From positions 2,098 through 66,097 of the forward strand of contig CAZNJB010000021.1 of the NCBI GenBank assembly GCA_964573255.1: 64,000 nt of DNA, written 5' to 3'. Numbering within the stretch: the first letter of the stretch is position 1; the number at the start of each line of letters is the position of its first letter. The notes beneath the pieces were generated by a model. It was not told the DNA's origin. It searched no databases and saw only the letters and a program-made list of their open reading frames with translations. Position numbers and translations under genes: made by a program. This document shows positions 1 through 64,000 of this stretch, piece by piece. Source of the stretch: an uncultured Melioribacteraceae bacterium (lineage in GTDB: Bacteria > Bacteroidota > Ignavibacteria > Ignavibacteriales > Melioribacteraceae).

Positions 1-1274
1 GCTGAAACCAATGCAATAGCTACAAAGTAATACCAAATATAATGTGCATCTGCGTAATACTCCGCACGTTGAGCTTCCGTTAATCCTGCCGGTAGCGTCC
101 TTGGATCTGGGCAATATTTGTCAAGCAAAAATCCAGACATAAAAAATCCTATTAATGCGGAAAAGAATGAGTGCAAATGGCTGAACCCCATATATAGTCC
201 TTCTTTCCCTTTCGGAGCCTGCAGGGCAAAATACTCCAGAAAGCGAGGGGAAATAAAACATTCAGCTAAACCTTGAATTGCAATTCCAACTATCATCATG
301 AAAGTAATTGGGTGTAGTGTAATGCTTCCGAATAATTGAATGGATTCGCCTGTAATGCTTTCCAGCGATTGACTAAATGCCATCGCGAGAGCCGACACCG
401 GCATTATCAGCATTCCAATAAGAATTGTATTAATTGCTTTTATCTTTTTCGTCCATTGAGTTACCAGTACAACAAATATAACAACTGTTAGTGGGTTTAC
501 ATTTGCAAGCCATTCCGGTTTGGCTCCTTCGCCCAAAAGACGAATTACATATTTAGGCATCGTTGCGTAAAGTTGTCCTTGTATAGTCCAAAAACCTGCT
601 ATGATTAAAATCAATATTATCAAACGGGGAGCCATAAAAATGGCTTTGAATGAAGTCCAAACGTCTTTGATGGGTTTCGATTCCCCTTTGCCGTCGATCG
701 GTTTGAAGATGACGATGGCAAATAGCAATGCCACAAACGCCATTCCCGCCGAAAAGAAGTTTACGTATTCCAAGCCTATGCCTTGACGAATACTTGGCAC
801 TACTGTTTTGCCTCCGAAAGCGCCTATATTTACTACCCAGTAAAAAAGTGAAAATCCCCGCGCTTTATTTACGTCGGATACCGTTTTGGTTACCGTGCCT
901 GTTATCAACGGTTTGATGAAGGAAGCTCCAACTAATATAACAAAAAGGAAAAACGATACGGCGATTTTATCTTGGAAAACGCCCAGGAAAAAATATCCTA
1001 CTGTCAAGAGCGAGAAAGCGAGTATCAATCCGTTCTTAAATCCTATTCTATCAGCAATTGCCCCGACAAATGGAGGAAAGAGATATAGCAGTGCGTTAAA
1101 CACGCCGGCAACTATGCCGGTTTCGGTATCGGTAAATCCAACTATATCCGTTAAATAAAGTGTTAATACTATGAAAAAGCCGTAATAAGCGGCTCGCTCG
1201 CATAATTCCATAAAATTTGCAAGCCAAAATTCCTTTGGGAATCTCCAGGATTCCTGAGTAGATTTTGCGGTCAT
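1..1274 (-). CDS. POT/PTR2-family proton-dependent di/tripeptide transporter (N-terminal ~424 codons; C-terminus lies beyond window start)
   Basis: Absent from the ORF track because it runs off the window. Hand translation of the minus strand from the ATG at 1274-1272 gives MTAKSTQESWRFPKEFWLANFMELCERAAYYGFF... This contains the POT ExxER..YYG motif. Further on, GFSLFYWVVNIGAFGG matches the PTR2 signature. Many hydrophobic helices; the frame stays open to position 1. Confidence 0.85.
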   Translation of the reverse strand, partial: MTAKSTQESWRFPKEFWLANFMELCERAAYYGFFIVLTLYLTDIVGFTDTETGIVAGVFNALLYLFPPFVGAIADRIGFKNGLILAFSLLTVGYFFLGVFQDKIAVSFFLFVILVGASFIKPLITGTVTKTVSDVNKARGFSLFYWVVNIGAFGGKTVVPSIRQGIGLEYVNFFSAGMAFVALLFAIVIFKPIDGKGESKPIKDVWTSFKAIFMAPRLIILILIIAGFWTIQGQLYATMPKYVIRLLGEGAKPEWLANVNPLTVVIFVVLVTQWTKKIKAINTILIGMLIMPVSALAMAFSQSLESITGESIQLFGSITLHPITFMMIVGIAIQGLAECFISPRFLEYFALQAPKGKEGLYMGFSHLHSFFSALIGFFMSGFLLDKYCPDPRTLPAGLTEAQRAEYYADAHYIWYYFVAIALVS

Positions 1275-1738
1275 ACGATTACTTTAGTTTATTTCAACAA
1301 ACGAAAGGGGCAATATAAATATCGTCCATCGATAAATTCAAATAAAAATCAAGGTTGGAAAACTAATGCTGCTGAAATAGTAATAGGTTTAATTCACAAA
1401 AGTAGGGAGAGATGGCATCTCGACCTACATATAACTAGCGATTATATGGACTATCTGTTAAAAAAATATTTCTTCGCCGTAGAATTGTAAAATTGTTAAA
1501 AGAAAATTAGTTCTATTTTCGACTTTTTTAACATGAATTATATTGCGCATTAATGTGTTTAATTACAATCGCACAAAAAAAATGATCAAAATGTTTTTGC
1601 GTATACGGAATTTTTACTATTTTTCGCTCTTAAAATAAAATACTTGAATATCTTATCATCTATTATTTTATATAAAACGTCTTGATAACGAAGTAAATTA
1701 AAACTATTTTTTAAACTGATAAAGTAAAGATTAAAAAT

Positions 1739-2170
1739 ATGTTGCTAACAGAGTTCGGTAAGATTTTTGTATTCTTTTTATTAGCTGCTGCGTTTGTTGG
1801 AATAGCAATTATAACCTCAAAATTGTTAGCTCCTAAGAGACCCACTAAAGAAAAACTATTAATATACGAATGTGGTGAAGATCCACAGGGTTCTCCCTGG
1901 GTGAAATTTAACATTCGTTTTTACGTAGTGGCATTAATCTTTTTAATTTTTGACGTGGAAGTTGTCCTTCTATTTCCTTGGGCATTAACCTATAAAGATT
2001 CGGGGTGGTACGGATTTTTAGTAGGAATAATTTTCCTCGTCGTACTGGGTATCGGTATGGCGTACGAATGGCGGAAAGGTGACCTTGAGTGGGAAAGACC
2101 TCGACCGAAGCCTCCGGTAATTGAAGATCTTAAAAAACAGAATAGTGAAGAAGTCGAAACGGTAGCGTAA
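1739..2170 (+). CDS. nuoA: NADH-quinone oxidoreductase subunit A
   Basis: 143 aa with 3 TM segments and an ND3-like YECGEDP motif. First gene of the nuo operon. Confidence 0.95.
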   Translation: MLLTEFGKIFVFFLLAAAFVGIAIITSKLLAPKRPTKEKLLIYECGEDPQGSPWVKFNIRFYVVALIFLIFDVEVVLLFPWALTYKDSGWYGFLVGIIFLVVLGIGMAYEWRKGDLEWERPRPKPPVIEDLKKQNSEEVETVA

Positions 2171-2173
2171 ATT

Positions 2174-2665
2174 ATGGGATTCCTTGATAAAGAATTTACA
2201 GAAAGTAATATTGTAGTAGCCAAAGCAGAGGACTTGTTCAACTGGGCAAGATTATCGTCTTTATGGCAATTAGGATTCGGATTGGCTTGCTGCGCAATAG
2301 AAATGATGGCGACTTCGGCGTCGCATTATGATTTTGACAGATTTGGAGTTATTCCTCGTCCTTCTCCGCGTCAGTCCGATATTATTATAATTTCCGGGAC
2401 AGTAACTCTCAAAATGGCTATCCGAATCAAAAGATTATATGAGCAGATGCCTGATCCAAAATATATAATTTCTATGGGAAGCTGTGCAAATTGTGGAGGC
2501 CCTTATTGGAAACACGGTTATCATGTGCTGAAAGGCGTCGATAGAGTCATTCCGGTCGATGTTTATGTCCCCGGATGCCCTCCACGCCCCGAAGCACTTT
2601 TGGAAGGTTTGCTTAAACTTCAAGATAAAATTAGAAAAGAAACGCTCAGGAAGAAAAGAGCATGA
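2174..2665 (+). CDS. nuoB: NADH-quinone oxidoreductase subunit B (N2 cluster subunit)
   Basis: Carries the [15 protein letters not shown] and PGCPPRPE cysteine motifs typical of NuoB/PSST. Confidence 0.97.
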
Positions 2666-3192
2666 AAACTCCAGAAGAAATTTTTGAAATATTAAAAGAA
2701 AAATTTGGCGATTCGGTTCTTGCTATGGAATCGGAGCTGCCTGTTGATAAAATAATTGCAGTAGACCCATTAAAAATTGACGAAATCGCACTCTTTTTAA
2801 GAGATGCGGATAACCTAAGATTTGATGCGCTGATGAATCTATCCGGCGTTGACGATGCAAACGGGGAAAGAGTTAAAACTGAAGATGGGTTGGAAGAAAT
2901 CCAAGGCGGAACGTTAAGTGTCTATTATCATTTGCACTCAACATCGTTAAAGCATAAGATAACTATTAAGGTTGCCGTTCAGCGCGAAAATCCTGAAGTT
3001 AAAACCGTTGTTTATGTATGGCGTTCTGCTAATTGGCACGAACGGGAAGCGTTCGATATGTTTGGCATTAAATTTTTAAATCATCCCGATTTAACTAGAA
3101 TATTGATGCCTTATGATTGGCCGGATGTATATCCATTGAGAAAGGATTACAAAAGTCCGGAATTTTATCACGGAATGAAAATACCTTATTGA
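2662..3192 (+). CDS. nuoC: NADH-quinone oxidoreductase subunit C (30 kDa)
   Basis: [12 protein letters not shown] motif. ATGA overlap with nuoB. Encoded separately from nuoD. Confidence 0.95.
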
Positions 3193-3202
3193 GTGAATTG
3201 AT

Positions 3203-4318
3203 ATGGCTGTAAAAACCGAAAAGATGATTTTGAATATGGGACCTCAGCACCCTTCAACTCACGGTGTTTTGAGGCTCGAAGTTGAACTTGAAGGTGAATT
3301 AGTTAAAGATGTAAAACCGCATCTTGGGTATCTTCACCGTTGTTTCGAAAAACATGCGGAAGCTTGTACTTATCCCCAGGTTATTCCCTATACAGATAGA
3401 ATGGATTATCTGGCTTCTATGTATAATAATTTTGGTTATGTTGTTGCAGTAGAAAGATTGCTCGGCATAGAAGTTCCGGAGAGAGTTGAGTATATACGCG
3501 TTATTATGGGCGAATTGCAAAGGATTGCTTCGCATCTGGTTGCATTGGGAACTTACGGAGTGGATATCGGTGCTTTTACTCCGTTTCTCTATTGTTTCCG
3601 CGACCGCGAACATATCCTCGATTTATTCGAAATGACTTGCGGTGCAAGACTTCTTTATAATTATATGTGGATCGGAGGAGTTTCGCACGATATTACTCCG
3701 GATTTTATTAGAAAGACAAAAGAATTTATTACTTATTTCAGACCGAAAATAAAAGAATTGAACGACCTGCTTTCTTTCAATAAAATTTTCATTGAAAGAA
3801 CCGCAAATGTAGGAATTCTTCCATTGGAAACTGCCATTAATTATGGTGTAACAGGACCTATGTTGCGTGCCAGCGGGATGGCGTTCGATTTAAGAAGAGA
3901 AGATCCTTATTCAATTTATGATAGATTTGATTTTGAAATTCCTGTAGGCGAAGGAAAGATGGGAACCATAGGCGATTGCTGGGACCGTTACTGGGTTCGC
4001 GTTCGGGAAATGGAGCAGAGTTTAGTTATTCTTGAACAGGCTATTAATAACGTTCCGGAAGGGGACGTTCATTCTGCTATACCACGAAGAATTAAACCTC
4101 CGAAAGGAACTATTTATTCGAGAGTGGAAAATCCGAAAGGAGAGTTGGGGTATTTTATAATTAGCGACGGAAGCGTTAATCCTTTCAGAGTTAAAGTTCG
4201 TGCCCCTTCATTTGTGAATCTTCAAGTTTTACCGGAATTATGTAAAGGTCATTTAGTTGCGGATATTATCGCAATACTTGGTAGTACAGATATTGTATTA
4301 GGAGAAGTGGATAGATAA
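3203..4318 (+). CDS. nuoD: NADH-quinone oxidoreductase subunit D (49 kDa)
   Basis: N-terminal [16 protein letters not shown] and C-terminal [14 protein letters not shown] motifs. Confidence 0.97.
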
Positions 4319-5388
4319 TGTACGAGATATTGAAAAATTTATTCGGCAGTGAAATATTGGCGATGTTTGTATCTGCGATGCTGCCGTTGTTCCTATTTAT
4401 TCTTCCGTTTGCATTATTTGCCGTTCTTTTAGAAAGAAAAGTTTCGGCGCATATGCAGGACCGTTTGGGTCCGATGAGAGTCGGTTATCACGGTATTCTA
4501 CAAACCGTAGCCGATATTCTGAAATTATTGCAGAAGGAAGATATTGTAGCCGATGGGACTGATAAGCAATTGTTTAATTTGGCTCCTTATTTAGTATTTG
4601 TTGGCAGTTTTGCCGCATTTGCCGCAATTCCGTTCAGCAGTGTGTATATCGGTTCATCTGTAGATGTGGGATTGTTTTATATTATTGCCGTTTCCAGTAT
4701 TGTTGTTGCGGGAATTTTGATGGCAGGCTGGGCAAGTAATAACAAATATTCTCTCCTAGGAGCAATGAGATCTGCTGCACAGATTATTTCATACGAAATT
4801 CCGACTGCTCTGGTTATTCTTTCAATAGTTATGTTTGCCGGAACGTTAAATTTAGAGACTATGAGTCAGAATCAAACTGCTTGGTTCTGGAATTGGAATA
4901 TTTTCGGCGGAGCGGAATGGGGTCTTCAAAAATTACTTCTGATTCCCTTCATGTTGATTGCATTTTTAATTATTTATATAAGCACGCTTGCAGAAGTTAA
5001 TAGAACTCCGTTCGATATTCCGGAAGCAGAATCTGAATTAGTTGCCGGTTACCACACGGAATATTCCGGAATGAAGTTCGCAATCTTCTTTTTAGCCGAA
5101 TATGCTAATATGTTTGCCGTTTCGGCTATTGTTGTAAGTATATTTTTCGGCGGATATCAATCCCCATTTGGTTATTTAGGAAATACGCTCGGAGTCGAAT
5201 GGCTGATTCCGATTGAGCAATTGTTATGGTTTACCGCAAAAGGAATCTTCTTTGTTTTTATACAGATGTGGTTAAGATGGACACTCCCTCGTTTAAGAGT
5301 GGATCAGCTTATGACTGTTTGTTGGAAATATTTAATTCCTTATGCATTTGTTAATTTAATCATTATTGGCATAATCACGTTGATTTAA
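4318..5388 (+). CDS. nuoH: NADH-quinone oxidoreductase subunit H (ND1)
   Basis: PFDIPEAESELVAGYHTEYSGMKFAIFFLAEY motif. Its ATG overlaps the nuoD TAA (TAATG), so there is no room for nuoEFG. Confidence 0.97.
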   Translation: MYEILKNLFGSEILAMFVSAMLPLFLFILPFALFAVLLERKVSAHMQDRLGPMRVGYHGILQTVADILKLLQKEDIVADGTDKQLFNLAPYLVFVGSFAAFAAIPFSSVYIGSSVDVGLFYIIAVSSIVVAGILMAGWASNNKYSLLGAMRSAAQIISYEIPTALVILSIVMFAGTLNLETMSQNQTAWFWNWNIFGGAEWGLQKLLLIPFMLIAFLIIYISTLAEVNRTPFDIPEAESELVAGYHTEYSGMKFAIFFLAEYANMFAVSAIVVSIFFGGYQSPFGYLGNTLGVEWLIPIEQLLWFTAKGIFFVFIQMWLRWTLPRLRVDQLMTVCWKYLIPYAFVNLIIIGIITLI

Positions 5389-5389
5389 T

Positions 5390-6154
5390 ATGAAGCAATA
5401 TTTTAAAAATACATGGGAAGCTTTATCTACGATTTTCATCGGGATGAAAGTGACATTTAAACATTTGTTTGTTCCTTCGGTTACTATTCAATATCCCGAT
5501 GTGCGCGTTCCCATGCCCGAGAGAGCAAGAAACAGATTGTATGTTAATATCGATGATTGTATCGGATGCGATCAGTGTGCTCGCGCATGTCCGGTTGATT
5601 GTATTGAGATTGAAACCGTTAAAGGGGTTCCCACAGATGATTTGGGAATAACATCGAATGGAAAGAAAAAAGCTTTATGGGTAACAAAATTTGAGATTGA
5701 CATTGCAAAATGTTGTTACTGTCAGCTTTGCGTTTTCCCTTGTCCTACTGAATGTATTTATATGACGGACATATATGAATTTTCCGAATATAATAGGGAT
5801 GATTTAATTTACCAGTATAGTACTCTTACGCCCGAAGAAATTGAAGAGAAGCGCGCTAATTGGGCAAAATTTCAGGAGGAAAAAGAAAAGGCTAAAGCTG
5901 CAGCTGCGGCGGCAAAAGCTGCAAAAGCTGCCGAAGCCAAAAAGGCTGCTGCTTCTGCAACAACAGATGCAAAACCAGAAGCTAAGGAAAAGCCAATCGA
6001 TAAGGTTGAAGCTAAACCAATTGAAAAAGTTAAAGCGCAGCCTATCGAAAAAGCAGATGCTAAACCTGCAGGCAACGTAGAAAAGACTGAAGCTAAAAAG
6101 TCTGATAAAGACGAAAATAAAGAAGATAATCAAGAAAAGAAGCAGAATAATTGA
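5390..6154 (+). CDS. nuoI: NADH-quinone oxidoreductase subunit I (2x[4Fe-4S]) with a ~105-aa low-complexity C-terminal extension
   Basis: Two ferredoxin-type motifs, CIGCDQCARACP and CCYCQLCVFPCP. From about nt 5825 there is an AAAAAAKAAKAAEAKKAAAS stretch, AKPIEKV-like repeats and a KDENKEDNQEKKQNN end. Confidence 0.93.
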   Translation: MKQYFKNTWEALSTIFIGMKVTFKHLFVPSVTIQYPDVRVPMPERARNRLYVNIDDCIGCDQCARACPVDCIEIETVKGVPTDDLGITSNGKKKALWVTKFEIDIAKCCYCQLCVFPCPTECIYMTDIYEFSEYNRDDLIYQYSTLTPEEIEEKRANWAKFQEEKEKAKAAAAAAKAAKAAEAKKAAASATTDAKPEAKEKPIDKVEAKPIEKVKAQPIEKADAKPAGNVEKTEAKKSDKDENKEDNQEKKQNN

Positions 6155-6155
6155 T

Positions 6156-6653
6156 ATGGGAATTTACGATATAATATTTTATTTATTTGCGGCAATTACT
6201 TTGGTATCCGGATTTTTAGTAGTTACATCCAAGAATATTGTTCACTCTGCTTTCTATTTGCTTTTTACTTTCTTTGGTGTAGCTGGATTATATGTTTTGC
6301 TGGGTGCCGATTTTATTGCTATAGTTCAGTTGATGGTTTATGTGGGCGGAATACTCATTCTGTTGCTATTCGGTGTGATGCTCACTAACAAAATCACTAG
6401 CGTCGATATTAAAAGTGGCAGTTTGAATGTACTCTCCGCCGCTGTTATTGTGGGTGTTTTTGCAGGGGCTCTGATTTCGGTGATGATCAGAACTTCTTGG
6501 AAATCTTTTCCATTGCAGGATCAAGGCAGTACTTTGGTAAATATCGGAAAACTTTTAATTAATGAATATGTACTAATTTTTGAACTTTTGGGTGTATTGC
6601 TCCTTGTTGCTTTAATAGGCGCTGCATCCATAGCTCGTAGAGAAAAAGAATAA
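6156..6653 (+). CDS. nuoJ: NADH-quinone oxidoreductase subunit J (ND6)
   Basis: 165 aa, 5 TM segments, correct position in the operon. Confidence 0.9.
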   Translation: MGIYDIIFYLFAAITLVSGFLVVTSKNIVHSAFYLLFTFFGVAGLYVLLGADFIAIVQLMVYVGGILILLLFGVMLTNKITSVDIKSGSLNVLSAAVIVGVFAGALISVMIRTSWKSFPLQDQGSTLVNIGKLLINEYVLIFELLGVLLLVALIGAASIARREKE

Positions 6654-6666
6654 TTGGGTTGGTAAA

Positions 6667-6975
6667 TTGGAAGTAGGTTTAACACATTATCTGGTAGTAA
6701 GTTCGTTTTTGTTTTCCCTGGGGTTATTCGGTATTGTTACCCGTAAAAATGCCATAATGGTTCTTATGGGTGTGGAATTAATGCTCAATTCCGCAAACAT
6801 TAATTTTATAGCATTTTCGAAATATGGTAATTTTGGCCTCAGCGGACAGATAGTAGCTCTATTTGTGATTATTCTCGCTGCAGCAGAAGCTGCTATCGCT
6901 TTAGCCATTGTGCTAAATATTTATAAAACTTTTTCAAACGTTAATGTTGATGAAATTAACAATTTAAGAGAATAG
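6667..6975 (+). CDS. nuoK: NADH-quinone oxidoreductase subunit K (ND4L)
   Basis: 102 aa with 3 TM segments and the GVELMLNSANINF and AAAEAAIALAI motifs. TTG start. Confidence 0.9.
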   Translation: MEVGLTHYLVVSSFLFSLGLFGIVTRKNAIMVLMGVELMLNSANINFIAFSKYGNFGLSGQIVALFVIILAAAEAAIALAIVLNIYKTFSNVNVDEINNLRE

Positions 6976-6979
6976 GGGA

Positions 6980-9076
6980 ATGTCTGATATATCTTTAGTA
7001 AATCTTGCTCTGGTTGTTCTATTTTTGCCGTTAATCGGCTTCACGGTTGTTATTCATTTCGGAAAGAGATTTTCAAAATTATATCTTTTCGAGATATTTG
7101 TATTAGGATTGGCTTTTATACTTTCCACTATTATTGCGGTAACAAAGTTAACTACCTTTTTACACGAGGATATTGTTTTTGCATTTAGTTGGATTGACTT
7201 GGGTGTTATTCCTTTAATAGGAAAATTGAATATTGAGTTGGGGATAAAAATTGATAATTTAACTGCAATTATGCTAATTGTAGTTAATCTTATCAGTTTA
7301 TTGGTTCACATCTATTCAACCGGATATATGAAAGGCGATCCGAGATTTTCCCGTTATTATGCATATTTGGGAATTTTCACTTTTTCGATGCTCGGAATCG
7401 TTTTAACCCATAACCTATTGATGATGTACATCTTCTGGGAACTGGTTGGATTGTCCTCGTATCTATTAATTGGATTTTGGTTCGAAAAAGATTCAGCGGC
7501 AAACGCCAGCAAGAAAGCATTCCTTGTGAATCGTGTAGGCGATATCGGGATGTTTCTCGGAATTTTAATTTTATTTACTAACTACCATACATTTACATTC
7601 GATAAAATATTCTCTGAAATAGCATCCGGAAATTTACCATTCGATAGTAATATATGGTTAACCGCAACAGGTATATTGCTATTTATGGGAGCGGTTGGTA
7701 AATCTGCTCAATTCCCGCTGCACGTTTGGCTTCCCGACGCTATGGAAGGTCCCACACCGGTAAGTGCATTAATACATGCCGCAACGATGGTTGCAGCCGG
7801 GGTTTATTTGGTAGCAAGAATTTTTGTTATGCTGACTGCCGATGCTATGCTGGTTATTGCGGTGATCGGGGCAGTAACTTCTTTCCTTGCGGCTACTATG
7901 GCGCTAACTCAAAATGATATCAAAAAAGTGCTTGCCTATTCAACCATATCCCAATTGGGTTATATGGTTATGGCAATGGGTGTAGGAGCTTATGCATACG
8001 GTTTCTTCCATTTGGTGACACATGCCTGGTTCAAGGCGTTATTATTCCTTGGTTCAGGTTCGGTTATTCATGCAATGCACCACGAACAGGATATGCGCCA
8101 AATGGGCGGCTTGAGAAAGAAAATGCCGATAACATATTTCACTTTTATTACCGCTACATTAGCAATTTCAGGAATTCCATTTACATCCGGATTCTTGAGC
8201 AAAGACGGTTTATTAGCCGGGTCGCTTGCTTTCGGTAATTTAACAGGGCACTATTTAATCCCTATTCTCGGATTTACTGTCGCAATGCTTACCGCCTTTT
8301 ATATGTTCCGTTTGGTAATACTTACATTCCACGGTGAACCGAGGAATAAAGAAAAATATGAGCACGCTCACGAATCTCCAAAGGTTATGACAATTCCTTT
8401 GATTGTGTTAGCGTTCTTATCAATATTTATTTGGTACGGCTCAAATCCGTTTGGAGGAGCTAATGGATGGTTTTTACAAGATTGGGTAACTACCCCTGAA
8501 TCGGTTGTTCCGCAGGAAATGAGATGGAATTTTATGCAAACGACCGGTGAAGCCGCAGTTGCCGAGTCGCACCAAGGAGTTATTACCCATTCGGAAATGT
8601 ATATGGAAGCTATGCATCATGCCCATTATCCGGCAATGATACTTTCCATTTTACTTGGCGGGTTAGGAATATTGCTCGCATTTATGATGTATCAATGGAA
8701 GAAAATCGATCCGGATAAATTGGCAGAAAGATTACCATGGGCTTATAAATTATCTTATAACAAATGGTATTTCGATGAAATTTATCAAGCTTCCTTTATT
8801 GCAATTACACTTGCTATTAGTAAAATATTGGCATGGTTCGACCAAGTGATTGTTGACGGAGTGGTTAACGGTACGGCTTGGGTTACAAGACAATTTTCCC
8901 GTTTCAGCGGATTGTTCGATACATACGTTATTGATGGTATGGTGAACTTTTCGGCGTTCTTTAGCGGATTCCTCGGTTTATCTTTTAAGAGATTGCAGAA
9001 CGGAAAGGTTCAAACATATATCGTTTTTGTAGTATTTTCAATTTTGATTTTATTAGTAGTATTTAGACCTTTTTAA
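6980..9076 (+). CDS. nuoL: NADH-quinone oxidoreductase subunit L (ND5, antiporter-like)
   Basis: 698 aa with the WLPDAMEGPTPVSALIHAATMVAAGVYL motif. Confidence 0.95.
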   Translation: MSDISLVNLALVVLFLPLIGFTVVIHFGKRFSKLYLFEIFVLGLAFILSTIIAVTKLTTFLHEDIVFAFSWIDLGVIPLIGKLNIELGIKIDNLTAIMLIVVNLISLLVHIYSTGYMKGDPRFSRYYAYLGIFTFSMLGIVLTHNLLMMYIFWELVGLSSYLLIGFWFEKDSAANASKKAFLVNRVGDIGMFLGILILFTNYHTFTFDKIFSEIASGNLPFDSNIWLTATGILLFMGAVGKSAQFPLHVWLPDAMEGPTPVSALIHAATMVAAGVYLVARIFVMLTADAMLVIAVIGAVTSFLAATMALTQNDIKKVLAYSTISQLGYMVMAMGVGAYAYGFFHLVTHAWFKALLFLGSGSVIHAMHHEQDMRQMGGLRKKMPITYFTFITATLAISGIPFTSGFLSKDGLLAGSLAFGNLTGHYLIPILGFTVAMLTAFYMFRLVILTFHGEPRNKEKYEHAHESPKVMTIPLIVLAFLSIFIWYGSNPFGGANGWFLQDWVTTPESVVPQEMRWNFMQTTGEAAVAESHQGVITHSEMYMEAMHHAHYPAMILSILLGGLGILLAFMMYQWKKIDPDKLAERLPWAYKLSYNKWYFDEIYQASFIAITLAISKILAWFDQVIVDGVVNGTAWVTRQFSRFSGLFDTYVIDGMVNFSAFFSGFLGLSFKRLQNGKVQTYIVFVVFSILILLVVFRPF

Positions 9077-9116
9077 GTAATTGGTAAGAATAATTTAAGA
9101 CGAGTAGGTTAAAAAT

Positions 9117-10718
9117 ATGGACGGATTCCCTATATTATCATTGATTACCTTTCTTCCCATATTGGGAATGATAATAATTATGTTTTTGCCAAAAGAACAA
9201 AAACAGACTATTAAAATCACTTCTTTGGTGATTACCGGAATACAAATTGTTTTGGCAATAGTTTTACTTTCAAATTATAATTATAATGCAGGCGGAATTT
9301 ACGATGCAAAATCATTTCAATTCATCGAAAAATTCAGATGGATTGAAATTCCCGGAGTTTCCTGGTTAGGAACAGTAAAAATCGATTATTTCCTCGGTAT
9401 TGATGGATTAAGCATGCCGATGGTTCTACTTACAGCAATTGTAGCTTTTATTGCTACTATATCTTCTTGGAAAATCGACAAATCCATAAAAGGATATTTT
9501 GCACTTTTCCTTTTATTGGATACCGGAATGATGGGAGTATTTGTTTCGTTAGACTTCTTCTTATTCTATATTTTCTGGGAATTGATGCTACTCCCAATGT
9601 ACTTCTTAATCGGTATTTGGGGTGGTCCTCGTAAAGAATACGCCGCAATTAAGTTCTTTATTTATACTTTAGTCGGATCCGTTTTCATGCTTTTGGTTAT
9701 GATCGGATTGTACTTCAGTGCTAAAGAAGTACTGCCGGACGGAAGCAGTGTTTTCACATTCAATATGTTAGCGCTGATGGATAAATCTAATTATTTATCC
9801 ACCGGAATCCTTTCTCCGTTAAATCCTGATAATCTAAGATTGGTTGCATATATAGCATTATTTGTAGGATTTGCGATTAAAATTCCAATGTTTCCGTTTC
9901 ATACCTGGTTGCCCGATGCACACGTGGAAGCACCTACTCCAATTTCAGTTATTCTTGCCGGTGTTCTTCTTAAAATGGGTACTTACGGAATCTTGAGAAT
10001 CAGTTATCCGATGTTTCCTCAAATCACCCATGATTTGATGTGGTATATTGCTTTATTCGGAATGATAAATATTATCTATGGTGCATTAGTTGCGCTTGCT
10101 CAAAAGGATTTCAAGAAATTGATTGCTTATTCGTCAATATCTCATATGGGATATGTGTTGTTAGGAATGGCTTCGTTGAGTACTGTTGGAATTAATGGAG
10201 CAATTTTCCAGATGTTTAATCACGGAACTATAACCGCAATGCTCTTTTTGATTGTAGGTGTTATTTACGATAGAGCTCATACAAGAGAAATTAACGGTTT
10301 TGGCGGTTTAGCTTCTCAAATGCCTGTTTATACCGGTTTTGTAACAGTTGCTTTCTTTGCTGCAATTGGTTTACCGGGCTTAAGCGGGTTCGTCTCCGAA
10401 GCTTTTGTATTCCTCGGAGCTTTTGGTGTTGAGGTAATTAGAACCTTTGCTATTATTTCCACACTCGGAATTTTATTAGGCGCGGCTTATATGTTGTGGA
10501 CATTACAGAGAATTTTCTTCGGAAAATTGAATGAAAAATGGTCGTCGCTTACCGATTTGGATACGAGAGAATATATTATGTTAGTTCCTCTTTCAATCAT
10601 TATTATTTTCCTTGGTGTTTATCCATCGGCTATGCTCGATATCATGAACACTTCGGTAAATTCTTTAGTCGATTTTATGGCTAAGAATATTCAGAATATT
10701 ACGTTTAGCGGATTATAA
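9117..10718 (+). CDS. nuoM: NADH-quinone oxidoreductase subunit M (ND4)
   Basis: 533 aa with the HTWLPDAHVEAPTPISVILAGVLLKMGTYG motif. Confidence 0.95.
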   Translation: MDGFPILSLITFLPILGMIIIMFLPKEQKQTIKITSLVITGIQIVLAIVLLSNYNYNAGGIYDAKSFQFIEKFRWIEIPGVSWLGTVKIDYFLGIDGLSMPMVLLTAIVAFIATISSWKIDKSIKGYFALFLLLDTGMMGVFVSLDFFLFYIFWELMLLPMYFLIGIWGGPRKEYAAIKFFIYTLVGSVFMLLVMIGLYFSAKEVLPDGSSVFTFNMLALMDKSNYLSTGILSPLNPDNLRLVAYIALFVGFAIKIPMFPFHTWLPDAHVEAPTPISVILAGVLLKMGTYGILRISYPMFPQITHDLMWYIALFGMINIIYGALVALAQKDFKKLIAYSSISHMGYVLLGMASLSTVGINGAIFQMFNHGTITAMLFLIVGVIYDRAHTREINGFGGLASQMPVYTGFVTVAFFAAIGLPGLSGFVSEAFVFLGAFGVEVIRTFAIISTLGILLGAAYMLWTLQRIFFGKLNEKWSSLTDLDTREYIMLVPLSIIIIFLGVYPSAMLDIMNTSVNSLVDFMAKNIQNITFSGL

Positions 10719-10729
10719 AAATTTAATTG

Positions 10730-12241
10730 ATGACTATGGATATTTCAATTTTAAGTGAAGCATTAGGATTTATAAAACCGGAAATAGCAATATCAATCTC
10801 GCTGATTGTTTTGGTGCTGTTGGATTTAATCTTCCATAAAGATAAGCGAATAATACCTTATGCGGCATTAGTAGCTATTGCTGTTGCTATGTATTATGTA
10901 TTCGAACAATTTGGGATGGAAGGAACAGTTTTCAAATTAGGCGGCAGTTCGCTTGGTATGATTACTGTTGATCCGTTTGGCGCATTCTTCAAAATCATTG
11001 TTCTTGTAGCAACAGTTGCACTCGTTTTATTTTCTTATAATAGCGATGAAATTCAAAAAACAGTACACAGACAAGGCGAATATTATGCTTTAGTCTTCGG
11101 AATGGTTCTCGGAATGTTTTTTATGATTTCGAGTTCAGATCTTATACTTATTTATTTGTCACTTGAATTAATGTCGCTTAGTTCATACGTTTTGGCAGGA
11201 TTTACTAAACTGCGTGAAAGAAACAGCGAAGCAGCGTTAAAATATTTAATCTACGGTGCTATTTCTTCCGGACTAATGCTTTTCGGTATTTCCATTATTT
11301 ACGGAATAACCGGAAGTACAAATCTTTTTGAAATAAATACTCTAATTCAAACACCGAATATTGACTTATTTACTTTTGCATTATCAATGCTCCTTATTTT
11401 TACAGGTATCGGTTATAAAATATCGGTTGCTCCTTTCCATTATTGGACACCCGATGTTTATGAAGGAGCACCAATCAGTATTACCGCTTATTTATCCGTT
11501 GCCAGTAAAGCTGCCGGTTTTGCTTTGCTAATCAGATTCCTGAAATCTACTTTTGTATCTTTCATCGATGCAGAAGGATTCTGGCAGTTAACAAATCTTT
11601 TCGACTGGCAAATGCTTTTGGTTCTAATATCAATACTAACTATGACTCTCGGTAATTTTACTGCATTGTGGCAGGACAATTTGAAAAGAATGCTTGCTTA
11701 TTCGAGTATTGCTCATGCCGGTTATATGCTTTTGGGTGTTGTAGTAATGTCTAATACCGGCGTTTCAGCAGTTATGTTATACTTCATTGTTTATTTAATA
11801 ATGAATCTCGGTGCATTCTTTGTTGTAATGATAATAGCCAATAAAACCGGAAGCGAAGATATTAATGATTATGACGGATTGGGATATACTTCTCCATTCC
11901 TTGGTGTCACGCTTGGCATTTTCTTGGTGTCTTTAGTCGGTTTACCTCCGACTGCCGGATTTATCGGTAAACTGTATTTATTCATTGCGCTGGTAGATGC
12001 TAAAATGATTGCTATTGCAGTAATAGCTGTTCTCAACAGTGTTGTCTCTCTCTACTATTATATCAGAGTACTGAAGCATATGTATTTGATTAAACCGAAC
12101 GAAGATACACCGGAAGTAAAGACAAATATATTTGCTACCATAGTTATTTTAGCATTTGCAATCCCAACTATATTTTTCGGAGTATATTTCTCACCGATTG
12201 CAACCTGGGCTAAAAGCGCAGTAAAAATATTTGGGGTCTAA
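10730..12241 (+). CDS. nuoN: NADH-quinone oxidoreductase subunit N (ND2)
   Basis: YWTPDVYEGAPISITAYLSVASKAAGF motif. The track starts at TTG 10727; the adjacent ATG at 10730 is preferred. Confidence 0.93.
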   Translation: MTMDISILSEALGFIKPEIAISISLIVLVLLDLIFHKDKRIIPYAALVAIAVAMYYVFEQFGMEGTVFKLGGSSLGMITVDPFGAFFKIIVLVATVALVLFSYNSDEIQKTVHRQGEYYALVFGMVLGMFFMISSSDLILIYLSLELMSLSSYVLAGFTKLRERNSEAALKYLIYGAISSGLMLFGISIIYGITGSTNLFEINTLIQTPNIDLFTFALSMLLIFTGIGYKISVAPFHYWTPDVYEGAPISITAYLSVASKAAGFALLIRFLKSTFVSFIDAEGFWQLTNLFDWQMLLVLISILTMTLGNFTALWQDNLKRMLAYSSIAHAGYMLLGVVVMSNTGVSAVMLYFIVYLIMNLGAFFVVMIIANKTGSEDINDYDGLGYTSPFLGVTLGIFLVSLVGLPPTAGFIGKLYLFIALVDAKMIAIAVIAVLNSVVSLYYYIRVLKHMYLIKPNEDTPEVKTNIFATIVILAFAIPTIFFGVYFSPIATWAKSAVKIFGV

Positions 12242-12262
12242 AAATAAAGTTTATTCTTAATT

Positions 12263-12294
12263 AAAAGATCCGGGTTCTCCCCGGATTTTTTTTT
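12263..12294 (+). terminator. Rho-independent terminator of the nuo operon
   Basis: The stem ATCCGGG (12268-12274) / CCCGGAT (12280-12286) closes a 5-nt loop and is followed by a run of 8 T. Confidence 0.85.
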
Positions 12295-12481
12295 GCTCAA
12301 GTTTTTTGTTACCTTGTAAAGAACAATAAGATAAGTCTTTGCGATCCGGGCAGTTTGTGTCGCTAAATCTGTTTTATTTTCTAACTATTTTATTTTACAC
12401 CAATCTGAATAGCGAATTCTCCACTCATTTTATTACACAATGCCTAATTCATCGTTTTATTTCAATTATAAATAGGATCTC

Positions 12482-12535
12482 TTGACTTATTAAAATAAAA
12501 TCAGTAATTTATATACGACTAAAAAAGTCGTATAT
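12482..12535 (+). promoter_or_regulatory. Putative promoter plus IscR-type palindromic operator
   Basis: TTGACT at 12482-12487, then a 17-nt spacer, then TAATTT at 12505-12510. Immediately after comes a perfect 10-bp inverted repeat with a 5-nt spacer, ATATACGACT-AAAAA-AGTCGTATAT (12511-12535). It ends 4 nt before the Rrf2 ATG. Confidence 0.6.
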
Positions 12536-12539
12536 GTAA

Positions 12540-12947
12540 ATGTTAAAAATATCAAAATCAGTAGAATATTCAATATTAGCTTTGAAATACATTGCGGAGA
12601 ATCAAGGAGGTTCAAAGGTTAACGCAAAAACAATTTCAGAAAAGGTTAATATACCTTTTGAACTATTAGCAAAATTATTGCAAAAAATGGCTAAAAAGGG
12701 TATAATTAAATCAATACAGGGTACACACGGAGGATATTCTCTTATAGTCGATCCGGATAAATTAACTTTGTTAACTGTAATCGATGCTGTTGAACAAAAT
12801 ATTCAATTGACGGATTGTTCATTTGATGGGGCAACTACCGATGATTGTGCAAGAATGGAAGACTGTTGCCTAAGAAATCCTCTTACTAATATCCAAAATA
12901 AAATAATATATTTATTCAGTCAGACAAAATTATCGGAAATAATATAA
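12540..12947 (+). CDS. Rrf2-family (IscR/NsrR-like) transcriptional regulator
   Basis: N-terminal wHTH (MLKISKSVEYSILALKYIAE...GTHGGYSL). Cys cluster C93-x9-C103-x5-C109-C110. Confidence 0.88.
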   Translation: MLKISKSVEYSILALKYIAENQGGSKVNAKTISEKVNIPFELLAKLLQKMAKKGIIKSIQGTHGGYSLIVDPDKLTLLTVIDAVEQNIQLTDCSFDGATTDDCARMEDCCLRNPLTNIQNKIIYLFSQTKLSEII

Positions 12948-12956
12948 GAGGAAAGA

Positions 12957-13259
12957 ATGGAGAAACTAGAAATTTTGAAAAATGAAAAAGATTCTTTTTT
13001 TGAATTTATGAGAGAAAAATATCCCGTAATTTATAAGTCGAATATATTTTTACGTGATATTCAATATGCGATTTTTCTGTTTTTCAAATATCGAGGTGAA
13101 GTAATTGACAGCTATCAAACTGAAGAAATCACCAAACAATTTACGGATTATCTTGTTAGTACGGGAGAATTAAAGCAACTTAGCCATAATACTTGGTTGG
13201 TAAATTTTGAGATTAAATCTACAGTAATGGAACAAACCGAAAACTTAGCGGAGGAATAG
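12957..13259 (+). CDS. Hypothetical 100-aa cytoplasmic protein, no family recognised
   Basis: ORF preceded by an AGAGGAAAGA SD-like sequence. Its stop abuts the next ATG (TAGATG). No TM segment or signal peptide. Confidence 0.55.
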   Translation: MEKLEILKNEKDSFFEFMREKYPVIYKSNIFLRDIQYAIFLFFKYRGEVIDSYQTEEITKQFTDYLVSTGELKQLSHNTWLVNFEIKSTVMEQTENLAEE

Positions 13260-13613
13260 ATGAGTAATACTATGGTTGAGCAACAAGAAATTACTATAAC
13301 TGAAAAAGCTATAAATCAAGTTAATAAAATAAAGGAAGAAAACGGAATTCCGAAGGAATATGGACTGCGAATTGGAGTTAAAGGCGGAGGATGTTCCGGA
13401 TTAACTTATCAACTCGGATTTGATGCCGAAGCAAACGATGGTGATACCGTTATTGAACAGGACGGAATAAAATTATTTGTTGATGGTAAAAGCCTTTTCT
13501 ACTTGTCTGGAACAGAATTAGATTTCTCTGATGGTTTGAACGGAAAAGGATTTATTTTCAATAATCCAAACGCAACTAAGACATGTGGTTGCGGAGAATC
13601 ATTTGGAGTTTAA
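13260..13613 (+). CDS. HesB/IscA/ErpA-type iron-sulfur cluster insertion (A-type carrier) protein
   Basis: GGGCSGLTYQLGFD and C-terminal KTCGCGESFGV motifs. Confidence 0.92.
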   Translation: MSNTMVEQQEITITEKAINQVNKIKEENGIPKEYGLRIGVKGGGCSGLTYQLGFDAEANDGDTVIEQDGIKLFVDGKSLFYLSGTELDFSDGLNGKGFIFNNPNATKTCGCGESFGV

Positions 13614-13646
13614 ATAAACATTAATAATTAAATAAGGAGTAATACT

Positions 13647-14255
13647 ATGTCTAAATTCACTTTGCCCGAATTAGGGTATGCATATGATGCATTGGAACCA
13701 TACATAGACGCTAAGACTATGGAAATTCATCACACAAAACACCACGCTGGTTATGTGGCAAAATTAAATGCTGCGATAGAAGGAACCGAGCACGAAGAGA
13801 AATCGTTGGAAGAATTAATTGCAAATGCTGGTAGTATTTCAGCTGCAGTTAGAAACAACGGTGGCGGTCACTTTAATCACACATTGTTTTGGTCGATAAT
13901 GGGACCAAATGCCGGCGGAGAACCTACCGGTGAATTAGCAGATGCAATCAATTCAGCATTCGGTTCATTCGAGAATTTCAAGGATAAATTCAGCAATGCT
14001 GCTGCAACTCGTTTCGGCTCTGGATGGGCTTGGCTTATTGTTTCAGAAGGGAATTTAGCCGTTACATCTACTCCTAATCAAGATAATCCTTTAATGGATG
14101 TGGCTGAAGTAAAAGGAACGCCAATTCTCGGAATTGATGTATGGGAACACGCTTACTATTTGAAATATCAAAACCGCAGACCTGAATACATTGAGAATTT
14201 CTTTAATGTAATCAATTGGAATGCAGTTGCTGAAAACTTTAAAAATGCAAAATAA
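13647..14255 (+). CDS. Fe/Mn-family superoxide dismutase
   Basis: [28 protein letters not shown] and [18 protein letters not shown] motifs. AAGGAG SD. Confidence 0.96.
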
Positions 14256-14266
14256 ATAAATTAACT

Positions 14267-14291
14267 CCCGGACAATTACTCATTGTCCGGG
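14267..14291 (+). terminator. Perfect 10-bp hairpin after sod (weak terminator, attenuator or processing site)
   Basis: CCCGGACAAT (14267-14276) pairs with ATTGTCCGGG (14282-14291) across a 5-nt loop. Only a short, interrupted T-run follows. Confidence 0.4.
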
Positions 14292-14303
14292 GAAGATTTT
14301 ATT

Positions 14304-14930
14304 ATGAATGATATAATACCCATCTTTCCATTGACTCTAATTGTTTACCCCAATTCTCGCTATCCTCTGCATATTTTCGAAGAAAGATATAAAAAGATGA
14401 TTAATCGCTGTTTCGCCGAAGATAAACCTTTGGGGATTGTACCGGAGATTAGCGGCAGGATAACCGATTATGGAAGTTTGGTAAGCATTGATCAAATTAT
14501 TAAAAAATTCCCGGATGGGAAAATGGATATTATTGTTAAAGGAATAGATAGGATTCAAATTCTTGATATTGCTGTCCATGATGATGGTTATTACATAGGA
14601 AAAGTTAAAATTATAAGTGACGTCGATGACAATTTTCCCATCTTAAATGAATATGAAATGGTAATTCAAAAATTCCGGGAAGTATTAAATAAAGCTGAAA
14701 TTATTTTTGATGATTCGTATTGGGATAAATTAACTGAGATTCCAGTGAAATCATTCAAAATAGCTGAGAAAGCAGGATTGCAGTTAGAACAGCAATTGGA
14801 ATTACTGAAAATGAGGAAGGAGAGGGAGCGAATACAATTCCTGAGTCAGCATTTCGATTTTATTGGTGAAGTATTGGATAAAAATGATACGATGAATAAA
14901 ATTATTATGAGTGACGGGTTCCTTGAATGA
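14304..14930 (+). CDS. Stand-alone Lon N-terminal (LON substrate-binding) domain protein
   Basis: IPIFPLTLIVYPNSRYPLHIFEERYKKMI is the classic Lon-N beta-strand start. ATG 14304 is preferred over the track's TTG 14283, which lies inside the hairpin. Confidence 0.75.
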   Translation: MNDIIPIFPLTLIVYPNSRYPLHIFEERYKKMINRCFAEDKPLGIVPEISGRITDYGSLVSIDQIIKKFPDGKMDIIVKGIDRIQILDIAVHDDGYYIGKVKIISDVDDNFPILNEYEMVIQKFREVLNKAEIIFDDSYWDKLTEIPVKSFKIAEKAGLQLEQQLELLKMRKERERIQFLSQHFDFIGEVLDKNDTMNKIIMSDGFLE

Positions 14931-14978
14931 AACTTTCAGTTTGAATTCAACCTACCATTAAAATTTAACATCTCATTT

Positions 14979-15014
14979 AAAAATAAAAAAGGGCTTGAAC
15001 AAAAGTCCAAACCC
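14979..15014 (-). terminator. Rho-independent terminator of atpDC
   Basis: On the minus strand, GGGUUUGGAC-UUUU-GUUCAAGCCC forms a 10-bp stem with 2 G-U pairs, followed by UUUUUUAUUUUU. Confidence 0.75.
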
Positions 15015-15039
15015 AAATAATAACAAACTAATTTAACTT

Positions 15040-15447
15040 CTAAACGTGACCGGTAATTTTTAAGCGATTGACTGCGCGCTTAAGAGCTGCTTCCGCGCGA
15101 GCCTCATCGATTTCGGCTTGTTTTTTCTTCGCCAATCTCTCCTTGGCTCTTTCCATTGCTTTTTTTGCTCTGTCAACGTCAATCTCTTCCGGCGCTTCGA
15201 AGCTTTCAGCTAAAATTAATACTTTATTATCCAACACCTCAACTGTACCGCCGCCGGTAGCATAAAGTGAAACATTATCGTCGGATTCAACAATTTTAAT
15301 AGCTCCAATTTCAAAAGAACTTAAAATAGGAGCATGATTAAAAAGAATCTGAAAACCGCCGAGTGTTCCGGGAATGGTAACAGACTTAGCAATACCGTAG
15401 TATGCTTGTTTAGAAGGTGTTATAACTTCAACGTTTAATTCTTTCAT
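15040..15447 (-). CDS. atpC: F1 ATP synthase epsilon subunit
   Basis: 135 aa with an N-terminal beta-sandwich and a C-terminal helical AKERLAKKKQAEIDEARAEAALKRA region. Lies directly downstream of atpD. Confidence 0.92.
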   Translation of the reverse strand: MKELNVEVITPSKQAYYGIAKSVTIPGTLGGFQILFNHAPILSSFEIGAIKIVESDDNVSLYATGGGTVEVLDNKVLILAESFEAPEEIDVDRAKKAMERAKERLAKKKQAEIDEARAEAALKRAVNRLKITGHV

Positions 15448-15449
15448 AA

Positions 15450-16895
<1,446 letters not shown>

Positions 16896-17157
16896 TTAAA
16901 GATTCTTTATAGGTTTTTCAAAAAAACTTTTAAATTTATTGATTTTTTTTGATAATTACCTAACGATTTTTTGCTAAATGAACTCTCCGAGCAAGTTTCC
17001 TCAGTTTCATTTTATTGAAAATCCATTCAATTGAAATATACTAAAATTGTTATAGTATATTAAATAAATGAAGTACATTTCTTAGCTCCTAAATTTCTAA
17101 TCTGGGACTAAGATATTTCCAAAATGCTCACCATATTCAGTCTAATTTTTATCTAAT

Positions 17158-18948
17158 TTAATTCATTTCGATTTTTCTCCAGTTTTTAAGTAAAACTAAT
17201 GAACTTAAAACGGTAATTGTTGTGCAAATTAATGCAGGAATAAGTTCACCATAGAGGATAAACCCGGAAGCAAACACAGTGCCGTAAACTGCGAATGTTC
17301 CTGCTATCATCAATATTATTCCTAGTGCGAGATCTCCTTTCTTTGCAGTTTCTGTAATCGGGGAATCAGTCAATTTCGACTTTTCAATAATCTTCTTCCA
17401 ACCGATACCTCCCGGTCGAATGAGTTTGTAAAAGCTTATTAATTTTTCGTCATTAGTTGGTTTTGTAAGAAATGTTACAATCAACCAACCAGCAGTAGTA
17501 ATTAATACACCGATGATTAATCTTTCATGAGAGTCAAGTTGAATCCAATTCAATTGAGGATGAATCATTTCGAAATAGACTGCGATAATAAAAGAGATTA
17601 TCATTCCGCTCAATTCTGTAAAGGCGTTTATTCTCCACCAGAACCAACGGAGAATGAAAATAAGACCGGTACCAGCCCCGATTTGCAATAGAATATGAAA
17701 CGCTTGAAGGGCATTTTGAAGGAAGAGGGCAATGCCTCCGGCAACGAGCATTAAAATTACGGTTGAAATTCTTCCAATTTTAACTAATTCCTTTTCTGTT
17801 GCGTCTGGTTTTATAAATCTTTTATAAAAATCGTTTGCAATGTAAGAAGATCCCCAATTGAGATGTGAAGCCATTGTTGACATATAAGCCGCAATTAAGG
17901 AAGCAACGACTATACCCAATACACCCGCGGGTAAAAATGATAGCATCGCGGGATAAGCTAAATCGTCTTTTAAAATGTTTGGATCGACTTGAGGAAATTT
18001 AGCTTGAATGGAAGCCAAGTCAGGAAAGACAATTATAGATGCAAGAGCTACCAGAATCCAAGGCCAAGGTCTAATTGCATAATGCGCAATATTGAAGAAG
18101 AATGTTGCTCCCATAGCATGTTTTTCGTTTTTAGCCGAAAGCATTCTTTGAACCAAATAACCTCCTCCGCCCGGTTCTGCGCCCGGATACCAAACACTCC
18201 ACCATTGAACTGCTATCGGTATTATAAATACGGGGATTAATGTTTCAGGATCATTAAAATTCGGTAAAATATTTAATTTATCAACCACATTGGGATTCGA
18301 AAAGAGTCCTGAAAGCCCGCCGACTTCAGGTAAATTTACAGCTACTATTGCGGCCGCAACAGCTCCGAACATAGCGAATACAAAGAGAAATAAATCCGTA
18401 AACAGAACTGATCGCAAACCTCCCAAGCTAACGTAAATAACGGTGACTATGAGTGCAACGGATATTGTTGCTAGTGGTGATAAATTCAATAAAACACTTC
18501 CGATTTTTATTGCGGCTAATGAAACGGAAGCCATAATTACAACATTAAAGAAGAAGCCCAGGTAAATCGCCCTGAATCCTCTTAGAAAAGCAGCACTCTT
18601 TCCGCTGTAACGAATTTCGTAAAATTCAATATCGGTTAATACATTAGAGCGTCTCCAAAGTTTTGTGTAAACAAATACAGTCAGCATTCCTGTTAGTAAA
18701 AATGCCCACCACTGCCAGTTACCGGATACACCGTAATTACGGACTATATCAGTCACTAAATTGGGGGTATCGGTAGAAAACGTTGTTGCAACCATCGATA
18801 TTCCCAGCAGCCAGAAAGGCATGTTTCTTCCCGAAAGAAAAAAGCCGGCTGCAGTGTGCTCCACTTTTTTAGATGCGATTATACCGATTGAGAGTATTAT
18901 TATAAAAAATACAACTATTATTAACCAATCTATAGAATTAAGCAGCAT
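17158..18948 (-). CDS. Sodium:solute symporter (SSS) family transporter
   Basis: 596 aa with ~13-14 TM segments and SSS-like motifs (GGLRSVLFTDLF, WWSVWYPGAEPGGGGYLVQRMLSAK). Confidence 0.85.
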   Translation of the reverse strand: MLLNSIDWLIIVVFFIIILSIGIIASKKVEHTAAGFFLSGRNMPFWLLGISMVATTFSTDTPNLVTDIVRNYGVSGNWQWWAFLLTGMLTVFVYTKLWRRSNVLTDIEFYEIRYSGKSAAFLRGFRAIYLGFFFNVVIMASVSLAAIKIGSVLLNLSPLATISVALIVTVIYVSLGGLRSVLFTDLFLFVFAMFGAVAAAIVAVNLPEVGGLSGLFSNPNVVDKLNILPNFNDPETLIPVFIIPIAVQWWSVWYPGAEPGGGGYLVQRMLSAKNEKHAMGATFFFNIAHYAIRPWPWILVALASIIVFPDLASIQAKFPQVDPNILKDDLAYPAMLSFLPAGVLGIVVASLIAAYMSTMASHLNWGSSYIANDFYKRFIKPDATEKELVKIGRISTVILMLVAGGIALFLQNALQAFHILLQIGAGTGLIFILRWFWWRINAFTELSGMIISFIIAVYFEMIHPQLNWIQLDSHERLIIGVLITTAGWLIVTFLTKPTNDEKLISFYKLIRPGGIGWKKIIEKSKLTDSPITETAKKGDLALGIILMIAGTFAVYGTVFASGFILYGELIPALICTTITVLSSLVLLKNWRKIEMN

Positions 18949-18961
18949 AGTTACTCCAAAA

Positions 18962-20077
18962 TTATTTAACTAATTCATGTTTTGATTTTAATTCTTCCAA
19001 AATTTCATTTAATTTACTTTTATTCACAAATAAGGATTGCAACAATGCAATTTGATTTCTTGTTCTAACCAAGTTATGATCTTCATAGGCAGTTTTATAG
19101 TAAATATCTCCCTGAAGAAAATCAGTTAAAAACCGAATTGCCTGAACATAAATTAATAGTTCGGCTCCGGCAATTAAATTATTAACTTCACCCGGAGTAA
19201 TAAAATCGCGAACTTCAGAAAGATAAGCATCGGTTAATGCTCTGAAAATATCAACTCTGAATTTTATTTTATCTCTATCCTTTTCATCTTCCGGAACCGG
19301 CGAACAAAAGGAACGCACCATATCGCCGAAATCGTAAAGCAGGGAACCTGGCATAACGGTATCCAAATCAATTACTGCCATAGGTTCGTCCGATTTTTTC
19401 GATAGCATTACGTTATTTATTTTGGTGTCATTGTGAGTTATTCGTACGGGCAATTCCCCTGAAGAAAGTAAATTGTTAAAATTGGTTATTATACTTTGAT
19501 ATTTTTCATCGGTTAAAAACGAAATTTCTTCCGATGCTTTTTCGGTTCTTTGAATATCTTTATTGATAGAATGCAGAAAGTCAATTCTTCTTTTTTCCCA
19601 ATTATGAAAGTCGGGTAGAGTAGTTTTGAGCTGGGTTGTATCAATATCGATTAACAATTTCTGAAAATTTCCGAATGCTTTTGCGGCATTATATGCCTGC
19701 ACTTCGTTAGATACGAAATCAACAGTATAAGCAGAATCGAAAAACAAATTGACAGTCCAGACTTCGCCATTTTTATCCGAGTAAAAATATTTGTTGTCCC
19801 TCGTCTTCTTAAATGTTAAAACTTTATCATGGATATTTTTTTCATTTTGATTTTCTAATTTTTGCCGGATATGGTTAGTGATATAAACGGCATTTTCCAC
19901 TACAAATTCGGGCTTCTTAAAAATAGAAGAATTTATTTTACGGAAAATATACTTTTCGATTTTTCCATCAATTCTGCACAAGACTAAATAGGTATTATTA
20001 ATATGTCCTGAACCGTAAATATTATATTCTATTAGGTCTCCGTCAATATTAAAATGCTTAACTATTTCGGATATCAT
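18962..20077 (-). CDS. APH-fold sugar anomeric kinase-like protein (NahK/AmgK-like phosphotransferase)
   Basis: Catalytic-loop motif ITHNDTKINNVML and a downstream VIDLDTVMPG motif. The ATG at 20077 leaves a 1-nt gap to the upstream stop, so it is preferred over the 38-nt overlapping track start at 20116. Confidence 0.7.
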   Translation of the reverse strand: MISEIVKHFNIDGDLIEYNIYGSGHINNTYLVLCRIDGKIEKYIFRKINSSIFKKPEFVVENAVYITNHIRQKLENQNEKNIHDKVLTFKKTRDNKYFYSDKNGEVWTVNLFFDSAYTVDFVSNEVQAYNAAKAFGNFQKLLIDIDTTQLKTTLPDFHNWEKRRIDFLHSINKDIQRTEKASEEISFLTDEKYQSIITNFNNLLSSGELPVRITHNDTKINNVMLSKKSDEPMAVIDLDTVMPGSLLYDFGDMVRSFCSPVPEDEKDRDKIKFRVDIFRALTDAYLSEVRDFITPGEVNNLIAGAELLIYVQAIRFLTDFLQGDIYYKTAYEDHNLVRTRNQIALLQSLFVNKSKLNEILEELKSKHELVK

Positions 20078-20078
20078 A

Positions 20079-20984
20079 TTAATTCCATAAACTTTTGGGA
20101 TAATAACCTTTATCAATCAATTCGTTTATCTGTTGGACAACATTTTCTTTGTCGGCTTTGTATGTAAGTCCGAACCATTTCTCATTTGTTAATATTACCT
20201 TAAAATTAGACTTTTTCGATTCTATTATTTGTTGAACCACAGTAGGTACGTAGCATTCAGCAGTTTCGCTCATCGAATTATTTTTTATGAATTCATCGAA
20301 TCGTTCTTGAAACAGATGAAAAATATTCGGGTGAAAAGTAAACATATTCATCGAGGCAATATCGTCTCTATTCAGTTCAACTTTTGAACCGTCACTGAGC
20401 AAGGAAAAAATACCGTTATTCTCTTTTCTTATTTGTGTATGCTCTTCAATTGAAATAAGATTGTTCTGCGGATCCACTTTACAAATACCTCTTGCAACGG
20501 CGCCATAATCGGAAAGAGTATTTCCTAATTTATAACCGACTAACAAATGTGTTGTTTCGTTAATAAGGGTATCAATGAATGCGGATGATATTCTAAACGA
20601 ATCGAAACCGTAGAAATCGTCTGCATTTATAATGGTGAAAGGTTCGTTAATAACATGTTTTGCTTGGAGAACAGCATGTGCAGTGCCCCAAGGTTTTTTA
20701 CGTTTTGGTGAATATGTAATCCCTTCGGGTAGAGAATCAATTTCTTGGAAAACATAATGAATATCGATTCTTTCTTTAACTTTATCGCCGATCAAATTCT
20801 TAAAATCTTCAAAAATGCTTTCTCTTATCACAAATACAACTTTATTGAAACCGGCTTTAATTGCATCAAAAATTGAGTATTCGATAATTCTTGCATCGGA
20901 TAGTCCGACTTTATCCAATTGCTTTATCCCGCCATATCGGGTCCCGAGTCCTGCAGCTAAAATTAAAAGTACTTTTTTCATCAA
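20079..20984 (-). CDS. Sugar-1-phosphate nucleotidyltransferase (NTP_transferase fold)
   Basis: N-terminal LILAAGLGTRYGGIKQLDKVG is a G-x-G-T-R pyrophosphorylase loop. 301 aa. Confidence 0.8.
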   Translation of the reverse strand: MMKKVLLILAAGLGTRYGGIKQLDKVGLSDARIIEYSIFDAIKAGFNKVVFVIRESIFEDFKNLIGDKVKERIDIHYVFQEIDSLPEGITYSPKRKKPWGTAHAVLQAKHVINEPFTIINADDFYGFDSFRISSAFIDTLINETTHLLVGYKLGNTLSDYGAVARGICKVDPQNNLISIEEHTQIRKENNGIFSLLSDGSKVELNRDDIASMNMFTFHPNIFHLFQERFDEFIKNNSMSETAECYVPTVVQQIIESKKSNFKVILTNEKWFGLTYKADKENVVQQINELIDKGYYPKSLWN

Positions 20985-21194
20985 TCTCTACAGAAATTTT
21001 ACCTGTAATTTAAATAACTTTTTGCTTACGTTTAAAACACAACCTGAATTAATTTATCGGATTATTTTTGAAAGGGCTGTAAGAAATTATCCGGAATCTG
21101 ATAAATATGATTCTTCAGGAATTAATTTAATCAATGTAAATTTATTTTCTCTATAAATTCCATTAAATTTCGTAATTAAACAATTTGAAATACC

Positions 21195-22295
21195 ATGGGA
21201 GATGAAATGACAAAATTAATGCAATTAGCCGAAGTTGGGCAGTCTGTTTGGTACGATTTTATTAAGCGAGATATTTTAGTTGACGGAACGTTAGATGAAC
21301 TTATTGCTCAGGGAGTTAGAGGTATAACTTCCAATCCATCCATTTTCGAGAAAGCAATTTCAGAGAGTGACTTATACGATGAAGATATTCAAAATCTAGA
21401 TTTAAATGATACAGTTCTTAATATTTATGAAAATTTGGCTAAAAAGGATATTCGTCTTGCAGCCGAAAAAATGTTGAAAGTCTACAATGAGACTAACGGT
21501 CTGGACGGTTACGTTTCTTTAGAAGTAAATCCAAAGCTTGCTTATAAAACTGAAGAAACTGTTGCTGAAGCTATTAGATTGTTCAATGAATTGAATATGC
21601 CTAATATTATGATTAAAGTTCCCGCCACAGCGGAAGGAGTACCCGCGGTAAAAACTTTAATTTCGAAAGGTATAAACGTAAATGTTACGCTCATATTTTC
21701 GATTGAAAATTATTTGAATGTTGCTCGTGCATACATCGATGGTTTAGAAGAGTTTGCAAATAACGGTGGGGACGTTTCTAAAGTTGCTTCCGTTGCCAGC
21801 TTTTTCGTTAGCCGTGTAGATACTTCAGTAGATAAAAAATTAGAAGAATTAAATAGAACCGACCTTGCCGGAAAAGCTGCTGTAGCAAATTCCAAAGTAG
21901 CTTACAAGGAATTCCTCAAATTATTCTCAGGCGATAAATGGGAAGGATTAAAAAATAAAGGTGCAAGAGTTCAAAGATTACTTTGGGCTTCAACAAGCAC
22001 GAAAAATCCGAATTACTCCGATATACTTTATGTCCAAGACCTGATCGGTTCTCCTACGGTAAATACTATGCCGCCTAATACCGTTGAGGCATTTATTGAT
22101 CACGGGGAAGTTAAAGAAACTCTTTCAAAGGGTCTTGATGAAGCCGAAAAAATACTTGAGCAGTTGGAAGAAATTGGCGTTTCGATGAAGGAAATAACTG
22201 CCGATCTTCAAACGAAAGGTGTTAAAGCTTTTGCCGATGCCTTTGATGTATTATTGAATAGTTTGGAAGAAAAAATGAATTTAATTAAGAGCTAA
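21195..22295 (+). CDS. tal: Transaldolase (long form)
   Basis: GVRGITSNPSIFEKAI and MIKVPATAEGVPAVKTLISKGINVNVTLIFS motifs. An alternative ATG at 21207 sits behind a GGGAGA SD. Confidence 0.93.
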   Translation: MGDEMTKLMQLAEVGQSVWYDFIKRDILVDGTLDELIAQGVRGITSNPSIFEKAISESDLYDEDIQNLDLNDTVLNIYENLAKKDIRLAAEKMLKVYNETNGLDGYVSLEVNPKLAYKTEETVAEAIRLFNELNMPNIMIKVPATAEGVPAVKTLISKGINVNVTLIFSIENYLNVARAYIDGLEEFANNGGDVSKVASVASFFVSRVDTSVDKKLEELNRTDLAGKAAVANSKVAYKEFLKLFSGDKWEGLKNKGARVQRLLWASTSTKNPNYSDILYVQDLIGSPTVNTMPPNTVEAFIDHGEVKETLSKGLDEAEKILEQLEEIGVSMKEITADLQTKGVKAFADAFDVLLNSLEEKMNLIKS

Positions 22296-22297
22296 AT

Positions 22298-23986
22298 ATG
22301 AAAACAAATATTTATTTGGGGCATCATAGTAAATCAATAAACGACAAAATCGCTCAAGCTAATGAAGAGAATTTAATTAAAAGAATCTGGGATAAAGATT
22401 ATACCATTTGGAGCGAAAGTCCCGCAGAAATTACTAACCGATTGGGTTGGCTCGATATTTCTGTTAGAATGGAAAAAGTGCTCGGCAAAATATATGACTT
22501 TGTTGAAGACGTTAAAGCTGAATTTGATACGGCACTCCTTCTAGGTATGGGGGGCAGTAGCTTGGCACCGGATGTTTTTTCGAACATTTTCGGTGAAGAA
22601 GAGGGGAGCCTCAAGTTAAAAGTACTTGATAGTACACATCCCGATTTTGTAAACCGAATTGCGGAATCAATTGATTTCTCAAAAACACTCTTTATCGTAT
22701 CTACCAAGTCCGGCGGCACGGCAGAAACAATGTCTTTAATGAAATTCTTTTATAATAAATGCAAAAATTTATTGGGTGAAAAAGCCGGCTCTCATTTTAT
22801 TGCCATTACCGATCCTGGTAGTGGATTAGAGCAACTAGCGAACGAATTAGAATTTCGAAATACATTTTTAAATGACCCGAATATCGGAGGTCGTTTTTCG
22901 GCTTTATCTTATTTCGGATTAGTTCCGGCAGCCTTGCTTGGCATCGATTTGAACAAACTTTTGCAGAAAACAAATTCAATAATTTGTCCTCCTGATCAAC
23001 CGGATTGCCTTGATGCTGCAAAGAATGAACCCGCGGCAGTTGGAATTACTATGGGAGAATTAGCTTTAAACGGGAAAAATAAATTGACTTTTTTAACTTC
23101 CCGTTCATTGGCTAATTTTGGTGATTGGGTTGAACAATTGATTGCCGAAAGTACCGGCAAAATTGGTAAAGGTATACTTCCTGTTGTCGGCGAAGAAGAA
23201 AAATTGTTTAATTATTTTGGCGACGACAGAGTTATTGTTTTTATTCATCTTCAATCCGATCAAGATTTCAATTCTGAAATTGAAAGATTTCGTTCTTCGG
23301 GATATGTAGTCATTGATCAAGTGCTTGAAGATATTTATGATTTAGGCGCATTAATTTATTTCTGGGAATTTGCAACTGCGGTTTCCGGATGGGTGATGAA
23401 ACTCCAGCCGTTTGATCAGCCGAATGTTGAATCCGCAAAAGTTGCTGCTCGCCAATTGATGGCGGAGTATTCAAAAACAGGTCAACTGCCACCGTTAAGT
23501 TTTAATTATGAAGATGATCAGCTGAAAATTAATTCCACACTCGGAGGAGATAATCTAGAATCGATTGTTGAGAAATTCCTTTCAAAAATACGAGAGTTAA
23601 ACAATCCTTATTTATCTCTTCATTGTTACAGTGATTACGATTCTCATATTAGTAAAAGTCTTAATCAGTTGAGACTGAAAGTAACGGAGAAATTTGAAAT
23701 ACCCGTTACCATAGGGTATGGACCGAGATTTCTTCATTCAACCGGACAACTTCATAAAGGTGACGATGGAAGCGGATTGTTTATTCAATTTTTTGTCGAA
23801 CCATCTGCTCATATCGATATTCCCGATAACCCCGGTTCAGATGAATCTTCAATCTCATTTAATGTTTTGGTTCGTGCTCAGTCTCTTGGTGATAGAAAAG
23901 CTCTCATTGATAATAAAAGAAATGTACTTCGCATAGAAGCCAAAGATATTATACCCGTTATTAACAACATAAGCGATTTGATTTAA
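22298..23986 (+). CDS. pgi: Glucose-6-phosphate isomerase
   Basis: SIS-domain motifs LLLGMGGSSLAPDVF, FIVSTKSGGTAET and GGRFSALSYFGLVPAAL. Confidence 0.88.
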   Translation: MKTNIYLGHHSKSINDKIAQANEENLIKRIWDKDYTIWSESPAEITNRLGWLDISVRMEKVLGKIYDFVEDVKAEFDTALLLGMGGSSLAPDVFSNIFGEEEGSLKLKVLDSTHPDFVNRIAESIDFSKTLFIVSTKSGGTAETMSLMKFFYNKCKNLLGEKAGSHFIAITDPGSGLEQLANELEFRNTFLNDPNIGGRFSALSYFGLVPAALLGIDLNKLLQKTNSIICPPDQPDCLDAAKNEPAAVGITMGELALNGKNKLTFLTSRSLANFGDWVEQLIAESTGKIGKGILPVVGEEEKLFNYFGDDRVIVFIHLQSDQDFNSEIERFRSSGYVVIDQVLEDIYDLGALIYFWEFATAVSGWVMKLQPFDQPNVESAKVAARQLMAEYSKTGQLPPLSFNYEDDQLKINSTLGGDNLESIVEKFLSKIRELNNPYLSLHCYSDYDSHISKSLNQLRLKVTEKFEIPVTIGYGPRFLHSTGQLHKGDDGSGLFIQFFVEPSAHIDIPDNPGSDESSISFNVLVRAQSLGDRKALIDNKRNVLRIEAKDIIPVINNISDLI

Positions 23987-24022
23987 CTTAAGTTATTTAT
24001 AAATTATTATATCGATTATTTT

Positions 24023-24047
24023 ATGGGGAATTTGATTCCCCATTTTT
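24023..24047 (+). terminator. Rho-independent terminator of tal-pgi
   Basis: Perfect 9-bp stem ATGGGGAAT / ATTCCCCAT with a 3-nt loop, followed by TTTT. Confidence 0.85.
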
Positions 24048-24089
24048 ATATTTAATTAAATTATTCAATCACTTTTGAGATGGTAATAA

Positions 24090-25925
24090 ATGAATTTCGG
24101 AAAATTACTTCTTGTTGTTTTTTGTCTTCTCACAAACAATTTATTTTCACAAACTTTCTCTGTAAATAAAATAGAACCGCCCTTTTGGTGGGAGGGAATG
24201 AAATGGGATACTCTTCAATTAATGATTTACGGAGAAAATTTAAGTGGTACTAACGTATTTTCTGAATCGCAGGAACTTAAGATAACCGGGACGCATAATG
24301 CAGATTCTCCAAATTATTTATTTGTCGATATTGCTGCGAGTAATTTAACAGCTGGTAAATATGAATTAAAAATTCAAAAAGGTGATTTCCAAAAGACTAT
24401 AAAATATGAAATTAAAAAGCGGGAGTTCACTCCTGAATCTCATAAAGGATTTGGACGAGAAGATGCAATCTATCTGATTTTTGTCGATCGCTTTGCAGAC
24501 GGAGATTTAGCGAATGATAGTTTGAAAAACGAATACGAAGAATTTGCAAAAGGTGATTTGAACGGACGGTTCGGCGGCGATATACAAGGGATTATCGATC
24601 ATCTGGATTATTTAGCTAATTTGGGCGTTACTGCAATTTGGCATACTCCGGTTCTCGAAAATAATATGTATATGAGTTATCACGGTTATGCCGCAACCGA
24701 TTTATATAAAGTAGATGCGCGATTCGGTTCAAATAAATTATATAAAAAATTTGTTGAAGAAGCACATAAACGAGGATTAAAAGTAATTTCCGATCACGTA
24801 AGTAATCATATTGGCAAAAATCATATTTGGGGAACGGACACTCCGTTTAAAGATTGGTTTCACGGAAATATTAAAAATCACCCGAAAGCAAATCACAATA
24901 AAATTGCTTTTTTCGATATTCATTCAGATGAAGAGACACCACATAAAATTGAAAAGGGGTGGTTTACCGATTATATGCTCGATTTGAATAAGGACAATTC
25001 ATTCGTTGCCAATTATATGATTCAAAATACTTTGTGGTGGATTGAATTCAGCGGCATTGACGGGATACGTGAAGATACTTATCCATATAATGAATTGGAT
25101 TATATGTCTGAATGGGCAAAAGTTGTTTTTGAAAACTATCCGAATTTTAACATAGTCGGTGAAGTTTGGAAAGGTTCGCCGGCATTTTTAGCACAGTATC
25201 AGAAAGACCCTAAAATTAAAACTAATTTTAATTCAAATTTGTTAACTATTACTGATTTTGCTTTCAGTGAATCTGTGAGAAATTATTTATCCGGTAGCGG
25301 TGGCATGTGGGGCATTTACGAAACGCTGGCAAAAGATTTTCTCTACCGCGATCCGTATATGATGATGACGTTTTTGGATAATCACGATGTTGACAGAGCA
25401 ATGTTTGTAGCCAATAATGATATTGATAAATTTAATTTAGCCGTAACTCTTTTATTAACTACACGAGGAATTCCTCAAATTACATATGGAACCGAAATAG
25501 GAATGAATGGAGGCGGTCATCACGGAAAAATACGCGCTCCTTTCCCCGGCGGATTTGAAGGAGATGAGAGAGATGCTTTCTTGAAAGAAGAAAGGACTGA
25601 CGAAGAAAATTTAATATTTAATAATGTTTCTAAATTATTGAAATTAAGGAATGATTATCCTGCACTAACTTTGGGGAAGCTAATCCATTTCCCTCCGGTT
25701 GATGATGTTTACGTTTACTTCCGTATTTATAAAAAAGAAATAATAATGATTGTAATTAATGGTTCTGATGAAAAAAGAGATATTCATTTACACGATTATC
25801 TTAATCAATTCGGAAAAATAAATAATTTGACTGATCTGATCGATTCAAATAAAATAGACATTGACGGAACTAAAGTCTTGGAGATATCATCTAAATCAGC
25901 AAAAATTTTTCTTGTAAAAAGATAG
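24090..25925 (+). CDS. Secreted GH13 alpha-amylase-family enzyme with a cyclomaltodextrinase-type N-terminal domain
   Basis: Signal peptide. IEPPFWWEGMKWDTLQLMIYGENL marks the N-domain. GH13 regions DRFADGD, GLKVISDHVSNH, GIDGIREDT, VGEVW and FLDNHD are present. Confidence 0.9.
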   Translation: MNFGKLLLVVFCLLTNNLFSQTFSVNKIEPPFWWEGMKWDTLQLMIYGENLSGTNVFSESQELKITGTHNADSPNYLFVDIAASNLTAGKYELKIQKGDFQKTIKYEIKKREFTPESHKGFGREDAIYLIFVDRFADGDLANDSLKNEYEEFAKGDLNGRFGGDIQGIIDHLDYLANLGVTAIWHTPVLENNMYMSYHGYAATDLYKVDARFGSNKLYKKFVEEAHKRGLKVISDHVSNHIGKNHIWGTDTPFKDWFHGNIKNHPKANHNKIAFFDIHSDEETPHKIEKGWFTDYMLDLNKDNSFVANYMIQNTLWWIEFSGIDGIREDTYPYNELDYMSEWAKVVFENYPNFNIVGEVWKGSPAFLAQYQKDPKIKTNFNSNLLTITDFAFSESVRNYLSGSGGMWGIYETLAKDFLYRDPYMMMTFLDNHDVDRAMFVANNDIDKFNLAVTLLLTTRGIPQITYGTEIGMNGGGHHGKIRAPFPGGFEGDERDAFLKEERTDEENLIFNNVSKLLKLRNDYPALTLGKLIHFPPVDDVYVYFRIYKKEIIMIVINGSDEKRDIHLHDYLNQFGKINNLTDLIDSNKIDIDGTKVLEISSKSAKIFLVKR

Positions 25926-25932
25926 GAATAAA

Positions 25933-26199
25933 ATGATACTCGGCAGAAAAGGTGAAACACCTCATATTAATTATCCGGTCAATTGGATTTTTACTTTGAT
26001 AGGCGAAGACCCTTTAAAGATAGAAGCAGCCGTAAAAAATATCGTTGAAGAATATAATTACTCTTTCAACGCCTCTAAGAGTAGTAAAAAAGGGAAATAT
26101 TACAGCTTTAAATTAGTTGTTGAAGTACCAACCGAGGAAATTCGTTTAAGGATTTTCAAATCTCTTGAAAATGATAATTCAATTAAATTAGTGCTTTAA
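25933..26199 (+). CDS. Small YbeD/DUF493-like protein
   Basis: 88 aa with a YPVNWIFTLIGE start and a ferredoxin-like pattern. Weak recognition only. Confidence 0.5.
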   Translation: MILGRKGETPHINYPVNWIFTLIGEDPLKIEAAVKNIVEEYNYSFNASKSSKKGKYYSFKLVVEVPTEEIRLRIFKSLENDNSIKLVL

Positions 26200-26217
26200 T
26201 ATTAAAAGAGTAAACAT

Positions 26218-27762
26218 ATGAAGAAACTTTCGATTCTATTATCATTGATTATATTGACAGCCTGTTCAGGCGGACGCGAATGGACAAACAAAATATTCAC
26301 AGATAAATATCTTCGTGCAAATTTAACTTTTTTAGCATCAGATGAATTGGAAGGAAGAGAAACTACAACACGGGGCGAAAAGTTAGCTTCTCTCTTCATT
26401 GCGTCGGAACTCAATAAATACGGAATAAAACCTCTAGGGGATAGCGGAACGTATTTCCAGAAATTCGCATTAAATGTTGCCGGTTTTTCCGAAGATTCAA
26501 AAATAACTTTGTCATTCGATACAGTAAAATATGATTTGAAACTCGGTGATGATTTTGTACGTGCGTTCTGGTATTTCCCGTCTACAAGTTATTTAAATAA
26601 ATCGAGTGAAATTGTTTTTGCCGGATACGGAATAGATGCCCCGGAATATGAATATAACGATTATAGCGAATTAGATGTTACAGGCAAGACAGTATTATTA
26701 TTAACCGGGGAACCGGAAAGCGACGATCCGGATTTTTTTGATGGTGAAAAACGTTCAAAATATTCTCGCACAAATTATAAAATTAATACAGCCAAGGATA
26801 AAGGCGCGGTTGGGGTTCTCTTTCTACCCGATAGTACTTTATTAAAGTACTGGAAGCGTTTTGCGAGTTGGACTAAATCGGAATCTTTTAACTATTCAAG
26901 CGATTCGAAAGATAGCTTTGACGGAATTCCTGCTTTTTCATTGAGTTTAGAAGCAGCAAATAAATTGTTATCATCTGTCGGATTAACTATAAAAGATCTG
27001 CAGAATTATTTGGATGATTTCAAACGTCCGAATGAATTTAAGATTAATACTAAAATAAATTTCGATTTAAAAATAAATATTCGGAAAAAGTATGCCAGGA
27101 ATGTTGTGGGTATTTTGCCCGGCATAGATGATTCACTTAAGCACGAATATGTTGTGTTGAGCGCTCATTACGATCATCTCGGTAAAAGGGGAGAAGATAT
27201 TTTTAACGGTGCGGACGATGACGGTTCCGGAACGGCAGTAATATTGGATGCAGCCAGAACCCTTTCAATAGTAAGAAAAAATAAGCGGTCCATTTTATTT
27301 GTGTTTCATACCGCCGAAGAAAAAGGATTACTTGGTTCCCGGTATTTTACCGAGCACTTCGATTATATGGATAAAATCAGAGCGGATATAAATATTGATA
27401 TGGTTGGGCGGGGAAGTGTTGATACAATTTATAATATCGGTTCGGGCAAATTGAGTGAAGAATTTTACCGGCTGGTTCGTTCTGCAAACGATGAATCGGT
27501 TAAATTCGTTTTTAATTATAAATTTGATGATCCGAACGATCCCAACAGATTTTATTATAGGAGTGATCACGTTCATTATGCAAATAAGGGAATACCGATT
27601 GTGTTCTTTTATGATTATATGAAAAAAGATTACCACCGTTCTACAGATACGGTGGAAAAGATTAACTTCGAAAAAATGGCAAAAATGGTTAATTTAGCGC
27701 ATCACATCGCACTTAAAGTAGCTAATTTGAATCATCCTTTGAAATTAGATAAAAATGAGTAG
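26218..27762 (+). CDS. M28-family aminopeptidase lipoprotein with PA-domain insert
   Basis: Lipobox LTACSG. Zinc-site motifs SAHYDHLG, GADDDGSGTA and HTAEEKGLLGS. Also SDH..Y. Confidence 0.88.
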   Translation: MKKLSILLSLIILTACSGGREWTNKIFTDKYLRANLTFLASDELEGRETTTRGEKLASLFIASELNKYGIKPLGDSGTYFQKFALNVAGFSEDSKITLSFDTVKYDLKLGDDFVRAFWYFPSTSYLNKSSEIVFAGYGIDAPEYEYNDYSELDVTGKTVLLLTGEPESDDPDFFDGEKRSKYSRTNYKINTAKDKGAVGVLFLPDSTLLKYWKRFASWTKSESFNYSSDSKDSFDGIPAFSLSLEAANKLLSSVGLTIKDLQNYLDDFKRPNEFKINTKINFDLKINIRKKYARNVVGILPGIDDSLKHEYVVLSAHYDHLGKRGEDIFNGADDDGSGTAVILDAARTLSIVRKNKRSILFVFHTAEEKGLLGSRYFTEHFDYMDKIRADINIDMVGRGSVDTIYNIGSGKLSEEFYRLVRSANDESVKFVFNYKFDDPNDPNRFYYRSDHVHYANKGIPIVFFYDYMKKDYHRSTDTVEKINFEKMAKMVNLAHHIALKVANLNHPLKLDKNE

Positions 27763-27824
27763 ATTTTGATTTGTAATAATTGTTTAGTTTATTTGTGCGC
27801 TTTTTGAATTAAAATTTGGTAGTT

Positions 27825-30137
27825 ATGATCAAAAATTTGGTTATTGTCGAGTCACCTGCAAAAGCAAAGACTATTGAAAACTTTTTGGGCAAAGATTATG
27901 TGGTTGTTTCCAGTTATGGTCACATCCGTGATCTTGTAAAAAAGAATAATGGAATTGAGATTGAAAATAATTTTCAACCCATCTATCAGGTGCCGGAAGA
28001 GAAAAAGAAAGTTGTAAAAGAACTTAAAAAATTAGCTAAGCAAGCTGAAACAGTTTGGCTCGCAACTGACGAAGACCGTGAAGGGGAAGCAATCAGCTGG
28101 CATTTAAAAGAAGTGCTTGAATTACCCGACGATAAAGTTAAGCGTATAGTTTTCAATGAGATTACCAAAAAAGCAATTCAAGAAGCAATTAAAAATCCAA
28201 GGAAAATTGACGAACACTTAGTTGATGCACAACAGGCAAGAAGGGTACTTGATAGGCTTGTAGGATTTGAGCTGTCCCCGATTCTCTGGCGGAAAGTGAG
28301 ACCTTCTTTAAGCGCTGGCAGAGTTCAATCGGTTGCCGTTCGTTTAGTTGTGGAACGCGAACGCGAAATAATGAACTTTAAACCCGAATCCGAATTTAAA
28401 GTCGTTGGTGATTTCTTAGTTAGTTCGGATAACAAGTTAGACAAATTCACTGCTGAACTTTCAAAGAAATTCAAATCGGAAAAGGATGCAAAGGAATTCC
28501 TAGAAAAGATAAAGGACGCGGAATTTAAAGTAGCTTCCCTCGAAAAGAAGCCGGCTAAAAAATCTCCATCCGCTCCGTTTACCACTTCAACTTTGCAACA
28601 GGAAGCAAGTAGAAAATTGAGATTTTCTGTTGCCAAAACAATGCTGATTGCTCAAAGGTTGTACGAAGCCGGAAAGATAACATATATGAGAACCGATTCC
28701 GTCAATTTATCCGATTTAGCATTGGAAGATGCTAAAAAGACGATTGTAAAAAATTACGGAGAAGAATATTCCCATACACGACAATATAAAACCAAATCAG
28801 CTTCTGCTCAGGAAGCTCACGAGGCTATTCGTCCGGCGTATATTGAAAAGCAAAATATTGACGGAACGGCAGATGAAAAAGCTCTCTATAATTTGATTTG
28901 GAAAAGAACCATCGCATCTCAGATGTCCGAAGCACAATTGGAAAGGACAATAGTAAAAATTGAAATTTCAAATTCTCCCGAAATTTTCACCGCTAAGGGC
29001 GAGGTAATTAAATTCGATGGATTTTTAAAAGTTTATATTGAATCTACTGATGATGAAAATGTTGAAAGCAGTGATACCGGATTACTTCCGCAAATGAATG
29101 AAGGTGACCGGTTGGATTATGAAAAAATTACTGCAACACAAAGATTCTCTCGTCCGCCTGCAAGATATACCGAAGCTTCATTAGTAAAAAAATTGGAAGA
29201 ACTCGGAATTGGTCGTCCTTCAACTTATGCACCTACCATCAGTACTATTCAAAAACGCGGTTATGTGGTTAAAGGTGATGGTCAAGGAACTGAAAGGGAG
29301 TATTCGGTTCTATCGATTGATAAAAATGGCAAACTTACTAAGGAAATTAAGACTGAAATAACAGGGAGTAATAAAGGGAAATTGGTGCCAGCAGATATTG
29401 CATTGCTGGTAAATGATTTTCTTCTGGATAACTTTCCTCAAATAATGGATTATAAATTTACTGCTCACGTTGAGGAAGAATTGGACGAAATAGCGGGCGG
29501 TAAAATGAAATGGAATAATATGATTGCTGAGTTTTATAATCCATTTCACGAAAATGTTGAACATACAATAGAAAATTCAGAACGTGTAAAAGGAGAGAGG
29601 ATACTCGGTAAAGATCCCAAAACAGGGAAGCAGGTTTCGGTTCGTATGGCAAGATTCGGTCCGGTAGCACAACTTACTAATCCAGACGATCCCGATGAGA
29701 AACCGCAATTCGCCGGTTTGCGTTCCGATCAAAGATTAGAAACAATTACACTTGAAGAAGCTCTCGATTTGTTTAAGCTTCCGAGAACTTTAGGAGAATA
29801 CGAAGGCGAAGAAGTTGTTGCAGCTATCGGTAGATTCGGTCCTTATGTTCGTCATAAAGGTAAATTCTATTCTTTGGGGAAAGATTACGATCCTTATTCG
29901 GTTACTTTAGAAGAAGCAATTTCTGTAATTGAAGCCAAGCGAAAGGCTGATGCAGAAAAGACTATTAAAGTTTTCGAGGAAGATGAATCGATTAAGGTTC
30001 TTAAAGGAAGATGGGGACCATATCTTAAAGCAGGTAGAATGAATGTAAGAATACCAAAAGATTACGACGGTGAGAAACTTACATACGAAGAAGCTTTAGA
30101 ATTAATAGAAGCGACAAAAAATAAAAAGAAAAAATAG
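27825..30137 (+). CDS. topA: DNA topoisomerase I
   Basis: TOPRIM start LVIVESPAKAKTIE, DEDREGEAISWH, and active-site region ITYMRTDS. ATG 27825 is preferred to the track's TTG 27816. Confidence 0.97.
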   Translation: MIKNLVIVESPAKAKTIENFLGKDYVVVSSYGHIRDLVKKNNGIEIENNFQPIYQVPEEKKKVVKELKKLAKQAETVWLATDEDREGEAISWHLKEVLELPDDKVKRIVFNEITKKAIQEAIKNPRKIDEHLVDAQQARRVLDRLVGFELSPILWRKVRPSLSAGRVQSVAVRLVVEREREIMNFKPESEFKVVGDFLVSSDNKLDKFTAELSKKFKSEKDAKEFLEKIKDAEFKVASLEKKPAKKSPSAPFTTSTLQQEASRKLRFSVAKTMLIAQRLYEAGKITYMRTDSVNLSDLALEDAKKTIVKNYGEEYSHTRQYKTKSASAQEAHEAIRPAYIEKQNIDGTADEKALYNLIWKRTIASQMSEAQLERTIVKIEISNSPEIFTAKGEVIKFDGFLKVYIESTDDENVESSDTGLLPQMNEGDRLDYEKITATQRFSRPPARYTEASLVKKLEELGIGRPSTYAPTISTIQKRGYVVKGDGQGTEREYSVLSIDKNGKLTKEIKTEITGSNKGKLVPADIALLVNDFLLDNFPQIMDYKFTAHVEEELDEIAGGKMKWNNMIAEFYNPFHENVEHTIENSERVKGERILGKDPKTGKQVSVRMARFGPVAQLTNPDDPDEKPQFAGLRSDQRLETITLEEALDLFKLPRTLGEYEGEEVVAAIGRFGPYVRHKGKFYSLGKDYDPYSVTLEEAISVIEAKRKADAEKTIKVFEEDESIKVLKGRWGPYLKAGRMNVRIPKDYDGEKLTYEEALELIEATKNKKKK

Positions 30138-30316
30138 AAACTGAATTTTATAACTATAATTTAAGAATAGTTGAATTAAAAATATCTTCAATTTCCTGCC
30201 GTTAATTCATCTCTTATTTAGTTAATAAGCCAATTTCTATTTCTTGTTTGATGCAAGGGAATTAGTTCCCTGTTTAGATAAATCAATATTACTTAACCTA
30301 ATACTTGAGGTACAAT

Positions 30317-30829
30317 ATGACTTTATTAAGAAATTCCATTATAGCAACAATTATTTCGATAATATTGCTCGGAAATAGTTTCGCCCAAGATAAAGCTAAA
30401 CAGCAGCTTTATATGGAGTACATGCAAATCCAAATGCAATTGCAATCACTACAGCAAAAGGCATTTGAAGATCAGGCACTTGTAAAAATGAGAGATGAAT
30501 ATACTGCTTTGGTAGATTCCGAAATGAAAAAACTCGGACCGGAAGTAGCCAAATTAGTGGATGTGAAAAATGAAAAAATTAGTGCATTTCTTGCTGCCCA
30601 AAAAGCAGGCGATCAGGCAAAAATGAAATCTATTTCCTTGGAAGCTCAAACAGCAGTTCAGAATCTGGCTAAATATCAGAAGCAGGTAATGGGAAATAAA
30701 AAAATTACCGAGAAGCAGCAGTTACTTCAAGATGCCGTAATGAAAAAAATGGAAGAATTAGAACCAAATTTCAATAATTTGATTGGAAGAATGGAGCAGA
30801 TTAAAGCTCAATTACAAGGCGGGAAATAA
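30317..30829 (+). CDS. Periplasmic Gln/Lys-rich coiled-coil protein (Skp/OmpH- or Spy-like; family uncertain)
   Basis: The signal peptide ends in NSFAQD and the rest is helical. The ATG at 30317 follows a TGAGG SD. Confidence 0.55.
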   Translation: MTLLRNSIIATIISIILLGNSFAQDKAKQQLYMEYMQIQMQLQSLQQKAFEDQALVKMRDEYTALVDSEMKKLGPEVAKLVDVKNEKISAFLAAQKAGDQAKMKSISLEAQTAVQNLAKYQKQVMGNKKITEKQQLLQDAVMKKMEELEPNFNNLIGRMEQIKAQLQGGK

Positions 30830-30850
30830 TTATCCCGCTTTTCTTTTTTT
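30819..30850 (+). terminator. Intrinsic terminator (stop codon inside the loop)
   Basis: GCGGGA (30819-30824) pairs with TCCCGC (30833-30838) and is followed by TTTTCTTTTTTT. Confidence 0.7.
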
Positions 30851-30863
30851 ACCGAAAGTATAA

Positions 30864-31787
30864 TTAATCCGGAATAATTTTAATGCTTCCTTTAACAGGA
30901 ATTTTAATTAAATATTTTTTATGCTTTCGGTTTTTTAAATAGTTTTGACGTAGCCAGGGATTATATAATTTCAATATTTTGTAGTTAATTCCATACTTTG
31001 CAGCAAAATCCGCCCAATGCTTTACTCTTTTCTTTACTTCTACTTCGTAATACTTTAATGGTTTGTACAGGTCGGTATCACTAATTTCAAACCCGTATTT
31101 CGCAGGATTCTCCATCACTTCCTTAACTGCCAACAGTCTAAAAACAAATCGGGAAGTTTCTTCGTTCAAAACAAGATTGTAATAATTATTCGCTTTCTGT
31201 CTTTCTAATTGTTCCGTTATTCCGTTTGTACCTAAATTATAAGAAGCAGCAGCTAAAGTCCAGTTTCCGTATCTTTTCTTAGCATCTAATAAATATTTGC
31301 AAGCAGCCTCAGTTGCTTTTTCAACGTGATATCTTTCGTCAACTTCTTTATTAACTTCTAATCCGAATTTCCTCGCAGCCGGTTTCATTAATTGCCAAAA
31401 ACCAGTTGCTCCGGCAGGTGAAACAACATTATCCAACCCACTCTCTATTACAGCCATATATTTGAAATCGTTCGGTATATTATATTTCTTTAATATCGGT
31501 TCAATTACAGGGAACCACCTCGCTGCTCTTTTAAGGTAGAGAAGAGTAGAGGAATGATAATATGTATTTACTATCAATTCCCTTTCCAATCTTTCCCTAA
31601 CGTCCCAATTGTAAAGTGGAACCTCTTCACCGCAGAATGTTAACTTTTCAGGTAACTTGGGCGAAACAATTTTGTAGTTCTGTTTAAAATTTAAATTCTC
31701 TTTCTCTTGATTATTTTGACCGGTGAAAATGAGAAAAGCAGCAATAATAAATAGAACTGAAAATGAAGCAGAAATAATTTTTTTCAT
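30864..31787 (-). CDS. Lytic murein transglycosylase (SLT domain, MltD-like)
   Basis: Signal/anchor sequence. AVIESGLDNVVSPAGATGFWQLM catalytic-Glu motif, then AASYNLG. Confidence 0.85.
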   Translation of the reverse strand: MKKIISASFSVLFIIAAFLIFTGQNNQEKENLNFKQNYKIVSPKLPEKLTFCGEEVPLYNWDVRERLERELIVNTYYHSSTLLYLKRAARWFPVIEPILKKYNIPNDFKYMAVIESGLDNVVSPAGATGFWQLMKPAARKFGLEVNKEVDERYHVEKATEAACKYLLDAKKRYGNWTLAAASYNLGTNGITEQLERQKANNYYNLVLNEETSRFVFRLLAVKEVMENPAKYGFEISDTDLYKPLKYYEVEVKKRVKHWADFAAKYGINYKILKLYNPWLRQNYLKNRKHKKYLIKIPVKGSIKIIPD

Positions 31788-31878
31788 ACTAGTTACTCTG
31801 AATAATTAATAATCAATTAAATTGGATTGTAATTACCCTAATATACCGAATTCTTTAAATAAAAAGATTTCAAAATAT

Positions 31879-32772
31879 TTACATTGTTTCAGATTTATCG
31901 GCAAATTTTTCGGTAATATATAAAGAACCTGATACGACGAACAAACCGATAAATAAAAGAATCAAATTTGTTGTTTCTCCGAAAAAAAGAACCGAGACGA
32001 AAACGGCAAGAGGAATTTTAAAATTATTTAGAACACTTAACGCTCCGGCGTTAACTTTCCGCGCTCCGTAATTCCATAAAAAGAACCCGATACCGGAAGG
32101 CAGGATTCCAAGGTAGAGCAGGACAAAAAATTGCTCACTTGTTATTTGAATTTCAGTTAAATCAATCCTAAAAGGTAGATAAATTAAAGTTGCCAAGACT
32201 GCGCCAAAGTATAAAAACGCAAAAATATTTTTATCGTTTACTTCACCTAAATTCGAAAGAATTTTTCTGTATAAAATTTGCCCTGCTGCAAAAGCCAAAT
32301 TGGAAATTTGCACCAATAATATTCCGAGTATAAAATTCTCCGAGGAAATATCCTTGTATAACACTATTCCGGTTCCGATAATGGCTCCCAAACTGGCTAT
32401 TAAATATAATTTATTAAAACGTTTTGAGAGTATTGAATCTACTGCAAAAATGTAAATCGGAGTAAAAACGGTCAAGAGAGCAATTTCGAATGCTTTTAAA
32501 TATTGGTAAGCCGAAATGTAGGAGATGTACATTATCCCGTACTGGAGACCACCTGTAAGAATTAAAGAAATTACATTTTTGAGTTTTAAATTTTTTAATC
32601 TTAAAAGTGGAAGAAAAATCACTAGGGATATGAATAATCTAATAAAAGCGACCAATACAGGGTCAATTGAAGTAAGATTAGTTTTGATCAAACCGAATGA
32701 AAAAGCCCAGATAAGTGAAACTATAATTAAATAGACCAAAATTACTCCAATAATTAAAAAATAATTGGTCAA
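31879..32772 (-). CDS. EamA/DMT-superfamily transporter
   Basis: 297 aa with 10 TM segments in two 5-TM halves. TTG start with no SD. Confidence 0.8.
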   Translation of the reverse strand: MTNYFLIIGVILVYLIIVSLIWAFSFGLIKTNLTSIDPVLVAFIRLFISLVIFLPLLRLKNLKLKNVISLILTGGLQYGIMYISYISAYQYLKAFEIALLTVFTPIYIFAVDSILSKRFNKLYLIASLGAIIGTGIVLYKDISSENFILGILLVQISNLAFAAGQILYRKILSNLGEVNDKNIFAFLYFGAVLATLIYLPFRIDLTEIQITSEQFFVLLYLGILPSGIGFFLWNYGARKVNAGALSVLNNFKIPLAVFVSVLFFGETTNLILLFIGLFVVSGSLYITEKFADKSETM

Positions 32773-32828
32773 AATTAGAAAAAGAATAATTGAGATGCGG
32801 GAAAAAATAATTTTGGAAATAAGGTGAT

Positions 32829-32859
32829 AAAAAAAATGCCCGGCTTGGGAGGCCGGGCA
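32829..32859 (-). terminator. Orphan intrinsic terminator in the leader upstream of the EamA gene (attenuator, riboswitch expression platform or sRNA 3' end)
   Basis: On the minus strand, UGCCCGGC-(7 nt)-GCCGGGCA forms an 8-bp GC-rich stem followed by 8 U. It lies 57 nt upstream of the EamA TTG, in otherwise AT-rich DNA. Confidence 0.6.
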
Positions 32860-33132
32860 CTATCCACTCACTAACAAAGGGTCCACTTCACTCATGAAAA
32901 GCACACGCTTTAACTATAACAACTTGCGTGCCAATAATTAATATTCACTATAGGATATATAAAATAGAATTTGACTCGATAACTAATTTTCATTTTTGAG
33001 AAAGTAAGATATTTTATACCATTATCAAGAAATATTCGATTAACTTAACAGTTGGAATAATGTTTCTACTTAATAAATTTGATTAAATATTACCCTATTA
33101 GTATATTTTGAAGCAAATATGTAGGAGAAAAT

Positions 33133-34548
33133 ATGCGGATATTTAACACGCTGACACGTAAAAAAGAAGAATTTCTTCCTCTAGAGGAAGGAAAAGTAAG
33201 AATGTATGTATGTGGTCCGACTGTATATGATTATTTCCATATTGGGAATGCTCGCTCGTTTTTGATGGCGGATATTATCCAAAGATATTTCCGTTACAAG
33301 GGGTATGAAGTTACTTTTGCGATGAATTTGACGGATGTGGACGATAAAATTATTAAAAAAGCAAATGAAGAAGGTGTAAGTGCCAATGAGATTGCAAAGA
33401 GATATACAGAAGCTTTTTTTGAGGATATCGAAAAATTAAAAGTAAAAAAAGCCGATATTTATCCCCGTGCAACGGAGCATATGGAGGAAATTATTAGTCT
33501 TGTTAAAAAGCTAGAAGAGAAAGGACAGGCGTATTCAGTTGATGGGGATGTGTTCTTTAATGTGAATAAATTTGAAGAGTACGGAAAATTAAGCCGGAAA
33601 AAGTTGGATGAATTGGAAGCCGGTGCTCGTATTGATGTAAATGAGAAAAAGGCAAATCCTCTCGATTTTGCACTTTGGAAAAAGGCAAAACCTGATGAAC
33701 CCAAATGGGAAAGTCCGTGGGGCGATGGACGCCCGGGTTGGCACATTGAATGTTCGGCTATGAGTATGAAGCATTTAGGTGAAAGCTTCGATATTCATGC
33801 CGGAGGTCACGACCTTATTTTCCCGCATCACGAAAATGAAATAGCACAGTCGGAAGGCGCTACTGGAAAACCATTTGTGAAGTATTGGATACATTTCGGG
33901 TTCTTGAATATTCAAAATGAAAAAATGTCCAAATCTCTAGGCAACTTTTTTACAGCAAGAGATATATTAAAAAAATATCCTGCAGAAGCAATTAGATTAT
34001 TTTTCTGTCAAACGCACTATGCATCGCCTCTAAGTTTTAGCGATCAATTACTCGATACAGCAGTTAAAGCGCTTGAAAAGTTCAAAAATTTCATTCAAAC
34101 TATCGGCGAAAACCTTTCTTCTGCAGCTGGGGATGGTATTTATCCTGAATTCGATATTAAAGCGTATTACGATAAATTTGACGCGGCAATGGATGATGAT
34201 TTCAATACTCCGAAAGCTGTGGCGGTAATATTCGATTTTATGAAGGATGTAAATAAAACGATTTCATCAACTCAAAATATTGGCAGTAAATTTTACGAGG
34301 ATGTTTTAGCCTTCATAAATAAAACCGCAGAAGGAGTATTGGGCATTTTGCCTGAAGTTAAATCCGATGAAGATTCCTCCGCATCCCTTGAGAATGAGCT
34401 TATTCAATTATTAATCGATTTAAGGTTGAAAGCCAGAGCGGAAAAGAATTATCAAATGGCTGATGAAATAAGGGATAAGATGGCAGAACTTGGATTACTT
34501 CTGCAAGATAGCAAGGAAGGAACCAAAGTAAAACGAGTTAATAGGTGA
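33133..34548 (+). CDS. cysS: Cysteinyl-tRNA synthetase
   Basis: Class I HIGN motif (YDYFHIGNARSF). Zn-site CGPTVYD and HIECSAM. KMSKS motif. AGGAGA SD. Confidence 0.98.
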   Translation: MRIFNTLTRKKEEFLPLEEGKVRMYVCGPTVYDYFHIGNARSFLMADIIQRYFRYKGYEVTFAMNLTDVDDKIIKKANEEGVSANEIAKRYTEAFFEDIEKLKVKKADIYPRATEHMEEIISLVKKLEEKGQAYSVDGDVFFNVNKFEEYGKLSRKKLDELEAGARIDVNEKKANPLDFALWKKAKPDEPKWESPWGDGRPGWHIECSAMSMKHLGESFDIHAGGHDLIFPHHENEIAQSEGATGKPFVKYWIHFGFLNIQNEKMSKSLGNFFTARDILKKYPAEAIRLFFCQTHYASPLSFSDQLLDTAVKALEKFKNFIQTIGENLSSAAGDGIYPEFDIKAYYDKFDAAMDDDFNTPKAVAVIFDFMKDVNKTISSTQNIGSKFYEDVLAFINKTAEGVLGILPEVKSDEDSSASLENELIQLLIDLRLKARAEKNYQMADEIRDKMAELGLLLQDSKEGTKVKRVNR

Positions 34549-34916
34549 GGCTAAAGATTTCTCAAATTTATACAATTATCGGAGTTCTTTTTGTTACTAT
34601 TTATATAGTATGGTATTTTTTTTTCAATATTTATGAGGTTTCTTTTTTTATTGAGCCGAAAAAAGAAAAATACCATGCAGGCGAACAACTTTTAATAACT
34701 CTTTATCCGTTAAATTCATTTGGAAAATTGATAAAAAAAAGAGAAGTTGCAATTGAATTTGAAATTCTCGACGGAGATAGCCTTCTCGAAACTGAGATAA
34801 TAGATAAAAATAAGTTAAAAATTAAATTTTTATCCAATGGAAATGTTAAAATTCGTTGCGATTCAAAATATTCACTTAAACCGACTATTTTTAATTTTTC
34901 CGTTGAAAGTGACTAA
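34545..34916 (+). CDS. Hypothetical single-pass membrane protein with a small beta-sandwich-like ectodomain
   Basis: The GTG start overlaps the cysS stop (GTGA). TM segment IYTIIGVLFVTIYIVWYFFF, then beta-rich sequence. Confidence 0.55.
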   Translation: MRLKISQIYTIIGVLFVTIYIVWYFFFNIYEVSFFIEPKKEKYHAGEQLLITLYPLNSFGKLIKKREVAIEFEILDGDSLLETEIIDKNKLKIKFLSNGNVKIRCDSKYSLKPTIFNFSVESD

Positions 34917-34931
34917 CAATTTGGGGTTGAA

Positions 34932-35705
34932 ATGAGAAAAGCACTAATTGCAATTTTCGTTATTACAATACTTGGGGTTAACAATTTTGCGCAGGGAACA
35001 GCGGGAACGGATGCAAAATTCGAATACCGTTCGCTGGTGGATTTACCGAGCGCAGGGATTCTGGAAAAGGGTTATGTTGGAGTTGCTTTGGATGTTTTAC
35101 CTTACGGTGTACTTATTTCGAAAATTGAGGTAGGTGTTTTTGAAAATTTTAGTTTCGGTATTTCTTTCGGCGGGGAAAATATTATTGGTTCCGGACAAAT
35201 CAGCTGGTATAAATTACCTGGTGTGAATGTAAGGGCGAGAATAATAAATGAAACTGAATCCTTACCCGCATTAACCCTCGGTTTCGATTCTCAAGGTAAA
35301 GGTCTTTATTTCGATTCGTATAAACGTTACGAAATTAAATCTCCCGGATTTTATGCCGCTGCAGCCAAAAATTTTGAGTTTTTAGGATATTTAAGTGTTC
35401 ATGGAATTGTAAATTATTCACTGGAACGCAAAGATGGAGATAAGGACTTGGACATTGGCATCGGAATAGAAAAAACAATCGGTTCCAGGGTTTCCTTGAT
35501 TGCGGAATATGATTTTGCAGTGAACGATAATAACGGAAATGCACTTGGCGATGGCAACGGTTACCTTAATATGGGGATCCGTTGGTCGGTAGGGGAAGGT
35601 TTTACTGTTGGACTCGATTTGCGTGATATGCTCGATAATAAAAAAATAAATTCAAATAAAGCCGATAGGGCAATATTCGTTGAATATATCAAATCGATAT
35701 TCTGA
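34932..35705 (+). CDS. Hypothetical outer-membrane beta-barrel protein
   Basis: Signal peptide ending in NNFAQG, alternating beta-strand pattern, and a C-terminal aromatic end ...YIKSIF. Confidence 0.6.
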   Translation: MRKALIAIFVITILGVNNFAQGTAGTDAKFEYRSLVDLPSAGILEKGYVGVALDVLPYGVLISKIEVGVFENFSFGISFGGENIIGSGQISWYKLPGVNVRARIINETESLPALTLGFDSQGKGLYFDSYKRYEIKSPGFYAAAAKNFEFLGYLSVHGIVNYSLERKDGDKDLDIGIGIEKTIGSRVSLIAEYDFAVNDNNGNALGDGNGYLNMGIRWSVGEGFTVGLDLRDMLDNKKINSNKADRAIFVEYIKSIF

Positions 35706-35838
35706 TGTAGTCTAAAATGTACATATTTGTTTAATTACTATACATTTTAAATGCGTCAGTCCTCAAAATTACTTGTAAACCTCATTTAATTCAGGCATAA
35801 TAATTGATTATTATGGTTAAACCATGAGAGGAATAAAA

Positions 35839-36975
35839 ATGAAAAATTTCAGAATCTTATTAGTGTTAATTTTTCTTGCTTCGCTTTCCGGATGTTATAC
35901 TCAATTAGCGGTAAGAGGCTATGATGAAGAAGTTTATGAAGAAAATTCCGATAGCGAAGTTGTTTACGATGAAAACGAAGAAGAATTTAACGAGGATGAA
36001 TATTATGAAGAGGATGAGGATTCGGATGTTATAATTAATAATTATTACGACTACGATACATTTTGGGATTATCATTATAGAAGTAGATATTTCTGGAGCG
36101 GTTATTATCCCGGTTTTTATCTTTCAATCGGTCATATATATTATGATTATTATGCATACGATCCTTGGGGATGGTATTACAATCCATATTATTCATATGT
36201 GTATTGGAATCCTTTCCCTGTTTATTATGATCCCTGGTATTACGGAGGCGGATATTATATAGGCAGTACATTCAGTCCGCATAAATACCGTTCTCGCTCT
36301 TGGACTCGATTGCGAAATACTCGCGGAAGAGGATTGGCAAGTAGTTTTGTTGGTCGCGACAGGGGATCTCGTATAAATATTGGAGATACTGAAAGAAATC
36401 CAAGAAAAAGAAATTTAACTGATACTGAACTTAGACCCGGTAGAAATATTATTGAAGGAGCCGGTTCGGCTAATATCAGTTTAGCCAGACCTTCCAAAAA
36501 TACTAAAATCGAATCTTTTAACAGAAAAGATAAGAAGAGGATAGAGAGCAGAAAACCCGGTCGTAGATTAAAAGGGAATAAAGAAGTAGTTTCTGCTGAC
36601 AGGAAGGATAAATCGAAGATTATTTCGAGAAACGGAATTAAGCAGGAAAGACCAAAATATAAATATAAAGTTAAGAAAAAAGAATATAAGGCTTCGAAAA
36701 GCAGAAAAATTAGTAAAAAGAAGCATTCTTATTATAAACCCCGCAGTTCAAAATCGGGTAAGAGCCATTCAGTCCATAAGAGAAAAAGTACGAGGAAAGG
36801 AAGTAGCTATTCAAAACCGAGGAGTGGAAGGAGTAAATCATACTCTACTCCAAGGAGCAGTTCAAGAGGAAGAAGTTATTCTTCACCTCGTAGTTCAAGT
36901 GGCAGATCGTCGGGATCTTCTTCAAGAAGTTCGGGTTCTTCAAGAAAATCTTCAGGCGGTAGTAGAAGAAGATAG
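35839..36975 (+). CDS. Lipoprotein with separate acidic, Tyr/Trp-rich and Arg/Ser/Lys-rich low-complexity zones
   Basis: The ATG at 35839 follows an AGAGGA SD. Lipobox LSGC. Composition is described in the findings. Confidence 0.7.
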   Translation: MKNFRILLVLIFLASLSGCYTQLAVRGYDEEVYEENSDSEVVYDENEEEFNEDEYYEEDEDSDVIINNYYDYDTFWDYHYRSRYFWSGYYPGFYLSIGHIYYDYYAYDPWGWYYNPYYSYVYWNPFPVYYDPWYYGGGYYIGSTFSPHKYRSRSWTRLRNTRGRGLASSFVGRDRGSRINIGDTERNPRKRNLTDTELRPGRNIIEGAGSANISLARPSKNTKIESFNRKDKKRIESRKPGRRLKGNKEVVSADRKDKSKIISRNGIKQERPKYKYKVKKKEYKASKSRKISKKKHSYYKPRSSKSGKSHSVHKRKSTRKGSSYSKPRSGRSKSYSTPRSSSRGRSYSSPRSSSGRSSGSSSRSSGSSRKSSGGSRRR

Positions 36976-36981
36976 AATTTA

Positions 36982-37003
36982 GCGGCGTTATCTTTTGCGC
37001 CGC
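36982..37003 (+). other. GC-rich intercistronic hairpin
   Basis: GCGGCG (36982-36987) pairs with CGCCGC (36998-37003) across a 10-nt loop. No T-tract. It lies about 15 nt upstream of the next gene's AGGAG SD. Confidence 0.35.
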
Positions 37004-37031
37004 ACCTCTATTGTTGATTAGGAGAATTAAA

Positions 37032-38486
37032 ATGAAACGAAAATTCAATTTTTATGGCATTGCATTATTTTTATTATCTTTTGCAATAACAATAAATGCC
37101 CAAAATTTAAACGATGCATTTAGATTAGCACAGCCATCACTCGGTATCTCCGCTAGAGCGATGGGTATGGGTAATGCATTTTCTGCTGTAGGCGGAGATT
37201 TTAGCGCTTCATATTATAATCCTGCCGGTTTGGGTTTGATTAAAAAGTCTGAACTTATGGGAGGATTTAATTACAATTCAATAAAAAACAATACGACTTT
37301 CTTTAATAATACAAGCGATTTTACTCTCAGTAATACGACTCTCAATCAATTCGGATTTGCTTTCCCTTTCCCCGTAGTAAGAGGTAGTTTGGTTGCTGCG
37401 TTCGGGTATAACAGGTCCCATGATTTTAGCAATTCACTCAACTTCAATGCTTATAACAGAAATAATAATTCAATGATTCAAGATTTAGCATTTAATAATA
37501 GCGATCTTGCTTATGAGTTGGGATTGAGTTATCCTCTTTATGACGGTTCCGGGAATTATATGAAAGATACGACGTTGATCAATGGTTCACTAAATCAACG
37601 GGGATCTTTGATTGATGAAGGCGGAATTGATAATTGGACTTTAGCCGGAGCTGTTGAAATTGCTAAAAATGTGTTTGCCGGTGTTACTCTAAACATTATC
37701 TCCGGTTCATATAAAAGCACAAGAGATTATTACGAGGAAGATGTAAACGATAATTATACTGCGAATTTACGTCTTGATCCGGAAGATTCGAGAACCGCAG
37801 ATTTCCAATCATTTTATTTCAACGATAATTTAGGTTGGGATATATCAGGTTGGGAAGTTAAATTAGGATTACTCTACAGTTTGAACAAAAATATCAATTT
37901 ATCTACAGCGATTAAATTCCCCACTTTCTTCACAATTAAAGAATCGTACAGTGTTTACGGAGAAAGTTATTTTGGCAATGCATCATTTAATTTTGATCCT
38001 GCCTACTATGACGAAATAGAATATGATATCAAAACTCCTTATGAGTTTTCATTAGGAATTAGCGGAAAGTTAGCCGGACTGAGATTATCTGCTGATTTTA
38101 ATTTTATTGACTACACTCAATTAAAATTTGACGGAGGTTTAGATGCTGCGCTTGAAGCAGCGAATAATCGTGATATAAGAAGAGAATTTAGAAGTGTTGT
38201 AAATTATTCTACCGGTTTGGAATTTAAGTTACCTATTTTCGGAATTACTCTTAGATCTGGTTACATCCTCAATAAATCTCCATACAAAGTGGATGGGGAT
38301 GATTTCAATAAGAAATTTTATACTTTCGGTCTGGGATTCAAGCCTGACAGAAATATAGCTTTGGATTTCGCTTATTTGAGAGGCAGTTGGAAGGACTATT
38401 CGGATAATTATGGTGTGAATTTATCCAGAGTCGAACAAAATATTGATAAAAACAGATACGTTTTGACTATTACATATAATTACTGA
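37032..38486 (+). CDS. FadL/PorV-like outer-membrane beta-barrel protein
   Basis: Signal peptide ending in INAQ. The N-terminal plug-like motif LGISARAMGMGNAFSAVGGDFSASYYNPAGLG resembles the FadL/PorV/UPF0164 class. Ends ...TITYNY. Confidence 0.6.
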   Translation: MKRKFNFYGIALFLLSFAITINAQNLNDAFRLAQPSLGISARAMGMGNAFSAVGGDFSASYYNPAGLGLIKKSELMGGFNYNSIKNNTTFFNNTSDFTLSNTTLNQFGFAFPFPVVRGSLVAAFGYNRSHDFSNSLNFNAYNRNNNSMIQDLAFNNSDLAYELGLSYPLYDGSGNYMKDTTLINGSLNQRGSLIDEGGIDNWTLAGAVEIAKNVFAGVTLNIISGSYKSTRDYYEEDVNDNYTANLRLDPEDSRTADFQSFYFNDNLGWDISGWEVKLGLLYSLNKNINLSTAIKFPTFFTIKESYSVYGESYFGNASFNFDPAYYDEIEYDIKTPYEFSLGISGKLAGLRLSADFNFIDYTQLKFDGGLDAALEAANNRDIRREFRSVVNYSTGLEFKLPIFGITLRSGYILNKSPYKVDGDDFNKKFYTFGLGFKPDRNIALDFAYLRGSWKDYSDNYGVNLSRVEQNIDKNRYVLTITYNY

Positions 38487-38507
38487 TAAAAATATTGACT
38501 CTAACGT

Positions 38508-38538
38508 AAAAGCATCTTAATTTCGAGATGCTTTTTTT
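38508..38538 (+). terminator. Rho-independent terminator of the envelope cluster
   Basis: AAAAGCATCT (38508-38517) pairs with AGATGCTTTT (38526-38535) across an 8-nt loop, within a run of 7 T. Confidence 0.85.
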
Positions 38539-38559
38539 ATTTTAAACACGGAGGAAATA

Positions 38560-39513
38560 ATTCGCGGTAAAGTTATTCGCATAGAAAGCAAAGATTATTA
38601 TATACTGACTGAAGATAACAAAGTTATCAGGTCGGTTCTTAGAGGGAAGATTAAAAACGAACTTTATCTGAAAAAAAACAAATTATATTTGTTAGATCCC
38701 GTAGCAGTAGGGGATGAAGTCGAATTTGATTTAAATTTCGATTCCACCGGGTCAATTGTAAAAATCATTGAGAGAGAAAATTATCTTTCCAGAAAAGCTC
38801 CACGCTTAAAAGGAGCATCTTTCCGCGGAGAACGGCTCGAACAGATTATCGCTTCGAATTTAGATCAATTGTTTATCGTATCGAGTATTGAGCATCCGGC
38901 TTTTAATAACAGGCTTATCGATAGGATAATTGTTGCGGCGGAAAGTGGAGGCATTGAAACGAAAATAATCATCAATAAATCCGATTTGGACAAGAATGAT
39001 AAAATTAAAAAATGGGATAAACTGTACAGTGATATAGGATATCAAGTTTTTGTTACTAGTGCGACTGAAGAGAAAGGTTTGGAAGAATTATCGGAACAAT
39101 TTACAGGAAAAACAACTTGTTTTTGGGGGCAATCGGGAGTAGGGAAATCTTCATTGTTGAATAGATTATTTCCTCAGTTGAAATTAAAAGTAGGCGAAGT
39201 TAGCGATTATAGCAGTAAAGGCAGACACACTACGGTGACTGTACAGATGTATAAAATTAACGAAAACACTCATGTGGTTGACACACCCGGGATAAGAGAA
39301 ATTGAACCTTACGGAATAAGGAAAGAAGACCTAGGGCATTATTTCGTTGAGTTTTCGGAATACATATTAAACTGTAAATTTAATTCGTGTACACATAATC
39401 ATGAGCCCGGCTGTGCAGTTGTTAGAGCTGTTGAAGAAGGAATTATATCGCAAGAAAGATATATTAGTTATTTGAATTTATTGGCAACTATAGAAGCAGA
39501 TATTAATTTTTAA
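38560..39513 (+). CDS. rsgA: Ribosome small-subunit-dependent GTPase A, apparently starting at a non-canonical ATT codon
   Basis: Circularly permuted GTPase motifs NKSDL and GQSGVGKSSL. C-terminal Zn knuckle CKFNSCTHNHEPGC. The OB-fold N-terminus (RGKVIRIESKDYYILTEDNKVIRSVLRGK) is encoded upstream of the first canonical start, TTG 38689. GGAGG at 38550-38554 lies 5 nt before ATT 38560. Confidence 0.8.
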   Translation: MRGKVIRIESKDYYILTEDNKVIRSVLRGKIKNELYLKKNKLYLLDPVAVGDEVEFDLNFDSTGSIVKIIERENYLSRKAPRLKGASFRGERLEQIIASNLDQLFIVSSIEHPAFNNRLIDRIIVAAESGGIETKIIINKSDLDKNDKIKKWDKLYSDIGYQVFVTSATEEKGLEELSEQFTGKTTCFWGQSGVGKSSLLNRLFPQLKLKVGEVSDYSSKGRHTTVTVQMYKINENTHVVDTPGIREIEPYGIRKEDLGHYFVEFSEYILNCKFNSCTHNHEPGCAVVRAVEEGIISQERYISYLNLLATIEADINF

Positions 39514-40399
39514 CAAACTCCATCAGTTTTTCAATAAACTTATCAACTATTATATCCGGAACACCGTCATAATGTTTTGATTGTTTTCTGAAATCACAAG
39601 GATCATTTACAAAATCTATGGTGTAATATTTCCCGTCATTTCCAATCGTTATTTCGGTCGAAAAATAATTTAGCTTACAAATCTGTGCGATAGATTTTGT
39701 AATATCGATAATAATATCATAATCAACATTGGGGAGGTTTCTAAAGGGAATTTTATCGTATATTTTTTTATCATCATCCCACTGAACAACCATTACCTCA
39801 TCGAAAAGAAAGAAGGCACGGAACCAGGCTTTGTATCCGTCAATATATTTACTCTCAATTTTCTTCTGAATTAAGTAACGGTCATCGTATAATTCTTTAC
39901 GCTGGTTTTGAATATCTTCAAGCGAAAAACAATTAACATTTGTACTTTCTCCGCCTCCGGTATAATAAGCAGGCTTTGTAACGAAAGGTTTACCGAGTTT
40001 TTCAATATCGGAAATATTCAAATTTATCTCTTCCTGCACTTCATAAGGAGGAAGTATCATAGTATCTGGAACAAGAATATTTTTTTCGATTAGTTTAGGA
40101 AGAATTTCCGCCTTATCGATTGCCGAATCGATTAAATGGTGGTGATTAATTATTCTGCTTCCGGAATTGATTATTGCTTCTGCCAGCGGTTCGAAATTCT
40201 CATCCTCATCAGTTGCTCTATCCAAAAAACATCTGAATTCAATATCTTTGTCTTGAACTTTATCTAATATTTGTTGTATAATGCCCTTATGGATAATAAA
40301 CGTTGTTAGTCCCGATGATTGGAATTTATTTTCAATATCATGAACTAATTCTTCGTCATAAATCCATTTATAAGCAATAGCGAGATCAAATTTTTGCAT
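39503..40399 (-). CDS. ATP-grasp-fold protein (RimK/glutathione-synthetase-like), substrate unknown
   Basis: LGKPFVTKPAYYTGGGESTNV and a YLIQKKI..., FSTEITI...DFVNDP pattern typical of ATP-grasp. Its 3' end overlaps the rsgA 3' end by 11 nt (convergent). Confidence 0.55.
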   Translation of the reverse strand: MQKFDLAIAYKWIYDEELVHDIENKFQSSGLTTFIIHKGIIQQILDKVQDKDIEFRCFLDRATDEDENFEPLAEAIINSGSRIINHHHLIDSAIDKAEILPKLIEKNILVPDTMILPPYEVQEEINLNISDIEKLGKPFVTKPAYYTGGGESTNVNCFSLEDIQNQRKELYDDRYLIQKKIESKYIDGYKAWFRAFFLFDEVMVVQWDDDKKIYDKIPFRNLPNVDYDIIIDITKSIAQICKLNYFSTEITIGNDGKYYTIDFVNDPCDFRKQSKHYDGVPDIIVDKFIEKLMEFVKN

Positions 40400-40483
40400 A
40401 GTTTATCCGAAAAATAATTGCAAAAATAGATATTTAGTTTACTGTATCAAATCATTATCTTTTAATACAAAAAATAGATTTAT

Positions 40484-42280
40484 ATGAAAATAAGAATTTT
40501 AATAAATATAATCGTTGCAGGAATTCTTATATCTGCTTGTTCGGTAAGTGAACATACAGTTAAGAAGGATAGTACCTATCAGAGAACCAAAAATGAAAAA
40601 GCCGCAATGGAGCATTTCCTAAAAGGGAATATTGCGGAAAGTAAAGGTCAAATACCAGAAGCTATATTAGAATATCAGGATGCTTTACGTTTCGATTCAA
40701 GTGCCGGCATATTTTATTCGTTGGGAAAGGCTTATTTCAAATTGAATAAACTTGCGAATGCTCTCGAACACGGTAAACAAGCGATTAAATTAGAACCGGA
40801 AAATCTGGAATACTATAAATTAGTTGCGAATATATATACCGTTGCTCATAATCTGGATTCCGCAATTGCGATGTACAACAAAATCCTTTCAATCGATTCA
40901 ACGGAAACGGAAGCATTATATAATTTAGGTCGTATATATAAATATGATAAACCGTTAAAAGCTTTAGAAATATTCAACAAAGCATTAGATATTGTCGGAC
41001 CTAATTGGTCCATTCTAGTTGAAATAGCTGAACTAAATGAGCGATTGGGGAATGTTGATGCTACAATTAATAGTATCGAAAAATTATTGGAATTGAATCC
41101 GGCGGAAATTAAACTCCAAAAACTATTGATTGAATCATATATGAAAGCAAACAGGTTGGATGATGCATTATCTTTAACCGAACAAGCACTCACAACATTC
41201 CCTGATGATTTAAATTTGATTGAATACAAAGCAAACATTTTACTTGCTAAGGGTGATAAATCGGAAGCTGGGAAAGAATATGGTAAAATCATTGAAAGTA
41301 ATGAAATACCTTTTGATTCAAAAATAAAAATTGCCGCGATGTTTTTGACTAATGAAAGTGATTCACTTTCAGTGGAAACGGCAAAAAATCTTTTCAATTT
41401 AATTGCAAAGGATTCCGTTAATTGGCAAGTGAATGTATATCTGGGTGAAATAGCCATTAAACAAAATGACGATTCATCCGCAGTTAAGTATTTATTATTA
41501 GCTGCCGATGAAGCTCCTTGGAATGCGCAAATCTGGGGGAGGCTAGCCGAGCGGTTATTTTTTATGGGAGAGAACCAAAAAATAATCGAAAAGATTGGTC
41601 CGGTGATAGACGATTTCCCCGATGATTTTTTCTTACATCTGATTTTGGGATTAGCCAATTCAAATGAAGGTAAAGATGAAATAGCGGAAACATATTTAAT
41701 GAAAGCCGTAGAATTGAATCCGAATGATCCCATTGCATTATCGTCCTTAGGTTTTTCATTAAATCAATTAAAAAAAGCTGATGAAGCACTTTATTATTTG
41801 AACAGGGCAAAAAAAATTAATCCGAAAGATTTGCAAGTATGGACTTTACTCGGAATAATTTACAATGCTAAAAAACAATTTGATAAGAGCGATGAAGCTT
41901 ACGAACGTGCATTGGAAATTGATTCTACTAATGCTTTAGTGTTAAATAATTATGCATACTCTTTAGCCGAAAGAGGAATTCAGTTGGAAAGAGCGGAAAG
42001 GATGTCTCGCTTATCATTGGAAACAGAACCGGATAATTCTTCATATTTGGATACTTACGGATGGATTCTTTATCGTCTTGGCAAATACGAAGAAGCACTT
42101 GAATATATTAATAAAGCTATTGGGAAAGAGGAGAAGAATTCAACCCTGTTAGATCATTTGGGTGATGTTTATTTTAAATTGAATCAAATAGACAAGGCGA
42201 TTATGTATTGGAATAAAGCACTCGAGCACGATAAAAACAACACGGAAATTCAGAAAAAAATCGAGGAAGCCTCACTTTGA
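40484..42280 (+). CDS. TPR-repeat lipoprotein
   Basis: Lipobox LISACS. About 14 or more 34-aa TPR-like repeats, with the A..Y..AL..DP.N pattern throughout. Confidence 0.85.
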   Translation: MKIRILINIIVAGILISACSVSEHTVKKDSTYQRTKNEKAAMEHFLKGNIAESKGQIPEAILEYQDALRFDSSAGIFYSLGKAYFKLNKLANALEHGKQAIKLEPENLEYYKLVANIYTVAHNLDSAIAMYNKILSIDSTETEALYNLGRIYKYDKPLKALEIFNKALDIVGPNWSILVEIAELNERLGNVDATINSIEKLLELNPAEIKLQKLLIESYMKANRLDDALSLTEQALTTFPDDLNLIEYKANILLAKGDKSEAGKEYGKIIESNEIPFDSKIKIAAMFLTNESDSLSVETAKNLFNLIAKDSVNWQVNVYLGEIAIKQNDDSSAVKYLLLAADEAPWNAQIWGRLAERLFFMGENQKIIEKIGPVIDDFPDDFFLHLILGLANSNEGKDEIAETYLMKAVELNPNDPIALSSLGFSLNQLKKADEALYYLNRAKKINPKDLQVWTLLGIIYNAKKQFDKSDEAYERALEIDSTNALVLNNYAYSLAERGIQLERAERMSRLSLETEPDNSSYLDTYGWILYRLGKYEEALEYINKAIGKEEKNSTLLDHLGDVYFKLNQIDKAIMYWNKALEHDKNNTEIQKKIEEASL

Positions 42281-43053
42281 AAAAAATATTCAGTTTAATT
42301 GCGTTAATCATTTTACCAATATTGTTTAATGCTTGTTCAACGCCTCAGCCGGTAATTAAAAAGGAAAAAATTATTCCTGTTGATAGAATATTAAAAAGGA
42401 TAGAAGCAAATAGACGAAAGGTAAAATCTTTTTACGGTACCGGTGTTCTAAAAATTGAGAGCAATAAATTTAGTGCTACGGCAAATTTTGAAGTGGTTAT
42501 CAAAAAACCGGATTCAATAAAGATATCGGTTTTCGGTCCTTTTGGTTTGGATGTAGGGGAAATATTGCTGACAGGAGATGGCTATTTATTTTATGATGCA
42601 TTCAGAAATATATTGTATTCCGGCAAGGATAAGACTGATATCTTAGACAAGCTATTTAAAGTAAATTTTAATTTTAATGATGTTTTCGATGCTTTTGCCG
42701 GTTCTGTAAATTTATCGGATAAGCTGAATGCCTTGCCGTACAAAGCAGAAGAAAATGAATCGAATTATTTTTTCACCTACACTAATGAGTCGATACGAAC
42801 TGTTTATCAAATTGATAAGAAAGAATTATTTATAACTAATTACACTCTTTATGATGGTGAAAAAAAGGAAATAATCAGTAAGTATGAGGACTTTTCTAAG
42901 ATAGACGGAGTAGTGGTTCCTTATAAAATCAATATAAAATATCCCAAGGAAGAAGCTTCAATAAATATTGATTACCGTGAAATTAAGGTGAATAAAATAA
43001 ATTACAACCTAATTTTAGATGTTCCACAAGATGTTAAAAGAATAAATCTGTGA
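42277..43053 (+). CDS. LolA/LolB-fold-like lipoprotein (DUF4292-like)
   Basis: The TTG start overlaps the upstream TGA. Lipobox LFNACS. The size and position after a TPR gene and before an M23 gene match what I recall from Bacteroidota genomes. Confidence 0.5.
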   Translation: MKKIFSLIALIILPILFNACSTPQPVIKKEKIIPVDRILKRIEANRRKVKSFYGTGVLKIESNKFSATANFEVVIKKPDSIKISVFGPFGLDVGEILLTGDGYLFYDAFRNILYSGKDKTDILDKLFKVNFNFNDVFDAFAGSVNLSDKLNALPYKAEENESNYFFTYTNESIRTVYQIDKKELFITNYTLYDGEKKEIISKYEDFSKIDGVVVPYKINIKYPKEEASINIDYREIKVNKINYNLILDVPQDVKRINL

Positions 43054-44249
43054 AACTATTACTAAATATAATTTTTTTATTGAGTTTGTCACTTAATGTA
43101 ACAGCTCAATCAAATAAACAAATTGAAAAAGAGAGCTCACGTTTGTCTTCGCTCCGCAAATCAATTGACAAATTGGAAGCGGAGATTTTAAAGAATGATA
43201 AGAATCAAAAGAATTCGGTAAAATTTCTTCAGAATATTGATGAAAAAATACTCCTGCTTAATGATTACATTAGAGAACTTGAAAAAGAGGAAAGAAGGAT
43301 AAGCAGAAATGTTAAGGTTCTTGAAAAGAAAATCAAAGAAAATGAAAATGAAATAATTAAGCTCAAGAATAATTTTACGAAGTTAGTAATTTGGTATTAT
43401 AAATATGGTCAGCAATCTGAGTTTGACCTTTTACTTACTTCAGGGACTATGAATGATGCAATGTCCAAAATTAAATATCTGAAAATTATCAGTGAAGAAA
43501 CTAAGAAGACAATTATAAATTTAAGGAAAAAAAGAAAACAATTAACCAGCGATAAAAATAAATTAGTTTTAGAAAAAAAAGGACAGCAACGATTACTTGC
43601 TTCAAAAAAGAAAGAAAAAAAGATTCTACTGAGGAGCAAAGCTGAGAGGAAAAAACTATTAGCGAAATTACGGAAGAATAAGAATTCGTTACTGGTAGAG
43701 CTTAAAAATAAAAGAAAAGCAGAACAAAAAATTGAAGAAAAAATTGCCGAGCTGATTAGAATTGAGAACGAGAGACTGGCAAATCAAAATGCAGCAAAAG
43801 AAGAACTTAAAGAGTTTGCAAATTATAACTTAAGTGAATTTGAGAATTTCAATGAACTTAGAGGCAGGTTAAATTGGCCTGTTAAGAAAGGGAAAATTAC
43901 CAGGAAATTCGGTAAACAGAGAAATCTAAAATTAAACACTACAACAATCAATTACGGAATTGATATTAAAACTGAGAGAAACTCACTTGTTAAAGCTGTT
44001 GCAGGAGGTGTCGTTTCGGTAATAGATTGGATACCAGGTTATGGAAGTGTTCTTATTTTGACTCATAAAAATGGTTACAGGACTGTTTACGGCCATCTAA
44101 CAGATATACAAGTTGTGCAAGGTGATAAAGTAAATGCAGGTATAATATTAGGCAAAGTAAATGAAAGTTTGGAGGGAAATATTCTTCATTTCGAAATATG
44201 GAAACAAAGACAAAATCAGAATCCAGAGAAATGGTTGGTGAGAAAGTAA
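43050..44249 (+). CDS. Coiled-coil M23 peptidase (EnvC-like murein hydrolase or activator)
   Basis: The GTG start overlaps the upstream TGA. Signal peptide, a ~230-aa Lys/Glu coiled coil, and a C-terminal LytM domain (GIDIKTE..., YGHLTDIQVVQGDKV, LHFEIW). Confidence 0.85.
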   Translation: MKLLLNIIFLLSLSLNVTAQSNKQIEKESSRLSSLRKSIDKLEAEILKNDKNQKNSVKFLQNIDEKILLLNDYIRELEKEERRISRNVKVLEKKIKENENEIIKLKNNFTKLVIWYYKYGQQSEFDLLLTSGTMNDAMSKIKYLKIISEETKKTIINLRKKRKQLTSDKNKLVLEKKGQQRLLASKKKEKKILLRSKAERKKLLAKLRKNKNSLLVELKNKRKAEQKIEEKIAELIRIENERLANQNAAKEELKEFANYNLSEFENFNELRGRLNWPVKKGKITRKFGKQRNLKLNTTTINYGIDIKTERNSLVKAVAGGVVSVIDWIPGYGSVLILTHKNGYRTVYGHLTDIQVVQGDKVNAGIILGKVNESLEGNILHFEIWKQRQNQNPEKWLVRK

Positions 44250-44263
44250 ATATTTAAAGTTCT

Positions 44264-45535
44264 ATGAGTCTTATCAATTCATTAATTAACAATAAAAAAC
44301 TTATCCATAATTTTACATCACTGACCATCCTTCAATTAACTAATTACCTTTTCCCATTGATAACTTTTCCGTATTTGGTAAGAGTATTAGGCTCGGAAGT
44401 ATACGGATTAGTAAGTTTTGCAATTGCTTTCGTTACTTATTTTATTGTTCTAACGGATTATGGATTCAATCTATCTGCAACTCAAGAAATTTCCATCCAC
44501 AGAAATAATGAAAATAAAAAAAGGGAAATATTTTCTTCGGTATTGATAATTAAACTGGGACTATTCCTTCTTAGCGGATTGCTCTATTCATTGATTGTAC
44601 TTAGTTTTAAAAAATTTCAAGTCGATTCCGATCTTTATTTTTTATCCTTTATGTTAGTGCTGGGTTCGGTTCTTTCGCCGAATTGGTTTTTTAAAGGATT
44701 GGAAGAGATGAAGATTATTACGATCATTACTTTTGTTGTAAAAGTCATATGGGTTATTTCTGTATTTGTTTTTATTAAATCGGAAAAAGATTATTTATTG
44801 TTTATCATCCTAAACGGGATTGCCGCAATATTGAACGGAGTTTTGGGAATATTAATAATTTATTTTAAATACGGAGTGAGATTAGTTTTTCCAACCCTAT
44901 CCGAAATAAAACATCAGTTAATTGAAGGATGGTATTTATTTGCCTCGAGCGCTTCAATTACTTTGTATACTACTTCAAATATATTCATACTCGGTTTATT
45001 CGCCGGGAATGATATCGTGGGATATTTTGCCGCAGCGGATAAAATTCGTCTGGCGGTGCAAGGCCTCTTTGAAAATGCTTCTCAAACAATATTCCCTCAT
45101 TTAGCAAAGCTGTTTAATGAATCAAAAGCTCAAGCAGTGAGTTTTGTGAAAAAATATATCTTTATTATCTTGTCCATTGCATTCATTTTAACATTTATTT
45201 TGCTAGTGTTTTCAAGAGAATTGATTTTATTGGTTTTAGGCTCAAGTTATTTGCCAGCTTTAACGGTCTTTCGCATAATTATATTCCTTCCGTTAATTAT
45301 ACTTTTGAGTAACATATTTGGAATTCAAGTAATGTTGAATTTGGGATACAAAAAAGAATTCTTCAAAATCATTTTTTTAGCGGGAATTATTAATTTACTC
45401 ATCTCTTTTCTAGTCATTCCAGTTTATTATGAAATCGGAACGGCCCTATCCATTGTTATTAGCGAAGTATTTGTAACGGCTGCTTTTATTCATTTTGTGA
45501 AAAAGAAAAAATTACTGAAATTAAATATTATATGA
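44264..45535 (+). CDS. wzx: MOP-superfamily polysaccharide flippase (Wzx-like)
   Basis: 423 aa with ~12 TM segments and an N-terminal LTILQLTNYLFPLITFPYLVRVLG motif. Confidence 0.75.
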   Translation: MSLINSLINNKKLIHNFTSLTILQLTNYLFPLITFPYLVRVLGSEVYGLVSFAIAFVTYFIVLTDYGFNLSATQEISIHRNNENKKREIFSSVLIIKLGLFLLSGLLYSLIVLSFKKFQVDSDLYFLSFMLVLGSVLSPNWFFKGLEEMKIITIITFVVKVIWVISVFVFIKSEKDYLLFIILNGIAAILNGVLGILIIYFKYGVRLVFPTLSEIKHQLIEGWYLFASSASITLYTTSNIFILGLFAGNDIVGYFAAADKIRLAVQGLFENASQTIFPHLAKLFNESKAQAVSFVKKYIFIILSIAFILTFILLVFSRELILLVLGSSYLPALTVFRIIIFLPLIILLSNIFGIQVMLNLGYKKEFFKIIFLAGIINLLISFLVIPVYYEIGTALSIVISEVFVTAAFIHFVKKKKLLKLNII

Positions 45536-45601
45536 TTTAATCACCCAATTAGTGTTAATCGTAGTATAGTTAAAAATGGAAACTTTTTGTGAGCGCTAAT
45601 T

Positions 45602-46702
45602 ATGCAGCAATATGATTATTTAATCGTGGGAGCTGGTTTTGCCGGTGCTGTGCTGGCAGAGAGGCTTGCTACACAGATGAATAAAAAAGTGATCATTGTG
45701 GAAAAGAGGAACCACATTGGAGGGAATGCTTATGATGAGTTTGATGATCATGGAATTCTTGTCCATCGATACGGACCGCACATTTTTCATACAAACAGTA
45801 AAAAAGTTTTTGATTATTTATCCCAGTTTACTGAATGGTCTTTTTATGAACACAAAGTTTTAGCAAAATTAAACGGTGAATATTATCCCATCCCAATCAA
45901 TCGGACAACCATTAACAAATTATATAATTTGAATCTCAAAAATGATGAAGAAACTGCTTTGTTTTTTGCTTCTGTTTGTTCTAAAAGATTCCCGATTAGA
46001 AACTCGGAAGATATAATTGTAAGTAAAGTTGGTAAAGATTTATATGAAAAGTTTTTTAAGTTTTACACTAAAAAGCAATGGGGAATAGATCCGAAAGAGT
46101 TATCTCCCTCAGTGTGCGGAAGAATACCAATAAGAACAAACAATGATGATCGTTATTTTGATGATAAATATCAGTACATGCCTAAAAATGGATTTACAAA
46201 GATGTTCGAAAAGATGTTATCTCATAAAAATATAGAAATTATTCTTAATAGCGATTATAAAACACTGGAGAAAGATCTTCTCTTTGACAGGATGATTTAT
46301 ACCGGTCCGATTGATTACTTCTTCGATTACGAATTTGGGAAGTTACCTTACAGGTCAATCAAATTTGAATATGAACATTTTAATAAAGATTATTATTTAC
46401 CGGCATCACAAATAAATTTTGTGGATGAAAGTATTCCATACACAAGAGTTGTAGAGCATAAAAGAATAACTCTTACTAGTAATAATGGAACAACTATTAG
46501 TTATGAATATCCAAATCAATCTGGTGACCCATATTATCCGATACCTACCGAGAGTAATTATGAATTATTTAAGAAATACTGGTCAAGAGCAGAAAATTTA
46601 CGAAACGTAATATTTTGCGGAAGATTAGCTGAATATAAATATTATAATATGGATCAAGTAATAGGCAATGCATTGAATACATTTAGGAAATTATATGAAT
46701 GA
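45602..46702 (+). CDS. glf: UDP-galactopyranose mutase
   Basis: FAD fold YDYLIVGAGFAGAVLAERLA. Also HIGGNAYD, HRYGPHIFHT and GRLAEYKYYNMD motifs. Confidence 0.95.
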   Translation: MQQYDYLIVGAGFAGAVLAERLATQMNKKVIIVEKRNHIGGNAYDEFDDHGILVHRYGPHIFHTNSKKVFDYLSQFTEWSFYEHKVLAKLNGEYYPIPINRTTINKLYNLNLKNDEETALFFASVCSKRFPIRNSEDIIVSKVGKDLYEKFFKFYTKKQWGIDPKELSPSVCGRIPIRTNNDDRYFDDKYQYMPKNGFTKMFEKMLSHKNIEIILNSDYKTLEKDLLFDRMIYTGPIDYFFDYEFGKLPYRSIKFEYEHFNKDYYLPASQINFVDESIPYTRVVEHKRITLTSNNGTTISYEYPNQSGDPYYPIPTESNYELFKKYWSRAENLRNVIFCGRLAEYKYYNMDQVIGNALNTFRKLYE

Positions 46703-47603
46703 GCCATTAGTCAGCGTTAATATAATATCCTACAATCGTAAAAATGAGTTGAGATATACTCTGCAAAAGGTTTTTGCACAAGAATATAAAAATATTGAAG
46801 TGATAGTCGTTGATAATTCATCATCGGATGGTACGCAGGAAATGGTGACAAGAGAATTTCCAAATGTTAAGTTGATTCAAATGAATGATAATATTGGAAT
46901 ATCTGCTTGGAACAAAGGATTTGAGATATCGAATGGGGAATACATTTTAGTTTTAGATGATGATAGCTATCCTGAGAAAAATTCAATACAAAGAGCATTA
47001 GAAGTATTTAATGAAGACAATAAAATTGGTATAGTTGCATTTAATATTTACAATTCCAAATATGAATTTTATGAAACTCATAATTATCCAAGGAATATTA
47101 TCTCGTTTGTTGGGTGTGGTGCTTTGATAGATAGTAGGAAATTAAAAACAGTTGGCTTTTATGATGAAAATTTATTTATATATTTGAATGAGCTGGAATT
47201 ATCAGCAAGATTCTGGGACTATGGATTTAAAGTAGTATTCTGTAAAGAAGCAACTTGCATTCATAACCAAAGTTTAAAATCACGCGAAGTAAATAAAAAT
47301 CCATTTAGAAGCAGCTATAGATATAAACATTTCTTTTGGGGTATGAGTTATTTTATATTGACAAAAATAGATTTTCCAAATTCTTATTCCTCTCTCGTTA
47401 AATGGATTGTCAATAGATTTTTAATTTCAATACGATATTTATTTATAAAAGAATTTATGGTCGGGTGTTTTAATATTGTTCAAAAGTCATACATAATTAG
47501 GAAAAATCGAAAACCTTTAAAGAAAGAAGTTCAAGAATTTTACAGAAATGGGAATTTATTTGCTTGGATTGACAGAGACTATTTCCCAGAATTTAAGAAA
47601 TAA
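46695..47603 (+). CDS. GT2-family glycosyltransferase
   Basis: VSVNIISYNRKNEL...VVDNSSSDGT...LDDDS motifs. 8-nt overlap with glf. Confidence 0.85.
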   Translation: MNEPLVSVNIISYNRKNELRYTLQKVFAQEYKNIEVIVVDNSSSDGTQEMVTREFPNVKLIQMNDNIGISAWNKGFEISNGEYILVLDDDSYPEKNSIQRALEVFNEDNKIGIVAFNIYNSKYEFYETHNYPRNIISFVGCGALIDSRKLKTVGFYDENLFIYLNELELSARFWDYGFKVVFCKEATCIHNQSLKSREVNKNPFRSSYRYKHFFWGMSYFILTKIDFPNSYSSLVKWIVNRFLISIRYLFIKEFMVGCFNIVQKSYIIRKNRKPLKKEVQEFYRNGNLFAWIDRDYFPEFKK

Positions 47604-47611
47604 GCAGCGGG

Positions 47612-48727
47612 ATGTTTATAAAATATATCGAAAATATAATATCATATTTAATATTTAAACTGATGTATTTCTACTTCAGTAGAATGTCGACTCGCACTAC
47701 AATCAGGAATATATTGTTTGTTAATTTGGCTTTAATGGGGGATGTAATTTTATCATCTGTTATCTTTACCAATGATAACTTACTCGAGAAGGGCTACAGT
47801 TATTATTTTATAACATCAGAAAAATACAAAGAGATATTTCATGATTATAACGGAGTAATTAAACTAATTTTTATCAATAAGAGGAAATATAAATTTAATC
47901 TCCTTTATAGATTAAAACTGATTAAGCAATTAAAAGAATTGAGTTTTCATAAAATCTATAATTTGAATTTCACTAGAATATCCATTGACGATGAAATATC
48001 ATTGCTGCCGGGTATTAATAGTCAAACAATTACGTTTAAGAATAATCCCAATTTAAAGAGATTGCTTGGAAGTGCTTTCGACTCGAAGTACAGTGAATTA
48101 ATTGAACGGAACATTAATGAAGTATATATCTTTAATATCCTTTCTCTAACAAGGAATTTATTTATCAAGGAACCATCTGCAAAAACTAAAGTTTATTTTA
48201 AAAGTCAGAATACAGGAGTAAATAATTTTTTTATATCGGATTATTTTGTTGTAAATCCTTACTCATCAACAACAATAAAAAATTGGTCGTTAGAAAAATA
48301 TAAAACATTGATATATAAATTAACTGAAGAATTAAATCTATCCTGTGTAATACTTGGGGTAAATTATGATAATACTGAAGTATTACGGGGAGAGAAAGTT
48401 ATTAATAAGGTAAACAAAACAACGATCAGTGATAGTCTGAACATCATCGATAAATCTTTATTTTTTATCGGTAATGACAGTGGTTTGCTTCATGCAGCAA
48501 TAGCAATGAATAAATTATGTTTTGCCATTGTTGGTGGAGGTGTTTGGGGACAAATATATCCTTATCAAAAAAAAGATGTGAATTATTTTTATGAGAAAAT
48601 GGACTGTTTTAATTGCGGATGGGTTTGTAAGTATGAACAACCTCTATGTATTTACAACCTATCTGTAAACCAAGTATTTAATAGTATAATTAATAGTTTT
48701 TCAAATGATAGAAAGAGATGTATATAA
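47612..48727 (+). CDS. GT9-family (heptosyltransferase-like) glycosyltransferase
   Basis: ILFVNLALMGDVILSS near the N-terminus and IGNDSGLLHAAIAMN near the C-terminus. The true start may be an internal Met at about 47684. Confidence 0.7.
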   Translation: MFIKYIENIISYLIFKLMYFYFSRMSTRTTIRNILFVNLALMGDVILSSVIFTNDNLLEKGYSYYFITSEKYKEIFHDYNGVIKLIFINKRKYKFNLLYRLKLIKQLKELSFHKIYNLNFTRISIDDEISLLPGINSQTITFKNNPNLKRLLGSAFDSKYSELIERNINEVYIFNILSLTRNLFIKEPSAKTKVYFKSQNTGVNNFFISDYFVVNPYSSTTIKNWSLEKYKTLIYKLTEELNLSCVILGVNYDNTEVLRGEKVINKVNKTTISDSLNIIDKSLFFIGNDSGLLHAAIAMNKLCFAIVGGGVWGQIYPYQKKDVNYFYEKMDCFNCGWVCKYEQPLCIYNLSVNQVFNSIINSFSNDRKRCI

Positions 48728-49613
48728 ATTTTATGTCGTAGTAGTTCATTATGGTGACCCCGGTATAACCGATAAGTGTATTAAATCAATTCTGAGACAA
48801 AAGGAGTATATAGAAGAATTAGTCGTATCGGATAACAGCGGTAATTATTTGCCAATGCAGGGTACAGAGAACCTTATAAAAGTAATTGACAATCAAAGGA
48901 ATATTGGTTATGCTGCTGCTATAAATAAAGGGCTGGAATATGGGCGTGAGTTAAATGCCGAATATTATCTACTTCTTAACAATGACGTGATTCTTGAGGA
49001 TGATTTTTTCAAAAATATATGCCAAGAAATTGGGAACGATAAGTTGTTTATTGCTTCTCCTCGAATTCATTATTTACAAGATAAAAAAATAATATGGTAT
49101 AATGGGGGATATATAGATTATCTGAAGTTTGAAGGGGTACATAAAGACATTGATCGATATTCCAGTGAATGCACTATACCGGAAATAAAACAGGAAGTTA
49201 CTTTTATCTCTGGTGCCGTTTTTATCATTACTCTCGATGTGATAGAAAAAATTGGAATGATAGATGAAAAATATTTTCTTTATTATGAAGACTTAGATTT
49301 CTCATTGACAGCACTCAGGAATGGAATAAAACTTTTATATATCCCACAAGCAGTTGCTTATCATAATGTATCTAGTAATACAAAGCAAATGGATAGCTTC
49401 TTAAATTTCAAGAAAGAAATATATTATTACAGAATAAGGAACAAACTTTTAATTCTGTCAAAATACGGTAAAGAGTTATACCGACTATCGGGTATATTTT
49501 ATCTTAGTATTAAAATCCTAAAATATTTTATGCTCTTTATTCTTGTCGGAAAGTTTTCATATATAAAATTAATATTTAGAGGAATTTTTGATGCATTTTC
49601 GCTTGATAAATAA
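48705..49613 (+). CDS. GT2-family glycosyltransferase (rhamnosyltransferase-like)
   Basis: VVVVHYGDP...VSDNSG...NIGYAAAINKG...LLLNNDV and YYEDLDFS motifs. 23-nt overlap with the upstream gene. Confidence 0.8.
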   Translation: MIERDVYKFYVVVVHYGDPGITDKCIKSILRQKEYIEELVVSDNSGNYLPMQGTENLIKVIDNQRNIGYAAAINKGLEYGRELNAEYYLLLNNDVILEDDFFKNICQEIGNDKLFIASPRIHYLQDKKIIWYNGGYIDYLKFEGVHKDIDRYSSECTIPEIKQEVTFISGAVFIITLDVIEKIGMIDEKYFLYYEDLDFSLTALRNGIKLLYIPQAVAYHNVSSNTKQMDSFLNFKKEIYYYRIRNKLLILSKYGKELYRLSGIFYLSIKILKYFMLFILVGKFSYIKLIFRGIFDAFSLDK

Positions 49614-50883
49614 GTCTAAATTCATTTATCATATAGCTATTATTTTTTTTCTATTTCAATTGTGTTTTATTTTTACAACTCCTCCTTTCGAAGCTCCTGA
49701 TGAGAATCATCATTTAAATTATATAAATTTTATATCGAAAAATATTTCATTACCAAATCAGGAACAAACAGAAACTCTACTTAAAGGGGAAGGTCATCAA
49801 AATCCTTTGTATTACATTATTGCCGCAGGTCTTACCAGATTGTTGTTAGAAGATAACATTATTGATTACAGGTTAATTCCGAATACTAATCATATATGGT
49901 ACGGTGGTGATAAATATAATGTGCCATTATTTGTTCATATAAACGTTTTTGAAAAATATTCCGATAGAATTGTTTTTTACATGCTAAGAATATTCACTGC
50001 CTTATTTTCTTTAGTTACTGTAATTATGTTTTATAAGACTCTCTTGCTACTTGAAAATAGTAATAATATTTCAATTTTAACAATAATACTGATTACAAAT
50101 ATTCCTGAGTTCATTTTTATTTCCGGAATGATTAACAATGATTCTTTGGCTTTAATGTTCATTTCCTTGTCAGTTTATAATTTTGCAAAAGCAATTAATA
50201 ATTCAAGTGATAAACTCTCATTATATTTGTCTTATCTATATTTAGCTCTATCCGTATTGACCAAGTTTTATGCACTAATTCTTTTCTTTGTGTTTTCTTT
50301 TTATTTAGTTTTCATAAAAACCAATAGGAATACAAAAATAAATATTACGATAGTTGCCTCAATATCTTTGTTTATTGTAATCATTCTACCACTTTTACTA
50401 TGGAAATTTATTTATTATGAAAATTTTATCCGTGCATCAATTCTCGAAACAGATCAAAATTTATGGGCATTAAATTTTCAAGAATTTCTGGGGCAAATTA
50501 TATTTTTCTTTCAGTCATTCTTTGGCAAATTCGGCTGGGCGAATGTAACCTTACCGTTTTATATTTATGGAGCATACTTAATAATATGGGGAATTATATT
50601 AATTAATTCCATCCGGAAAATAGACTTCAGTAACGGAATGATTCTGTTCTCAATAATTGCTATATTCTCATTAATATTAGAAATTATTTACTTTAATTCT
50701 TATACGCTTCAGATGCAGGGTAGATATTTCTTCCCTGCGCTCAGTTTTATTTCAATTATATCATATTATGGTATTAAATCTATTAGTGCTAAAATATCTT
50801 ATAGGTCAATGAATATTATTATAATTGGGATATATTCGTTAACTATTTATTCAGTAATTTGGAACGCTATCTTTTATCGGTAA
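49588..50883 (+). CDS. Polytopic membrane protein, GT-C-fold glycosyltransferase or polymerase-like (ArnT/PMT/DUF2142-like)
   Basis: About 11 TM segments. The first extracytoplasmic loop carries PPFEAPDENHHLNY, a DE-type motif. 26-nt overlap with the upstream gene. Confidence 0.5.
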   Translation: MMHFRLINKSKFIYHIAIIFFLFQLCFIFTTPPFEAPDENHHLNYINFISKNISLPNQEQTETLLKGEGHQNPLYYIIAAGLTRLLLEDNIIDYRLIPNTNHIWYGGDKYNVPLFVHINVFEKYSDRIVFYMLRIFTALFSLVTVIMFYKTLLLLENSNNISILTIILITNIPEFIFISGMINNDSLALMFISLSVYNFAKAINNSSDKLSLYLSYLYLALSVLTKFYALILFFVFSFYLVFIKTNRNTKINITIVASISLFIVIILPLLLWKFIYYENFIRASILETDQNLWALNFQEFLGQIIFFFQSFFGKFGWANVTLPFYIYGAYLIIWGIILINSIRKIDFSNGMILFSIIAIFSLILEIIYFNSYTLQMQGRYFFPALSFISIISYYGIKSISAKISYRSMNIIIIGIYSLTIYSVIWNAIFYR

Positions 50884-50905
50884 TAAAGTTACATCTATTG
50901 AATTA

Positions 50906-51859
50906 ATGTTGAGTGTGGTTGTCATATCATTAAATGCTGTGGGAGATACTTATCTCTCCCTATCGGCTATCCCTTTTTTAAAACGAAATACGAGTGAAAT
51001 CGATATCACTTTTGTCGTTAATAAGAAATCTACGTTTTTATTCAAAAATGAAGAAGTAAATGTTATTACAGTTGAAAAGAAGATACTTTCAATTTTGAGA
51101 GCACTTTATAGTTTGCGTAAAATTAATTTTGATATTATTTTATCTTTTTTCCCTGGAGTAGCAAATAGTTTATTGCTAAAATTACTTAAAGGTCGTGTGA
51201 AAGCGGGATATATTAATTATCATAAAATAGTTGATTGGCATAAAAAGGCAAATTTGGCGACTATTATAAAACAGAACACAAAAGTATATAAATATTGGGA
51301 AAAGAATTATAATTACTTGGCCAGAATTGAGATAATATTATCTGAAATCTACCCTGAAGAGAATGTAAAATTATCGAAATATAAATTCAACATTTCAACC
51401 ATTGCAAAGGACGACAATATTGTCATTCATTATCGTTCAAGATTTATCCAACGAAGTTTAACTATTGAACAATTGATCGCATTGGTCAATTATTTGCGTG
51501 AGACATTTAACTCACCGGTTTTGATTATCGGATCGGATGAGTTGAAAGGATTAGAAGTTAATGATTCTCAAATAATAATTAATCCGGATGTACGGAAGCT
51601 TGTAAACTTGGTCCATAACAAATTATTTATTGGTGTGGATTCTTTTCCTCTACAAATCGCTGATGCTTTTGACACAAATTTTGTTGGTCTTTTTTCAATA
51701 ACAAATCCTAAAGCAGTGCTAAGTAATTCTCATAAATCTATTGAGTATGCTTGTCAAAGTTTTAGCGAAATATCAACAGCGTTGTTGATAGAGAAATTAA
51801 ATTCATATTTAATAAAAAATAATAATGAAAATTTTTGGAGTCAACATAAGTTATACTAA
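50906..51859 (+). CDS. Second GT9-like glycosyltransferase
   Basis: VVVISLNAVGDTYLS at the N-terminus and IGVDSFPLQIADAF near the C-terminus. Confidence 0.6.
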   Translation: MLSVVVISLNAVGDTYLSLSAIPFLKRNTSEIDITFVVNKKSTFLFKNEEVNVITVEKKILSILRALYSLRKINFDIILSFFPGVANSLLLKLLKGRVKAGYINYHKIVDWHKKANLATIIKQNTKVYKYWEKNYNYLARIEIILSEIYPEENVKLSKYKFNISTIAKDDNIVIHYRSRFIQRSLTIEQLIALVNYLRETFNSPVLIIGSDELKGLEVNDSQIIINPDVRKLVNLVHNKLFIGVDSFPLQIADAFDTNFVGLFSITNPKAVLSNSHKSIEYACQSFSEISTALLIEKLNSYLIKNNNENFWSQHKLY

Positions 51860-52553
51860 TTATGATTCCATTCTTAAAGAATTCGGGCAATGCATAGATA
51901 ATAATTCGAAACTCATTGCTACATATGTAACAGCAGCTTCTTTATTGGAAATAAAGAAAGATCAAAATTTATATAAAATCTATAATTCATTCGACATTGT
52001 ACATTCTGACGGAATAGGAGTTTATTTAGCCTTTAAATTATTGAGAACTGATAATAATTCCATTAAGAGAATGACCGGCTCAGATTTATATCCCATATTA
52101 ATGGATAGGGCAATTAAAAATAATTGGTCATTCTATTTTTTTGGTGAAAGGAATGAGACGCTTGAAAAAATTAGTAACATTCATACAAAATTAAAAATTG
52201 CAGGGAAACATCCCGGGTATAATTTTATTGATAATAAAGTTGTAGATGATATTAATTCAGCAAAACCTGATATTTTAATAATCGGTTTAGGAGCGCCTAT
52301 TCAAGAAAAGTGGGTTGTAAGAAATAAAGATAGATTGAATGCAAAGATTATTATTTGTGTTGGACAAGGTATTAGGGTATTTTCAGGTGAGAAAGACAGA
52401 GGAACAAAATTGTTGCAGAAAATTGGACTGGAATGGTTTGTCAGGTTATGCTGCGAGCCAAGAAGATTGTGGAGAAGGTATATTATAGGAATTCCTTTAT
52501 TTATATATTATATTATAAAAGAAAAAATATCCCCAAGAGATTATGCTAGTTAG
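51825..52553 (+). CDS. WecB/TagA/CpsF-family (GT26) glycosyltransferase
   Basis: DGIGV..., FFGE..., PDILIIGLGAPIQEKWV and LEWFVRLCCEPRRLWRRY motifs. 35-nt overlap with the upstream gene. Confidence 0.85.
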   Translation: MKIFGVNISYTNYDSILKEFGQCIDNNSKLIATYVTAASLLEIKKDQNLYKIYNSFDIVHSDGIGVYLAFKLLRTDNNSIKRMTGSDLYPILMDRAIKNNWSFYFFGERNETLEKISNIHTKLKIAGKHPGYNFIDNKVVDDINSAKPDILIIGLGAPIQEKWVVRNKDRLNAKIIICVGQGIRVFSGEKDRGTKLLQKIGLEWFVRLCCEPRRLWRRYIIGIPLFIYYIIKEKISPRDYAS

Positions 52554-55500
52554 ATATGTTATAATTTTTATAATGATTCCCTATCTAATCTTTCCTCAGT
52601 CTGTTTCTAAAATAGAAGTAAAAAAAAATTCTTTTAGTGTAGAGATAGATTTCCCTAAACCCAAATACAAAGATTATAAACAAGGTGATTTTGTTATTCG
52701 CGATTATTTTGAATACACAGATCCCTCGAAAAACGGCAAATCCAAATTGCCATCAAAAACTTTAATTTTTGCTATTCCCCCAAATACTTCGCCAAATATA
52801 ATCGTTGAGGATAAAAAAGATATAAAGTTAAAAAACATCATTCCAGCAGTTAATCCACAAATTATATCAATTAACGATTCTACTCTTGCGTATTCTGAAT
52901 CGGAATGGATTAAAACGGATAAAAATAATTCGCTCTATCATATTGAAGGTCAATTTTGGTGGAGAGATTTTTACTGCGTTGCAATAAAAGTGTTTACTCA
53001 TAATTTTAATCCGCAAGAAAGAAGCATACAAGAAATTGAAAAGATAAAATTACGTTTCCAATTTGATAATGATGTATGGATTGATTCCTATAGTCCTATC
53101 AAAGTATATTCACACTATGACGAAATTCTTAAGAATGCAATTAAGAATCAAATAATTGCCGAACAGTTTAGAAGCAATTCTACTAAATATGCAGCAACCG
53201 ATTCAGTGTGGAACTGGATAAATTTCAATAATACTTATATTAAATTTGGTGTGGTACAAGATGGAATATATCGGATTTCATTCGATTTATTGAATTCACT
53301 GGGGATAAATATTTCGAATATTGATCCGACAACCTTTCAATTATTTGAGAGTGGGACGGAAATTCCCATATTTGTACGAGGCGAAAATAACGGTACTTTT
53401 GAACAGGATGAATATATTGAATTTTATGGGCAATCACATTATCCAAAGATATCACATAGAATTATAAATAATGACAATGAAGAATATAATGAATACAAAG
53501 ATCGCTATACTGATACCTCATATTATTTTTTAACTTGGGGAGATAAAAAAGGGAAGCGAATATTTATTGATGATAGTTTGTATTCAACTCAAGATACAAT
53601 TGATTACTATTTGGAAGTAATTCATAAAGAGGAAAACAATTGGTATCAGAATGCAAATAATGATGAAATTGCAAATCAAACTCCCAATTGGAATAAAAAC
53701 AAAACTTGGTACTGGAAGTGGTTAGGTGATTGGAACTCTCCATTAAAATTTGAGTTTTCTGCCGATAGAATCTCAAATAAAGATAATGTGAAAGTCTACT
53801 TTAAAGCTTCAAGTGCTGGATCAAATATTATAGTTAATTCTCATCAATTAGCACTCTACCTTAACGGTGTTAAAATTGACTCGCAGCAAGTTAACAGATT
53901 TAATCAAGTATTGTTGAATGGTGCAGTCAATTCTGATTTTCTGGAAGAAGGGGTAAACACAATTACTGTATTTAATCATAAAAATGGCACCTCACCAAAC
54001 TATCTTGCAGTTGATTGGTTTGATGTTGAATATCCGCGTGATCTATGGTTACGTAATGATTCGCTCATTTTCAAGATTTCTGAAAATAATTCAGGCTTAC
54101 TAAAATTATTTAAAATATCAAACACAAGTAATAATAATTATCTTATTTATAGAATTTCACCTACTCAAAAGAAGATTACAAATTATTACCGGTCGGGCAA
54201 TTCTATTTATTTTACAGATACACTATTAAATAAAAATGTTTATGCTGTATTTTCAGAAGAGAAAGTATTTTCGCCTTCATCTTTTAGTAAAGTTAAATTT
54301 ATTGATTTATCTAATAATCCAAACGGTGCGGACTACATTTTAATTACTAATCAGCGCTTTAGTCAAATAGTTGATCAATATATTGACTATATATCCAGTG
54401 AATATCATTTGAAAACATACAAAACAATTGTTAATGATATATTCAATCAATTTGGTTACGGTTATCCCACTCCCGAAGCAATAAAACTATTTTTGCAAAC
54501 AGCTTTTGACAGATGGGGATTCCCTAAATCTTCATATTTAGAAATCATCGGAGACGCTTCATACGATTATAAAGGTTATGTATTCAATAATGAAGGGATT
54601 AAACTTAGTGAAAACTTAGTTCCCGCATATGGGAATCCTGTGAGTGATAATTGGTATGCGATTTGGGAATCGGAATATAACTTGCCGCAATTATTGGTAG
54701 GTAGACTGCCTATAAGATCAGCGGAAGAGTTAACAAACTATATTGAAAAATTAAAATCATATAATTCTTCACCTTGGGACGATTGGAATAAAAGATATCT
54801 TCTTTTTTCAGGTGGTAATGGTGATAACGAATATGAATTAATGCAATTGCGCAGCATCAATGACTCTATAATAAATAAATTGATACGTCCTCGACCGATA
54901 TCCGGAAATTATTTCCATTTTTATAAAACCATATATCCCAAAAGCGATTTAGGACCATATTCACAGCAGGAAATCAAATCCGCATTAGATAATGGTGGAA
55001 TATTTATTTCATATTTGGGGCATAGTGGAACTGCTACTTGGGACAATGGAATTAATTCCGTTAAGCAACTTGAGAATAAATATAATCGATCACCATTAAT
55101 AACAGATTTTGGATGTTCAACAAACAAATTTGCAGAACCGGATATTATTTCTTTTGGTGAAAGGTTTGTACTCGATCAAGATGGACAAGCGATAGGTTAT
55201 GTAGGTAATTCTTCTTTAGGATTTTTATCTTCTGCAACTTCAGCCCCACTTTATTTCTACAAATCAATTTTCGAAGATTCACTCCATCAAATTGGTGATG
55301 CTCATTTATTATGCAAGGTACAATTAATCGAGAATCTTGGTCCGGGCGGCACAGCTAAAATATTTTCATATACCAATTCAATAATTGGAGATCCGGTAAT
55401 CTCTCTCAAAATTCCTAACAAGCCGAATTTAATTATAACTCCCGATGATTTACTGGTTAATTCTAATTATGATGAAAGTTTTGATTCTATTGCAGTACCA

Positions 55501-57867
55501 TTTGTTGTAACTAATAATGGGGCATCACTTCTGGATTCATTGAATATTATGTTACAACAAACTTATGATGGCGGAATAATTAAAAGGGAAATAAAAAGAA
55601 TTATTTTGCCTGAATATAAGGATACTCTGCTTTTTTATTTTAAGACAAAAGGTTATCCTGGAATACATAATATTGAATTAACATTGGATTATGATAATGA
55701 AATAGATGAAATCTATGAGAACGATAATCATTTGAGTTATTCATTAAATGTTTATTCATTGGCCTTAAGAGATGTAGTTCCTTATAACTTTACGGCAGCT
55801 CTAAATAATAAATTAAAGATATTGAATCCATCAAACTATAATGAAAATAGATTAAGCGTTGATTTGCAAATATCTGAAAGAGGTGATTTCTCTTATTATA
55901 ATGAACAATTTATAGAATCTGATTCATTTTATTCCTATGTAAATCTTAATGAATTACAAGATGGAAAGCGTTATTGGTATCGTTATCGGATAAATAAATC
56001 TGCGGAAGAATTTTCTCCTGTTAAATCATTTATAAAAAATTCAAATAACAATTTTATAATTAATGATTCGATTTCTTTTTCCGTTCAAGATTGCGGTCAC
56101 CTTGTTTTCAATAATGGCATCGTTTTATCCAATGATTCAGTTACAATTTCTGTTCTTTCGGCGGGAGCTTATACCGGTGCAACTTGTGTGATTTCTCGAA
56201 ATGGTAAAAATTTACTCTCAAACAATTTCTTTGCTGGAATGGCAATAGCCACATTTAATCCAGTTACGATGGAGGTTGATACTGCATTTTGGCTGGAGTT
56301 ATTCCAACGTCCGGATAATGTCCAGTTACTTGCGGATTTTATTAACTCTCTTCCGTCAGGTGAAATTGTTGCTATGGGAGTTTCGAATGATGCCCGAAAT
56401 AATATGAGTTCAACTCTCAAAGATGCTATCAGAACATTAGGGAGCAGCAAAATCGATTCATTGGTTTTTCAAGGTCCTTGGGCATTGATTGGTGCTAAAG
56501 GTGCCAATCCTAATGATATTATTGAGATGGTTGGAGGTAAATATGATCCTACGATTATAATAGATTCTGTTTTTATTACCTCATCTAGTTATGGTTATCT
56601 GCTTACTGAAAGAATTGGTCCTGCAAAAAAATGGAATTCTTTAAACATTCGGCAATCTACTGATAATAATTCAATACTAAAGTTCAGATTGCTTGGAATT
56701 AAGAAAGATGAATCGATTGATACATTGAATTATTTAGCATATGGAGATTCGCCCATAAATATTGATACATTGAATGCGACTACTTATCCTTACATAAGAT
56801 TATTAACTGAATTCATTGCCGGAGACAGTCTCTATTCGCCAAAACTAAATGAACTCGCTGTGCAATATTTAGCAGTTCCGGAACTTGGTACAAATTATCA
56901 AGTAGCATCTGTAGATAGAGATACTGTTATCCAAGGGGAGGATATAAATCTTTCTTTTTATGTGTATAATGTCGGTGAATCAACTGCGGATGATTTTAGA
57001 GTTATAGTTAAACTTAAGAATGATAATACTTCTTCGGAACTGATATATGAGGAAATAGTTGATTCTTTAGTTCCTGAAAAAAGTAAATATTTTAATGTAA
57101 AGTTAAATACTTCCAATTTCTATGGGGAAGGAGAATTATCTATTTCAATTGACGAGGAAGATAAAATATTAGAATTATATGAAGATAATAATTTTTATGC
57201 AGTTCCTTTCTATGTCCAAAAAGATACTTCCAAACCATCTATAGAAGTTACATTCGATGGAGAGACTATTTTAGACGGCGATTTTGTCTCTTCCAATACT
57301 GTAATACAAATTGCTTTAAACGATCCTTCACTAATTCCAATTGCTGATACTTCCTCTGTTTCCATATCATTGGATAATTATCCAATCTATTATTCAAACA
57401 ACAATAATATTGATATATCCTTTCAGGAGATTAATCCTAAAGTTCTTATAACATTTCATCCTGAATTGAAGAAAGGCAGGCATAAGTTAACTGTATTTGC
57501 GAGAAATGCAAATGGGATTATGGCGGATAGTTCGGGATTGATAAAGTATTTTGAAGTTGATAACAATCTTCAGTTGTTAGACGTTTATAATTATCCTAAT
57601 CCATTCAGTAAAGAAACATACTTTACTTTCCGCTTATCTAAACTTCCCGAACAAATAAGCATTAAAATTTATACAATTGCCGGACGGCTAATAAAAACAA
57701 TTCAATTAAGTAAAGCTGAATTAAATTTGAATTTGAATAAAGTTAATTGGGATGGAAAAGATAATGATGGAGATCCGGTAGCAAACGGCACTTATTTATA
57801 CCAAGTGATTTTATACAATGAAGGCAAACATTTGACCAGCACTAATAAACTTGCAATTATCCACTGA
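52543..57867 (+). CDS. Giant secreted C25 (gingipain/PorU-like) cysteine peptidase-family protein with CARDB-like modules, an ILEI-like module and a T9SS/FlgD-Ig-type C-terminal domain
   Basis: Signal-like N-terminus, then a propeptide-like region. Catalytic-type His in YLGHSGTATW (codon at 55021) and Cys in TDFGCSTNKF (codon at 55114). C-terminal YPNPFSKETYFTF...IYTIAGRLIKTI...WDGKDNDGDPVANGTYLYQV. The ATG overlaps the GT26 gene by 11 nt. Confidence 0.8.
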   Translation: MLVRYVIIFIMIPYLIFPQSVSKIEVKKNSFSVEIDFPKPKYKDYKQGDFVIRDYFEYTDPSKNGKSKLPSKTLIFAIPPNTSPNIIVEDKKDIKLKNIIPAVNPQIISINDSTLAYSESEWIKTDKNNSLYHIEGQFWWRDFYCVAIKVFTHNFNPQERSIQEIEKIKLRFQFDNDVWIDSYSPIKVYSHYDEILKNAIKNQIIAEQFRSNSTKYAATDSVWNWINFNNTYIKFGVVQDGIYRISFDLLNSLGINISNIDPTTFQLFESGTEIPIFVRGENNGTFEQDEYIEFYGQSHYPKISHRIINNDNEEYNEYKDRYTDTSYYFLTWGDKKGKRIFIDDSLYSTQDTIDYYLEVIHKEENNWYQNANNDEIANQTPNWNKNKTWYWKWLGDWNSPLKFEFSADRISNKDNVKVYFKASSAGSNIIVNSHQLALYLNGVKIDSQQVNRFNQVLLNGAVNSDFLEEGVNTITVFNHKNGTSPNYLAVDWFDVEYPRDLWLRNDSLIFKISENNSGLLKLFKISNTSNNNYLIYRISPTQKKITNYYRSGNSIYFTDTLLNKNVYAVFSEEKVFSPSSFSKVKFIDLSNNPNGADYILITNQRFSQIVDQYIDYISSEYHLKTYKTIVNDIFNQFGYGYPTPEAIKLFLQTAFDRWGFPKSSYLEIIGDASYDYKGYVFNNEGIKLSENLVPAYGNPVSDNWYAIWESEYNLPQLLVGRLPIRSAEELTNYIEKLKSYNSSPWDDWNKRYLLFSGGNGDNEYELMQLRSINDSIINKLIRPRPISGNYFHFYKTIYPKSDLGPYSQQEIKSALDNGGIFISYLGHSGTATWDNGINSVKQLENKYNRSPLITDFGCSTNKFAEPDIISFGERFVLDQDGQAIGYVGNSSLGFLSSATSAPLYFYKSIFEDSLHQIGDAHLLCKVQLIENLGPGGTAKIFSYTNSIIGDPVISLKIPNKPNLIITPDDLLVNSNYDESFDSIAVPFVVTNNGASLLDSLNIMLQQTYDGGIIKREIKRIILPEYKDTLLFYFKTKGYPGIHNIELTLDYDNEIDEIYENDNHLSYSLNVYSLALRDVVPYNFTAALNNKLKILNPSNYNENRLSVDLQISERGDFSYYNEQFIESDSFYSYVNLNELQDGKRYWYRYRINKSAEEFSPVKSFIKNSNNNFIINDSISFSVQDCGHLVFNNGIVLSNDSVTISVLSAGAYTGATCVISRNGKNLLSNNFFAGMAIATFNPVTMEVDTAFWLELFQRPDNVQLLADFINSLPSGEIVAMGVSNDARNNMSSTLKDAIRTLGSSKIDSLVFQGPWALIGAKGANPNDIIEMVGGKYDPTIIIDSVFITSSSYGYLLTERIGPAKKWNSLNIRQSTDNNSILKFRLLGIKKDESIDTLNYLAYGDSPINIDTLNATTYPYIRLLTEFIAGDSLYSPKLNELAVQYLAVPELGTNYQVASVDRDTVIQGEDINLSFYVYNVGESTADDFRVIVKLKNDNTSSELIYEEIVDSLVPEKSKYFNVKLNTSNFYGEGELSISIDEEDKILELYEDNNFYAVPFYVQKDTSKPSIEVTFDGETILDGDFVSSNTVIQIALNDPSLIPIADTSSVSISLDNYPIYYSNNNNIDISFQEINPKVLITFHPELKKGRHKLTVFARNANGIMADSSGLIKYFEVDNNLQLLDVYNYPNPFSKETYFTFRLSKLPEQISIKIYTIAGRLIKTIQLSKAELNLNLNKVNWDGKDNDGDPVANGTYLYQVILYNEGKHLTSTNKLAIIH

Positions 57868-57985
57868 TACAGAAAATAGATTGATTAAATTAATATTTTA
57901 TTGATTTTTACCACGTTTTATAAATGTAATATTTAGTAATTTTACCAGTGAAAATTTCAAAATGAAGAATAATTGTGGAGTATTT

Positions 57986-59323
57986 ATGAAAAAATTATTG
58001 ATGGTAATCTTTTTTGTATCAAGTTTTACTTTCGCACAATTTCAATCTTTGCACCCCAATGAGGGAAACCTTGGGGCTGGATTGGGAATGAGCTGGATTA
58101 ATGACAATCCATTTTATACTTTCCGTTTCAATCCGGAAATTGCATTTGCGAATATGGGAATAGGGCTTGACCTTAACTTGGAGTTCTCTCCTAATGGACA
58201 GATTCGTACCGAAAACTTTAACGAACTTTCAGATTATTTAAGCATAATACGTTATTTCAGATACGGACAAAAAGGCGATCCGCTGTACTTTCGTGTTGGA
58301 GCATTGGACTACGCAACTCTTGGTCACGGTTCGATAATGTATCTTTACAATAACAGTCCGACTTTTGATGCACGCCGTTTGGGAGTGGAATTCGATTTGG
58401 ATATGAATCAGTTCGGATTTGAGTTGGTTTACGGAAGCTTTCTGCAGAGTGGTGTTGTAGGGGTGCGTGGTTATACTCGTCCGCTAAAATTTACTACTCT
58501 AGGTTCTGTTCCTATTATTGGTAACCTTGAAGTCGGTGCTACCGTAGTTAATGATTTTAATTCCGATGCTACTGTAATTGCAGGTACTTACGATCCTGTG
58601 ACTGATAAATTTACAGCAACTCAAACGGAAAGTTCGGTTACTGAGTTTGGTTTCGATATTGGTTTACCGTTGGTGAACAACAGCATTGTAAAACTCGATC
58701 TCTATTATGACTTTGCACAAATATTGAATTACGGTAATGGATCTTCAGCGGGATTTATTTTCGGTCTAAACGGTTTGGGTTTGGTTAATGTAAGAACCAA
58801 ATTCGAACGTCGTTTTAACAACGATCAATATATTCCGGCTTATTTTGGCTCAATGTATGAGTTGGAAAGATTCAGATTGGATAAAACCACCGGGTCGGTT
58901 TCATCCAAAATTCAACAGTTGAAAAACATGCAGGCTTCTCTAGGCAACGGATGGTATGGCGAATTGCTTGTTACATTATTGGGAACCTTCGATATACTCG
59001 GAAGTTATCAACGTTTGGATAATCATCCTGAAAGTGGAATACTTCATTTATCGACAGACGTTTCACCTAAAGACGGTTCCTTTGTCGCACGTGCAGGATA
59101 CGATAAAATTAATATCAAAGACGAAAAAGACCTTTTCACACTCGACGATCGTTCCTATTTATTTGCGGAACTCGGTTATAAACCAATGCCGTATATAGTC
59201 GTTTCGATGGTGTATAATTGGACGTTCTCGCCTGTTCGCGACGCCGATGATAATATATTGGGTTACGAGCCTCAGAAGAAAATTGAACCGAGAGTTTCGT
59301 TCGTTTATCCATTTAATTTTTAA
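57986..59323 (+). CDS. Hypothetical outer-membrane beta-barrel protein
   Basis: The ATG at 57986 follows a GTGGAG SD. Signal peptide ending in FTFAQ, beta-strand periodicity, and a C-terminal ...FVYPFNF. Confidence 0.6.
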   Translation: MKKLLMVIFFVSSFTFAQFQSLHPNEGNLGAGLGMSWINDNPFYTFRFNPEIAFANMGIGLDLNLEFSPNGQIRTENFNELSDYLSIIRYFRYGQKGDPLYFRVGALDYATLGHGSIMYLYNNSPTFDARRLGVEFDLDMNQFGFELVYGSFLQSGVVGVRGYTRPLKFTTLGSVPIIGNLEVGATVVNDFNSDATVIAGTYDPVTDKFTATQTESSVTEFGFDIGLPLVNNSIVKLDLYYDFAQILNYGNGSSAGFIFGLNGLGLVNVRTKFERRFNNDQYIPAYFGSMYELERFRLDKTTGSVSSKIQQLKNMQASLGNGWYGELLVTLLGTFDILGSYQRLDNHPESGILHLSTDVSPKDGSFVARAGYDKINIKDEKDLFTLDDRSYLFAELGYKPMPYIVVSMVYNWTFSPVRDADDNILGYEPQKKIEPRVSFVYPFNF

Positions 59324-59329
59324 TTCATT

Positions 59330-59357
59330 TCTCCCCGGATATTATCATCCGGGGAGA
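59330..59357. terminator. Bidirectional hairpin terminator between convergent genes
   Basis: Perfect 11-bp stem, TCTCCCCGGAT (59330-59340) / ATCCGGGGAGA (59347-59357), with a 6-nt loop. Confidence 0.75.
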
Positions 59358-59373
59358 TTCCATACTTATAGGT

Positions 59374-60024
59374 TTATCCCAAATTCCGAAGAATAAAATC
59401 TTTCAGTTCTTGTGTATTATGAAAGATATAATCGCTCCCCATTTTTAATACTTTATCTTTAGCGTAGCTATCCCAAAGAACCGAAGCAATTTTAACTCCT
59501 GCTTTATTTGCCGCAATTATATCCGAAGGAGCGTCACCTATCATTAAAACTCTTTCGGGTTCCAGTTTAAAATAATCAACGAATTTCATTATTCCTTCCG
59601 GTGAAGGTTTGTGGTTTTCAACATCATCGCCAGTGATTATTAAATCGAAGTAATCGTAAACATTTATTGCTTTAAGTGAAATAACCGTGCTCAATCGCCC
59701 CTTACCGGTAAATATACCAAGCGGCAGATTTTTACTTTTTATTGCACTAAGTGTTTCTTCAATACTAGGAAAAATTTTTGCCATTCGATTATGGTTCTTT
59801 TCATAAAATTCATAATAATCCTTTCTGGCATCTTCGTAATTATCTTTCATCCACTCTTTTAATATTTCATCTTCTGTTGGGCCGAATAAGGATATTATTT
59901 CTTCATCACTGTAAGTTTTGCCCAGATACTTTTGGGTAACGTGATTAAAGCTTGCGAAAATTAATTCATTTGTGGAAATTATTGTTCCGTCAATATCAAA
60001 AATATATCCGTTAAATTTTTTCAT
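59374..60024 (-). CDS. HAD-superfamily hydrolase (PGP/PpaX-like subfamily IA)
   Basis: Motif I FDIDGTI, motif II FTGK, and motif III/IV MIGDAPSDIIAANKAG. Confidence 0.85.
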   Translation of the reverse strand: MKKFNGYIFDIDGTIISTNELIFASFNHVTQKYLGKTYSDEEIISLFGPTEDEILKEWMKDNYEDARKDYYEFYEKNHNRMAKIFPSIEETLSAIKSKNLPLGIFTGKGRLSTVISLKAINVYDYFDLIITGDDVENHKPSPEGIMKFVDYFKLEPERVLMIGDAPSDIIAANKAGVKIASVLWDSYAKDKVLKMGSDYIFHNTQELKDFILRNLG

Positions 60025-60342
60025 CTTGACCTTTTATTTTGAGTTTAAGAATCTGTTATAAAAAATAGTTGCTCAATATTGTTAAAATATATCATTGAGT
60101 AGCTTGTTGAGTAATATGTAAGCTGAAAACCTAATGTAACTAAAGCCGTTTTAATTACTTCATATATTTCGTTGTCTTTCCTAAGGAGTCACCTTGATAA
60201 AGTAACAAGTAATAATAAAATAATTCCGGTTCTACAAAAACAAATTGTTAATTTTACTTTTCGTTTAAATAAAAGATTAGTGTTGTATGCAATAATGAAT
60301 CGACTTTAGTCACATTAAACTTTGTGCGTTTTTCCCCAATAT

Positions 60343-62196
60343 TCACTTTCTTTTTTCGCTGTATTTAACTAGAGCAATACTTCCGTCCATATTTGAAACA
60401 AAATATTTATCTTCTCCCATTGGAATAATATTAAACATCCGTGCCGTTCCCATAAAAAGAATTTTTTTATACTTCTTTTTATAGATTCGATAAACGTTGC
60501 CTTCTTTGGTTGTAAATAAATAGATTCCTTTATTCTCAATGGGAGTGGAAGGCATAGTATCGAATTTATAACCAATTTTATAAGTAAGTCCTCCTTTGCC
60601 ATGTTTTGTGTAAGGATTGTAAAACTTTCCGTTCATTCCTTTCAGCAGTAATCTTTTTCCATTGGTAGTAATTCCAATAGATACCGACACATCATATTTA
60701 TCACTCTTCCATAGTGTTTTGCCGAGCATCGGATCGATTTTTACTGTATGCATTAACGGTGTTGTGATGTAAATATATTTCCCGTCAGTAACCGGTTCAA
60801 CTGCTGCGGTGGAGTTGTAAAAACTTTTATCTTCTCTCCATTTCCAGATCAGCCAGCCTTCACGGCTGTCAATACAGTAAAGGTAACTATCCCATGCACC
60901 GTAGATGATTTTATTTCCGAGCGACAAGGGTTTTATTTCAATCATTCCTTTTGCATTGTTATTTGTCCAATATTCCTGTAAGGTTTCCACATCGTAGCAA
61001 AGTACTTTTCCCGAAGCAGTGCCGAAAACTACTGCAGCTTTAGAGTCGGTTAATTTGGGAATCATCAATTCTTTCGTCCCTTCATAGTCAATCATCAATA
61101 AATCGGAGGTAATTGCTTCGTCGAAACCGATTGATTGAATTTGTTCTCCTGTATTTACATTTAGCGTATTCAAATCACCTTGCAAGGTTGCTACAATCAA
61201 GTAACCGTCTTTCTCCGCCGGAGTGGATGCAATATTCCCAAATGCATCGAAGTCCCAAAGCAAGTTTCCGTCGGTGGAAAAGCATTGAACCAAACCGTTG
61301 TAATCGGCGGTAATTATTTTATTTTCAAGAACCAAAGGCTCGGTAACGAGAGATGTGTGCAAATCTTTTTGCCATAAAATCTCTGCATCATAGTCAATGA
61401 TTTTGCTTGAATCGATTTTTTCAATTGTCTTTTCAGTATTCAAACTCAATGCTGTTATAAATCGGCTGCTATCCGATTTAGTAACTTTATAAACAAAAAG
61501 GGTGTCGTTCGTAATCTTACAGAGCGAATATCCCCAGGAAGAATCTTTGCGGCTGAATGTGGAAGGTCCTGTAATTCCGGGAATGCCGTTGAAATCCATT
61601 GTTTGATATTCTTTCCCGGAGCCAACCAAAACAGCTGCTATATTTTTCCCTCTCAAAATATTAGTGACTTCAAACCAATTATCAATTTCCTCATTTAAAG
61701 GATGATGCACAAAAAGAATGATCTTTTCATTTTCTCCAACAGATTGAATTTCTTCTTGCAGCCAATCAATTGTTTCGGGGGATAGATGTCCGCCGCTGTC
61801 TTTCCACAGAATAGCGCTGCTTATTCCGATGAATCTGTAATTATTTTTATTAAAAGAAAAATGATCTTCGTCCCATAATTCGGTGAATTTTATTCCGCCA
61901 GATTCACTCCATTTTGTATCGCGGCTTCCTTGAATAATATAATATGGCTTCGTAAGCTTGTCCAGCACTGCCTTAGCTTTTTCTAGTTCCGAGTTTCTTC
62001 CTTTTTCGGTTATATTTCCGGTGTGAACTATAAATTGAATTTCCGCTCGGGCGTTAATGGATGTTACGACACTGTCCAATTCCATATATGCGTTTTTGAA
62101 GCCTACATTGGAATCGGTAATCCACGCGAAAGTCAATTCTTGAGCGGCTGACCAATTGAATGATAAGGACAATAAAAGAATAAAAATTGTACGCAT
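60343..62196 (-). CDS. Secreted calcineurin-like metallophosphoesterase fused to a PQQ/BamB-like beta-propeller
   Basis: The ATG at 62196 gives the signal peptide MRTIFILLLSLSFNWSAAQ. The N-terminal half has FAWITDSNVG, HTGNITEKG and VHHPL motifs. The C-terminal half has repeated G.l.w/W.. blades (LLWDFDAFGN, WLIWKW, TLWKSD). Confidence 0.7.
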   Translation of the reverse strand: MRTIFILLLSLSFNWSAAQELTFAWITDSNVGFKNAYMELDSVVTSINARAEIQFIVHTGNITEKGRNSELEKAKAVLDKLTKPYYIIQGSRDTKWSESGGIKFTELWDEDHFSFNKNNYRFIGISSAILWKDSGGHLSPETIDWLQEEIQSVGENEKIILFVHHPLNEEIDNWFEVTNILRGKNIAAVLVGSGKEYQTMDFNGIPGITGPSTFSRKDSSWGYSLCKITNDTLFVYKVTKSDSSRFITALSLNTEKTIEKIDSSKIIDYDAEILWQKDLHTSLVTEPLVLENKIITADYNGLVQCFSTDGNLLWDFDAFGNIASTPAEKDGYLIVATLQGDLNTLNVNTGEQIQSIGFDEAITSDLLMIDYEGTKELMIPKLTDSKAAVVFGTASGKVLCYDVETLQEYWTNNNAKGMIEIKPLSLGNKIIYGAWDSYLYCIDSREGWLIWKWREDKSFYNSTAAVEPVTDGKYIYITTPLMHTVKIDPMLGKTLWKSDKYDVSVSIGITTNGKRLLLKGMNGKFYNPYTKHGKGGLTYKIGYKFDTMPSTPIENKGIYLFTTKEGNVYRIYKKKYKKILFMGTARMFNIIPMGEDKYFVSNMDGSIALVKYSEKRK

Positions 62197-62444
62197 CAGA
62201 ATCCTTAAATTTGAGTACACAAAAATAGTAAAAGCTTTTAACAAGATGAATTTTACATCAGCAAGGTGAAATCTACATATTTATTTAATAATAAGAAGTG
62301 GTAACTTAAACTGGTTGATAAATAGAAAGCAGAAATACCACGATAAAAATGTTTTTCGTTGATTAATGGTTAATTAACTAAAAAAGATAAAATGGAATTT
62401 ACTCTATTAGATTGTTAATTTTACTACCTTATTTTTAGGAAATT

Positions 62445-64000
62445 ATGAATAACGTAAGAAATTTTAGCATAATAGCTCATATAGATCACGGTAAGTCCAC
62501 AATTGCCGATATGCTGCTCGAGAAAACGGGAGCGGTATCGCAACGTGAGATAAAATCTCAGCTTCTCGATGATATGGATCTGGAGCGTGAAAGGGGTATA
62601 ACAATTAAATCCCACGCTATTCAGATGCATTATAAAGCAAAGGACGGACAGAATTATACTCTCAATTTGATTGATACTCCGGGGCATGTTGATTTTACTT
62701 ACGAAGTATCCCGTTCATTGGCTGCATGCGAAGGAGCATTATTGGTTGTTGATGCCGCACAAGGAGCTGAAGCTCAGACCATTTCCAATCTTTATTTGGC
62801 AATTGAAGCTAATCTTGAAATCATCCCCGTTCTGAATAAAATTGATCTTCCCAGTGCCCGGGTAGATGCAGTTAAGCAGCAAATTATAGATTTGATCGGC
62901 TGCGACGAAGAAGATATTATTTTGGCAAGCGCCAAAGCAAGAATCGGGTACGAAGAAATATTAGAAGCAATTGTAAATAAAATCCCTCCACCGAAGGGTG
63001 ATCCGGACGCTCCGTTGCAGGCACTTATATTTGATTCTGTTTTCGATTCATATAGAGGAGCAATTGCTTACATTCGTCTTTTTAACGGAACTCTCAAAGA
63101 AAAGGACGAAATTAAATTTTTTGCAACCGATAAAAAGTTTCTCGCTGAAGAGGTTGGGGTTCTCGAATTAGCTAAAAAAAGAACCAAAGTACTTTCAGCC
63201 GGGGATGTTGGATATTTAATTGCCGGAGTTAAGGACGTAAACGATACAAAAGTTGGTGATACGGTAACACACGTAAAAGACGGCGCGAAAGAACCGTTAG
63301 CCGGTTATCAGGAAATTAAGCCGATGGTATTCAGCGGATTGTATCCTGCTCTTTCCGATGATTATGGTGACTTACGGGAATCTCTTGATAAACTCAGGTT
63401 AAACGATGCATCTTTGACTTATGTGCCGGAGACTTCCGCAGCGCTCGGTTTTGGATTTCGATGCGGTTTTCTCGGAATGCTCCATATGGAAATCATCCAG
63501 GAAAGATTGGAGCGGGAATATGGTCAAAATATCGTTACGACACTTCCGAACGTGGAATATATTGTTTACACCAAAACTGGGGAAAAATTGATTGTTGATA
63601 ATCCAGCTGAAATGCCGGAGATGGGTGATATAGATTATATTGAAGAGCCTTATATTAAAGCACAAATTATAGCACCCAGTGAATATATTGGTAGTATTAT
63701 GAAATTGGCGATGGAGAAAAGAGGTGTTTATAAGAATACATCTTATTTAGATCCTACAAGAGCCGATTTGGCATATGAATTCCCTCTCGCTGAAGTGATA
63801 TTCGATTTTTACGACAAATTGAAATCAATCTCCCGTGGTTATGCTTCGTTTGATTATGAACTGATTGGATATAGGCGTTCCGATTTGACCAAACTTGATA
63901 TTCTGCTCAATGGTGATAAAGTGGATGCCCTTTCAATAATTGTACACAGAGATAAGGCGTTTGATTGGGGAAGAAAAGTTACATCAAAACTTAAGGAACT
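62445..64000 (+). CDS. lepA: Elongation factor 4 (LepA), 5' part; continues beyond window end
   Basis: Absent from the track because it is an open-ended ORF. Hand translation gives [29 protein letters not shown]...[33 protein letters not shown]. Confidence 0.95.

What the first reader, a model, noticed from the sequence alone, without database searches (positions are those of the whole stretch)
44264..59323. Glycan-assembly operon running without a break into a giant PorU/gingipain-like C25 peptidase and a trailing beta-barrel: candidate self-contained surface-anchoring module
Seen in the sequence:
- Eight glycan genes are packed head-to-tail: Wzx-like flippase, Glf, two GT2, two GT9-like, a polytopic GT-C-like membrane protein and a GT26. 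The overlaps are 8, 23, 26 and 35 nt.
- The last gene (GT26) overlaps by 11 nt the ATG (52543) of a 1,774-aa ORF.
- That ORF has a signal-like N-terminus, a C25-type His (YLGHSGTATW) and Cys (TDFGCSTNKF) 31 residues apart, and a ~90-aa C-terminal YPNPF...WDGKDNDGDPVANGTYLY sorting-type domain.
- 118 bp downstream sits a 445-aa signal-peptide protein ending in ...YPFNF, followed by a strong terminator.

Established knowledge: in the Bacteroidota type IX secretion system, the C25-like sortase PorU removes cargo C-terminal domains and attaches cargo to anionic LPS. Synthesis of that LPS needs a dedicated Wzx flippase (PorS) and glycosyltransferases. porU usually sits next to the porV barrel.

Inference: this locus may encode both the anchor glycan and the enzyme that attaches proteins to it, as one transcription unit, in an organism that looks Ignavibacteria-like rather than Bacteroidota. 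I am not aware of such a physical coupling being described.
Basis: partly seen in the sequence, partly recalled or inferred. Interest (0 to 1): 0.72.

Follow-up and report, generated by a model that had tools for sequence, protein, structure and literature searches.

The report
Sortase-like peptidase fused to glycan operon
In Ignavibacteria and several related uncultured lineages, a long relative of the enzyme PorU (which attaches secreted proteins to surface sugars in Bacteroidota) is almost always encoded directly after a small sugar-chain assembly operon. This may point to the sugar anchor these bacteria use, but no experiment has tested it.

Summary
Window 44264-59323 holds Wzx, Glf, 2 GT2, 2 GT9, a polytopic GT-C/PMT_2-like protein and a WecG/TagA GT26. 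The GT26 overlaps by 11 nt a 1,774-aa C25 peptidase gene. A 445-aa beta-barrel gene and a strong hairpin follow.

The peptidase belongs to the PorU family and is not a gingipain.
- Its best solved relative is P. gingivalis PorU.
- It scores just below NCBIfam's cut-offs: "PorU2" 412 bits against 450, and PorU 321 against 420.
- It shares the long architecture of true PorU2 proteins: C25 domain, GG/PANDER lectin domain, CARDB, T9SS CTD.

The glycan linkage is strongly conserved.
- GT26 lies upstream in 62 of 64 Ignavibacteria species loci, and about 45 of these have a tight junction.
- Glycosyltransferase genes flank relatives of only 26-39% identity whose other neighbours differ.

The barrel is not PorV-like. 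It is linked in 49 of 64 Ignavibacteria loci and in none of the distant relatives.

The cluster is not self-contained. It has no initiating transferase, no polymerase or ligase, and no amino-sugar pathway.

Best reading: a PorU2-like sortase coupled to a short, non-polymerised anchor oligosaccharide. This reading is inferred. I could not test whether a canonical PorU exists elsewhere in the genome. I rate it a new variant of a known kind, of moderate to high interest.

The parts
40484..44249 (+). Conserved upstream flank in the same gene run: TPR protein (40484-42280), LolB1-like DUF4292 lipoprotein insertase (42277-43053) and an EnvC-like M23 protein (43050-44249).
   Evidence: Pfam and NCBIfam, (LolB1_Flavo 81.6 bits against a cut-off of 50). 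The internal junctions overlap by 4 nt, and 14 nt separate M23 from Wzx. The same flank is present in most Ignavibacteria loci.
44264..45535 (+). Wzx-type flippase (Polysacc_synt), with about 12 hydrophobic segments.
   Evidence: It is the first gene of the cluster in many relatives.
45602..46702 (+). UDP-galactopyranose mutase (Glf).
   Evidence: TIGR00031 386.5 bits against a cut-off of 303.75.
46695..47603 (+). GT2 glycosyltransferase, soluble. It has a weak resemblance to the galactofuranosyltransferase GlfT1.
47612..48727 (+). GT9-like (heptosyltransferase-family) glycosyltransferase.
   Evidence: Pfam Glyco_transf_9, 37 bits against a cut-off of 22.
48705..49613 (+). GT2 glycosyltransferase, rhamnosyltransferase-like.
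49588..50883 (+). Polytopic GT-C-like membrane protein (PMT/PMT_2/DUF2142), with about 9 hydrophobic segments. It is probably a periplasmic-side transferase.
   Evidence: PMT_2 genes recur in the distant loci L081 and L084.
50906..51859 (+). Second GT9-like glycosyltransferase.
51825..52553 (+). GT26 (WecG/TagA/CpsF family) glycosyltransferase. It is the conserved last glycan gene and overlaps the C25 start by 11 nt.
   Evidence: Pfam 156 bits and TIGR00696 109 bits against a cut-off of 69. It lies upstream of the C25 gene in 62 of 64 loci and in the distant loci L081, L084, L085 and L088.
52543..57867 (+). 1,774-aa long-form PorU-family (PorU2-like) C25 cysteine peptidase, the putative T9SS C-terminal signal peptidase and sortase.
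   Evidence: Peptidase_C25 197 bits. NCBIfam PorU2 412.1 against 450, and PorU 320.8 against 420. The best PDB relative is P. gingivalis PorU, 6za2. Orthologues of 1,750-1,830 aa are widespread.
53212..55728 (+). PorU-like N-terminal domains plus the C25 catalytic domain (residues 224-1062). Catalytic His827 is at 55021-55023 and Cys858 at 55114-55116.
   Evidence: This region covers positions 24-879 of the 879-position PorU2 model. His and Cys are invariant and align with the GH and C of PorU.
56236..56505 (+). GG/PANDER (ILEI)-type lectin-like domain (residues 1232-1321) within a run of Ig-like domains.
   Evidence: Pfam ILEI 63 bits. The AF2 model of residues 1063-1690 has pLDDT 88.6. Foldseek gives TM 0.78-0.81 to the carbohydrate-binding stem domain of POMGnT1 and about 0.70 to FAM3B.
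56908..57201 (+). CARDB domain (residues 1456-1553).
   Evidence: Pfam 44 bits against a cut-off of 22.7.
57592..57864 (+). T9SS type-A C-terminal sorting domain of the FlgD-Ig type (residues 1684-1774).
   Evidence: TIGR04183 25.2 against 23; FlgD_ig 33.1 against 27. It aligns with the last Ig domain plus CTD of P. gingivalis PorU.
57986..59323 (+). 445-aa outer-membrane beta-barrel with a signal peptide and no known family. It is a conserved neighbour in Ignavibacteria only.
   Evidence: No Pfam hit. AF2 model pLDDT 75.8 with about 20-22 strands. Foldseek matches only generic porins. Orthologues are 57-87% identical. It lies downstream of the C25 gene in 49 of 64 loci and in none of the distant loci. 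Its GC3 is 0.352, against 0.229 for the C25 gene.
59330..59357 (.). Perfect 11-bp hairpin between the convergent barrel and HAD genes; a likely bidirectional terminator.
   Evidence: sequence; -21.2 kcal/mol, z = -4.27.

Best explanation
The locus couples two things that are known separately.

(1) The eight upstream genes form a Wzx-dependent pathway with no polymerase, no chain-length regulator and no initiating transferase. They therefore most likely build one short oligosaccharide unit, of roughly six to eight sugars including galactofuranose, on undecaprenyl pyrophosphate. A WecG/TagA-type GT26 is the one step conserved in all relatives, and a GT-C enzyme acts on the periplasmic side.

(2) The 1,774-aa protein is a long-form PorU-family C25 cysteine peptidase ("PorU2-like"). 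Its order of domains is signal peptide, prodomain, PorU N-domains, catalytic His827/Cys858, Ig repeats, a GG/PANDER lectin-like domain, CARDB, and a T9SS CTD that carries it to the surface.

By analogy with P. gingivalis PorU, it would cleave the C-terminal sorting domain from T9SS cargo and resolve the acyl-enzyme onto a nucleophile in a surface glycolipid. The glycan made next door would be that acceptor or part of it. The built-in lectin domain would hold the glycan, a role played by the separate protein PorZ in P. gingivalis.

Shown: the gene content, the domain architecture, the conserved catalytic dyad, the homology to PorU, and the deep conservation of the linkage between the glycan genes and the C25 gene. 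Inferred: sortase activity, the glycan as acceptor, the lectin role, and co-transcription.

The downstream barrel is probably a separately expressed envelope protein. I do not count it as a core part of the module.
For: PorU-family identity:
- The NCBIfam PorU2 model is matched over positions 24-879 of 879 (412 bits), and the PorU model over positions 5-738 (321 bits).
- PDB searches return PorU (6za2) and no gingipain. Both the catalytic domain and the C-terminal Ig domain plus CTD are collinear with it.
- His827 and Cys858 are invariant.
- The protein aligns end to end with a bona fide PorU2 (Pontibacter, 1,035 bits on the model), including the stretch from the ILEI domain to the CTD.

Conserved linkage:
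- Among 64 Ignavibacteria species loci with upstream sequence, 62 have GT26 upstream. About 45 of them have it on the same strand within -17 to +59 nt.
- The interior glycosyltransferases vary between loci (GT2, GT4, GT9, Glf).
- Relatives at 26-39% identity have unrelated downstream genes but keep the arrangement: Wzx-GTs-PMT_2-GT9-WecG-C25 (L081, L084), GT9-GT4-GT9-WecG-C25 (L085), a full cluster with WecG plus Wzi (L088), GT9...C25-MT-GT4 (L091), and C25-Wzy_C (L086).
- A short relative of 1,077 aa without the lectin domain is not next to glycan genes.

Other support:
- The lectin domain fold matches the POMGnT1 stem domain at TM 0.78-0.81.
- The T9SS context is supported by small CTD-bearing cargo genes placed between the C25 gene and the barrel gene in about 15 loci.
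- GC3 of the C25 gene (0.229) matches that of the glycan genes (0.24-0.26) and not that of the barrel gene (0.352).
- Precedent: P. gingivalis cargo is tethered through a single non-polymerised linker unit flipped by a dedicated Wzx (PMC13086638, PMC7468200), and PorZ delivers the glycan to PorU (PMC8754138).
Against: - The protein scores below both curated NCBIfam cut-offs. NCBI names the orthologues only "C25 family cysteine peptidase".
- It is closer to PorU2, a putative, uncharacterised paralogue, than to PorU. A canonical PorU could therefore do the general sorting elsewhere in the genome. I could not search the rest of the genome.
- There is no PorV-like partner next to it.
- The cluster has no Wbp/Vim-type genes that would give an amine nucleophile, no initiating transferase and no ligase.
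- The cluster's layout equally fits a Bacteroidota LFG-type protein O-glycosylation locus (PMC12871550) or an LPS core or O-unit locus, given the GT9 genes.
- One distant relative (L092) shows no glycan gene on a short contig. The PorU2 of Flammeovirga is not next to a glycan cluster.
- A BLAST survey found only PorV, SprA and Plug homologues in Ignavibacterium and Melioribacter (PMC11705866). The T9SS of this group is itself poorly defined.
- There are no expression data.
Confidence: 0.45

Rival explanations
1. The glycan cluster is the class's general protein O-glycosylation locus (LFG-like) or an LPS core or O-unit locus. The PorU-like gene sits at its end because envelope-biogenesis genes are co-regulated. 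The peptidase may still be a sortase, but its acceptor glycan is made elsewhere.
For: - The layout of Wzx, then variable glycosyltransferases, then a conserved terminal glycosyltransferase, without Wzy, matches the LFG description (PMC12871550).
- Two genes belong to GT9, which is typically an LPS-core family.
- The cluster has no amino-sugar or Vim-like genes.
- The whole run begins with the envelope genes TPR, LolB1 and EnvC.
Against: - The adjacency survives in lineages at 26-39% identity where all other neighbours have changed. Shared regulation alone does not predict this.
- metG, the conserved LFG flank, is absent; the flank here is M23.
- Junctions are tight or overlapping in about 45 of 64 loci.
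Confidence: 0.25
2. The 1,774-aa protein is an ordinary T9SS cargo: a surface-exposed C25 protease or adhesin with lectin and Ig domains that binds or trims the neighbouring glycan or host polymers. It is not the sorting enzyme.
For: - It carries the same CTD as cargo proteins.
- It is below the PorU and PorU2 cut-offs.
- It has about 600 extra residues of Ig, lectin and CARDB domains that are typical of surface proteins.
- Tandem duplicates occur in some genomes.
Against: - PorU itself keeps a CTD.
- Homology extends over the PorU-specific N-terminal domains and the last Ig domain plus CTD, not just the catalytic core.
- A genuine cargo-type C25 protein from an Ignavibacteria MAG (P0479) hits neither PorU model.
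- The family is near-universal in the class and keeps its length.
Confidence: 0.15
3. The module is a dedicated second sorting branch (PorU2-type). It attaches only one or a few specific substrates to a dedicated glycan, alongside a general PorU encoded elsewhere. The small CTD protein encoded next door in many genomes would be one such substrate.
For: - The nearest named family is PorU2.
- Small CTD cargo genes lie immediately downstream in about 15 loci.
- The architecture is distinct from canonical PorU proteins of about 1,300 aa.
Against: - The small cargo gene is absent from this window and from many loci.
- No canonical PorU was seen in any retrieved Ignavibacteria sequence, although only about 25 kb per genome was examined.
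- The BLAST survey reported no PorU in Ignavibacterium or Melioribacter (PMC11705866).
Confidence: 0.15

Closest known systems
PorU, the T9SS C-terminal signal peptidase and sortase of Porphyromonas gingivalis (PDB 6za2; NCBIfam NF033707)
   Same: - C25 catalytic domain with the aligned His/Cys dyad.
- PorU-type N-terminal domains and a Propeptide_C25 region.
- A retained T9SS CTD; the last Ig domain plus CTD are collinear with PorU.
   Different: - About 600 residues longer, with Ig repeats, a GG/PANDER lectin-like domain and CARDB inserted before the CTD.
- 320.8 bits against a cut-off of 420.
- No adjacent porV.
- Encoded at the end of a glycan operon, whereas the P. gingivalis A-LPS genes are scattered (PMC7468200, PMC13086638).
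NCBIfam NF052324, "putative type IX secretion system sortase PorU2" (for example Pontibacter ruber P0414, Flammeovirga agarivorans P0435)
   Same: - The same long architecture: C25 domain, ILEI, CARDB and a FlgD_ig-type CTD, at 1,650-1,770 aa.
- The model is matched over its full length.
- End-to-end BLAST alignment, including the lectin-to-CTD half.
   Different: - 412.1 bits against a cut-off of 450.
- A separate clade in a crude NJ tree.
- The Flammeovirga PorU2 is not preceded by a glycan cluster. Its neighbours are RecG, an unknown 367-aa protein and a CE4 deacetylase.
- No PorV2-type partner is present here.
- PorU2 itself has no published experimental characterisation that I could find.
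A-LPS linker (A-LS) pathway of P. gingivalis: PorS (Wzx), WbaP, GtfC, GtfF, VimF, and the Wbp/Vim linking-sugar genes
   Same: A dedicated Wzx flippase plus a handful of glycosyltransferases that make a single, non-polymerised oligosaccharide serving as the cargo anchor (PMC13086638). Here the cluster is Wzx plus six glycosyltransferases without Wzy.
   Different: - The glycosyltransferase families differ (GT26, GT9, GT-C and GT2, plus Glf).
- There is no Wbp/Vim amino-sugar pathway and no initiating transferase in the cluster.
- In P. gingivalis these genes are not linked to porU.
LFG-type general protein O-glycosylation loci of Bacteroidota
   Same: A wzx gene first, species-variable glycosyltransferases in the middle, a conserved glycosyltransferase at the end, and no polymerase (PMC12871550).
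   Different: - No metG flank.
- The conserved terminal gene is a GT26 followed by a PorU-like peptidase.
- Orthology of the glycosyltransferases to LFG genes was not tested.
PorV/PorQ (FadL-like 14-strand T9SS shuttle barrels), as a candidate identity for the trailing barrel
   Same: An outer-membrane beta-barrel encoded directly after a PorU-family gene.
   Different: - No PorV_fam, PorV or PorV2 hit, and no PDB sequence match.
- The model has about 20-22 strands and resembles only generic 18-strand porins at TM 0.35-0.40.
- A different window ORF (37011-38486) is the one with weak PorV/PorQ/BamG similarity.

Membership tests
T9SS sortase PorU (NF033707) | C25 catalytic domain with a conserved His/Cys dyad | tested here: met
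   Peptidase_C25 197 bits. His827 and Cys858 are invariant in 12 orthologues and align with the GH...C of PorU 6za2.
T9SS sortase PorU (NF033707) | Score above the curated equivalog cut-off over the whole model | tested here: not met
   320.8 bits against a cut-off of 420; only model positions 5-738 of 1095 are matched. Canonical members score 520-1015 bits.
T9SS sortase PorU (NF033707) | Own T9SS C-terminal domain | tested here: met
   TIGR04183 25.2 against 23; FlgD_ig 33.1 against 27. The PorU CTD aligns to residues 1586-1778 of the family profile.
T9SS sortase PorU (NF033707) | Works with, and is usually encoded next to, PorV | tested here: not met
   The downstream barrel has no PorV-family hit and a different predicted barrel size.
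T9SS sortase PorU (NF033707) | Removes cargo CTDs and transfers cargo to a glycolipid (transpeptidase activity) | not testable with these tools
   This needs genetics and mass spectrometry.
T9SS sortase PorU (NF033707) | Genome encodes the T9SS core (PorK/L/M/N, SprA/Sov) | not testable with these tools
   None of these is in the 64-kb window. The literature reports SprA, PorV and Plug homologues in Ignavibacterium and Melioribacter (PMC11705866).
PorU2 (NF052324) | Score above the curated cut-off | tested here: not met
   412.1 bits against 450, over model positions 24-879 of 879. This is a near miss. Distant clade members score 361-424 bits, and the KSB1-type form scores 490.
PorU2 (NF052324) | Long architecture: C25 domain, ILEI lectin, CARDB and a FlgD_ig CTD | tested here: met
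   Pontibacter P0414 has the same Pfam set; alignments 209-1113 and 1266-1764.
PorU2 (NF052324) | Partner PorV2 (NF052325) | tested here: not met
   The 445-aa barrel has no PorV2 hit. There is only a 33-bit N-terminal hit, in the unrelated upstream ORF 37011-38486.
Gingipains (Rgp/Kgp) | Closest solved or curated relatives are gingipains, with a catalytic domain plus adhesin modules | tested here: not met
   PDB sequence searches return PorU and no gingipain. The N-terminal domains match PorU-specific models.
Wzx/Wzy-dependent O-antigen or capsule cluster | Wzx flippase present | tested here: met
   Polysacc_synt 189.5 bits.
Wzx/Wzy-dependent O-antigen or capsule cluster | Wzy polymerase, chain-length regulator and initiating phosphoglycosyl transferase in the cluster | tested here: not met
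   No Wzy_C, Wzz, Bac_transf or WecA-type hit among the eight genes, nor in L015 and L037. Only the variant locus L088 has Bac_transf and Wzi.
Bacteroidota LFG O-glycosylation locus | wzx first, variable glycosyltransferases, conserved terminal glycosyltransferase(s), no polymerase | tested here: met
   This is a layout match only.
Bacteroidota LFG O-glycosylation locus | metG flank and orthology to the LFG glycosyltransferases | tested here: inconclusive
   The upstream flank is the EnvC-like M23 gene, not metG. Orthology to the LFG glycosyltransferases was not tested.

The most novel reading that the evidence does not exclude
A lectin-bearing long-form PorU ("glyco-sortase") and the short Wzx-dependent oligosaccharide pathway ending in a WecG/TagA GT26 form one conserved functional unit across Ignavibacteria, KSB1-like and related lineages. 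The operon makes the acceptor glycan, and GT26 possibly installs the linking ManNAcA-type sugar. The sortase binds that glycan through its own GG/PANDER domain, which would make a separate PorZ unnecessary, and attaches T9SS cargo to it. This would be the first case where the anchor glycan of a T9SS can be read directly from the sortase's own operon. It might reflect the ancestral organisation of T9SS surface attachment.
Probability: 0.3. Interest if true: 0.78.

Novelty: new variant of a known kind. Interest (0 to 1): 0.6.

Why it matters
The glycan to which T9SS cargo is anchored took two decades to define in P. gingivalis. It is unknown outside a few oral Bacteroidota, and the genes there are scattered.

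If the coupling seen here is functional, any genome carrying this operon names its own candidate anchor glycan and the enzymes that make it. It also offers a PorU variant whose glycan-binding module is built in. Three further points follow:
- The attachment step of type IX secretion becomes testable outside classical Bacteroidota, in cultured organisms. The genome hits include loci labelled Ignavibacterium album and Melioribacter roseus, and the isolate Stygiobacter electus 09-Me.
- The curated but uncharacterised "PorU2" family gains a functional hypothesis.
- The variable interior and constant GT26 end of the cluster resemble antigenic-variation loci, which suggests that the anchor glycan is under diversifying selection.

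Tried and rejected
- Barrel as PorV: rejected. It has no PorV, PorQ or PorV2 HMM hit. PDB sequence searches with the single protein and with the profile gave nothing. The AF2 model has about 20-22 strands, and its Foldseek hits are generic porins at TM 0.35-0.40.
- Barrel as a Wzi-like capsule-anchoring lectin. The idea came from the Wzi gene after the 2,448-aa variant in L088. It is rejected at the sequence level: hhalign probability 0.2%.
- C25 protein as a gingipain: rejected.
- Canonical PorU elsewhere in the genome: not testable. The one extra C25+CTD protein I traced to an Ignavibacteria MAG (P0479) has no PorU or PorU2 signature.
- Sigma-70 promoter scan: uninformative. It found 106 sites against 107 expected. 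The Bacteroidota -7 motif TAnnTTTG is also at chance level, 13 against 15 expected, with none in the intergenic gaps.
- Other CTD-bearing cargo in the window: none found.
- Other T9SS genes in the window: none found. The rest is nuo, atp, SOD, topA, cysS and similar housekeeping genes.
- Literature searches for PorU with Ignavibacteria, PorU2, PorU-like, and gene-neighbourhood terms found nothing describing this coupling. The "PorU2" search with match "anywhere" returned only irrelevant papers.
- PorV2 next to the Flammeovirga PorU2: the neighbouring 367-aa protein has no NCBIfam hit.

Full report
**Observation**

Thirteen same-strand genes run from 40484 to 59323 with gaps of at most 118 nt. 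The eight glycan genes are:
- Wzx (Polysacc_synt, 189 bits)
- Glf (TIGR00031, 386 bits, above its cut-off)
- two GT2
- two GT9-like
- a protein with about 9 hydrophobic segments that hits PMT, PMT_2 and DUF2142 (GT-C fold)
- a WecG/TagA/CpsF GT26

The overlaps of 8, 23, 26 and 35 nt are real. GT26 (51825-52553) overlaps the ATG of the 1,774-aa ORF (52543-57867) by 11 nt. The 445-aa ORF starts 118 nt after the big ORF and ends in VYPFNF. A perfect 11-bp hairpin follows at 59330-59357 (-21.2 kcal/mol, z = -4.3). The rest of the window is ordinary chromosome (nuo, atp, sodA, topA, cysS, rsgA) and holds no other T9SS gene.

**The large protein**

Pfam finds the following, in order:
- Propeptide_C25, residues 35-177
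- Peptidase_C25, residues 598-955, 197 bits
- ILEI, residues 1232-1321
- CARDB, residues 1456-1553
- a FlgD_ig/Por_Secre_tail C-terminal domain

NCBIfam matches "putative T9SS sortase PorU2" over the whole 879-position model (412.1 bits, cut-off 450). It matches PorU over positions 5-738 (320.8 bits, cut-off 420). TIGR04183 passes.

The only peptidase among solved structures that matches by sequence is P. gingivalis PorU. With a family profile, both the catalytic domain (GH...C aligned) and the last Ig domain plus CTD of PorU align collinearly. His827 and Cys858 are invariant.

An AlphaFold model of residues 1063-1690 (pLDDT 88.6) is a string of Ig-like sandwiches plus one domain. That domain superposes on the carbohydrate-binding stem domain of POMGnT1 (TM 0.78-0.81) and on FAM3B (about 0.70).

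So this is a PorU-family enzyme with about 600 extra residues that include a lectin-like module. It is not a gingipain.

**Family placement**

Orthologues of 1,750-1,830 aa with the same Pfam set are abundant. One search lists 120 at 41-50% identity, named at best "C25 family cysteine peptidase" from Ignavibacteriaceae, Melioribacteraceae and Ignavibacterium.

An exhaustive representative search found 1,916 proteins at E <= 1e-30. The top 150 are nearly all this long form, down to 26% identity. Distant members also sit just under both cut-offs.

Bona fide PorU2 proteins have the same architecture and length: Pontibacter ruber at 1,035 bits and Flammeovirga agarivorans at 610 bits. Canonical PorU proteins are about 1,300-1,360 aa.

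The window protein aligns end to end with the Pontibacter PorU2, including the lectin-to-CTD half. It aligns less well with canonical PorU. In a crude neighbour-joining tree it forms its own clade beside the PorU2, KSB1-type and "deep" long forms, apart from canonical PorU.

I therefore call it PorU2-like, failing formal membership by 38 bits.

**Is the glycan linkage conserved?**

Yes, and this is the main result.

A scan of one genome per GTDB species returned 188 relatives. The best 80 loci are all Ignavibacteria.
- GT26 lies upstream of the C25 gene in 62 of 64 loci that have enough upstream sequence.
- It is on the same strand, ending -17 to +59 nt from the C25 start, in about 45 of them.
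- The cluster sits between a conserved TPR-LolB1-EnvC block and the C25 gene.
- Its interior varies between species: Glf, GT2, GT4 and GT9 in different numbers. Wzx opens it and GT26 closes it.
- Neither the window nor L015 and L037 contain Wzy, Wzz or an initiating transferase. This argues for a single oligosaccharide unit and against a polymer.

The association also survives in relatives at 26-39% identity whose other neighbours are unrelated:
- L081-083: Wzx-GT4-PMT_2-GT4-GT4-GT9-WecG-C25
- L084: Wzx-GT4-MT-GT9-PMT_2-GT9-WecG-C25
- L085: GT9-GT4-GT9-WecG-C25
- L088: a 2,448-aa variant inside a full cluster with Bac_transf, Ugd, epimerases, WecG, GT4 x3, GT2 and Wzi
- L091: GT9-?-C25-methyltransferase-GT4
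- L086: a KSB1-type form followed by Wzy_C

There are counter-examples. A short contig (L092) shows no glycan gene. A 1,077-aa relative that lacks the lectin domain is not next to glycan genes. The Flammeovirga PorU2 is flanked by RecG and a CE4 deacetylase, with no glycan cluster.

The C25 gene also shares the low GC3 of the glycan genes (0.229 against 0.24-0.26). The barrel gene does not (0.352).

**The trailing barrel**

It is well conserved, at 57-87% identity over 1,035 homologues, all unnamed and without Pfam domains.
- It has no PorV, PorQ or PorV2 hit and no PDB sequence relative, even with a profile.
- Its model (pLDDT 75.8) is a barrel of about 20-22 strands. Its best structural matches are generic 18-strand porins and AlgE at TM 0.35-0.40.
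- It is unrelated in sequence to the Wzi of L088.
- It follows the C25 gene in 49 of 64 Ignavibacteria loci. In about 15 of those a small cargo gene with a T9SS CTD lies between them.
- It is missing in much of the Melioribacter branch and in every distant locus.

I treat it as a conserved neighbour of unknown function, not as a PorV equivalent.

**Mechanism**

In P. gingivalis, PorU cleaves the CTD and transfers cargo onto an amine of a linking sugar. PorZ delivers the glycolipid to PorU (PMC8754138). The anchor is now understood as a single non-polymerised pentasaccharide linker that caps O-LPS. It is built by four glycosyltransferases and flipped by a dedicated Wzx (PMC13086638, PMC7468200).

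The locus here looks like a compact version of that logic:
- one Wzx
- five to seven glycosyltransferases with no polymerase
- a sortase homologue that carries its own lectin domain

GT26 enzymes use ManNAc or ManNAcA-type donors (established knowledge of the WecG/TagA family). The T. forsythia linking sugar is a 2-N-glycyl-3-N-acetyl-mannuronic acid (PMC7468200). The invariant GT26 could therefore be the enzyme that installs the linking sugar. This last step is speculation.

The weaknesses are these. The cluster has no amino-sugar or aminoacyl-transfer genes, no initiating transferase and no ligase. The protein sits below the curated cut-offs. PorU2 is uncharacterised. I could not establish whether a canonical PorU exists in the genome.

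**Rivals**

- The cluster's layout equally matches the LFG-type O-glycosylation loci of Bacteroidota (PMC12871550) or an LPS core or O-unit locus (GT9).
- The protein could be an ordinary lectin-bearing surface protease.
- It could serve a dedicated PorU2-type sorting branch.

I give the sortase-plus-own-acceptor reading 0.45.

**Novelty**

T9SS outside classical Bacteroidota is acknowledged only in general terms (PMC11285876, PMC5837995). One BLAST survey found only PorV, SprA and Plug in Ignavibacterium and Melioribacter (PMC11705866). No paper I could find describes a PorU-type gene embedded in a glycan operon, or characterises PorU2.

The parts are known kinds. The conserved coupling and the lectin-bearing long form appear to be an undescribed variant. 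They can be tested in cultured Ignavibacteria.

Noticed in passing
L001 5906-6613; L002 13236-13922; L005 15352-16014; L013 15307-15996; L075 15256-15912 and about 10 more loci: A small gene of 220-240 aa with a signal peptide lies between the C25 gene and the barrel gene in many Ignavibacteria. It carries the motif LPVELxYF...WGTATEVNNYGFEVER and a T9SS CTD (Por_Secre_tail 27-31 bits, above the cut-off). It is absent from this window. It could be a dedicated substrate of the neighbouring peptidase.
   Followed up: partly
L026 9869-21041; L056 5679-16370; L050; L021: Some genomes carry two tandem full-length copies of the 1,780-aa C25 gene between GT26 and the barrel gene. In L056 one copy appears split.
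   Followed up: partly
window 37011-38486 (+), with 35824-36975 (+) just upstream: A 491-aa FadL/Toluene_X-like barrel has weak NCBIfam hits to BamG (51 bits), the PorV/PorQ family (48.7 bits against a cut-off of 90) and PorV2 (33 bits). It lies 14 kb upstream of the C25 gene and is preceded by a 383-aa signal-peptide protein of no known family. It is a better PorV/PorQ candidate than the trailing barrel, but it is below all cut-offs.
   Followed up: partly
window 42277-43053 (+): The DUF4292 protein passes NCBIfam LolB1_Flavo (81.6 bits against 50). It sits in a conserved TPR-LolB1-EnvC(M23) block immediately upstream of the glycan cluster in most Ignavibacteria loci. In Flavobacterium, LolB is linked to gliding and T9SS (PMC11885536, title and abstract only).
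   Followed up: no
L088 1-19703: A 2,448-aa variant with two ILEI and two CARDB domains is embedded in a complete capsule-like cluster: Bac_transf, Ugd, three epimerases, WecG, three GT4, the C25 gene, GT2 and Wzi. Here the partner barrel is a Wzi-family lectin.
   Followed up: partly
L096 10001-17167 (Flammeovirga agarivorans): A bona fide PorU2 (610 bits) is flanked by an unannotated 367-aa protein and a CE4 polysaccharide deacetylase on the opposite strand. [quoted passage not shown]
   Followed up: no
L094 10001-13681 (Ignavibacteria MAG GCA_964652025.1): A separate 1,226-aa protein with Propeptide_C25, C25, fn3 and a CTD has no PorU or PorU2 HMM hit. It is an ordinary gingipain-like T9SS cargo in the same class, and it shows that the HMMs discriminate between the two kinds.
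   Followed up: yes
window 44000-58000: The glycan genes and the C25 gene have the lowest GC and GC3 in the window (GC 0.27-0.31, GC3 0.23-0.26). Housekeeping genes have GC 0.34-0.41, and the barrel gene has GC3 0.35. Within the C25 gene, the ILEI domain is the most GC-rich segment (0.39).
   Followed up: partly
window 40846-41733 (-): A 295-aa ORF lies antisense inside the TPR gene. It is probably spurious.
   Followed up: no
window 18962-20984 (-): An overlapping pair of genes, a nucleotidyl transferase and an APH-family kinase, sits next to a sodium:solute symporter. The arrangement resembles a sugar-1-phosphate salvage route such as AmgK/MurU. It is unrelated to the finding.
   Followed up: no
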